Notes: generated by a model not told the origin, from the letters alone. Positions 1 to 53,622 are shown, counted from the first letter of the stretch. The stretch: DNA of 53,622 nucleotides from Chiloscyllium plagiosum (GCF_004010195.1 NC_057718.1:75473295-75526916), one strand, 5' to 3'. Numbers and translations: made by a program.

Positions 1-325
1 TGGGTGGGAGATCTCCTGAGGTGATGAGGTTCTGTATGATCGGGGAGATGATGGTTTGGTGATGGGGGGGTGGGGGATCATGGTCGAGGAGGTGTCTTCG
101 AGTTGGTGTCTGACTTCAGTGGTGCAGAGGTCAGTGCACCAAACTACCACTGCGCCCCCTTTATCTGCTGGTTTGATGGTGAGGTTGGGATTGGAGCAGA
201 GGGAGTGGAGGGCTGAGCGTTGTGAGGGTGAGAGGTTGGATTGGGGTGGGAGGTTAGACAGTTTGAGGCAGTTAATGTCTCTGTGGCAGTTGGAAATTAA
301 GAGATCGAGGGCGGGGCCCTCTGCA
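1..325 (-). mobile_element. Penelope-like element (PLE) reverse transcriptase N-terminal fragment
   Basis: Minus strand translates SNLSPSQRSALHSLCSNPNLTIKPADKGGAVVVW; IKPADKG is the characteristic PLE pre-RT motif. Runs off the window start. Confidence 0.85.
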
Positions 326-330
326 AGCAT

Positions 331-720
331 TTAGAAAAGTAAGAGGTAACTTAAGTCAGGATCCCGAATGCTCTTGACGGGGTAGATGCAGAGCAGATAT
401 TTCCTTTTATCGGAGAATCTGGAACTAGGAGTTACTGATTAAAAATAAAGGTTCACCCATTTACAACAGAGTTGAGGACAAATTTCTTACAGTGAATTGC
501 TTGCCTTTGGAACTCTTTTTTTTTCCAAAAGGCACTAGACCACAGTCTTTTAATATTTTTAATGCAGTGGTGGATAGATTCTTGATAAGCAAGAGTGAAA
601 GGTTTTCAGGGATAGACTGGAAAGCGGACAAATGAGATCAAGGTGATCTTATTGAATGATAGAACTGGTCCATGGAGCTAAGTGGTCTATTGTTTTCCTA
701 ATTTGAATTATTCTATGCTC
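331..720 (+). mobile_element. CR1 LINE 3' end fragment (old)
   Basis: Degenerate ORF2 C-terminus (GVDAEQIFP..GESGTR..LKIK...WNS) followed by a CR1-type 3' UTR ending ttctatg. Confidence 0.75.
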
Positions 721-940
721 TCCTGTTCAGTCAAGCATTGAAGTGAAGGAACCTTGAGACCACCTAAAAGCCCAACTGGCTTATAGCAGGTTATATGGCA
801 AACAATGCCTGAGGGCATTAAAGGGCATCAAACAGTGAAAGGATTGAAAAGGGGGAAGGTTAACTGGGGCAAGGCTGGGCTGCTGTCAATCCAAGGGGAG
901 ATTGAGTTGCAGTCAGTTTAGGGGTGGTGTAGGATACTTA

Positions 941-1840
941 ACATAGAACATAGAACATTACAGCGCAGTACAGGCCCTTCGGCCCTCGATGTTGCACCGC
1001 CCTGTCATACTAATCTGAAGCCCATCCCACCTACACTATTCCATGTACGTCCATTTGCCTGTCCAATGACGACTTAAATGAACTTAAACTTGGAGAATCT
1101 ACTACCGATGCAGGCAAAGCTTTCCATATCCTTTCTACTCTCTGAGAAAAGAAACTATCTCTGACATCTGTCTTATTCCTATCTCCCCTCACTTTAAAGT
1201 TGTGTCCCCTCGTGTTTGCCGTCCCCATACTTGGAAAAAGGCTCTCTCTTCCTGATGAAGGGCTTTTGCCCGAAACGTCGATTTTGCTGCTCGTCGGATG
1301 CTGCCTGAATTGCTGTGCTCTTCCAGCACCACTGATCCAGAATCTGGTTTCCAGCATCTGCAATCATTGTTTTTACCAAAAGGCTCTCTCTGTCCACCCT
1401 ATCCAACCCTCTGATTATCTTGTATGTCTCTATTAAGTCACCTCTCAATCTTCTTCTCTCTAACAAGAACAGCCTCAAGGCCCTCAGCCTTTTCTTGTAA
1501 GACATTCATTCCATACCAGGCAACATCCTAGTAAATCTCCTCTGCACCCTCTCCACACTATCCACAATTCCACCGACCTTAGTGTCGTCTGCAAATTTAC
1601 TAACCCACCCTTCTAAGCCCTCATCCAGGTCATTTATAAAAATGACGAACAGCAGTGGACCCAACACCGACCCTTGCGGTACGCCGCTAGTAACTGGACA
1701 CCAAGATGAACATGTTCCATCAACTACAACCCTCTGTTTTCTTTCAGCAAGCCAATTACTGATCCAAACTGGTATGTCTCCCACAATCCCATTCCTCCGC
1801 ATTTTGTATAATAGCCTACTGTGGGGAACCTTATCGAATG
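941..1840 (-). mobile_element. CR1 LINE 3' portion with internal deletion
   Basis: ORF 1506-1847(-) has [17 protein letters not shown] and KFADDTK, then jumps directly to [10 protein letters not shown]. Tail acatagaacatagaac at 941. Confidence 0.92.
1250..1377 (+). mobile_element. Short PLE-derived hammerhead-bearing insert (family A) inside CR1
   Basis: Perfect 14-bp TSD aaaaggctctctct (1236-1249 / 1378-1391). Insert begins tc-CTGATGA-a-GGGC-tttt-GCCC-GAAA-cgtc-ga. Confidence 0.9.
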
Positions 1841-2864
1841 CAACCACGCAAATATAACCTGTTCTACTTACCCTTCCCAGAAGTCCGAAGTGGCAGGGAG
1901 CTTCCCTACTGCAGGCAATTCTTACCTTATTGTACAGTGAGGAAAATTGTGAATCTGATAGGGAGGGCAGTTCAAGGTGATAGGATAGGAGTTAGAAGCT
2001 GATGGTCAAGGAGCATAAAGTTCTCAAGGTGGGGTATTTCAAGGAATGTCAGGATGCTTGTGGTCTCAGTCAGACAAAGGTGGTGTCAAAAGGAACATTG
2101 CCACATGGATAGTAAAGAGCTCATAGGGCAAAATGGAGACAGCAAATGGGGAATGGGAGGGGTAGGGAAAGTATGGAAGGTCATAGGGCAACAGGGATTG
2201 TAAACGCATAAGGGAAAAAACAAAATTGGGGTGGGGGATTGGATCTGGTGAGTGGCAGGGAAATTTTGTCCTCAAATAATAGCTGACTCAGAATGAATAC
2301 CACCAATCTGTCTTCAAAATAGCTGCATTTCTCTGTCAGTTCTGAAAGGGCTATGTCTACACTGAGAATAGAATTCATGGAGGCGATGGGCAGATGGCCG
2401 CTTTTATTTTCTGGCTAACTCTAAGAGACAACCCATTAGTCAATATTCCAATAGTCAGAGAATCATAATCAACTGCTTTCAATTGCTACATAGCTAGCAG
2501 ATTAACAGTAGTTATAGTCTCATACTGCAATGAGATCACATGAAGTTATGGAGATTCAGTACAGTGTGGCCTGATTGCCTTATTGATTAGTGAACAACTG
2601 AGACAGCAAGAGAAAACAGTTAGGGACAAAAAATCTATAAGCTTCCCCATCACTGCAAGCTAACCATTATAAGGAGAGCTCTGGCATTCCAGCTATATGC
2701 TATTTCTGAATAGGGGGAAGTGCTGTAGGAGTAGGGGTTTACATAGGTCATTGGTAGCTCCATTATGTCAAAGCAAGCAAGATAGAACAGTTTTGCTGCA
2801 ACCTCCCTGAAGGAAAGCTGACTATCGTCAATTTGCTTCCTGTTGGATTCAGGAAGTCAAGCTG

Positions 2865-3620
2865 CCAGGGCAACTAGCTTTGCTGCTATTTCAGGATTTC
2901 CACCGCTGCAGGGTGTAATCAATTGCTCCAGTGTTGCTGGTTGCTGATATGAAACTCTGATGGCAATGTTGATGAATAGGAAAAGTTCCATTTCATGAGC
3001 CTGAGGGCCATCTGTGTTCACACCAATATGCAGTTGTTGTGACTCCTACATTCTGGAATATTTACAGGTGCCTCTGCTCCTAAAAGAATGGTTGGTCAGA
3101 GACTAAGGCAACCCTCTCAAAATCTGGCTGATACCTGCCAAGAATTTTCAGACTGGCACTGAGAGGAATAATGCTGCAGAGGTTGCTACAAGTGTCATTG
3201 TAGAGCAGACCATAGGCCTTGAAGAGAACATTCAGAAAACTTGACCAGTCAGGTGGTGCAATGCAATAAATGTCAGAGGGTTCAGCAACATCATAGATGC
3301 TGATGTTAGTGAGGTTCCACACATCCTGAAACATCAGCACCTCATCTTCTGCTTGGGAACACTACAGCCTACAATATTCAACATAGAGTTCAATAATTTG
3401 AGAGCCTGAACACCTATTTTCATGTCCTTTACTCATATCCGTTTTCCTCCTCCATCAGTTCTGAAGAAGGGTTACTGGATTCGCAATGTTAACTACTTTC
3501 TCTGCACAGCTGCTGTCAGACCTACTGATTTCCAGCAACTTCTGTTTCTGTTTCAGCACCATCGTTGTTTGCTGTAGCCTCCATAACCTTACACAACAAA
3601 GGAAGCTGAAAATGTGGAGA
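2865..3620 (+). pseudogene. Degenerate PIF/Harbinger DDE transposase (HARBI1-like), interrupted by a PLE fragment
   Basis: Frame-broken translation: FAAISGFPPLQGVINCSSVA / LMNRK / CCDSYIL / WLVRD*GNPLKIWLIP / VIVEQTIGL-KRTFRKLDQSGGAMQ / [insert] / TIVVCCSLHN. These blocks are collinear with the Harbinger transposase motifs. Confidence 0.8.
3330..3551 (+). mobile_element. PLE 3' end (ORF C-terminus plus pseudo-LTR with degenerate hammerhead, family A')
   Basis: QHLIFCLGTLQP...NIEFNNLRA*, then agtt-CTGAAGA-...-gcaa-tgtt-aact (3457-3494). Diverged duplication ttcagca(a/c)catc at 3281 / 3552. Confidence 0.8.
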
Positions 3621-4301
3621 TGGTCCTGGAGGGCCCTCACAGAAATCAACAGGGTTATGGTCTGACATAACAAAGTCATACATGCAACTGCCATCTATTT
3701 CCAGAACAATTAAGCTATGTGGACCCATGTTTTTAAACAGCTAGGTCACCATTGCATGCTCGATATAACAAACCTCATCGAGTGAGAAGGATTTCATTTT
3801 ACCCTATTGTTTGCAATAAAGGCTATGCTCTTATCCTTTACCTGCTTATGATGTGATTACCTTTTGAGGCTAGAAACAGAAATGGCAAACCTAAGCTTTG
3901 TGGTATTTGTGTGCAACTGTAGCTGTTACACATTAAGTACTTCTACAAACAGAAGCTCATGGATAATGGTAACAATAAGGGCTGTGCCTGCATCAAATAG
4001 GGGACTTAAAAGGATACATTCAACCCGGGGTGAGGAGGGCGGTTTGTGACGTCTTATCTGATGTTAATAGTTGCATTCTTCCTCACTATCGCTACAGTAC
4101 TTCAGAATATTAGGATTCTTCTGTGTTCTGTTGCAATAGCTGAGCAGCCCCATTACTGTCGGCTGCATCAATGCAAACACTTCCCCAGTACCATCCTAAA
4201 GAATGCAAAAAGTGATATCTAAACTGGGCAATGCCTACCTCATTGAATGCCTAACCTGGCTATAGAAAACCCAGTAAGTGGGAAAAAAGCTGCCTCTACG
4301 C

Positions 4302-4395
4302 ACTGTAGATGCGAGTCGCTGGAAAAGCACAGCAGGTCAGGCAGCATCCAAGGAGCAGGAGAATCAATGTTTCGGGCATAAACCCTTCATAGATG
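4302..4395 (-). mobile_element. Short PLE-derived hammerhead insert (family A), core damaged
   Basis: Minus strand reads ct-atga-agggtttatgccc-gaaa-cattgattctcctgctcc, the same family as the 1250 copy. Confidence 0.8.
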
Positions 4396-4779
4396 AGAGT
4401 CATGTTTCTATATCGCTTAAATTAATTGTTACCGAGGGCTATTTCAGGTTCAGTATTCTCCCTTTGAACTCAGACAAAGTAAGCAATCCTGAAAGCTACC
4501 TCAGAAGCCTTGACTGCATTCTGCAAATGCAAGGTCTACAGTTCATTGGGTTGTGAAATCAACTGCGGGCATACATGTTGCTGATTCAGTGAAGTGAGAC
4601 AATCAATGATGTCGAAGGGGATGGACAGCATCTCGTTGAACTGGGGGAAGAAAATCCACTGCTTTCACTTCAGACAACTATGTCAGCAACTAGCTGGGAA
4701 ATGGACCTAAATTAAATGTTGCACAATGGAAATAATGAAACATTTCCATTCATGAAGAGTACGTACATGAAAAACAATA

Positions 4780-6575
4780 CCGGGTAATTATATTAGGGGA
4801 TTTCAACTACTCCAATTAATTAGAATAATCATAGTATACAGGGTTTAGCAGGGGCAGATTTCTTGAAATGTACATGAGTCTGCATTTAGATCGTCCTACA
4901 AAAGAAAGTGTAGAGCTGGACTTAATTCTGGGGAATGAAGCCAATCAAGTGTTTGAGGTGACAGTGTAGAGCAATACTGGATAAAATGGAATAGACAGAC
5001 ATAGAACAGGTACTAAAGGGAGCAAAATAACAGAGAGCCTAGAGGTGTATAACAAGTACAGGGAAAAATTCAAGAATGCAGTTAGGAGACAAAAAAGGGG
5101 CATAATAAAGTCCAAGCAAGCAAGATTAGGGAGAATCTCAAGATACTTTAGAAGTATATCAAGAGGGAAGAGAAAAACCAGGAAAAGAGTAAAGCTTATT
5201 AGCAAACAAGGAGCAATCTGTGCATGAAGCCAGAGAACATTGGTAGAGTATTAAACTGAATACTTGCACATCTTAAAATGCATAAATCCCCAGGACCTGA
5301 TCAGGTATAACCCAGAACTGAGGGACAGGCTTTATATGTATTTGGAAAGGCAAGGACTGATTAGGGATGGTCAACATGTCTTTGTGCATGGGAAATAATG
5401 TCTCACTAACTTGACAGAATTTTTTGAAGAAGTAACTAAGAGAATTGATGAGGGCAGAGCTGTATGGACTTCGGTAAGGCATTCAACAAGGGTTCTTTTA
5501 GTTGGCTGGTTAGCAAGGTTAGATCACATGGAATAAAGGGAGAGCTAGCCATTCGGTTACAGAACCAACTTGATAGTGGTTATGAAGGGTTACTTTTCAG
5601 ACCAGAGGCCTATGACCAGTGCTGTGCCACAAGAATCAGTGCTGAGTCTATTGCTTTTCATCATTTTTATAAATGATTTGGATGTGAAAATAGGAGTGTG
5701 CAGATGATACCAAAATTGGAAGTGTAATGCACAGCGAAAAAGGTTACCTCAGAGTACAATGGGATCGTGATCGGGTGGACCAATGGGCCGAGGAGTGGCA
5801 GATGAAGTTTAATTTAGATAAATGTGAAGTGCTGCATTTTGGAAAGGCAATTCAGGGCAGGACTTATACACTTAATGATAAGGTCCTGGGAAATGTTGCT
5901 GAACACAAAGTAATCTTGAATGCAGATTCATATTTTCTTGAAAGTGGGGTCATAGCTAGATAGGATAGTGAAGGCGCCATTTAGTATGCTTGCCTTTATT
6001 GGTCAGTGCATCAAGTATAGGAGTTGGTAGGTCATGTTGCAGCTGTACAGGATATTGGTGAGGCAACTTTTAGAATGTAGTGTGCATTTCTGGTCTCCCT
6101 CCTATGGGAAGGATGTTGTGAAACTTGAAAGGGTTCAGAAAATATTTCTAAGGATGTTGCCAAGATTGGACGATTTGAGCAATTGGGAGAGGTTGAATAG
6201 TCTGGAGCTATTTTTGGAGGGCGAGGTTACAGATCTTATAGTGGTTTATAAAATTATGAGGGGCATGGATAGGGGAGTCCAAAACTAGAGGGCATAGGTT
6301 TAAGGTGAGAGGGAAAAGATTTAGAAGGGACCTAAAGGGCCACTTTTCATGCAGAGGGATGTGTATGTATGGAATGACCTGCCAGAGGAAGTGGTGGACA
6401 CTGGTACAATTACAATATTTAAAAGGCATCTGGATGGATACATGATTAGGATGGGTTTAGCGGGATATGGGCTAAATGCTGGCAAATGGAAGTATATTGA
6501 ATTAGGATATCTGTTCGGCATGGATGAGTTTGGCTGAAGGGTCTGTTTCGATGCTGAACACCTCCATGACTCTGT
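4780..6575 (+). mobile_element. CR1 LINE ORF2 (endonuclease remnant through 3' end), multiply deleted and frameshifted
   Basis: GDFNY, MDFGKAFNK, ADDTKIG, WQMKFNLDKCEVLHFG, LERVQKIF; 3' tail ctccatgactct. Confidence 0.92.
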
Positions 6576-7108
6576 CTATCTTTAATGGGAGAAGGAGGAT
6601 GAAAGTACAGAATTCAAAAAGTTGGAGTGTGAAGTTCTTGAGTAGATTGATATTAAGAAGTGAGGAGGTATTGGTGTTTTTGACACATTTAAAAGTGGAC
6701 AAATCTCCAGGTCTGGATTCCAGGCTCTTTTGTGGGAGAGAAGGGAGGAAATTACAGGGGCCCTGAGCTAAATTTCCAAATCATCTCTGACCATAGGGGA
6801 AGGGCCAGTGGACTGGAGGACAGTTAATGTGGTTTGATTTTACAAGAAAGGTGGTAGAGATAGACCAGGAAACAACAGACCAGTGAGTTTATCAGTGATT
6901 GGGAAATGAAGGAGAAAATAGAGAATGAAAAGTTTAATCTACATTTAGAGAGGCAAGGTTTGATCAGAGATTGTCAGTTTGGCTTTGTCAGAGGGTGGTC
7001 ATGCCTAACAAATCTGATGGCATTTCTCAAGATGGTGACCAAATGTTTGGATGAGGTAGGGCAGTTGATGTTGTTTACATGATTACAGCAAGGTCTTTGC
7101 CAAGGTCC

Positions 7109-7314
7109 AAGAAGAACGTGAGGACTGCAGATGCTGGAGAGTCAGAATTGATAAAGAGTGGTGCTGGAAAAAGCATAGCAGGTCAGGCAGCATCTGAGGA
7201 GCAAGAGAGTCAATGTTTCGGGTCCTGATGAAGGGTTATGCCTGAACCAATGACTCTCTTGCTTCTCAGATACTGCCTGACCTGCAATAATTTTTCCTGT
7301 ACCAAACTTATTTA
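7109..7314. mobile_element. Fold-back (inverted pseudo-LTR) PLE hammerhead insert (family A)
   Basis: 13/14 TSD ctttgccaa(g/a)gtcc (7095 / 7315). Arms are reverse complements and the junction lies at gtttcgggt|cctgatgaag. Confidence 0.85.
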
Positions 7315-7404
7315 CTTTGCCAAAGTCCCACATGGAAAAGAAGGCAAAAGCTCATGAGATTCAGCATAACTTGGCAAGATGGATTCAAAATTGATTATGA
7401 ATTT

Positions 7405-7762
7405 GGCCTCCAGTCCGACAAGCATCCTTCCACTATTACCCTCTGCTTCTTACCATCAAACCAATTGTGTATCCAATTTGTCAGCTCCCCCTGGATTCTA
7501 TGCGATCTAACTTCAAAGCAGCCGATCATATGGAACCTTATGAAAGGCTTTACTGAAATCCATATAGATGATGTTTACCGCCCTGCCCTTGTCAACCTTC
7601 CTGGTCACTTCATCAAAGAACTCTGACAAATTTGTGAGGCATGATCTCCCACACACAAAGCCATGCTGACTACTCCTAATCAAACAAATATTCTTGGAAT
7701 GTCTGAATTATGGCATTGTGGGATTTTCTTTATCACTTGGACTGCAGCAGTTCAGGGAAGCA
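7405..7762 (-). repeat. Inverted copy of the composite segment at ~10857-11224
   Basis: Reverse complement aligns across the old-LINE/CR1 junction (ctgctgcagtcc...attcagaca.tccaagaat..tgtttgattaggagtagtcagc). Confidence 0.75.
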
Positions 7763-7995
7763 GGAGACAGAGGCTGGTAATAGAAGGCTATTTGTGTGAT
7801 TAGATTCCAGGGTGCAGGGACGTACCACTGAGGTCAGTGCTGGGTCCCTTATAGTTTGCGATATTCATAAATGAAGTCGATAAGCAAATTTGCAGATGAC
7901 AATAAGATTGGCTGAGTGGTTGACACTGAGGAGGAAGGTGTTACATTCCAGGAAGATACAAATGGATTGATCAGATGGGCAGATCAGTGGCTGGA

Positions 7996-9037
7996 ATTTG
8001 AATTTGAATTTAATTTATTGTCACGTGTGCTAAGGCACAGTGAAAAGCTTTGTGTTGTGAGCAATACAGGCAGATCACAGAGCTAAATAGCATAGATAAG
8101 CAAATACAGTAATAGGTAAACTGCAGCAAAAACAAAACGATGGCACAGTGGTTAGCACTGCTGCCTCTCAGCGCCTGAGACCTGGGTTCAATTCCCGCCT
8201 CAGGCAACTGACTGTGTGGAGTTTGCATATTCTCCCCGTGTCTGCGTAGGTTTTCCTGGGTGCTCCGGTTTCCTCCCACAGTCCAAAGATATGCAGGTCA
8301 GGCGAATTGGTCATGTTAAATTGCCCGTAGTGTTAGGCGAAGGGGTAAATGTAGGGGAATGGGTCTGGGTGGGTTGCTCTTCGGAGGGTCGGTGTGGACT
8401 CGTTGGGCCAAAAGGTCTGTTTTCACACTATAAGTAATCTAAAAAAAACATGGGAACAGGCAAATGCTAAGAGTTTGTGAGTCCATTCAGTATTCTAAGA
8501 ACAGTAGGTAGAAACTGTTTTGAACCTGGCTGGTGCGTGTGTTCAGACTTCTGCACCTTCTCCCCAGTGGTAGAGGTTGTAGATAAACATTGCCAGAATG
8601 AGGTGGATCTTTGAGAATGCTGGCAGCCTTTCCTTGGCAGCGGGCCTGGTAGATAGATTCTATAGATGGGAGTTTGACCTTTGTGATTGTCCGGGCCGAG
8701 TTCACCACTCTCTGTAACCATCTCCACTCTTGAATGGTACAGTTACCATACCAGATAGTAATACACCTAGACAGAATGCTCTCGAGGGCGTACCTATAAA
8801 AGTTGGCAAGCGTATTCGCCATCATGCCAAATTTTCTTAGCTGCCTGAGGAAGAAGAGACGTTGTTGGGCCTTTGTAACCAGTGCGTCCATATGAAGAAT
8901 CCAAGAAAGCTTGTTGTGGATGACCACTCCCAGGAGCTTGACATTCTCCACTCATTCCACCACTGTGCTTTAATGTGTAGGGGGGGCATGAGTAACATCC
9001 TGCCAAAAGTCAATAATGCGTTCCTTGGTTTTTCCAA
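7996..9037 (-). mobile_element. Rex1/Babar LINE 3' portion
   Basis: ORF 8487-8951(-) reads KLLGV..LSW..KAQQRLFFLRQLRKFG..FYR..ESIL..CITIWYG. AATAAA plus (attcaa)n tail at 7996-8020. Confidence 0.88.
8138..8445 (+). mobile_element. HE1-type V-SINE, full length, inserted in Rex1
   Basis: tRNA-derived A box tggcacagtgg and B box ggttcaattcc, V-domain tgtgtggagtttgca..ttctccccgtgtctgcg, CR1-like tail. Confidence 0.92.
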
Positions 9038-9039
9038 CA

Positions 9040-9467
9040 GGAGAGTGGAGCGGATAGGTGGAAACGAAGATGGAGAGGTAGGACAACACAGGAGGGCGGT
9101 GCCGATTTGGAAGTTTGGAACTGGGATAAGGTGCGGGGAAGGGAAATGAGGAAACTAGTGAAGTCCACATTGATGCTGTGTGGTTGGAGGGTCCCAAGGC
9201 GGAAGGTAAGATGTTCTTCCTCCAGGCGTTTGGTGGTTAGGGTGTGGCTCCACCCTCCTCTCTGACCTATCACCTTTACCCCCACCTCCATCCACGTATT
9301 GCACTCTCAGCTACCTTCACCCCAGCCCCACCCTCCTGCCATTTATATCTCTACCCCCTCGGCTCCCAACTTCATTCCTGATGAAGGGATCTTGCCCAAA
9401 ACGCCAATTCTCCTGCTCCTTGGATGCTGTCTGACCTACTGTGCTTTTCCAGCACCACACTCTCGAC
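9040..9467. mobile_element. PLE 3' end (minus strand) with inverted pseudo-LTR (plus strand) carrying a degenerate hammerhead
   Basis: Minus strand RLEEEHLTFRLGTLQPHSINVDFTSFLIS. Plus strand attc-CTGATGA-agggatcttgccc-aaaa-cgcc at ~9374-9410. Confidence 0.85.
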
Positions 9468-10770
9468 ACCATCTTCCATTGTGCCAGGTGTGACTCCACA
9501 CAACAGAGAGGTTTCCCCCGATTCCCATTAACTCCAGTTTTGTCAGGGTTCTTTGGTGCTATACTGGGTCAAATGTGGCCTTGATGATAAGGGCAGTCAT
9601 TTTCACCTCAGCTCTAGAATCCAGTTTTTTTGTCCAGGTTTTAGCCACAGTTGTAATAAGCTCAGGAGCTAGATGGCCCTAGCAGAATCCAAACTGGGCA
9701 GTGAGTAGGCTATTGCTGAACAGATATTGCTTGATAATTTTGTTGATGACATATTCCATCACTTTACTGATGATCGAGAGAAAGGTGATAGGATGGTAAC
9801 TGCCCAGGTTGGATTTCTCCTGCTTTTTGTGTACAGAACACACATGGGTAAAATTCCACACTGTCAGATAGATGACAAATTTTGTAACTATACTGGAATA
9901 TTATCAGGCCCACACTCATTGCAGTCTCTACTGCCTCTAGCCATTTCTTGCTATTTAGTGGAGTGAAATTAATTTGCTTAAGTATCTGTGACGGTGGGAA
10001 CAACTGGAGGAGGCCAAAGTTGATTGTCCACTTGGAACTTCTGACTGAAAATTGTTGCAAATGTTTCAACCTTACCTTTTGCATTGATGTGTTGAGCTCT
10101 CCCATCATGATGATGAAAATATTCATGATGCCTCCTCCTCCTCCAGTGAATTGTCCAGTACCATTCATGAGTACATATGAGAAGACTGCAGAGCTTAGAT
10201 CTAATCCATTGATTAAAGAATCATTGAGCTCTGTCTATCACTTGTTGCTTATGCTGTTCTGCACTCAAAGCATACTGTTTGGTAACTTAATCAGGTTAAC
10301 ACCTCAATTTTCTTTTAAATATGCCTGGTGCTGCCCCTGCCATGCCGTGTTAAACATCACTGAACCAGTGTTGATCCCCTGGATTGATGCTAATGGAAGA
10401 GTTGGGGATTTGGAACCTTAAGGTTGTAGACTGTGATGGAAGTGTGATTCTGCTGCTGCTGATGACCCACAAAGCCTAATGGATGCCCAGAATTGATCGC
10501 TCTCTTTTAAGTTTATCCCATTTAGCACAGTGGTAGTGCCATGATACAAAGTATTCTCAATTTAAAGACTATCCAGTAGTCATTCTTATTGATACTGTTG
10601 TGAACAGATGGATCCATGACAGACAGGTTTGCAAGGATTATGCCAAGTACCTGTTTGATTTGCTATCATCACTCTTGCAGAACAAGTCTAGCATCAATGT
10701 CCCTCAGGACTCTACCAAATCAGTCAGTAGTGCTGCTGCCCAGCCACTCATAGATGGTGAAGGGTTGGAT
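9468..10770 (-). mobile_element. Old CR1/L2-group LINE, EN-RT fragment
   Basis: WNFTHVCSVHKKQEKSNLGSYHPITFLSIISKVME...TAQFGF and AL.IKATFDPV motifs. Confidence 0.8.
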
Positions 10771-10835
10771 TGGATCCATCATTCACAGGATATAGATGTT
10801 AATGGTAAAGATAAATTAATTCCCAACTTAATGTT

Positions 10836-10925
10836 TCCTTTGGAGGGTAGTGGTAAACTCCTTCTCTAAACTGCTGCAGTCCATCTGATAGAGAACATCC
10901 CAAAGTGCCATTATTCAGACACTCC
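10836..10925 (-). mobile_element. 3' end fragment of the old CR1/L2-group LINE
   Basis: ccttctctaaactgctgcagtcc segment resembles the terminal region also seen near 34780. Confidence 0.5.
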
Positions 10926-10929
10926 AAGA

Positions 10930-12310
10930 ATGTTTGATTAGGAGTAGTCAGCATGGCTTTATGCATGGAAGACCATGCCTCACAAGTTTGTTAGAGTTCT
11001 TTGATGAAATGACCAGGAAGGTTGACGTGAGCAGGGCGGTAGATGTATTCTATATGGATTTCAGTAAAGCCTTTGAAAAGGTTCCATGTGGTAAGCTGCT
11101 CTGGATGGTTAGATCACATGGAATCAGGGTAGAGGGGGGAGGGCTGGCAAATTGGATACACAATTGGCTTGGTGGTAAGAAGCAGAGGGTAATAGTGGAA
11201 GGATGGTTGTCGGATGGGGGTGCCTGTGACTAGTGCAGTGCCTCAGGGGTTGGTACTGGGCTCATTATGGTTTGTCATCTATATCAATGATTTGGGTGAG
11301 ACAGTACAACGCATGATTAGTAAGTTTGCAAATTAGACTAAAATAGGCAGTATCGTGGACAGTGTGGAAGGTTATCATAAATTGCAGCAGGACCTTGATC
11401 AGCTGGGGAAGTGGGCCCAGAAATGGAAAATGGAGTTTAATATCGATAAGTGTAAGATTTTACATTTTGGAAAGTCAAATCAAGGTATGAGTCTCCTGCT
11501 GAATGGTCAGCCTTTATGGAGTGTATTGGAACAGAGGGACCTTAGAGTTCAGGTGCATGGTTCTCTGGGAGTGGAGTCACAGGTACAGAGGGCAGTGTAG
11601 AAGGCTTTTAGCACACTGGTCTTCATTAGTCAGGGCTTTGAGTATAGCAGTTGGGAAGTTATGTTACAGTTGTACAGAATGTTAGTAAGGCCACACTTAG
11701 AGTGTTGTGTTCAGTTTTAGTCACCTTGCTATGGGAAGGATGTTATCAAACTGGGAAGAGTGCAATGGGGAATGGGTCTGGGTGGGTGGCAGGTTGGTGT
11801 GGACTTGTTGGGCCGAACGGCCTGTTTCCACACTGTGAGTAAGTAAGTAAATTTACAAGGATGTCGTCAGTAATCGAGGGTCTGCGATATAGGGAGAAGT
11901 TGGGCAAGCTAGGACTTTTTGCTTTAAAGTGTAGAAGACTGAGGGAGGATCTTATAGAAGGGTGTAAGGTCATGAGAGGTATGGATAGGGTGAATACACT
12001 CAGTCTTTATCCCAGGGCTGGGGAATCGAGGACTAGAGGGCATCAGTTTAAGGTTAGAGGGGAAAGAATAAAAGGGAACCCAAGGGACAACGTTTTTACA
12101 CACAGGGTGAAACACATATGCCAGCAGAAGTGGTTGAGGTGGGGACATTAACACCATTTAAAAGGCATTTGGACAAATACATGGATAAGAAAGGTTTAGA
12201 AGGACATGGGTCAAGTGCAGGGAAATGGGATTACACGGATGGACATTTTGGTCAAAATTGGACCAATTTAGGCTGAAGGATGTGTCTCCTTGCTGTAGTA
12301 CTCTATGACT
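10930..12310 (+). mobile_element. CR1 LINE RT to 3' end
   Basis: [49 protein letters not shown]; tail ctctatgact. Confidence 0.92.
11766..11850 (+). mobile_element. HE1 V-SINE 3' fragment inside CR1
   Basis: ggggaatgggtctgggtggg...gttgggccgaacggcctgtttccacactgt with (gtaa)n tail; matches 8353-8440. Confidence 0.85.
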
Positions 12311-12974
12311 AATACTCAGCAATTTTCAAGAAACCCTATGTATCAAAATTGAATGGTGCGCAGCTTGAAGGTAATAGCATTCCCGTGTTCCTTCTGAATT
12401 TATTCTTTTGGATGGTAGATATTACATGTTTAGGAAGTGCTATTGACTAAGTCTTCGCTAGCGCTAGTATATCCATTCTGAAACACGCTCTGGCTCATCC
12501 CAAGCTGTTGTCAGATCCCTGAGTCCCTGAGTGAAATGTTGCAAGTTAATCACAGCAAATGTGAGAAACACAAGAGGTTACTTTCAGTCTCTTTTTCATC
12601 TGCCTGCGGAGTTCTAGGTATCATTAGGAATCAATGAGCTTAGTCATTAAATGTCCACAGCTTTGTATCTATAGAACATTTTCGCTCAAAGGGTGACTTA
12701 ACTACAGTGAAGAAGACTGTTAGGATTGTGGGGAGTGGAATGTGCTAGTAATCATGCCCCATTACTGTGCAATTCACACCATTAACATAAATGGCTCAGT
12801 TCAATTATCAAAGTGGCCATTTTTTTCCCCCTTGTACTGCTGTCCAGAATAAAAAAGGAGGCTTTGACAGGTATTTTTAGTGAAATGGAAAAACATTCAT
12901 TTACCAAAACAAAACTAATTTCTTAAAGCAAGTGGCAAAATTGGTTAACATCAAAACAATATTCAAGATAGGAA

Positions 12975-13145
12975 CAAAACAAAACTAAAAAATGCTGGAG
13001 AAATTCAGCAGGTCTAGCAGCATCTGTGGAGAGAAAAAGAGTTATTGTTGCAAGTTCAGTTTGACTATTCTTCAAAATTGATTTTCTCCAGCATTTTCAG
13101 ATTTTATTTTAGATTTCCAGCATACACGGTATTTTCCTTTTACAT
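12975..13145. mobile_element. Old fold-back PLE pseudo-LTR insert (family A')
   Basis: aatgctggagaaa...gcagcatctgtggagaga arm and reverse arm tttctccagcatttt. Decayed hammerhead at the junction (~13040-13080). Confidence 0.7.
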
Positions 13146-13304
13146 CAAACCAAATCCCTTTTTAATCCCCAAATAGAGCACACAGAACACTGCAGAAATG
13201 ATATTTCAAAAGAGCAAAAGAAAATCACCTTAATTGGCCAATGGTCTGTATAGCAAAGGATAAAAGTTGCTGAATTCTCACGGTCCACTTGAGTATTTTG
13301 TAAA

Positions 13305-13410
13305 TTTAACCTCTTTATCTACTCAGGCTGTTCAGAGACGTTATTACATACATCTGGAGCAGATGGGACTTGAACGCAGGCACCCTGCCCAAGGACACTA
13401 CCTCTTCACA
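13305..13410 (-). mobile_element. tRNA-headed SINE fragment
   Basis: Minus-strand B-box-like gttcaagtccc followed by atctgctccaga; similar to 20412-20490 and 28950-29060. Confidence 0.5.
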
Positions 13411-13674
13411 GGGCCCCTGCCCTGTGTTTCTTATAAATAAAACAGAATTACTGGTAGCTGTAAACTAATAGAAGCTCTTACAAACACAACTTTGATTTAG
13501 ATGGAATTCACATAGTGCAAGTTTTCAAGTAGCCATTTTACTTCAGCTTTTCAGGGTTTACTAAATATGCAATATAATGAAGTACAGAAACTTTCATCAG
13601 ATTTTCAAGTACTTCAGCCAAAAAAAGGAAAGACATTTGGAACTTTACTGCAGTCTTGGAGGTTTACTTTACTC

Positions 13675-13865
13675 AAAGTTTGTGCGAAGATTTGTAGCTC
13701 GGGTGCTCGTTGTTGTGGTTCTGTTCGCCGAGCTGGAAGTTTTTGTTGCAAACGTTTCGTCCCCTGGCTAGGCGACATCATCGATGCTTGGGAGCCTCCT
13801 GCAAAGCGCTTCTTTGATGTTTCCTCCGGTGTTTATAGTGGTCTGTCCCTGCCGCTTCCGGTTGT
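13675..13865 (-). mobile_element. Young PLE pseudo-LTR insert, third hammerhead family (C)
   Basis: 8-bp TSD ctttactc (13667 / 13866), CpG-rich. Minus strand gca-TCGATGA-t-gtcgcc-tagcca-ggggac-GAAA-cgtt-tgc (13748-13787). Confidence 0.8.
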
Positions 13866-14379
13866 CTTTACTCTGAGATTTGAGAAACAGATACGAAGTC
13901 CAGAGAGGGTTGCTGGACACCTGTCAGCACAGGTTAACCTCATCCAAAGTTAGGTTTCAGGCAGCTAAGGGTAATAAACCCCATTTCTTATCCCATAAAT
14001 CTTGGCTTCACTACCAATCTAGTTTCTGAGAAACCCCATCAGTTCCCTTCACCCTTGGATTGGGGTGGTGAGGGGGGTAGTGAGGTGGGTAGGAGGAGTG
14101 GAGATGAGCAGAAAATTCTGTTTAAACCATAAAGCATCCAAGCAGTTCAATTTCTTTCAGTCTTTCACAGTCCATCAATATAATTATGTGATTCAGACAA
14201 AGACAGTAAGCTTGCTTGGTTTCATTTGTACAATCACAGTCCAGATTGAAGGATATTTAAAGTATGTGAGCACTGAGGGCAGTCTGTTCACTCCAAAGGA
14301 TCATGGAGAATCATAGCTGTCATTGAGAGGGACAGAAGGAGTAAGGAAAATTAATTAGTTTTAGTATTTAAAACTAACG

Positions 14380-15175
14380 GGCTGAGGAGTGGCAGATGGA
14401 GTTTAGTTTTTGATAATGCAGGTTATTGCATTTTGGTAACACAAAAAAGCACTAATGCAGTTAATGCCAGGGCCTGGCGAGTGTTATCCTTGGGGTACAT
14501 GTACATAGTTCTTTGAAAGTTGCATCAGGGATCGACAGGGTGATTAAGAAGATATTTAGCAAGCTTGCCTTCATTGCTCAGATCATTGAGTATAGGAATT
14601 GGGACATTATGTTGAGCATGTACAGGATGTTGGTGAGGCCAATCTTGGAGTACTGTGTACAGTTTTGATTGCCCTGTCTTAGGAGGATATTTATCAAATT
14701 GAAAAGAGTTCAGAAAATATTTAATGGGGACTGGAAGGTTTGACTTACAAGGAGAGATTGGATAGGCTGGGCCTTTTTCTTTCACTGCAGTTTAGGAGAC
14801 TGAAAGGTGACCTTATGGAGGTTTATAAAATCATGAGGGGCATAAGCTAAGGTGAATAGCAAAGTTCATTTACCTACAGTGGGGGAGTTCAAAACTAGGG
14901 GGCACATTTTTAAGGAGAGGAGAAAGATTTTAAAAACACCCGAGGGGCAACCTTTTCCATATAGAGTTGATCATATGTGGAATGAACTGCCAGAGGAAGT
15001 GGTAGATGCACCTACAGCTACAACATTTAAAAGATATTTGGATAAGTACACAAATAAGAAAGATTTAGAGGGAAATGGGCCAAATGCAGGCATGTGGTAC
15101 TAGTTATAGAATGCGAAACTTGGTCAACATGAATGAGTTGGATTGAAGGGTCTGTTTTTGTGCTGAATGACTCTT
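14380..15175 (+). mobile_element. CR1 LINE 3' portion
   Basis: WQMEF, LVRPILEYCVQF, GEFKTRGH, WNELPEEVVDA; tail tgactct. Confidence 0.9.
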
Positions 15176-15420
15176 GGTCATGGATATTAAAGTCACCATT
15201 CGGAGCATATTCTGCAACCTTGCCACCATCTATGCTTCCTTCAAATGACATTCAAATGAAGGAATATTGATTCATCAATCAAAGAAGGGCAGCACATAGT
15301 AATCAAAAGGGTTCCTTCCCCATATTTGACATGAGACCTCATGATGTCCTAAGTCAATGATTCCTAGAGCAATTACCTGCAATTGTATACTACTATTCTG
15401 CTAGCTCAGTATGGATTACA
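15176..15420 (-). mobile_element. Old CR1/L2-group LINE endonuclease fragment
   Basis: Minus strand GDFNIHDQE motif (ORF 15027-15251). Confidence 0.5.
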
Positions 15421-16169
15421 CTCCTCACCCATCAGCTCAGTTGCCTGCAGCTTGCACTAGGTAAGGATTCAAAGATCTGACATTCCTCTGTATCTTCTTA
15501 TTTCTTTTCTGGTCTAGATTCTCCTGCAAGAGGTTAAATTAAGGATCAAGAGTCATGGAACTGAGCGCACATACACTTTGAGCATGCATGGTCATGCAAA
15601 ATGATGAGGCCTCCCCTGGAAATGATTAGGAAGCACAGTGCCTGGTAAGGGTTAGAATATTGGCAACACGAGGTAGGTATGAGCCCATTGATGCATATAA
15701 TGCATGTGATACAAAGGCTTTTTGGCTAAAACCTGTGCACTGGCACATTTGGTCAAAGTAATGCCTCTGTGAGCTTGCCATGAAAATATAGTGTCATGTA
15801 CTTTAGTGGAGTATGGTAGATTGTAACAACGTTCTTTGGCAAAGCTCCACGAGAATTCTCTGTGCCTTTGTGGAGGAAATACACCTTTTTCACGTTTCAT
15901 CCTAGAGTAGAAGCTCTCATGAGGACTTGGAGAACCTTGCAGCCAACTTTTGACAGCTGAGACAGATAGCACCAACATAGGCCCTTGAGACGTTCCTGGC
16001 TTGCAGTGAACAAAGTGATACTATGGTGGCCTACGGTAATGTCAGAACTTTGCATGGCCTGGGGTCCAAGCAGAAGCAGGAACTTTCTGCATGTCTAACT
16101 TTAATTCACTACTTGACTTACACTGTAATTCACTTGCACACAAAAATGGGCTGAAATTATAATCATATG

Positions 16170-16750
16170 AGAAAACTTGTGTCAGATCATGGTGCATGTG
16201 GTACTGGCTTAGTTGTCTGAGACCATACTTTAACCCTAAAGTGGAAAAACACAGCCATTGCATTCAATTCTGGGCACCGGTTTTCAGGATGTGAAGACAT
16301 TAAAAGTGATGCAGAGAAAGATTTACAAAAATTGTTCTATGGACATAAAACTTGAGTTACTTGGAGAAATTGGAGGAGCTGGGACTATTTTCCTTACAGA
16401 AAATTAAGACGAGATTTTGAAAAGTTTTTTGAAATAATCCAGGGTCTGTCCAGGGCAGGTAGGGAGAAAATGCTCCTGCTGGGTGAAGGGGCAAGAAGCA
16501 AAGGACAACAACAACTAAGCAAAAATGACAATGAGGAGAACTATTTATACAGCAAGTCCTCACGTTCTGCAATACAACATCTGAGGGCATGTAGGCAATA
16601 GATTTAATCATGTCTTTCAACAGCAAATTAGACAATTATCTGAAGACATAAAATATGTAGGACTGGGAAATGTCAGGAATGGTGCTTTATAAGTTGATTT
16701 TCCAGAGAACGAGCAGAATGAAAACAGGTCAACTGAACTCTCTATGTCTT
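16170..16750 (+). mobile_element. Old CR1 LINE 3' portion
   Basis: LRPY...CIQFWAP, MQRK-FTK, LEKLEELGLFSLQK; tail ctctatgtct. Confidence 0.7.
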
Positions 16751-16838
16751 GTCATCATTCTAATTTTGATTTAAATTGTGGGCTTGATGAGCAGCTATTG
16801 CCATCTTGGTTATGTAGGGTTCCTCCGATTCTTTCTCA

Positions 16839-19720
16839 ATTTGATTTGATTTATTGTAATCACATGTACCTAAGTGCAGTGAAAAACTTGGCTTTGCAAG
16901 CAGTACAGGCAGGTCATAGCAAACAAGGACCTACAGATCATAGGGTGCTTAGACAGAGCGAGGCGTACAAGGTTATGGCTGCACAGACTAAGATCAAAAC
17001 AAGATAAATGTTATTTGAAGTTAGAGAGGTCCATTCACCAGTCTAATAAACAGCAGTTCTTGAGCTGTTCTTGAACCTGTTGGTGAGTGAGTTCTAGCTT
17101 CTGTATCTTCTACCTGATGGAAGAGAGCATTACCGGGGTGCAATGGGACTTTGACGATGTTGGCAGCCTTTCCACGGCAATGAGATGTATAAATGGAGTC
17201 CATGGATGGAAGTCTGGTTTCTGTGATGGTATGGGCTGTGCACACACCTTCTGTCATTTCTTATAGTCCTGGGCAGAGCGGTTGCCATACCAGGCCATTA
17301 TGCACCTGGATAGTATGTGTTCTGTGGTGTATCTATAGAAGTTGGTGTGAGTCCTTATGGACATGCCAAATTTCCTAAGCCACCTGAGGAAGAAGAGGCA
17401 TTGTTGTTCCTTCTTGACCACCGCAGCAGCACGGGAGGTCCAGGACAGAATGTTGGTTATTTTCACTCCCAGAAACCTGACATTGTCCACCCTCTCAACC
17501 TAAGCTCCATTGATGTAGATAGGAGCAGTTCCACCTCCTTTCTTCCTGAAGTCAATGATCAGTTCTTTTGTTTTGCCAACATTTAGAGAGAGAGGTTGTT
17601 ACCATGTCACCAAGCATTTTATCTCTTTTCTGGATTCTGACTCTTCATTGATAACTGCCCTATAACAGTGGTAGCAAATCTGAGATAGATAGGTTCTTGT
17701 GCAACAAGGGATCAAGGATTATGGGGAGAAAATGGGAGAATAGGGTTGAGAAACCTATCAGCCATGATTGAATGGCAAAGCACACTTGATGGGCTGAATA
17801 GCCTAATATCTGCTTCTATGTAATGATCTTATAAACCTGCAGATGGTGTTCATATGGAATTTGGCTACATAGTCATGGATGTACAGCTAATATAGTAGGG
17901 GGTTCGAGTGCATCCATGTGAGGTGCCACTGTTGCAGATTATCATGGAGGAGATGGTGTGTATCTTCACTGATTGCAGTCTGTGTCAGGAAGCTGAGAAT
18001 CCAGTTGCAGAGGGCAGAGCCAAGACCTAGGTCTTGAAATATTGAGATCAGTCTGGAGGAGATTATGGTGTTGAAGACAGAGCTGTAGTCAATGAGCAGG
18101 AGTCTGACATAAGTATCCATGTTATCTAGATGTTCCAGGGATGAGGGTAGGGCAAGGGAGATGGTGTCCACTGTGGACCTGTTTTGCCAGTAGGCAAATT
18201 GCAGGGTATTAAGGGTAGGCTGGGAGGCTTCAGTTGATGTGGGCCATGATTCACCTCATGAAGCACTTAATGATTATGGAGGTCAGAAACACTGGGCAAT
18301 AGTCATTAAGGCATGTAGTTTCTTTGGTACTGGGATGATGATGGTCTTCTTGAAGAAGTGGTGAGTCTGGATTGTAGGAGGGAGAAGTTGAAGATGTTGC
18401 TGAATACCTCCACTAGTTGGTTCGCACAGGATGTAAGTGCATGGCCGGTGACTCCACCCCGGCCAGTCGCTTTCCTGGGGTTGACTCTCGGGAAGACCAA
18501 TCTGATGTCTGCAGTGGTGACCGAGGAAACAAGTGTGTCTGGGGCTGTCAGGAGGTGACACAATGTCGCTGGCATTCTGCTCAAACTGAACATAGAAAGC
18601 ACTGAGAGCATCAGGCAGGGATGTGTTTTTGCCTGCTATCTTGCTCTGCTTCATTTTGTATCCTATTGTGTTGGTTAGGCCTTGCCACAGGCAGCAGGAG
18701 TCTATTTAGTAGGTTTAGATCTCTAACTTGGTCTGGTACTGTCTCTTGGCATCCCTGATGGCTTTGCAGAGCTCATATCTGGATTTCCTATGTAGGTGTG
18801 GGTCATCCAACTTAAATCCCACAAGCCTGGCCTTCAAAAGGGAGTGGATTTCCTGGTTCATCCAAGGTTTCCGGTTGGGGAACGCATGGATTGACTTCTT
18901 GGTATGCAGTCCTTCACACACTTGCTAATGAAGTCAATAACGATGGTGGTATACTCAGCTAGTCCGCAAATTCTTAAATATGGTTGAGTCCACCAATGGC
19001 AAGCTCCTGGAGAAGCTCTTCAGCGACCTCAATCAATGCTATACTATCTTTTGTGAAGGGTCCTCCTGGTTAAACATTTGCTTGTAAGCTGGGAGGAGGA
19101 ACACAATATTGTGATCTGATTTTCCAAGGTGTGGACAGGGTATGGAGCAGTAGGAACCATTGATGGTAGTGTAACTGTGGCCCAAGATCTCTGGTGAGGC
19201 AAGAGACGTGTTGGTGGTTTTTTGGTAACACCCTCTTGAAGTTGGCCTATTTAAAGTACCCAGCCACAATGCACAGGGCCTCAGGGTAATCCATCTCAAG
19301 TGTGTTTGTAGTGGTGTAAATTTCATCCAGTGCATTCTTCACTTCTGCCTGGGGTGGTATGTAGACTGCTGTCATGATGGTAGATATGAAATCATGCTGC
19401 AGGGAACAGAGATAGCAATTCACTGTTAGATATTCTAGGTCTGGAGTGCAGTGACTTGCCAGGATTTCCACATCTGAGCACCAGGAGGTGTTGGTTAGGA
19501 GGCATACTCCACTGCTCTTTGTCTTACCAGAGGATGCCATGTGGTCCATATGATTTATGGAGAACCACTCAGCTGCAAGGCACAGTCAGGTATGGTGAGA
19601 GTGAGCCATGTCTCTGTAAAACAGAGCACACAGCAATCTCTCAGATAAGTTTGAAAGATAAGTCTACATCTGAGTTCATCCATTCTTTTCTCCCCCAATA
19701 GCTTGGACATTTGCCAGGAG
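16839..19720 (-). mobile_element. Near-complete degenerate Rex1/Babar LINE (APE endonuclease plus RT)
   Basis: Endonuclease: SGVCLLTNTSWC..PDLEYL..TAVYIPPQA. Linker: [40 protein letters not shown]. 3' AATAAA(tcaaa)n tail. Confidence 0.92.
17678..17830 (+). mobile_element. CR1 3' terminal fragment inserted in Rex1
   Basis: gagatagataggttcttg..aagggatcaaggattatgggg..atcagccatgattgaatggc. Confidence 0.8.
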
Positions 19721-20071
19721 TATGTAGGGGCGCCTTGTTCCTTTACTCATCTTTTCCCTTTTCCTCCTCCAGCAGGAGATGGAAAAAAATTATTATGTTC
19801 TATCCCATGTTACTTCATTCTTCTCTGTAAGTCCTACACTGCACATGGTGCAAGCACCATAATATTGAAAATGGGAATTCAATAACATTAATGCTATGGG
19901 GTGTCAATTGGAGATTGGTTAATTCTCTCGATGGTGATACTCATTATCAGGCAGTTGTATCATGCAATAGTTTCTGGACTGTTATAAACTCAAACCCAAA
20001 CATTGTTCAGGTATTACTACATATGGACATAAACCACCTTGGCATAGTTGCTTTTTATTCCCCTTTGGTGT

Positions 20072-20103
20072 TGTGTGTGTGTGTGTGAGTGTGTGTGTGA
20101 GTG
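20072..20103. repeat. (GT)n microsatellite, interrupted
   Basis: tgtgtgtgtgtgtgtgagtgtgtgtgtgagtg. Confidence 0.9.
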
Positions 20104-20411
20104 CAGGAGTCAGTGAAAACACCATGTTCAAAATAATTTTATTCAACATTTCCACCACCAGGGAAAAAAAAACACCCGTATGGCCAGGGAAGTAGTAACA
20201 AACAAAGATTGGCAGGGACCATGCTTACATGAAAGAAAAAGTGAAGGGGACTGCCTCAGTATAAGAAGAGTTGCAATTGGAACTGAAAATTGCAATGATT
20301 ATGGAGCATCCCCAATTCTTGTAACTGAGGGGAAGTCATGGATGAAACACACTTACCTTCTAAAGAGAGATTCGCATTTCAAAGATGGGTAAGTATAGAC
20401 AGCTACCTTGA

Positions 20412-20500
20412 ATGTTTTTGTAGTGCAGTGGTATGTCCCTACTTCTGAGCCAGGAGACCTGGGTTCAACTCCAATCTGCTCCAGAACTAGTTGATTAGAG
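20412..20500 (+). mobile_element. tRNA-headed SINE fragment
   Basis: A box tagtgcagtgg, B box ggttcaactcc. Confidence 0.6.
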
Positions 20501-21264
20501 ATTAATCTACCTAATGGAACTCCTGCAGCAAAGCTCTGGGACTGAAATGGTAGGCCACCAATAACCAAAAGGGGATTCCTTTTGAATTAGGTGTGACACC
20601 ATGGCTACCACGACTGAAGCAGCATAAAATGGCTGAAAACTGTTCTCAGTTGACATAAAATGGTTGGGGAAGATGTTTAATTGAAACAGCAGCTTCCACA
20701 GTCTCCTGTTTGAAGATAAACTATAAGCTATAGTAATTAACTGCCTTCATAGAAAGAGTATATCCAAGGTAACTAGATTAACATAACATATAAAAGGGTC
20801 TTATGAAATGTATACAATGAATCTGGTTGAACATAGACAGACACAGCTGCTTGACTAGAGACAGCCTATTAGATACATCTTGAATAATACTGATAGAAAC
20901 CTCTATTACCAGGCTGTGATTTATCATGGGATAGAATGAAAAGATCTGACCCACATCAATTAAGACCCCCATGTAGTTATAGCCATAAGTCAAAAATCAA
21001 GATGGTGTTTTAAGTATACAGGTATTAAAAGATTTAACTGCATTCCAGTGGCTATTCGGTCTAAGGTGGACAGAAGAGGCCCTTTTCAATCAGCAGGGGA
21101 GTGCTGTATAACTGGAGCAACGTCTGGGATGTGGTTGAACAAGATATATTGTGAAGGCACAAGGATAATTGATAAGAGGATCTGGTAAATATCATGAGAT
21201 GATATGAAGTTGTTCATGGACTGATCACACATGATTAACCTAGTTGGATGGGTATGCAAGATTA

Positions 21265-21363
21265 GATTAGAGTCAAGATTGTGGTGCTGGAAAAGCACAG
21301 CAGGTCAAGCAGCATCCGAGGAGCCGGAGAATCGACATTTCGGGCCAGAGCCCTTCATCAGGA
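21265..21363 (-). mobile_element. Short PLE-derived hammerhead insert (family A)
   Basis: 7-bp TSD aagatta (21258 / 21364). Minus strand ttc-CTGATGA-a-GGGC-tctg-GCCC-GAAA-tgtc-gatt. Confidence 0.85.
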
Positions 21364-21383
21364 AAGATTAAATCATCAGGAAA

Positions 21384-21466
21384 GATTCCCTACAGTGTGG
21401 AAACAGGCCCTTCAGCCCAACAAGTCCACACTCACCCTCTGAAGAGTAACCCACCCAGACCCATTT
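21384..21466 (-). mobile_element. HE1 V-SINE 3' fragment
   Basis: acagtgtggaaacaggcccttcagcccaacaagtccacac...cccacccagacccatt. Confidence 0.85.
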
Positions 21467-21689
21467 AAGCAATAATACATATAGTTTGTAACAGCCAAGA
21501 TGGAGCCAAAAGCAAAAAATGTATTTTTCCTTTTGTTCAGTGGAGAAGTCACTGGACTACCCAGAGGCTTTCTCCCATTGGTATAAAACAATAAACTTGT
21601 TCATTCTTGAAGTGGACCTGGGTGTTGAGTGATTCATTTAGTCATTCCGCTCCAACACAACAGTCAGTGGAGAGTTCTCCCAAAATTGG

Positions 21690-21920
21690 GCATCAACAAA
21701 CAGGTAACTGCTCGTTTTATAACATTGTCAAGCACACCTTCCAAAATTCTGCATCATATTAATGGGGTGATGATTGGACAGATTGGTTCTGTCCTATCTT
21801 TTTGTCGATAGGACCTACCCCAGCAATTATCTGCATTGTTCAGTAGATGTCAAACTTTTAGCTATACTAAAGTGGCTTGGCCAGGGATATGGAAAATTCT
21901 GGAGCATACATCTTTTTGAT
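21690..21920 (-). mobile_element. Old CR1/L2-group LINE RT fragment
   Basis: Alignable by eye with 9700-9900. Confidence 0.6.
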
Positions 21921-22519
21921 GTTTTAATCCCCAGAACACATCAAACCCTAATTCCTTGATGTTCAAAATTTCCCCCAATTATGTTTTTATTAAGGGGATG
22001 AGCTTCAAGATTATAATAAAAGGCTAATTCTACTATTTTTAGTAGAAGGTTAACTTCTATAATAGAAATGCATTTATTGTACCAACAGAAAGCCTACAAT
22101 TGAGTTATGATTATTTTTAACTTTGGTTAATAAGACCATAAGACATAGGAGTGGAAGTTAGGCCATTCGGCCCATCGAGTCCACTCCGCCATTCAATCAT
22201 GGCCGATGGGCATTTCAATTCCACTTATCCGCATTCTCCCTGTAGCCCTTAATTCCTTGTGACATCAAGAATTTATCAATCTCTGCCTTGAAGACATTTA
22301 GCGTCCCGGCCTCCACTGCACTCCGCGGCAATGAATTCCACAGGCCCACCACTCTCTGGCTGAAGAAATGTCTCCGCATTTCTGTTCTGAATTTACCCCC
22401 TCTAATTCTAAGGCTGTGTCCACAGGTCCTGATTTGGAGATGCTGGTGTTGGACTGGGGTGTACAAAGTTAAAAATCACACAACACCAGGTTATAGTCCA
22501 ACAGGTTTAATTGGAAGCA

Positions 22520-22554
22520 CACTAGCTTTCAGAGCGATGCTCCTTCATCAGGTG
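22520..22554 (-). ncRNA. Minimal type-I hammerhead ribozyme (family B), core intact
   Basis: cac-CTGATGA-a-GGAGC-atc-GCTCT-GAAA-gc-TA^gtg, with a G.U wobble in stem II. Confidence 0.8.
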
Positions 22555-22689
22555 ATTGTGCAGGCATCCCTGCCTGCAACGTATAAGATAGACAATGTTG
22601 GCTGAGTCACATGAGTACCTGCCATGTACACGGTGGGAGGTGTTCCCACGCGTAATAGTGGTATCTATTACGATCGAGCCCTCCACAAT

Positions 22690-22724
22690 CACCTGATGAA
22701 GGAGCGTCGCTCCGAAAGCTAGTG
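22690..22724 (+). ncRNA. Minimal type-I hammerhead ribozyme (family B), core intact
   Basis: cac-CTGATGA-a-GGAGC-gtc-GCTCC-GAAA-gc-TA^gtg. Stem I cac/gtg, palindromic AGCT in place of stem III, predicted cleavage after A22721. Confidence 0.85.
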
Positions 22725-23849
22725 TGCTTCCAATTAAACCTATTGGACCATAACCTGGTGTTGTGTGATTTTTAACTTTGTCCACGGGTCCTAGTCTCCT
22801 CGCCTAACGGAAACAATTTCCTAGCATCCGCCCTCTCCAAGCCATGTATTATGTTGTAAGTTTCTATTAGATCTCCCCCTTAACCTTCTAAACTCCAATG
22901 AATACAATCCCAGGAGGCAGTTTAGTGGATCTAAAAGAATCACTTCCTGCTACTCTTTGTCCACAAGTAGTTCTGTAAAGATACTTACCTCATGGATTAA
23001 ATTCTCACATCAGCTTTCACCTACCAGATTCCTTAAGGCCTGGAAAACTGATGACAAGTTAAACAGTTAAAATTAAGGCACAGGACCTTGTTGTATTTAA
23101 GTGACCAATCTCTCTCCTCTGAGGAGCATAGTTGCTGAGTCCTCAATCTACCTCTGTTTAAGCCCGAAGGGGGCAAATACAGGTAGGTTGGTATCCTGTT
23201 TCAGTTTTTTGAACCTCTGAGCAACTTAATCCACCTGTTTTGGGGAGTTACAATTCAACCTGCAGTGTCTGTACTACAGGTGGTTCCTGTATTTTGAGTG
23301 GAAGAGGGCATCATGTCACCCACTGCTCTCCCCCATCTCTACTGTGACTGTATAGGCTCAGGATAGGAGGGGGAGGAATCAGAAGGTCTGCCAGCTCATG
23401 GGCCAACTAGATGTTTAAAAGGACAAATAAAGCCCACTTACAGGCCTTGTCCTGCTGTTACTCTAATTTAACAGCAGCAGGAGAAGCCTAATGTCTAGCA
23501 TGACAGGTTTGAACCTGTGGGTTGGTGTGTAGCTAAAAGCAGTAGAGGCTTTCTTTCTGGGCTCCTGGTGTCACTTAGAAGTCCCAATCCTTCAAACAGT
23601 ACTCCTTTCCTTCCCCCAGCCTGCCCAACATACATGCCCACACTTCTCACTGGGGCCTGGATTGACAAGGCCCTGGATGTACTTCGAGGTGCAAATCCAT
23701 CGCTGATTGTCTCCACAATGTCTGTGGGGGCAGTACTGTCAGTGGCCCTCTATCCCAATACTGTTGGCCTTTGATTAGCTGATAGCTCTCAGAGGAGGGA
23801 CTTACTTATGGCAACGGTTGGAACTCTCACCTCATTCCCATGAATGGCT

Positions 23850-25233
23850 TTAATAGCTGATCTATTTCCTCAGCCACCTCCCTCAGAACTCTAGGATGTA
23901 GCCCATCGGGCCAGGAGATTTATCAACTTTAAGACCTTTTAGCTTTTCTAGCACTTTCTCTTTTGTAATGGCAACCATACTCAACTCAGCCCCTCACTCC
24001 CTTTAATTGTTGGGATATTACTCATGTCTTCCACTGTGAAGACTGACACAAAGTAATTATTAAGTTCTCCAGCTATTTCCTTATCTCCTATCACTAGCCT
24101 TCCAGCATCAGTTTGAAGTGGCCCAATGTCTACTTTTGCCTGTCATTTGTTTCTTATGTATTGAAAGAAACTTTTACTATCATTTCTAATATTACTGGCT
24201 AGCCTACCCTCATATTTGATCCTCTTCTTCCTTATTTCTCTCTTTGTTAACCTCTGTTTGTTTTTGTAGCCTTCCCAATCTTCCGATTTCCCAGTGCTCT
24301 TGGCCACTTTATAGGATCTCTCTTTTTCTTTGATACATTTCCTGACTTCCTTTGTCAGCCATGGCTGTCTAATCCCTCCCCGGATAATCTTTCTTCTCTT
24401 GGGGATGAACCTCTGTACAGTGTCCTCAATTAAACCCACAAACTCCTGCCATTTTTGTTCTACTGTCTTTCCCGCTAGGCTCTGCTTCCAGTAGATTTTC
24501 GTCAGTTCCTCTCTCATGCCCTCATAATTACCTTTATTTAACTGTAACACCATTACATTCGATTTTGTCTTCTCTCTTTCAAACTGCAGACTGAACTCTA
24601 CCATATTATGATCGCTGCTTCCTAAGTGTTCCCTTACTTTAAGATTTTTTATAAAGTCTGGTTCATTACATAGCACTAAGTCCAGAATAGCCTGCCCCAT
24701 GACAAGCTGTTCCAAAAAGCCATCCTGTGAGCATTCCATGAATTCCCTTTCTTTGAATCCACTGGAAACATTATTTACCCAGTCCACCTGCATATTAGAT
24801 TAGATTACTTACAATGTGGAAACAGGCCCTTCGGCCCAACAAGTCCACACCAACCCGCCGAAGCGCAACCCACCCATACCCCTACATTTACCCCTTTAAC
24901 CTAACACTACGGGCAATTTAGCATGGCCAATTCACCTGACCTGCACATTTTTGGATTGTGGGAGGAAACCGGAGCACCCGGAGGAAACCCACGCAGACAT
25001 GGGGAGAACGTGCAAACTCCACACAGTCAGTTGCCTGAGTCGGGAATTGAACCCGGGTCTCTGCCGCTGTGAGGCAGCAGTGCTAACCACCGTGCCACCG
25101 TGCCGCCCATTAAAGTCTCCCATGATCACCGTGACCTTGCCTTTCTGACATGCCTTCTCTATTTCCCGGTACATGTTGCGCCCCTGGTCCTGACCACTGT
25201 TAGGAGGTCTGTACATAACACCCATTATGGTTT
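23850..25233 (-). mobile_element. CR1 LINE ORF2 endonuclease/linker fragment (young)
   Basis: GVMYRPPNS, VIMGDFN|MQVDW, AILDLVLCNE, HLGSSDHNMVEF, QPWLTKE, KSFFQYI. Confidence 0.92.
24797..25108 (-). mobile_element. HE1-type V-SINE, full length, young
   Basis: Minus strand gggcggcacggtggcacggtggttagcactgctgcctcacagcggcagagacccgggttcaattccc...(taatc)n tail. Splits CR1 at GDFN|MQVDW. Confidence 0.95.
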
Positions 25234-25235
25234 GG

Positions 25236-25281
25236 AAATGGAAATGTTCTCTCATAGAAAATGGAAATGTTCTCTCATAGA
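25236..25281. repeat. 23-bp perfect tandem duplication
   Basis: aaatggaaatgttctctcataga x2, abutting the CR1 5' truncation point. Confidence 0.9.
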
Positions 25282-26049
25282 AAATAATCTGGTTGACTTC
25301 AAATGCACATAGCTTTTTTTAAACAAATATGAACTGTCTGAAAATAAGCACAATATTATTTCTAAAGATCAATGCAATTGATAGCAGTTCCAATTTGAAT
25401 TTGTTTTGCTGAATTGAAATGATGGCTTTGCTAGCACAATGCATACGTGCACTTAATTGGGCTGGTGTAACATGTTTGCTTCCTAATCAAAAGTTTTGCA
25501 TTTTAAGCCTTATTCCAAAAACTACTGCACATAACCTATGTGGGAAACTCAGTACCACGGACACTATGTAAAAGGAAGCCAGAATCTCATAACATGAAGG
25601 TACAGTCCAACTGCCAAAGCAGTAAGTATTTGTAAGGCAAGATATGGCTGCAAGACTTGCAAATTGGGCTCCTTGTAATGCATGATTCTACTTTGCAGAC
25701 ACCTGAGTTAAGTGGCAAACACAAGATACAAAACGTTGTTCGACATTCTTATCAATGAACTATTGAATATTTTCTCATTGTCACCTATTGCACCTAAGTG
25801 TTTGTTTATAGCCTTTAAAATAGACACAAAGCTATTTAAACTTGCCTTTTTAAAAAAGAAAATTCCAAAATCACTGTCATCTATTTGTTATTCCATTTCC
25901 ATCTCATTCCTACGGTTTCTGAACAATATTGTTGAACAAATGCTAATTGGTAAAAACTTGTACTTTTATAACACAATGTTCCAAGCCCTTTTGCAGAGCA
26001 GTAGTAAAGTGAATGGAATATTAACTAAAAGAGAGATTTAAAGAATTGT

Positions 26050-27300
26050 TTCAAGGATTTGATGAAAACATTTGTTACAAAAATGGCTTTTGTGTTCTTA
26101 AATGAGAGCAACAAAGAGATGTAGGATTTTAGAAAGAGAATTGACAATAGGAACTTGGCAACTAAAAGCACTGCCATCAGACTATGATAGGAAGATAAGG
26201 TTATATGGCAGAGAGCAGTTAGAAAATCAGCAAGGACAGTAAATGAATAATCTAAAATGGTAATCGAAGAATGATCCTAGCAGAAAAGGAAGGTTTTCAT
26301 TCCAAGTCTGTACCAGCTCTCTACAAGAGTAATTGTCCTTGTGCTGTTCCTGTACATCTTCCTTGTATCTTCGTAAACCTTTCCTCTACACATAGCAATC
26401 CAATTCTCTTTTAAAAGGTACAACTGAACCTGTCTTCACCTGACTCGAAGGCAATTTTTTCAATTCTTAAAATGTTTCCTCATCTTGTCATTAATTCTCT
26501 TGTTGATCAACATCCATTGGTGACTTCTAACTCTTGATCCTTCCACTAATGGGAACAGAATCTCCCTAGTATCTCTGCCCAATTTCCTTGAAGTTTGAAT
26601 ATCTCTATCAAACTTTCCTCTCAACCTTCTTTTGTCTAAGTAGAAAAGCATCAGCTATTCACATAAGTAATGTTTCTATCCCTGTAACTGTTCATGATTT
26701 TTTTCTGCATCTTCTTTAAATGTCTTTACATTCTTCTATAAGCATGATGCCCAGAACTAGAGAAACCACTCCAGTCGAGGCAGTATCAGTATTCTGCATT
26801 ATTTCTAATTACTTCATGTACAGAAAGGCTAGGTTTTGTGCAGAGACAGTTGATCTGGCACAATGGGGGACAAGCGGCCTTGATTGTAATGAGGTTGTTT
26901 GATTTGAAGTTTAGTTCCAGATATTAAGGTGTCATTCTGGAAGGAGAGGTAGGTATCTATAAATAGTAGAACTTGGAGGGGCTCGCAGGGAGACTTAGAG
27001 ATGTAAGTGGTGCTGGTAATGCTTTCAGCAATGTTGGGTTTGAAGCAGTTATCATTGCAGAAATGGGTATCAGTGAGGGTGATCAATGCAGGATATGGGA
27101 TTTTAAAAGTCATCTTAGATTTGAGCAAAATATTGAAGTGTTGCATTGGTGGATTCAGCTTAAGTGAGTAGTAACAAATGAAGGATCATTGACACTTTGA
27201 TCTTAGTAATACTAAGCTGGGAAAAGTTTCTCACTCCAAGTTAACACCAGCTGTGATAGTCAACTAATATTTGTGGCGGTGTTCTATTTTCACATCACAT
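26050..27300 (-). mobile_element. Old L2-like LINE 3' region interrupted by an old CR1 3' end (~26280-26830, minus strand)
   Basis: CR1 part LFYLDKRRLRG...LFPLVEGSRVRSHQ. Flanks resemble decayed L2 3' sequence. Confidence 0.55.
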
Positions 27301-28059
27301 TGGATAGAAGACAAAATTAAAAATTCAGCCAATTAAGATTGTAAAGATTGTTAAGTATTAAGAAGTGGACTTAAAGGAAGTTTCACAGCTTTATTGGAAG
27401 AGAAACGTTTTAGGATTTCTAAGACTTACTTCTGTAAGGCACTGACTAGTAACATCCATAACCTGATCAAATCCTTTCAATCCTAGAAGACAAGGTGAAA
27501 GGGCTTAGTTTCTTCAAATGGATAGCGATCTAATATAGTGTGTGTTGGGTGGTATTGGTGTAAGATAAAAGGAACAGTTACATCACTCCCCCTTCATCTA
27601 TCAACCCATTTGATAGCATGCTGCAGGCATACAGTTGCTGGTGTTTGGGTCGTTAAGAGTGTCTGAAATCTTTGCAAAAATCTGTTTCCTTACAGTTAAT
27701 ATTTAAATGTCCAGTTTAAATTCTAAATGTGGCCTCCTTAATCAGGGCTTTACAATGTCTCCACTGGAACACAGTAGAACTTAGTTAATGAAGGAAAGAT
27801 AGCAGCTTAAACAGTTTTTTTCCAAACTGGGGCCAGCTAGCTTTTGAATTTCAAAGACATTTAAACATAGGCATTTCAGTGTGACTGAACACCGAGTCTA
27901 ATTTTGAGCAGAGTGCTGACAGTAGGGTGAGTAGGACTTAAGGGAAGGAGGAAAGGAGGTTTCCCTTTATCTTTTCTAACTTTTGCCCACCTGTGGGACT
28001 TGGTTCTTACTCTACCACATGAAAAAAAATGGCTGTTTGGTGAGTATCTGGCAAGAGGC

Positions 28060-28640
28060 CAAAACAGGATGTGTTTTCAAAGAGGAAGATATAGCTTTTG
28101 TGGCCAAAGAGATTAAGGGATATGGGGGTGGGGAGGTGGTGGGGGAAGAGGATGGGTTTAGGGTATTGAGCTCCATGATCATATTAATGGCTTGTGGGAT
28201 AAAATGGTCTACTCCTCCTATCTTTGATATTTTGGGTGAAAGCGGTTCTGAAGCATGGATGAGCCAATTGATAATGGTGTAGAAAACCATTTCCAATGTT
28301 GCTGGGAAAGAAATGTCGAGGTAATAGCAAACAGTTTAATGAAGGAGATTGACACTGCTCTGTTCACAGAAAAAGCAATAGCTCAGAAGGTGAGTTGCAT
28401 AACATGGGAAGTAGTGAGGATTTAAAATTAAATAACGGGGCAAGGGATCAAATTTTGGAAGGCTCGGTCATTTAAAAAGTAAAGACAAGATAGTAAGGAA
28501 AAGTATTAATGATAATTATTGATATAGCAAGAAGGGACAGAGACCACATCAACAGATAGGTTTCAAAAAACAAAGACAGACAAAACCAAAGACTCCATAT
28601 CTGAAGGTACGTAATATTCAAAACAAAGCAGATGATACAA
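28060..28640 (+). mobile_element. Old CR1 fragments (3' end, then ORF1-end/ORF2-start-like piece)
   Basis: FKEEDIAFVAKEIKGYG followed by ccatgatcatattaatggc. Confidence 0.5.
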
Positions 28641-28949
28641 GAGGGTACAAGAGAGTTGTCCTGCTCTCAGCTGGCTGAAGGTAGAATTTAGGAGCATCAT
28701 TAATTCATTCAAGTTTTTGTCTGAAAACAATGACTTCCAGTGAAAATTTGTCTTATAATGATACCTGACTTCATCATTGATAAGACACGAGCTGTTAGTG
28801 TTAAGAAATCAGCGACATATTGATTCTTCTTTGTTGCACAGCAAAAATACAACTGGCAATTTTACTATCATTCCACAATATTCAGATCCTCATTATAATA
28901 GGTGCCAGCTGTGATCAAGGGGCTCTGGACTTCACTTTTACTTCAGGAG

Positions 28950-29060
28950 TCCCTCTTGTAGCATAGTGGTAATGTCCCTACCCCTAGAATTTAAGGCCTA
29001 GGTTCAGAATCCCACATGCTCCAAAAGGTATGTTGTAACATTGCTGAGCAGATTATCAGG
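28950..29060 (+). mobile_element. tRNA-headed SINE fragment
   Basis: tagcatagtggtaatgtccctac...ggttcagaatcccacatgctcca; same family as 20412. Confidence 0.55.
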
Positions 29061-29109
29061 AAAAAAATAAGTTTAAACTTCATTTTGTCAAAACGTTTAC
29101 ACTGACATT

Positions 29110-29380
29110 TCATAGAATCCCTCCATTTTGGATGCGGGCCATGTGGCTCATCAAGTCCCTCTGAAGAGCATCTCACCCAGACCTGGCCCTGCCACCCGCT
29201 CCCACCTAATCCCTGTAACCCTACATTTCCCATGGTTAATGCATGTTTTGACTGCGGGAAAAACCCATGCAGACATGGGGACAATGTGCAAACTCCACAT
29301 AGCCACTAGAGGGTGGAATCAAACCCAGTTCCCTGGCACTGTGAAGCAGCAGTGCTAACTACTGAGCCACTGTGTCGCCC
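29110..29380 (-). mobile_element. HE1-type V-SINE, diverged
   Basis: cccatgcagacatggggacaatgtgcaaactccaca...gcagcagtgctaactactgagccactgtg. Confidence 0.85.
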
Positions 29381-29389
29381 TTCAGTGAA

Positions 29390-29800
29390 GCGTTACTCCA
29401 TTCGGAGGTGGCTGGTTTCGGCAATGTTAAATCAAGGCCACATTTACACTTCTTTGCATTAACATAAAAGAGATTCCATGGTGCTATTTTGAAAAAAAGA
29501 GCAGGGAAGTTCTCCCCTGGGTCCTGGCCAATATTGATCTCAATCACACCTGAAAAAGATCATCTGGTCATCATTTTGCTGTCATTGTGACAGCTTGTTG
29601 TGCACAATTTGACTACCACTTATCCCACATTACAGCAAAAACTAAATTTCAAAAATACTTGTTAATAGCAAACATAGAAATGCTGGCAGTATCTGTAAAG
29701 AGAAAAACAGTGTTAACATTGAGTCTAATATGATTTTCTTCAGAACATTTTTACTTGCTTTGGGATGTTGCTATATAAATGCAAGTCTCCCTTTCTTTGT
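29390..29800 (+). mobile_element. Deu-domain SINE (AmnSINE1/SacSINE1-related)
   Basis: gattccatggtgctattttgaa..agagcagggaagttctcccc.gg.gtcctggccaatatt...gctatataaatgcaagtct matches the recalled DeuSINE core and tail. Confidence 0.8.
29662..29751 (-). mobile_element. Old short PLE pseudo-LTR insert (family A') in Deu-SINE
   Basis: 6-bp TSD tacttg (29656 / 29752). Minus strand tgtt-CTGAAGA-...-caatgtt-aaca, a decayed hammerhead. Confidence 0.65.
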
Positions 29801-31331
29801 GAAAGTTTGCAAAATACGCAATATGCAAATGTTTGTTCTTGATTCAATGTGCTTTGAAATCATGATCATAATCTATTGGCAATCAATAATATGTCTCCAT
29901 GTTCCCACCCTCAACAACCAGGGCAGGTGTTGTAACTTGTGCCATCTCAGACTTTTTATGCCCTGCATTCAATCAGAACAAATCTTGTAGTAGTGCATGA
30001 CAATGCTCCTTGAAAATGCTGCATTAAATTCATAGCAGCATGATGAAAGAACAGTAGAAGTATGTTTAAATAAAAGATGTATTCTACTTAGTAAACCGCC
30101 CAACATTGAATGAAATAAGTGACTTGCTATTAAAATTACAGTTTGAAAGAAGGAACTACAGTGTTCTAAATTCAAACACAAGAATACGCCAACATTCGAA
30201 AGGAAAAACGTTCACTCTTCAAGGAACTGTCGAGGGACGTAAAAGCAATTCTAATGTACATACCACATCACTACACTGGAAATTCATCTTTTCAAGAGCT
30301 GCCAATGGGAATTGTACTTCACACCAGCAATACTGTCATCAAAAGGTGCATTAGTGGATTATTAAATATTCACCCAGCATGATAATGTCAATGCTTTCAG
30401 TGAGGAGCAAAGGGTTTCAGTCCTCATGCTGGAAATAGGGGGAGTAACTGCCATGTTTCATAGTAGATCCCACAAACCAGACTGAAAATGACTAAGTAAT
30501 GTTGAAGGGAATTTTAATGCAAAACAAAATGGTTTGGCACAGGTTGGAAGTTAGTATGTTAAGAATCTGAACCCTGTCCCAGTCCACCCAATTCACCCAA
30601 TTCTAGTTTCAACAGAGAGACAATGATGCTGACAAACCAATATATGGCAATTTTAATTCTATAGTGACACCATGTGCCCCATATTTAATCACCCAAGGTT
30701 AAATTAGCTCCACTGACCAAGCTTCCAAGACTTCAAGAACGCTCACTCCCAGGACAGAGATGAAGATCACTGGTTCCAAAAGTTGTGTCTTTCCACAAGT
30801 TGAATTCTGTATGTCTTTCTCACCCAATCCCAACAAATATTCACGAAACTGTGTGACTTCCGCTCAACCACTTGAAAGTTGTCTCACTTCTAACCATGAA
30901 GACTCAACACCAGCCTCCACCTCTAACTCCACAGGCCTCCAACTACTGTCCCCTGACAGAATTGGGTTCCCCCCATCCAAGAAAAATCAGATCCAGGACT
31001 TTCCTATAGCTGTGGCCTATTCTCCAGTATTTCTCATCCATTTGGAAACTAAGCCTAGCAATCAGGCTGACCTTTGGATGGGGAATTTAACAACATTACA
31101 TGCAGTCTCTTGGATTAAAAATTCCACAGCTTAAAGGGAAACTCTGTTCACTTCTACTCTGCTGCCTCCAGTTTCCCCTCCTGTTTCCTTTTGTGGCTGT
31201 AGCATTCCTTTTATCTCCTTTTGCTGTTGTGTGTCTGCTTTTTCTTTTGCTTTTATTTCCATTGTGAAGGTTTTCTCTTGCCTCTTTAATTTGACATAAT
31301 AATCTTTTCTGCCAAGTCGAACTCTTGCTTC

Positions 31332-31545
31332 TTATGGAGTAGAAACCGGTTGTGATGTCACATTTACTTTTTTAAAAGCACCATCATTTGTTTTTTTACT
31401 ATTTTCAGAGCAAACTTTGGACAGGCTCTGATTCACCCCACTGACAGCAATGTCTAAGTCTAAAATCTTGGTAATTGTTTCATATTTCCCTGCGTCAAAC
31501 ACCATATCATGATTACTAATGGATAAATAGTCATGCACCTCTGGG
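31332..31545 (-). other. Candidate exon of an unidentified gene or pseudogene
   Basis: Acceptor-like ttttgttaacag|C at 31546/31545, non-repeat sequence, frame PEVHDYLSISNHDMVFDAGKYETITKILDLD... No family recognised. Confidence 0.3.
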
Positions 31546-31669
31546 CTGTTAACAAAATATTGTTAATTACCAAATCCAGTATTACGTGTCCTTTTGTTGG
31601 AACTAACATACATTCATGTTGAAAACTACCTATCTATCAAACTTCAGATGTTCACCATCTTTGTGTTGT

Positions 31670-32625
31670 AAAAATCAAAAAGAAAACTGCAGATGCTGTA
31701 AATCAGAAACAAAAACAGAAATTGCTGGAAAAGCTCTGGCAACATCTGTGAAGAGATATCAGAGATAACATTTCCGGTCAAGTGACCTTTCGTCAGAACT
31801 GATGGTAGCTAGGAAAATGTTGGTTCATCGTAGACGGGAGGGGGTAAGGAGAACAGTTGGACAGACAAAGAAACAGGTAATGACCTAGAAGGGTGAATAG
31901 CTATCAAAGGGGACTGTTAGCAGCTAACCATGGGTTGTATGTAATAGCTGACTATGTGTTAACAAAGCCTGATGGGCGGGGCTTGGGCTAAGAGCATGGG
32001 AGAGGTCAAGCTCTAAACATAAAGTCATTGAGTCCGGAGGGCTGCAGGGTGTCCAAGCAGAAAATGAGGTGCTGTAACTCCAGCTTGCACTGAGCTTGAC
32101 CTGCAGCAAGCCTGAGGTTCCCTGTTCTCTGGCCAACATCTCTGTCTCAGGCTTGCTGCTGCGGTCCAGCAAAGCTCAGTGCAAGCCTGAAACACGGTAC
32201 CTTGTTTTCTGCATGGGCACAGTGCAGCCCCCTGGGCTCAATATCAAATTCAAAATCTTTAGGGCTTGAGCTCACCCATGTCCTTATCCCAATTTCCTCC
32301 ACACATTAAGCCTTGTTAACACATCGTTGGCTATTACACACAATCCATTGTTAGCCACGAAAAATCCCCATTAATAGCTATTCATCCTTCTAGCCAGATT
32401 GTTACCCACTCCTTTGTCTGTCCAGCTGCTCTCCTCTCTCTTTGGTTCTATCCCTACCTATCGTTTAACTTTATTTCCCCTCCCCCACCCTATCTACTGC
32501 GTATAAACTGACATTTTCCTAGCTACCATCAGGAAGGGTCACTCACCCCGAAACATTAACTCTGATTTCTCTCCACAGATGCTGCCAGACCTGCTGAGCT
32601 TTTCCTGAAATTTCCATCTTTCTGA
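31670..32625. mobile_element. ~950-bp fold-back PLE insertion (two inverted 3' ends with pseudo-LTRs, family A')
   Basis: Arms are reverse complements about a centre at ~32125, and each carries a CKLE..HL(I/V)FC.GT.QP.GLN-like C-terminus. Left hammerhead agtt-CTGACGA-aa-ggtca-ct-tgacc-g-GAAA-tgtt-atct (31763-31800, minus strand). Confidence 0.85.
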
Positions 32626-33034
32626 TGTATGCTGGTCTGCTCGTCACAAAATCTGAAAAAGCCAAAATCCCTAGTGAAGCCATTCTGCTTTTACTATATC
32701 CTTATCTCAACATTTACATGATCTGCCATTTCACTACTGCAACTAAGTACCCTATGATTGACTGATTGATTTATAGTCACATGTACGAGCAGTACAGGCA
32801 GATCGTAGTAAGCAAGGATGTCCAGGTCAGAGGTTATAAAAGACCTAAAGGTTACATTGCAGAGGGTGCGTGTTAGGCAAGATCAATGTCAGCAAGATCC
32901 ACATTATTTGAAGCTAGAAAGTACATTCATCAGTCTTATAACTGCTGGGAAGAAGCTGTTCCTATACAGGCTGGTGCATATGTTGAGGCTTCTGTATCTT
33001 CTACCTGATAGAAGAAATTGTAGAATATCATTAC

Positions 33035-33542
33035 TGTGCAAGATAGGGACCTCTGCGACCCCCCATCAGGCACTCTGCTTCCCTTCCCAAGAACAAAGAC
33101 ACGGAGGAGTTCGTCCAAAACTATGTATTCAGTTCTGCAGAACCGGGTGTTACCTCAATGGCTTCCCACGAGGCACACACACAGATTGTAATCCCCGCGC
33201 ATTATATACATGTAGTAATGGGCTGGGCCTTCTACTGTCTCAGCCAATGGGTGTCAAAGTTCCCCACTGTCCTCCCTGATGGATGAGATTATTTGGTTCA
33301 TCACCCAGCCAATCAGTGTTTGAGTTCACCGTTCTCCCTTATATGGATGATGATGTACAGCCATGGGTTGTGGGCAGTCCCTCAGCCACGAGGAAAGCTG
33401 TTTCCATTGTTCCATTCATGAAAATCTAGGGGAGTATCTGCTGGTGCTTACTACAGGGTAGAAAGGACTAAAATGGTGGCTTTGTACTTACTATGTGCTT
33501 ACTACAACAGTTAATGATTTAAAAATTACACCACCCCTTACA
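33035..33542 (-). mobile_element. Solo LTR (508 bp)
   Basis: TGT...ACA termini with TTAC duplicated on both sides (33031-34 / 33543-46). Removing it restores the Rex1 sequence seen at 17128. Two CCAAT motifs, TATATAA (~33205) and a polyA-like AATACA (~33128) lie in U3-R order on the minus strand. Confidence 0.8.
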
Positions 33543-33984
33543 TTACCGAGGTGTGATGGGTCTTTGGTGATGTTGGCAGCCTTTCCGAGCAGTGAACCAT
33601 GTAAATGGAGTCCATGGATGGAAGGTTGGCTTAATTGATGATCTGGGCTGTGCACACAACCTTCTGTAGTTTCTTACAGTCCTGGGCAAGGGCAGCTGCC
33701 ATACCAGGTTGTTATACATCCAGACACTATGCTTTTAATGGTGTATCTATCAATGTTGGTGAGAGTCCTTATAGACATGCCAAATTTCCTGAGCTGCCTG
33801 AGGAAGAAGATGCATTGTTATTCCTTCTTGAATGTCACATCTATGTGGGAAGTCCAGGACAGGTTGTTGGTTATAGTCACTCCGAAGAACTGGATGCTCC
33901 CCACCCTCTCAATGTCAGTTCCGTTGATGTGGATGGGAGCATGTTCTCCTTCTTTCTTTCTGAAGTCAATGACCAGCTCTTCAG

Positions 33985-34285
33985 GGTGGCATGGTGGCTC
34001 AATGGTTAGTGCTGCTACCGCACAGTACCAGGGACCCGGGTTCAATTCCAGCCTCGGGCGACTGTCTGTGTGGAATTTGCACATTCTCCCTGTGGGTTCC
34101 CTCTGGGACGTCTCCAGTTTCTTCCCAAAATCCAAAGATGTACAGGTTAGGTGAATTGGTCATGCTAAATTGTCCATAGTGGTCACAGATGTGTAGTCAG
34201 GGGTAAATGTAGGGTCTGGGTGGAGAGTCAGTGTGAATTTGTTGGGCTGAAGGTCCTGTTTCCACACTGTAGGGATTGGAATTCT
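33985..34285 (+). mobile_element. HE1-type V-SINE in Rex1
   Basis: ggtggctcaatggttagtgctgct...ccgggttcaattccagcctcgggcgactgtctgtgtggaatttgcacattctccc. Confidence 0.9.
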
Positions 34286-34744
34286 TTAGTTTTTCTATAG
34301 TTGAGAAAGGGGTTGCTCTCATTGCATCATGTCACCAGGCCCCCTATCTCCCATTTGTATTTTGATTCATCATAGTTAGATATCCATTCTATTACAGTGG
34401 GGGTGTCATATGTAACAATGCACAATCCCATATGTCTTAATTCCTTTACAATTACATTAAACTTTTCTATTTCAGAATTCTGCCATTAAAATAGATCTAC
34501 AATACCTATTTACCTCTTGTTATACCCGATCATTATCGAAATTATTTCATCATTAAATCACTAAGGTTACTAGTGCATATCTCTGCCATTTTCATTATCA
34601 TTTGGTTTGCTCAGTTCCCATTTCTGATCATCGTGCGACCATGCCTGGTAATGATGCCTTTGTTATACCCTCCAAGTTAGAATTTGCATCTGCAATTCAT
34701 TCAATTTGTTCCTCATACACCATGCAGCTTTTTAAAAAAAAATT

Positions 34745-35610
34745 GTTTATGTGATGCAAGCACCACTGGAAGTGGCAGAATTTGCTGCTTTCTTGAATTG
34801 TTGGTGTATGTGGTAGCTAGAGTAGGTATAACTTTAAGTCTGTTAGGTAGGGAGCAACATAACTTTAACCCAAGGACAGTGAATTTTAACATGTGACTTC
34901 AAGGGAAACTTATAAGTGGCGATGTTTTCATGTACATGTTGTTCTCATTCTTTGAGGTGGTTAGAAGTGTTATCAAAAGGAGATTTGGCAATTTGGCACT
35001 ATACAGCAGAGAGAAAGGAACTGACTGTTTCGGATAGTGGACAGAATGCCAATTAAGCATACAATTTTATCCCCAATAGTTTCAGCTTCTTGAAAAAGTG
35101 TTGATGCAGCTATACTCAGGGCAAGTGGAGATTATTCCATCACACTCCTGACTGATGCTTTGCAGATGGGGAACAGGCTTTAGAGCAAGAAGATTGGCCA
35201 TTCACTACTGAATGCCCAGGATTTAACCAATCACAGTATTTATAATGGCTGGTTTAATTTCTCATCATTATCACCCATAGAATATTGATGGTGGGGGATT
35301 TAATGATGATCTCATCGAAAGTCATGGGGAGATACGTAGATTTCTTGTTAGAAACAGTCATTGTCTACCATCTATGTGGCACAAATGTTACTCTTCCACT
35401 TGTCAGGCCAAACTTAAATGTGATCGAGGCTTTAATGCACTCAGACACAGACTGCCTTAGACTCTTCCGAGTCATGAATGATACCAGACGCTGTACAATT
35501 ACTTATAACTTGAAGAAAGATTACTGATGAAGCAGCTGGGTACGGTTAGGTCTGGACATTACCCTGAGTGATTCCAGAAGTCTTTCCCTGAGATGTCTGG
35601 TCTTCAGCAA
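34745..35610 (-). mobile_element. Old CR1/L2-group LINE 3' region
   Basis: Decayed RT C-terminus and 3' UTR (minus strand SVMESPL..., KWQ.TFVPH..QT) of the same family as 9468-10770. Confidence 0.6.
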
Positions 35611-35619
35611 CATAACCAA

Positions 35620-35865
35620 AATTCAAAGAGAGTTGAGGAGCAACTACTTCTCCCAAGGGTTGTGAATCTGTGGAATTCGCTACCCGAAAGTACGGTGCAT
35701 GCTGGACAGTGAGTCAATTTAAGGAGGAATTAGACAGATTTTTAATTGGTAATGGGTTGAAGGGATATGGAGAGAAGGCAGGAACATGGGGTGAGGAGCA
35801 TAACAACCATGATCAAATGGAGGAACAGACCTGATGGGTCAAATTTTGCTCCAATATCTTATGAA
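35620..35865 (+). mobile_element. CR1 3' terminal fragment
   Basis: RELRSNYFSQ-VVNLWNSLP..FKEELDRFL; tail atatcttatg. Confidence 0.85.
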
Positions 35866-37324
35866 GCCTCTTAGTTGTGCTAGCCATGATTTCAGCCAAT
35901 GAAAAGGTTTTCTCCCTCCACCTTCTCATTGATTTCCATCTGCTTTCAGTTTTGTTAGATTTCTTTGATGCTTTCTTGATTTCATGGGTAATTACTTTCA
36001 CTGGACTGTAATGAGATCAAGAGTCAAGTGACATTAATAGAACCCAAACAGAATCTTGGTGAATAAATTGCACCTGAAGATGGTGGAGTCTTGGACACCA
36101 TTCTTCATTAATATCCTACAACTGAAGGGATTAACCTTCAAAAACCATAATAACCTTTTTTTTAGAAGATGTAATTCTAGTTGTAGAGAAATTCCCCCCC
36201 CCCCCCCAACCCCACTTATGAAAGAGCCCGGGTAAAAATTGAAATCCATGATACCAAACCTAGTTAAGTAATGCCTTGAAGTCAAAGTCAATAACTTTCA
36301 TGTCACCCATGAACTTCAGCGCTTAATGTCTATGTTTGAGCAAAGCCTTAATGAGATCAGGAAGCAGGTTGCCATTACAGACCTCAAACTGAGCAGGTTG
36401 TCATTATGCATGTGCAACTTGATAGCAACTTTGACCTTGTAACATGTTACCAATGCTCAAATATAGACTGGTGGACTAGAAGGTCTTCCTTTGTGGGGAC
36501 AGGAATAGTTGGGTAATTTTCCATATTGTCAGGTCAATGCCAGTTGGCTCGAAGCTGGCTACATCAGGAATACAAGTCTTCAGTACTACTGATAGGGTAC
36601 TGACACTATCTAGTGCTCACAGCTATTTCTTAAATAATATGCCGTGAATTGAATTATTTGAAAATTAGCATCTGCGATGCTAAGGACCTCAGGACAACTC
36701 CAAGACAGATCATCCACTCAGTTTTATTGAGTGAAAATGGTTGCAAATGCTTCAGCTTTCTGCATTTGTATAAGAAATGTCCATTTGGTCCAAATTCACT
36801 TCCCAGTGTTTCTGCTCAGACATTTTGCTGCTATATTACTTACTTCTCAGACAAAGCTAATATTTTTCCTCACCACAATAAACTCATTTTGCAAAATCAA
36901 TTAGTTGAATTTGACATAAACAACTTTTAATTAGCCTATTTGATCATCATCTATTATATTAACAAAATGTGTTAAATATCCCAATTTCCAGCAGCTATTT
37001 TTTGATACAAGACACTGAAAATGATTTAGCTCCTGAGTAGTTTCATCGAATTCATTTAAAAAATGCTTAAAGATCTCATATGCATTTCTAGCCCATTCCT
37101 TCAAACACTTTTATTAGTCAGCTGGGAATGTGGATAAATATTCCCACTCGTCCCCAGTGAATATCAAATGAATGTTGCCACTAAACTGCTAAATACCAGG
37201 CTGAATATTCCTATAAGTCTGCTACAGATGTGAAAGTTCCCTATATTCAGATATGGACTTGAATTCTGCTCCCAGCAGCCTATTAGAGTCTTGGTGTGAG
37301 AAGCTTTCTGTATCATAGATAATA

Positions 37325-37496
37325 CCAAAAATCACACAACACCAGGTTATAGTCCAACCGATTTATTTGGAAGCATTAGCTTTCGGAGCACTGAAAACAC
37401 CTAGTGCTTCCAAATAAGCCTATTGGACTATACCCTGGTGTTGTGTGATTTTTAACTTTGTACACCCCAGTCCAACACTGGCACCTCCAAATCTTG
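37325..37496. mobile_element. Fold-back PLE pseudo-LTR insert (family B); hammerhead core lost at the junction
   Basis: 7-bp TSD gataata (37318 / 37497). Arms match the 22431-22778 arms and the fold-back point lies within stem II. Confidence 0.88.
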
Positions 37497-38369
37497 GATA
37501 ATATTGCCTTAACTCAATGTATCTTTCAAACGATAGAGTGCATGCTTACAGGGAATTGTAGGATTTATACATTAATTTTTGAAATTTAATTTCAAAATTA
37601 AAGGTATTCAGCGCTTTAAATAGGAAAGACAACTGGCACATTAGGATAATCGATATGTGGCCATGTCTAGTTTCATGAAACTGTGAGCAGCCATCATCAC
37701 TCAGTATCTGGTTGTGTATTTCTGAAATTGCCTCCCTTAATTCTAATATTAAACTGAGAATATTAAAGCTAATCTTATTAACCTGAGGTCCAAATGAAAT
37801 TCAAGTCCACTTAATCCATAAACTGCACGACGTCAAGGGCCGAACATAATAACTAGAAAATGCCAAGTAAATTGCTCAAGGGTCGAAGAAACGTGACAAT
37901 GAAGCTGTCAAGCAAGATGGCTGTTTGATTTATTGCTTATTCAAAATAATTTAACTTGAAAAGTAATTTAAAAGCATTCTAAGATTAAATTGAATTCAAC
38001 TCAGGTTGGTCCATGTTTAATTGCTACTGATGTATAAGTCATATTGGATTTCTAGAGCAAATGTTTGGGTTTCCAGATTACAATCTTTTCCTGCCAAGGA
38101 TCTTTTTTAATGACTGCAAAGACCATGTGATCAAAACCTTGAATGTATCACTTAGCATTAAGGTTGCAACAGGCAAGTCTCTTTACAGTACCAATTCAAA
38201 CTTTTAGTAAATGGCATAAATTTGAAGCTAGATATTTTCCTATCTGTTTACAGGTTTTACCATAAACAATTAGAAACAAGTTTTAGACAAATCCAAGTGG
38301 TTGTAATTTTGACACAGGTTACTACTTTCAATCATGAATATTACTTCAGTGGGAATATCTTCACAGTCC

Positions 38370-40212
38370 CCCAAATCCTTTAAGTCTACTTGTACCTCCT
38401 TCAGAAAGCTCACAAACTGGATTATCCTGATAAACTCAACATTTCAGCCTGTTCCTGTTCCACTGAAATTATTTCTGCCGATCTTGAGTTGACCTTTCTC
38501 CCCCTAATTCAGTCTTTTCCCACTTACATTTGTGATTCTTCTGCCACTTTACATCAGTTCCACACTTCCCAGTTTTCTGGTCTTAGCTGCCTCCTTTTCA
38601 TCATGGATATACAATTCCGCAACATGTCCATTCCCCATCAGAATGGTCTGAAGGCTCTGCACTTCTCCCTTGAAAACAGGCCTGCACAATGTCCTTCGCC
38701 TGGCTGAGGATTTTCTCACATTGAACAACTTTTCCTTTAACTCATCTCATTGGCTTCAATCAAATAAGTGTGGCACATGAATCCAGTTATGCCTGTCTAT
38801 TTGTCAGGTAGTGGAACATTCCTTGTTCCAGTCTTACTTGTTCCATTCACAATTCTTTCCCTGATACATTGATGAGTCTTTAGTGGTGCCTCCTGCTCTT
38901 ATGTGGAATTGTAAAAATTCATCAGTCTTGCCTCTAATTTACATCCTTCTTTTGTCTTCACCTGGTCCATCTGACTCTTTTCTTGGCTTTAATGTTTCGA
39001 TATGACAATAGGCTGTCCATCAGTATCGATTACAGGCCCATCATTTCTCACAATTACCTCAATTTCACCTCCTCACACCCTGCTTCCTGCAAGGATTCCA
39101 TTCCTGTTTCTCTGTTTCTGTTGCTTCTGTTGGTGTCATTTTCCATTGAGCTGCCTCTGATATGATATTCTTTTCCTTAAAACAAGGATTCCTCCACTGT
39201 GATTTCCCCCACATGGCCTTCAGTCTGACCTATCTCCCACACATCCACACTCACCCCTTCTCCTTCCCAGAACATTGGGCTCCCCTTAGCCTTATTTTCC
39301 ACCCCATTTGTCTCCACATTCAAAGACTTTTCACCACTCCCAGCAGGATGCCAGTACTAACCTTCCTCTCCCCTCCACTGTTACCAATCCATTGGGCTTG
39401 TTCCCTCCATGAACCCTGGCCCACTCCTCCATCACTCCAAAAACTTTGTCATGCCCCCATGCCATCTTCCCATGCAATTGCAGAAAGAACAAAAACTTGT
39501 CCATTCACTTCCTCTTGCTTCACTGCCCAAGGCCCTTTCCAGGTGAAGCAGCATTTTGTCTACTGATTCCCTGCTCAGTCTGGTCTCCTTTACAATGGTG
39601 AGACCAAACAGACTGTATGACCACTTTTTGGAACACCTCTGCTTTGTCCTTGGGATGAACCCCTGACTTCCCAGTCACTTGCTATTCCATTAAATGACCT
39701 TGGTTTAATGCTAACATGTTGTACTGGGCTTGCTGCAATGTTCTATTGGCACACATGTAAGCTTGAGGAACAACACCTCAGTTTCTGCTTAGGCACCTTA
39801 CAGTCTCCATGTCTGAACACTGAATTCCATAATTCAATGGTGTAAGAAACTGACCACATTATGTCTGTTCTCTATTTTTCTTACTCTCTCTCCACCCCTC
39901 TCCCCCAACAACAGCCTAGTCTTGTTTGGGTCCTATTTACTTAACTCTTTTCTCCCTTTCATGCCTTACTTCACACCCACATTACATCTCTTTTCCTCGT
40001 TCACCACCATTAAAAACCACTTTGTCCTTTGCACTTAAATTTCCACTGTCTGCCTGCCCTCCTTACTTGACTTCCTGTCTTTCAAAAGTATTTAAAATAT
40101 TTAAATACCTTCAGTTCTGAAGAAGTCATACGCACTCGACATATTGACTCAATTTCTCTCTCCACAGATGCTGCTAAAGCTGCTGATTTTATTCAGCATT
40201 GTCTGTGCTGGT
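38370..40212 (+). mobile_element. Long degenerate Penelope-like element (RT, GIY-YIG, pseudo-LTR with decayed hammerhead)
   Basis: LLFIMDIQFRNMSIPHQNGLKAL, TLNNFSFN, PSYACLF, YIDE, YNGETK, KLEEQHLSFCLGTLQ; agtt-CTGAAGA at ~40113. Confidence 0.88.
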
Positions 40213-40519
40213 TAAAAAAAGGTCTCTGACTTTTAATTAATAAGTCATGGCTGACAGCAACTGCTGGAGAACGAATACACTGCTTTTCTTACACTTCAAA
40301 TTGGCTTTACTATAGGGAGCAGAAAAAGCTCCTGAACTGGGAGAAATCTGATGGTTTTTCTGTCAGGTTCACAGCCTCACGCTGTTCAACTACATAAAAA
40401 CCAAAAGCAGATTTTGACAGATAGAAGGCCTTTGGCATCGATAAGCCATGATCTCATTTTATGGCAAAACAAATTCTCCATCAATGTATTATGGTCGAAC
40501 TGGTCACTAGGCGATAGAC

Positions 40520-43500
40520 TAATCAACAGCAATAGTATGTGATGGATGGCAGTTATAGGAAGAGAGGAAAGTCTCAGATACAGTCACATAGATGGGTTAA
40601 CTCCAGGAAAGGTAAGAGAGGTAGGCATCTAGTGCAGGAGTCTTTTGTGGATATACCCATTTCAAACAGGTATGCTGTTTTGGAAAATGTAGGGGGTGAT
40701 GGATTCTCAGGGGAACGTAGCACGAACAGCCAAGTTTCTGGTATTGAGACTGGCTCTAATGCAACAAGGAGTACATCAGATTCCAAGAGATCAATTGTGT
40801 TAGGGGATTCTCTAGTCCGTGGTACAGACAGACGTTTCTGTGGCCAGCAGCGAAAATGCAGAATGGTGCGTTGCTTCCCTGGTGCCAGGATCAAGGATGT
40901 CTCAGAGAGGGTGCAGAATGTTGTCATGGGGGAGAGGGGCCAGCAGGAGGTCATTGTCTACGTTGGAACCAACGACATAGGAAGGGAAAAGGTTGAGATT
41001 CTGAAGGGAGATTACAAAGAATTAGGCAGAATTTTAAAAGGAGGTCCTCGAGAGTAGTTATATCTGGATTACTCCCAGTGCTACGAGCTAGTGACGGCAG
41101 GAATAGGAGGATAGAGCAGATGAATGCGTGGCTGAGGAGCTGGCATATGGGAGAAGGATTCACATTTTTGGATCATTGGAATCTCTTTTGGGGTAGAAGT
41201 GACCTGTACAAGAAGGATGGATTGCACCTAAATTGGAAGGGGACTAATAACTGGCAGGGAATTTGCTAGAACTGCTCAGGAGGATTAAAACTAGTAAGGT
41301 GGGGGGGTGGGACCCAAGGAGATAGTGAGGAAAGAGATCAATCTGAGACTAGTACAGTTGAGAACAGAAGCGAGTCAAACAGTCAGGGCAGGCAGGGACA
41401 ACGTAGGACTAATAAATTAAACTGCATTTATTTCAATGCAAGGGGCCTAACAGGGAAGGCAGATGAACTCAGGGCATGGTTAGGAACATGGGACTGGGAT
41501 ATCATAGCAATTACAGAAACATAGCTCAGGGATGGGCAGGACTGGCAGCTTAATGATCCAGGATACAAATGCCACAGGAAGGACAGAAGGGAGGCAAGAG
41601 AGGAGAGGGAGTGGCGTTTTTGATAGGTACTCTTGGGAAATAAGGCAGGGCAGGTGACTGAGGTGTCAGTGGGGGAGCACTTTGGGGCCAGCGACCATAA
41701 TTCTATTAGATTTAAAATAATGATGGAAAAGGATAGACCAGATCTAAAAGTTGAAGTTCTAAATTAGAGAAAGGCCAATTTTGACGGTATTAGGCAAGAA
41801 CTTTCCAAAGCTGATTGGAGGCAGATGTTCGCAGGTAAAGGGATGGCTGGAAAATGGGAAGCCTTCAGAACTGAGATAACGAGAATCCAGAGAAAGTATA
41901 TCCCTGTTACGGTGAAAGGAAAGCCTGGTAGGTATAGGGAATGCTGGATGACTAAAGAAATTGAGGGTTTGGTTAAGTGAAAGAAGGAAGCATATGTAAT
42001 GTATAGACAGGATAGTGAATCCTTAGAAGAGTATAAAGGAAGTAGGAGTATACTTAAGAGGGAAATCAAGAGGGCAAAAAGGGGACATGAGATAGCTTTG
42101 GCAAATAGAATTAAGGTGAATCCAAAGAGTTTTTACAAATACATTGAGGACAAAAGTGTAACTAGGGAGAGAATAGGGCCCTCAAAGATCAGCAAGGCGG
42201 CCTTTGTGTGGAGCCGCAGAAAATGGGGGAGATAGTAAATGAGTATTTTGTATCAGTATTTACTGTGGTAAAGGATATGGAAGTTATAGACTGTAGGGAA
42301 ATAGATGGTGACATCTTGCAAAATGTCCATATTACAGAGGAGGAAGTGCTGGATGTCTTGAAACGCATAAAGGTGGATAAATCCCAGGACCTGATCATGT
42401 GTACCCTAGAACTCTGTTGGAAGCTAGAGAAGTGATTGCTGGGCCTCTTGCTGACATATTTGTATCATCGATAGTCACAGGTGAGGTGCCAGAAAAGGGG
42501 AGGTTGTCTAACGTAGTGCCACTTTTTAAGAAGGGTGGTAAGGACAATCCAGGGAACTACAGACCAGTGAGTCTGATGTCAGTGATGGGCAATTGTTGGA
42601 GGGAATCCTGAGGGACAGGATGTACATGTATTTGGAAAGGCAAATACTGATTAGGGATAGTCAACATGGCTTTGTGTGTGGGAAATCATGTCTCACAAAC
42701 CTGATTGAGTTTTTTGAGAAAGTAACAATGAAGATTGATGAGGGGAGAGCGGTAGATGTTATCTATATGGACTTCAATAAGGAGTTCGACAAGGTTCCCC
42801 ATGGGCGACTGATTAGCAAAGTTAGAGCTCATGGAATACAGGGAGAACTAGCCATTTGGATACAGAACTGGCTCAAAGGTAGAAGACAGAGGGTGGTGGT
42901 GAAGGGTTGTTTTTCAGACTGGAGGTCTGTGACCAGTGGAGTGCCGCAAGGATCGGTGCTGGGTCCTCCACATTTTGTCCTCTACATTTTGGATGCAAGT
43001 ATAAGAGGTACAGTTAGCAAGTTTTCAGATGACACCAAAATTGGAGGTGTAGTGGACAGCGAAGAGGGTTACCTCAGATTACAACAGGATCTTGACCAGA
43101 TGGGCCAATAGGCTGAGAAGTGGCAGATGGAGTTTAATTCAGATAAATGCGAGGTGCTGCATTTTGGGAAAGCAAATTTTAGCAGGACTTATACACTTAA
43201 TAGTAAGGTCCTCAGGAGTGTTGCTAAACAATGAGACCTTGGAGTACAGGTTCATAGCTCCTTGAAAGTGGAGTCGCAGATAGGTAGGACAGTGAAGAAG
43301 GCGTTCGGAATGCTTTCCTTTATTGGTCAGAGTATTGAGTACAGGAGTTGGGAGGCTGTTTTCCCTGGAGCTTTGGAGGCTGAGGGGTGACCTTCTAGAA
43401 GATTACAAAATTATGAGGGGAATGGATAGGGTAAATAGGCAAAGTCTTTTCCCTGGGGTCGGAGAGTCCAGAATTAGAGGGCATAGGTTTAGGATGAGAG

Positions 43501-43770
43501 GGGAAAGATATAAAAGACACCTATGGGGTAACGTTTTCACACAGAGGGTGGTATGTGTATGAAATGAGCTGCCAGAGGAAGTGATGGAGGCTGGTACAAT
43601 TGCAACATTTAAGAGGCATTTGGATGGATATATGAATAGGAAGGGTTTGGAGGGATATGGGCCAGGTGTTGGCAAGCGGGACTCGATTGGGTTGGGATAT
43701 CTGGTCGGCATGGACGGGTTGGACCAAAGGGTCTGTTTCCATGCTGTACATCTCTATGACTCTATAACTA
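40520..43770 (+). mobile_element. Near full-length CR1 LINE (ORF1 esterase plus ORF2 EN-RT), defective
   Basis: ORF1 followed by ORF2 motifs [38 protein letters not shown], with several deletions and stops; tail ctctatgactctataact. Confidence 0.95.
40539..41290 (+). pseudogene. CR1 ORF1 SGNH/GDSL esterase domain (frameshifted)
   Basis: IPISNRYAVL, IVLGDSLVR, CFPGARIKDV, VGTNDIG, DGLHLN. Confidence 0.9.
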
Positions 43771-43956
43771 CTTGTACTAATTTGAAGTGCTATCTGTATA
43801 CAAACCCTTGGCTCCTGGTCATCATCAACCTACACTTCAACCATTGCTGAAACCAACAGCTGCGCAAACAAACAATCTTTATAATGAGTGTCAAGTTATT
43901 TTAATGAAATTTGGAACCCCAAAAGTCAGAAGTTCTATTTTACTGGCTTATCATAG

Positions 43957-44615
43957 TGTTTGAGAGTATTGGGAATTCAAGGGTTAAAGATCCCCCATTA
44001 GAGTGACTCACTTAATGTTTGAGTGTAGTTTTATAGGCTGAGACCCGAAATCACAGTAGGTGTCTGACAACCTCCAAACTCCCAAAATCATCTGGAGCTA
44101 TACGCTTATATTTTGCTCCCAGCCCTGTGCAGAGATACTTGTTTCCCTGAATAAGACAGTCAGCCCTGGTTATAGACCTTATGAACTGCCTCCTGTTCCT
44201 ATTAACACACTTCCTTACCTATTAACAAGGGTATGAGAACAATACTAAATCCTATTATCTACCTCCTTTCTTATTAACACAAGTTTGTGAATAATACAGT
44301 AACAAGCTCCTATAAACAATTCAATATTTGTCACAGGTAGGTAGCAATCATGAGTCATTGTTAGATTGAGAAATACCTGCTTTAACAACAAAATAGCAAT
44401 CAGCCATGTGATGTTAAGAACTGTTTATTAGTCACAACCAAATGAGATATAAAATATACTGCTTGCATGTAATATTCAAAGATTCATTGAGGAGTCCCAT
44501 CACAAGAAGGCTATGAGACTCTTTTGACATCATACAGAATTTCTCACTGGCTTTTCAGTAATCAAGTGTCTACCATTGAACTGAAACTTGTGTCGGCCGA
44601 AGTGAAGAGTCAACG
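43957..44615 (+). promoter_or_regulatory. Putative ERV 5' LTR
   Basis: TATA box gatataaaa at ~44446; ends tcaacg 2 nt before the PBS. The 5' boundary (tgtttga) is a guess from terminal inverted symmetry. Confidence 0.6.
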
Positions 44616-44617
44616 TT

Positions 44618-44635
44618 TGGTGCCCAACATAGGGA
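44618..44635 (+). other. Primer binding site, tRNA-Lys1,2 type (decayed)
   Basis: TGGTGCCCAACATAGGGA vs TGGCGCCCAACGTGGGGC, 14/18, with two mismatches at CpG sites. Confidence 0.8.
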
Positions 44636-46002
44636 ATGTCTCACTGGGCTGACTAACTGGCCTGAGAGTCTGAATCGAACCAACTAAAGTGGTAAGGGCA
44701 CCCCAGGGTATCTTACCTCAGATCACTCCTGGTGTTTGGCCCCCACCCAGTGGAACTGGTACGTTGAAGAGGTCAAACAAACCACCCAAACCCAGCTTGT
44801 AAGGTAGGAAAGTTTAATCTGATTGCTCTGAAATGCTGCGGGGTGACATTGGCGATGCTGTATTGTTCTTGCAGGACAAAGGTCAGGAATGGTGACCCTG
44901 GTCAGGGAAGTGGTTGTCACTACCTGATGGATTTGGTTTAGGGAGCTGCCTCTTTCAGATATGGCTGGTGGAAATTAACAGATAAAAAGGAAAGAGGGCA
45001 GATTTGGTAAATTTCTCACCCCGCAGTACTATTTCAGCCAGTGGAAAATTGTTTATATTAGACCAGGGATCTATAATGGGATTTGGCTGGGAAGGAGACC
45101 CTCTTTCAGACCATGTGTGAGGAATTACCTGATCAGGAAATGATTTGTGAAAATTAAGTGCGGCACTACACGAACGATTAGGGGACAAGATTTGGCCTCT
45201 GAGCAGGACTTGGGATGTGGACTCCTGTGAGCAAGTGGTGAACCTGATTTGGAAAAAAAATTGTGGGAGAAAGTGGAATGGAAGGCGAGAGGCAACAGTA
45301 AATGGCAGGCCACCTTACCAGCCAGCTGGAGAAATAATGCTTGTGACAAGGTATTAACGGTGGAATGGATTCCCAAGAATTGGGAGGCATTGAAGGCTGA
45401 ATGCGACTAGGTGGATGGTAGGCAAAAAAGGGAATAGGAGAAACAGCATAAAGAAGTTAAAGCTGAAAAAGATAAACAAGAGGGGTTAAACCAGTGCTGT
45501 AGAGATAACCTAAGCACTTCTGGGGATCCCAAGCTCAGGTCCGGCACACCAACCCTGTTTTAGATGGAGGGAATGATACCGAGGTAGAGGAGAAATGGAG
45601 ATGTTACCCGAGTGCACTGTTGCCTCATTGACCCACCTATGGCTCGATCCCCACCACCGTACCAGAGTCCCAAGAAAACTTGTATCGCTGATCGGGTTAA
45701 GATGCACACTAGGAAGTCAACGGCACCCTGTGACCTTTGCACTGGAGTTCACCATCTCCATGTCACCCCCAAAACTATGCTCCCCATAAGGCAGCTACCG
45801 AACCCCAAGGCAGATGAGGAAGATGAGCTGCCAACTATTGGGATCTGTGTCCCTTGGAAACCCCAAGAGATGATCATGATAATGAGTTAGGCTCCAGATC
45901 ATAAAGATAAACATAACCAATATGCCCAAAACATCTGGCACACAATTCAAATGTACAATGCAACACCCCGGGATCTGTTTGCCCTCTGTTGTATGATCTT
46001 GT

Positions 46003-46100
46003 TCTGGATTAGTGGTGCTGGAAGAGCACAGCAGTTCAGGCAGCATCCGAGGAGCAGTAAAATCGACGTTTCGGGCAAAAGCCCTTCATCAGGATTTACC
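46003..46100 (-). mobile_element. Short PLE-derived hammerhead insert (family A) in ERV gag
   Basis: 12/13 TSD tgtatg(a/t)tcttgt (45990 / 46101); near identical to the 1250 copy. Confidence 0.92.
46060..46097 (-). ncRNA. Minimal type-I hammerhead ribozyme (family A), fully intact
   Basis: AAATC-CTGATGA-a-GGGC-tttt-GCCC-GAAA-cg-TC^GATTT: 5-bp stem I, 4-bp stem II, palindromic ACGT, GUC cleavage triplet. Confidence 0.88.
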
Positions 46101-46920
46101 TGTATGTTCTTGTCACCAGAACAAGTTACTAAGTGGCAGAAATAAATGGGCAAGGGTGACAGAAAGGGACCAGACCACACTTATGATGATTTAAACGGCA
46201 GATTCAAAGATAACACTCAAGTGAACCAAATTGTCTAATCGTTAGAGCGTGCCCTGCAACAGCCTGTCAACTTTAGTAAGGTCCTGGACTGCAAACCTAA
46301 GTCAGGAGAGTTCGGAGGGGACGTTTGGGAAAGATTTGTTGACTGTTGTGGGACTTTTGCTGAGGATCAAGCTTTTAACTGCAGAAAGGACTGACCATTA
46401 TTTAACTCTATGATTTTGCAATGTGTCCCTTTGAGCGTCACGGGCATGATACGCACAAATAGCATGGATTGGTCTGAGAACACCAGGTCACAGATGAGGA
46501 GAGCCCTTATTTATTATTGGGACAGCCAGAACAACCCCAAGTTGTAGTCTAAAGGTCAGACAAAAGCAGAGTTTGTTCAGCTGCCCCACGACCACATCAC
46601 ATCTTCAGTCAATACTGGTGATTTTCATTGGAGCCAGGATACCCACTGGAGACACAATCTTCCTCAGATGTCTGTTTCACAGGCCCAGCCATGTGGTCCT
46701 TCCCAAGGGGACCCTGGAGAGGGGAATCGAGGTGTCCCCTGATGTATCTTGGAAGAGGCAGAGACGGGCTCAATACCCAGTTAGACAGACAGGCCCGTGT
46801 TTCAGCTGTGGGAAACCCGGTTACTGGAGAGTCGAATGTCCCTCTCGCTCAGAGCCTGACAACCCACATCCAGGTCTCCTGTCCTGGGCTCCTTTCACAC
46901 CCAACAACCCCTTCACCTGA

Positions 46921-49595
46921 CTCCCGAGCCAGATCCTCCCAGTCATCAGTATGTCCCCCCAGCAGGAACCACACATTACCTTACGGGTGACTGGAAATCC
47001 AATCCTGTTTATGATTGGAATGGGAGCAACCATTTCCGCCCTCGATCAGGAGATTGTGAGGGATCAAGGATTTCAGTTATCAGGTGAGACCATGGCCCTT
47101 GCTGAGTTTGGGGGAACAAGCAGAATATATCATAAAACCGTGCCACTGGAAGCTACGTTCTGCAGGTGGATCTGTACTATTTCTTTCACAATAACAATTA
47201 AGTTTGAATGGATAGGAGGGATCTGCTCTGTCTCCTAGGAGTTGAGATCATCTGTCCAGATGAAGGAATAACTTTGGGGCTGCACAGCCGAATGCAATAT
47301 CCCCAGTTTGCGGTTCCCCAATGGTGGAGGCTTAGCTGTTCCCCCATGTGATGGTTTGCTATGATTCCAATGGATGTTCCACAGAACATAGCTAGTATTA
47401 CACTCCATTTCAGGGCATGGAATTCTCCATTTCAGGAAGGCTCTGCTTATCTTGTTCGGATCCCAGACTACCTGTGATGGCAGACGTTGTTGGCAGTCCC
47501 ACAAAACACTCGAACCGTTGACCCTGAGTATAAACCGAAAGACTAAGGTCATCTTGCCTACACCCCGACTCAACTCACTTCAGACACCAAAGAACTGAGG
47601 CAACACTTTACAGGGGACTGCTTGAAATATTGAGAAATCCCACAACAGAAAAATGGCATTCTGACGGAATCAAAGAAATTAAATGCCAGTTGTGGGCTGC
47701 CTCTGGCCATGAGGTTGGCTATGCCCCTTGTGATCCAGTACAGTTAAAATTAAAAGATAATCAGACTCTGCCCTCAATTCCACAGTATCCCATTAAGCTG
47801 GAGGTGGAACAAGGAATCCAGATCCTTATTAACTCTTTCCTGGCACAAGGTATTCTGGTCCCATGCAAGTCATCTTGCAACCTCTTGATCTTTCCAGTCC
47901 CCAAACCAGGTCGATGGGACTGCCAATTTGTGCAAGACCTGAGGAAGATCAATGTTATTCTTGCACCCTTACACTCCCATGTCCCAAAGCCGGCTACTAT
48001 TTCAAGTTGCATACCTGCTGATGCCTGCATTTTTACGATTGTTGACCTACAGCACACATTTTTTGCCATTCTGCTGCACCCACATTCTTAATATTCATTT
48101 GCCTTCACCTACCAGGGCCAGCAGTCCACTTGGACATGCCTGTCCCAAGGTTTTGTCCATTCTCTGACTCTATTCTCGCAAACCCTCCATGGTCAGTTAT
48201 GGACCCTGGACCTCCCGTAGGAATCGATAGTTGTCCAATATGTCAATGACCTGCTTGTCACCAGTAGAAGATTGTCCAACTGTGAGACAGTACTGCTGAA
48301 CTTCTTGCACTCCCTCAGGTATATGGTCCCACCCCATATGGTAAAACACTGTCAGGAAAATGTTAAGTTTTTGGGACTTGTCCTCTCTGTAGGGGAATGG
48401 AAACTGACAGAGGACATCGTACAGTCCATTGCTGGGACCCTGCCGCCTATAACCCCTGAACAGATGTGAGCTTTTGTCAGACGTTTGAATTTCTGTAGGT
48501 AATGGATTCCGAATGTTGCCCTCCATACTCGCCTACTGATCCCACTGGCATCAGCCAATGCCCCTCCCAGCTTTACACTTGCAGCTGAGCAACTGACAGC
48601 CTTTACAGAACTGTTCAACTCCCTTCTGCAAGTCCTGACTGACCGTTCCAATTGTATGTCACCGTTAAAGATTGGTGTGCCACTGCCATCCTCACCCAAA
48701 CCCACAGTGACAGGAAGTGATCAGTGGCATATTAGTACACTAAACTGGACCCAGTGGCAGCCGGCCTCCTGCTCTGCTCACAGGTACTTCCTGCTATACA
48801 TGTTCTCATATCTGCCGCTTCAAATATAACCCGCCATCAGCTGGTTGTGGTTTTAACCCCGCATTCCGTTGTTGACCTTTTCACCTCCCAGCAGACTCAA
48901 GATCTAACACAGGCACACCAGGATAAATATGCCCTACTCAACAATCCACTAGCGACCTTCTCCAATTGCACCACCTTGAATTCTGCTACATTCTTGACAG
49001 AACCCCCTCTCCCGACCACGACTGCCTATTATGGAATCACCTTTTTGCCTCAGGTCATGGTGATTTAGCCGACGTTCCACTTGAACATGGAGACTTCACT
49101 TTTTACGTGGTTGGCAGCTCCTTTGTTTCACCAACAGGTCAGTGATGTTCCAGATACGCGATTGCCCCGGACTCTGAAGTAGTTGAACACATGGCATTTA
49201 AAACTGCACTGTCAGCACAGAAGGCTGAATTGTTTGCCCTCACTCAGGCTTGTATCTTGGCGCAAGGGAAATCGGCCAATATTTATTCACAGTCTCGCTC
49301 CGCTTTCGGCATTACCCATTATTGCAGCATCATATGGGAGCATAGTTGATTTTTAACCTCCATGGGGCAACCCATTAGTAATGCTGTTTTTGCGCATAAT
49401 CTCTTGCAGGCCTTACAGTTACTGTCCAGCCTAGTGGTGATCAAATGTTCAGCTCACACTGGAGCAGCTGACAGAGTCTCCAAGGGCAACACGCAAGTAG
49501 ATGCTGCTGCCATGGCTGTGAAAGTGCAAGGACAACCCCAGTGGATCCACAGAACTTACTGCAAAAGAGTAAATGTGGAAACAGAGAACGATTAG
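46921..49595 (+). pseudogene. pol: ERV pro-pol (protease, RT, RNase H, integrase C-terminal stub)
   Basis: PR FMIGMGATIS (DTG decayed); RT QYPIK, FVQDLRKIN, VDLQHTFF, LSQGF, QYVNDLL; RNase H SAQKAELFAL, KCSAH, GNTQVDAAA; IN tail AVKVQGQPQWIHRTYCKRV. Confidence 0.92.
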
Positions 49596-50520
49596 AGACA
49601 AAGATATATTCCATACCTGTGACTTTGGGGGATGTGACTTTGGGAGTAGACAGATTTCAAACAAACACCCATGCACATAATACTTTTTTGCATTTGGCCT
49701 ATCAGACGGGGCGAGACACTAATTGATGGCTATGTGCCCACATGCCACCCCACTCGGGGAGGGAGTTGGGGGAGTGTATTCCTTTGTGGCCTGTATCTTT
49801 TTGCTGGCACGTGGTGGCCGAATGGCTACTACACCGGAATCTTTCAGGTGATCCTTCTAACACCGATGGTGCACAGGAATGGCAGTCAGCAGGGTATAAA
49901 ATGACATTATTCAGGGATTGGTACCAGCCTAACAACAACAGATTGCCTAGATCTCCCTCCCTTGTCGTTATTAACAACATCACTGATGACGGGAAGGGAA
50001 ACCCTCTAAAGGCACTTATGTGGAGGCAAGTAAGTATTCCATCGATATTCCCTGGGTTGAGACTGTTCAGAATTTAATGAAATATGGCTACTTTGTGTTT
50101 GATTGGTCTGCCATTCAAAATAAGACATCAGGCTCCCTCTGGAATAACCCTGCTCCCAGGTTATAGGGGGTTTCAGTTTCCAACTTTACATCCAACAATG
50201 ACACATATTTTATTTGAGAGCAAAAAGCCCACTTGTGTTAAGCTACAAATGTTGTTGGAGCTGCACCCATTCAGGTAAATGGGGAGCATTCCATCACACT
50301 CCTGACTTGTACCTTGTTGATGATGGACAGACTTTGGAGAATCAGGAGTTGAACTACCTACCACAATATTCCTATCCTCTGAGAGAAAAAAAAATGAGCA
50401 GAATAGCTTATATTCTCCAGAATTTAAAAGAATGAGGTGGATTCATTAAAACAGACTAAATTTTGAAGAAGGTCAATACTGAGAGTCTGGTTCACCTGGC
50501 TGGAGACTGTAGGTGCAGGG
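49541..50520 (+). pseudogene. env: ERV env remnant (gamma-type SU)
   Basis: NTFLHLAYQTGRDTN*WLCAHMPPHS is a CWLC (CXXC) motif with its first Cys mutated to TGA. Weak TM-like TCVKL..KCC at ~50230. Confidence 0.65.
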
Positions 50521-50529
50521 AATGGTCCA

Positions 50530-50790
50530 AAAATAAATGAGCTATTTCGGGCTGAGATAAAGGGAATTATGTCTGTGAGAGGGTGTCACACTTTATCTCA
50601 CAGGACTCTGGAAGCTCAGTCAACTAATATAGTCTAAATTGGCATCAATATATTTTTAGGCATTAAGAAAATTAAGAGAAATGGATATGGGCTTGAATAG
50701 AAATGATATAGAAGTTCAGCCATTATCTATTGAATGGCAGACCAAGTTTGTTAGATCATAGGGTCACACTTTACTATTTTAATGTTTTAT
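50530..50790 (+). mobile_element. Old CR1 3' end
   Basis: FRAEIKG..ERV..EAQSTNI..IFLGIKKIK followed by ttcagccattatctattgaatggcag. Confidence 0.65.
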
Positions 50791-52019
50791 TTTCCTTGCT
50801 CTTGAATGTCAGCATTTATACTGTAGGGTCCAACTCAAACAAATCTCTTGCTATAGGGCAACAAACAGTATTTCTGTTAGTTTTCTAAGAATATGTGTGA
50901 ATCGAAGTGGATAATGAATCTGACCAATTCAGAAGAAAATTAGTAATGACTCACAAAAGCAGAGTTGATGAAGTAAAAATGATTTTAGAAAGGGTCAACG
51001 AGGATGCTGATTACTTGATATGCACGACTGCCATAAAGCCAGAGGATAAAACAATGCACTTTCATTTCAGAAGTGATAAACATCTGTCACAGGCCAAGGC
51101 TCTGTGATAGGAAATCAAGACTGAAAAGAAAAGAACATCGGAGCAAAAACTAAATAATGGAATTACAATTTGGAGACTGCCATTAAAAAAAAGGCCTTGA
51201 TGGTGTCAGTCGTTTCCACAAATGGTTGAAGCAATTTGTTTTTGGGCAAGATGACTGTCTGATTTTCTACTTTCACGACACAATCCTTAGTATACATTTG
51301 TGAACAAATCCTCGTGACTATTCCCCTGAACTAAAACTTTGGCTTGATACAAATAAATGATACGTTATCAATAATAAATGCTGTTGTTTTCATTTCACAG
51401 CCAGCAGATATTGTGCGATTCAATTAGCACTTGCAGAGAAAAATAAGGGGCATCCTATGTTTACTGTCATCACCACCAGGTCATTTTATTTAGATTTGTT
51501 TCAGAATATTGCTCCCACATTACATCCAAAAACCTAGTGTTTTATTTAAATTGAGGTGCACTCAGCTGGACCTGCCAGGTGCTTGCTCACAAAAATTGTC
51601 TGCGCAGGCACACCCTATGTTCTAGAAGATTCTGAATCATTGTGGAAGGCAACCTGCAGTGTACAATCCAAACAAAAAATTTGTACATCCCTTGCCAAAG
51701 GTTGGACATGGGCCCTGAATCAATGCTTTTTTAAAAAAAGGTCACTCAGCATTTGCAGCTTAATTAGATTTTCAGAAAGTACAATCTAGAGTTTTTGAAG
51801 TGCTGGAGGAATTAGTACTAGTGGCTAAGAAGGCATGGATGCAGTTGTTACAGTGCCCCTTGATCTGCAACCCTAACTGGACATGAAGGAGAAGATGCAA
51901 AAGTAGGAAGGAGTCAAGGGCTCTCCACAGAAAGTCCAACCTATCGGGGTTTTTCAGACTTCACCTGTCCCACAATCAATACCCAAGCTGACTAGGATTC
52001 AACAAGGTTGTGGTCCATA

Positions 52020-52100
52020 TTTAGAATTATAATATCCTTTATTGTCATGTGTACAGGGGTACAGTGAAAGGTTTACAATATCAATTCTGATAGCACCATC
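52020..52100 (-). mobile_element. Rex1/Babar-like 3' tail fragment
   Basis: tttattgtcatgtgtac...tacagtgaaa, as at 8014 and 16850. Confidence 0.55.
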
Positions 52101-52238
52101 CTAGGTACAGAGTATTTAGGTACAAATCTTAGATATAAAATGAGGCATAAAAAAGCTGCACTACCTTCAGTTAGAAATAAGACAGTTAAAAGCATAAACA
52201 TTACACTCAGGTAAACAGATTACCGATAAATGTTACAT

Positions 52239-52365
52239 AGCGAAAGCGAAGACTGCAGATGCTGAAGATTAGAGTCAAGACTAGAGTGGTGCTGGAAAAG
52301 CACAGCAGGTCAGGCAGCATCAGAGGAGCAGGAAAATTGACATTTCGGGCAAAAGCCCTGATGAA
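52239..52365 (-). mobile_element. Short PLE-derived hammerhead insert (family A) with micro-inverted core
   Basis: 7-bp TSD gttacat (52232 / 52366). Ends tttcgggcaaaagccc-tgatgaa where other copies read gccc-ttcatca. Confidence 0.85.
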
Positions 52366-52929
52366 GTTACATTGCAGTAACTCAGCGCATGGGGCTTCCA
52401 CATGTGCTCTGACTGGCCTTGCAAGCTGCTGATGGTCTACACTAGAACTCAGTCCGACAAACATCCCTGCTCTGCTTCGGCTTTGAGCTGCTCCGCTCCA
52501 ACTCCAGAACTACTGAGTGCTAGAATTAATAGCAATAATGGCAGCGGTCTGAGTCTACATTACAATAAACTCAGCTTGAAACGCAACATGGACAGACCTC
52601 AGGACTTTCGTCTAAGTTGGCACTCCAGCACTGAAATGTTGTGTAGCTTTCATCTGTACTGTAGTTGAATCTCAGTCAGTGGTATTCCAATGCTCCATCC
52701 TGATCAGATGTGCTAATACAGTCATTGGATTGGCCATCATCATGTCCATAGTAATAGCATCCCAAAATTAGGGTAAAAGGCTCAAGGTTCAAAGTCCCTC
52801 TCAGGACTTGATGGCCATGGTGGATGTCCCATATTGACATCAATGTGTTGATATATCAATCTGTTAAACCATTTCCAGTAGAACTGTGGTAGGTGGTAAG
52901 AATAGGAAATCTCCTTGGTCAGACATGTT

Positions 52930-53195
52930 ATGCTACTTAAATAAGAACCCATGGTTTTAGAGATGATGCATCAGAATGGATAAGGGATTGACTAAACAAT
53001 AGAAGACAGAGTTGAAAGGCATTTTTCTGAATGGCAACCTGCACCTGGAGGAGTGCTACAGTGATTAATGCTGGGGACAAAATTATTGATAATATATTAA
53101 TGACTTCGATGAGGAGAGTATATGAACTATAACAAAGTTTGCAGAATATACAAAAATAGGTGGGAAGGCAAATGGTGAGAAGACTTCATCTGCCA
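52930..53195 (+). mobile_element. Old CR1 RT fragment
   Basis: WIRD*LNNRRQRV, GVLQ*LMLG, YINDFDE, KFAEYTKIG. Confidence 0.75.
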
Positions 53196-53199
53196 TAAG

Positions 53200-53622
53200 C
53201 ATCGGGAGGCAGAGGGCGTCATAGATCGGAGCTTTAGGGAAGTAGTAACTCCAAAGATTGCAGACAGATGGGTGACAGTGAGGGGGACTGGGAGGAAGCA
53301 GCCAGTGCAGGGACCCCCTGCGGCAGTTCCCCTCAAGAACAAATATACCGTTTTGGATACTTGTTTGGGGGAACGACTTACCAGGGGTAAGCAATGGGGT
53401 TCAGGCCTCTGGCACGGAGCCTGTCCCCGTTGCTCAGAAGGGAAGGGTGGAGAAAAGCAGAGCAATAGTTATTGGGGACTCGATAGTTTGGGGCACAGAT
53501 AGGCGGTTTTGTGGGGGCGAGAGAGACTCACGTTTGGTATATTGCCTCCCAGGTGCAAGGGTACGTGACATCTCTGATCGTGTTTTCCGGGTCCTTAAGG
53601 GGGAGGGGGAGCAGCCCGAAGT
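53200..53622 (+). mobile_element. Young CR1 ORF1 (esterase) region, runs off the window end
   Basis: VPLKNKYTVL, AIVIGDSIV, CLPGARVRDISDRV; CpG-rich. Confidence 0.9.

What the first reader, a model, noticed from the sequence alone, without database searches (positions are those of the whole stretch)
1250..52365. Dense population of hammerhead-ribozyme mini-retroelements in four covarying families
Seen in sequence: about 15 inserts carry CTGAnGA-stemII-GAAA-palindrome-UH cores, intact or decayed. The core is shared while the helices differ and still pair. Family A is AAATC/GATTT with GGGC/GCCC (1250, 4302, 7109, 9374, 21265, 46003, 52239). Family A' is AGTT/AACT (3457, 13040, 29662, 31763, 40113), family B is CAC/GTG with GGAGC/GCTCC (22520, 22690, 37325), and family C is GCA/TGC (13748). 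Stem III is reduced to a palindrome (ACGT or AGCT). Established: minimal type-I hammerheads with this architecture occur in Penelope pseudo-LTRs and are thought to cleave as dimers. Inference: the 90-200-bp TSD-flanked, ORF-less copies behave as a ribozyme-headed SINE/retrozyme-like system mobilised by PLE RT/GIY-YIG, which would place self-cleaving motifs every few kb in this genome.
Basis: partly seen in the sequence, partly recalled or inferred. Interest (0 to 1): 0.78.

Follow-up and report, generated by a model that had tools for sequence, protein, structure and literature searches.

The report
Shark Penelope retroelement ends with hammerheads
These 15 short insertions are real and carry a known type of minimal hammerhead-ribozyme motif, intact in only four; they look like end pieces of Penelope-type jumping genes in shark-type DNA, likely dead stubs copied from uncut RNA rather than a separate self-cutting mobile element, so the finding is ordinary.

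Summary
The repeats are real: the 16 coordinates resolve into 15 insertions. Five arms keep an exact hammerhead core, stem II and cleavage triplet (0.017 expected); four also keep the palindrome. The family details are weaker than stated. AAATC/GATTT occurs in 1 of 7 family-A copies and is a junction accident. No A' copy is intact, C is one copy with a broken core, and family A shows no compensatory pair.

The copies are best read as pseudo-LTR ends of Penelope-like elements (PLEs). Five of 15 carry ORF relics: one is 82-89% identical to carpet-shark GIY-YIG proteins, four are recognised by motif only. Six of six two-ended fold-backs have the tail on exactly one arm, the published PLE signature. 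Ten of 15 start at the core; none clearly starts at the cut site. No tandem array or Pol III box was found, and poly(A) reads show no loss at the cut site.

Solo and inverted minimal PLE hammerheads were described in 2014 (PMC4209133). This scan reported the same thing many times on other DNA of this genome. New member of a known kind; interest low.

The parts
1250..1377 (+). Family A (young subfamily) stub with tail; intact motif 1252-1279 (GUC); starts 2 nt before the core
   Evidence: TSD 14/14 at 1236 and 1378
3293..3551 (+). A' copy: last ~25 codons of a PLE-like ORF (motif level), ~50-nt spacer, decayed hammerhead at 3461
   Evidence: TSD 11/12 (alternative 8/8 start near 3334)
4318..4389 (-). 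Family A stub starting inside the core (first three core bases absent), no tail
   Evidence: TSD 11/12
7109..7314 (.). Family A fold-back: minus arm with tail (starts in stem II), plus arm without tail (starts at the core, GAAA broken); inserted in a CR1-like RT relic
   Evidence: TSD 13/14; host read by eye
9040..9467 (.). Family A copy with 3' UTR and decayed hammerhead on + (core 9378) and an inverted ORF-end/UTR piece on - (9040 to about 9232)
   Evidence: ORF end recognised by motif only; no convincing TSD
12960..13141 (.). A' fold-back: minus arm without tail (decayed core, starts ~7 nt upstream), plus arm with tail
   Evidence: TSD 11/12
13675..13866 (-). Single family-C copy; core has two changes, stem II 5 of 6 pairs, GUU triplet; runs ~80 nt upstream of the core
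   Evidence: 7-nt TSD read by eye
21265..21382 (-). Family A stub, exact core 21361-21334 but palindrome broken; short duplicated restart at its 5' end; inserted in a SINE/LINE tail
   Evidence: 7-nt TSD
22431..22778 (.). One family-B insertion: minus arm with tail (motif 22551-22523, one G-U in stem II), GIY-YIG piece, plus arm without tail (intact motif 22693-22721, CUA); both arms start 9-10 nt before the core
   Evidence: TSD 13/14; arms 96% alike
22561..22683 (-). 41-codon piece of a PLE-type GIY-YIG domain between the two B arms
   Evidence: 82-89% identical to 8 proteins, 4 named Chiloscyllium punctatum and 1 Hemiscyllium ocellatum; P0006 resembles GIY-YIG/HTH_animal clusters at 0.96
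29665..29747 (-). Old, decayed A' stub starting about 2-3 nt before the core
   Evidence: no convincing TSD; ends approximate
31671..32613 (.). A' fold-back: both arms run from an ORF end through the UTR to a damaged hammerhead; minus arm with tail, plus arm without
   Evidence: TSD 14/16; arms 81% alike over 391 aligned bases
37325..37496 (.). Family B fold-back lacking the core: minus arm without tail (starts in loop II), plus arm with tail (starts near GAAA)
   Evidence: 7-nt TSD
38700..40210 (+). Long decayed A' copy: RT-like, linker-like and GIY-YIG-like motifs (to ~39845), ~270-nt UTR, decayed hammerhead at 40117
   Evidence: translation; weak matches to family-B proteins only; ORF end matches other A' ORF ends by blastn; start approximate
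46003..46100 (.). Young family-A stub on - without tail, intact motif 46092-46065 (GUC), plus a 6-nt tail tip on + that creates the AAATC strand
   Evidence: TSD 12/13; 96% alike to the 1250 copy
52239..52365 (-). Family A stub with tail; 5' end is a micro-inversion of the short hairpin around the core
   Evidence: 7-nt TSD; same joint class in reads and contigs

Best explanation
These insertions carry minimal hammerhead motifs and are likely the pseudo-LTR ends of three or four Penelope-like retrotransposon lineages, likely written as dead stubs by the full-size elements' own reverse transcriptase from RNA that the ribozyme had likely not cut. Steps: (1) the GIY-YIG domain likely nicks both target strands some 7-16 bases apart (TSDs shown; enzyme activity from PMC11167929). 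(2) Reverse transcription likely starts at two fixed sites downstream of the hammerhead, with and without the tail, one per nicked strand, giving head-to-head arms of which exactly one has the tail (pattern shown; priming inferred). (3) When the enzyme uses the pLTR copy at the front of the RNA it would run off the RNA's 5' end just before the core, giving a 70-130-base stub; when it uses the rear copy it runs into UTR and ORF and stops at variable points (start clustering shown; the RNA-start reading is inferred and was taken from earlier notes of this scan). (4) After insertion the motif decays, largely at CpG sites, and solitary copies are predicted not to cleave.
For: GIY-YIG piece inside one TSD with two B arms. 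ORF-end motifs upstream of A and A' arms, homologous among the A' copies. Tail on exactly one arm in 6 of 6 fold-backs whose two arms both end in pLTR sequence (7109, 13040, 22431, 31671, 37325, 46003), as described in PMC8557442 and PMC3846280. Ten of 15 insertions have their most upstream pLTR base between 10 nt before and about 12 nt after the first core base; none clearly begins at the cut site (+28/+29). Fixed 3' ends with diverse flanks in contigs (1654 contigs at 22430, agreement 0.36; 224-405 contigs at 1377). Summed contig depth about 35-fold lower on the GIY-YIG piece than just downstream of the B motif (not a copy number). Largest listed fold-back joints reach depth 269 against millions for the repeat. 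Presumed-sense RNA depth upstream/downstream of the cut 1.01 against 0.78 antisense, no pile-up of read ends. CpG transitions at 6-15% in the motif, while listed non-CpG variants in DNA fall on N7 and loop II. Double-hammerhead fold 11-15 kcal/mol above the cofold minimum in 4 of 4.
Against: The A and A' ORF relics were not confirmed by any search: no hit, only unrelated hits, hhalign E 0.015-0.07, and a frameshift-aware score of 50.8 that beats 40 shuffles (max 45.1) but not another tile of the window (54.3). No long copy of the young A subfamily or of C lies in the window. No clear extra G at any stub start here (two ambiguous: 22561 and 7223), so the capped-RNA reading is not verified. The 46003 tail tip rests on 6 bases. 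The plus arm at 37393 starts within a few bases of the cut and is ambiguous. The RNA test is one poly(A) single-cell run, about 2% read, with inferred strand, pooled over mostly decayed copies; it would miss a small cleaving subset.
Confidence: 0.78

Rival explanations
1. At least one subfamily (the young A type at 1250 and 46003) is a true non-autonomous element: short stubs are transcribed and re-mobilised in trans by PLE proteins, SINE-like.
For: The two copies are 96% alike, share diagnostic bases, both start 2 nt before the core, and no ORF-bearing copy of this subfamily is in the window. pLTRs suffice in cis for mobilisation in a rotifer (PMC3846280, passages), Penelope has an internal promoter in its pLTR (PMC2377424, passages), and putative non-autonomous Chlamys exist (PMC8557442, passages). 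B-type reads show about 3:1 presumed-sense bias.
Against: The two copies differ in 3' end and junction; no dominant shared junction; 99% of RNA reads run on into unrelated sequence; no Pol III boxes in 9 arms; other families in the window are ORF-linked.
Confidence: 0.12
2. The starts cluster at the hammerhead because reverse transcriptase stalls or snaps back at its hairpins, not because the RNA begins there.
For: Several arms stop inside stem II or loop II (7109, 37325, 52239) or in the core (4302); a short inverted repeat brackets the core and recurrent joints use it (1249 with 1254 or 1260); PMC3846280 (passages) reads junction palindromes as self-priming.
Against: Both arms of the 22431-22778 insertion stop at the same point 9-10 nt upstream of the core, beyond the hairpin; six further arms start 1-7 nt upstream of it. 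The predicted hairpins are modest (monomer folds -8 to -14 kcal/mol).
Confidence: 0.25
3. The copies come from ribozyme-cut, possibly circular RNA (retrozyme-like), and intact motifs cut host transcripts.
For: Four motifs are letter-perfect; listed subfamily-level variants avoid core and stem II, which suggests selection on master elements; a few goes-back joints of 40-81 nt exist at single-copy depth.
Against: No tandem arrays; stubs keep the sequence upstream of the cut; no read loss or pile-up at the cut; palindrome duplex only -1.7 to -2.5 kcal/mol; in the one reconstituted PLE uncut RNA is the template and cleavage needs the protein (PMC11167929).
Confidence: 0.06

Closest known systems
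Minimal hammerheads (min-HHR) in pLTRs of metazoan PLEs (Cervera and de la Pena 2014, PMC4209133; parts 1-2 of 4 read)
   Same: Type-I core, one unpaired base before stem II, G10.1-C11.1, palindromic 15.2-16.2 with no loop III, several families per genome, mostly solo motifs, and pairs on opposite strands 100-700 bp apart, read there as truncated PLEs; fish, coelacanth and frog named.
   Different: Sharks are not named in the parts read; stem II here is 4-6 bp and native family-A stem I is very short; activity of these sequences is untested.
Insertion units of endonuclease-positive PLEs: 5' truncation, inverted pLTR, 30-40-bp tail at one end (PMC8557442, PMC3846280, PMC8969392; passages read)
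   Same: Head-to-head arms, tail on one arm only, short TSDs, GIY-YIG at the ORF end followed by UTR and hammerhead.
   Different: Most copies here are reduced to the pLTR tip and start at one narrow zone; no partial tandem or full-length copy lies in this window.
Poseidon-Ac of Anolis (Frangieh et al. 2024, PMC11167929; parts 1-2 of 4 read)
   Same: Two reverse-transcription start sites bounding the tail, both target strands nicked and extended, uncut RNA as template, no RNA-seq ends at the cut site.
   Different: In Poseidon-Ac the ORF starts in stem II; here no long frame was seen starting at the motif in family A (read by eye), and family-B proteins carry a cysteine-rich linker, which PMC8557442 gives for Neptune/Nematis types.
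Animal non-LTR retrozymes (bioRxiv 10.64898/2026.07.22.740005; part 1 of 5 and passages read)
   Same: ORF-less, type-I hammerhead, related to PLE pLTRs, reported from one cartilaginous fish; dispersed monomers noted.
   Different: Defined as tandem repeats with a hammerhead in each unit; no tandem unit here, and arms are inverted and tailed.

Membership tests
Minimal type-I hammerhead of PLEs | CUGANGA core, stem II, GAAA and UH in order | tested here: met
   5 arms exact, 0.017 expected; the other 11 listed coordinates are decayed or truncated
Minimal type-I hammerhead of PLEs | Palindromic 15.2-16.2 with no loop III | tested here: met
   ACGU or AGCU in 4 of 5
Minimal type-I hammerhead of PLEs | Covarying stems | tested here: inconclusive
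   0 of 6 pairs compensatory within family A; stems differ between families and still pair, but that is only three or four sequences; listed population variants avoid stem II apart from CpG (40 of 45 rows shown)
Minimal type-I hammerhead of PLEs | Self-cleavage as dimer or with protein | not testable with these tools
   Only folding energies and one RNA run
Endonuclease-positive PLE | C-terminal GIY-YIG upstream of the pLTR | tested here: met
   Family B:
Endonuclease-positive PLE | Same for families A, A' and C | tested here: inconclusive
   Motif-level relics for A and A'; searches negative or weak; none seen for C
Endonuclease-positive PLE | Inverted pLTR with tail at one end, short TSD | tested here: met
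   6 of 6 two-ended fold-backs; TSD in 12 of 15 (8 strong)
Endonuclease-positive PLE | Partial-tandem full-length copy; RT phylogeny and clade | not testable with these tools
   No genome held; no intact RT in the window
Non-LTR retrozyme | Tandem units each with a hammerhead | tested here: not met
   No such array among 6 TRF rows; arms are single or inverted
Non-LTR retrozyme | Abundant small circular or cut linear RNA | tested here: inconclusive
   Poly(A) single-cell library unsuited; no end pile-ups
SINE | Pol III head (tRNA-like, box A/B) | tested here: not met
   No box in 9 arms scanned with recalled consensus patterns; no tRNA gene
SINE / non-autonomous family | Own master copy: shared diagnostic bases and fixed structure, no ORF-bearing twin | tested here: inconclusive
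   Junctions diverse; young A subfamily untestable without the genome

The most novel reading that the evidence does not exclude
The young family-A stub is a genuine ~130-base non-autonomous element that is transcribed from its own pLTR promoter and re-mobilised by PLE proteins, and its intact hammerheads cut host pre-mRNAs when the PLE protein or a second transcript supplies the dimer partner, giving sharks a very large, conditional set of RNA cut sites.
Probability: 0.08. Interest if true: 0.6.

Novelty: new member of a known kind. Interest (0 to 1): 0.2.

Why it matters
As a class this is known. Its value is as a natural record of the poorly understood PLE copying cycle: the fixed 3' ends, one-tail fold-backs and clustered 5' starts fit the in vitro picture from the anole element (two start sites, both strands, uncut template) and can be counted genome-wide. 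It would matter more if a stub subfamily proved self-propagating or if intact motifs cut host RNA; the evidence here points against both.

Tried and rejected
No whole genome is held, so no genome-wide counts were made. Rfam found no hammerhead; its two weak miRNA hits are far below gathering score and one is the 7109 fold-back. Protein searches with the A' relic: nothing, three unrelated low-complexity hits (rejected), Atlas best 0.77, no Pfam family. The Pfam copy gave no family for the B proteins either; PDB sequence search nothing significant; AlphaFold model unusable (pLDDT 30.6), so no fold search was run. Metagenome scans found nothing. No RNA holder was listed; run X22 laid 0 reads (no test). 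Extra G at stub starts (lead from earlier notes): no clear case, two ambiguous. One-way A-to-G editing in fold-back arms (lead e1-8168005): not seen in four arm pairs; at 31671-32613 A>G 10, G>A 13, T>C 15, C>T 11. A first impression that those two arms were too unlike for one insertion (66% with gaps) was dropped: 81% at aligned bases. Paper searches for a shark-specific description: 'Penelope, shark, retrotransposon, Neptune' 0 papers; 'Penelope, shark, genome, repeat' 35 papers, 20 listed, none on this by title; one search gave 0. Lunse et al. on dimer cleavage is not held and is cited through PMC6765202.


Full report
Observation. All 16 coordinates carry hammerhead-type repeats. They resolve into 15 insertions, since 22520 and 22690 lie inside one TSD, and four unlisted second arms belong to listed insertions. 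An exact core with stem II, GAAA and a UH triplet occurs five times, against a mean of 0.017 in 300 first-order Markov simulations. Four of the five keep the ACGU or AGCU palindrome. The motif is real, but only four copies in 53.6 kb are intact.

Family details. The stated family-A stem I (AAATC/GATTT) is in 1 of 7 copies. At 46003 the insertion ends on the + strand with six bases that match the tail tip of the 1250 copy, and their reverse complement supplies the AAA. Loose ends in four runs end in CTCA before position 1249, matching the long copy at 9374, so the native stem I is two pairs, a U-U and one more pair. None of the five A' copies is intact. C is one copy with two changes in the core. 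Among eight family-A arms no pair changes on both sides. Across the population, the listed non-CpG variants inside the motif in DNA runs fall on N7 and loop II, while CpG transitions hit six positions at 6-15% (40 of 45 rows shown). I infer selection on master elements and free decay after insertion. A and A' cross-match by nhmmer, so there are three or four lineages.

What the copies are. The 123 bases between the two B arms encode 41 residues that are 82-89% identical to eight proteins, five named from Chiloscyllium punctatum and Hemiscyllium ocellatum. These proteins show an RT C-terminal part, a cysteine-rich linker and a GIY-YIG-type end by eye (motif names recalled), and one resembles GIY-YIG/HTH_animal clusters at 0.96 in the Atlas. 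The window is therefore likely from a carpet shark or relative (inference). Four further insertions (3293, 9040, 31671, 38700) carry a shared ORF-end motif 50-300 bases from a hammerhead arm; the A' versions match each other by blastn at E 2e-3 to 2e-7. These four are recognised by motif only: every database search with them was negative or weak.

Anatomy. Twelve of 15 insertions have a TSD, eight with 11 or more matching bases and four with seven. Six insertions have two head-to-head arms that both end in pLTR sequence, and in all six exactly one arm has the tail; one of the six rests on a 6-base tip. This is the published PLE signature (PMC8557442 and PMC3846280, passages). Ten of 15 have their most upstream pLTR base between 10 nt before and about 12 nt after the first core base; five run 80 bases or more upstream. 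None clearly starts at the cut site 28-29 bases downstream; the arm at 37393 is close and ambiguous. Both arms of the B insertion stop at the same point, which fits a hard end of the template.

Population data. Contigs of DNA runs show fixed 3' ends with unrelated flanks. About 700-840 contigs per run leave the window at 1249 with agreement 0.33; that position is where this copy's flank begins, so it shows diverse flanks, not the exact start. Summed depth on the GIY-YIG piece is about 35-fold below the part downstream of the B motif, and both are far above unique flanks; the tool warns that this is no copy number. Listed fold-back joints are many and shallow, so no single mini-element structure dominates.

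RNA and folding. In one poly(A) single-cell run (1801 reads laid, about 2% of the run read) 99% of reads run on into unrelated sequence, both strands are about equal for family A, no ends pile up, and presumed-sense depth is not lower upstream of the cut (ratio 1.01 against 0.78 antisense). Strand was inferred, helped by a SINE/LINE tail with poly(T) loose ends. The library suits this question poorly and pools mostly decayed copies. The double-hammerhead fold lies 11-15 kcal/mol above the cofold minimum for all four intact motifs; this ignores tertiary contacts and protein help.

Mechanism. Shown: TSDs, one-tail fold-backs, clustered starts upstream of the cut, ORF linkage for B. From the literature: the anole element nicks and extends both strands, starts at two sites bounding the tail, and uses uncut RNA (PMC11167929, parts 1-2 of 4). 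Inferred: each nick primes at one site; use of the front pLTR copy of the RNA gives stubs by run-off, use of the rear copy gives longer pieces. The run-off-at-RNA-start idea, with an extra G, came from earlier notes of this scan; I found no clear extra G here, so stalling or snap-back at the hairpins remains a live rival for the start clustering.

Comparison. Cervera and de la Pena (PMC4209133, parts 1-2 of 4) already describe thousands of solo minimal hammerheads per genome, several families, and opposite-strand pairs, as truncated PLEs. Retrozymes are defined by tandem units (bioRxiv 10.64898/2026.07.22.740005, part 1 of 5 and passages), absent here. No Pol III box or tRNA-like gene was found. 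Dimer cleavage and its low rate are taken from PMC4209133 and a review (PMC6765202, passages); the primary dimer paper is not held. I opened no supplements; those of the bioRxiv paper and of PMC4209133 may list shark families. Searches for a shark-specific paper found none, which covers only the held library.

Verdict. Observation partly confirmed, interpretation partly supported. New member of a known kind, found repeatedly by this scan elsewhere in the same genome. Interest 0.2.

Noticed in passing
window 46400-50100: Retrovirus- or gypsy-like relic: zinc-knuckle frame at 46498-46917 (Pfam E 0.039) and an RT-like frame at 47534-48088 by eye (no Pfam hit). Broken; described only.
   Followed up: no
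window 52355-52366: The 5' end of this copy looks like a micro-inversion of the short hairpin around the core; the same joint class appears in raw reads and in three contig sets.
   Followed up: partly
window 22130-22244: RNA reads lie 27,000-31,000 deep on one strand with fixed loose ends, likely a strongly expressed transcript from elsewhere that carries this repeat piece.
   Followed up: no
window 1275: A-to-C change in GAAA in 95 of 681 presumed-sense RNA reads but under 0.2% of DNA depth; likely one expressed locus with a dead motif.
   Followed up: no
window 21364-21382: Short duplication of the element's first bases at the 5' junction, as if copying restarted once.
   Followed up: partly
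window 13826-13835: A TATA-like run about 45-50 nt upstream of the family-C core, inside the insertion; possible pLTR promoter.
   Followed up: no
window 1506-1991, 5300-6570, 10900-12230, 14380-15170, 24143-24799, 42542-43760: Several decayed LINE copies with RT (Pfam RVT_1 at two frames) and shared 3' tails; the dominant repeats of the window.
   Followed up: no
window 40536-41057: Frame with weak GDSL/SGNH-esterase-like Pfam match (E 0.013), likely a LINE ORF1 relic.
   Followed up: no
window 8487-8951: Frame matching Pfam ALKBH8_N (E 2e-9), in a repeat present three times; likely a LINE C-terminus rather than a host gene.
   Followed up: no
window 1370-1377 and 52239-52250: Family-A tails end in a pyrimidine run, followed in the population by TAG/TAA, resembling a splice acceptor; unexplained.
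   Followed up: no
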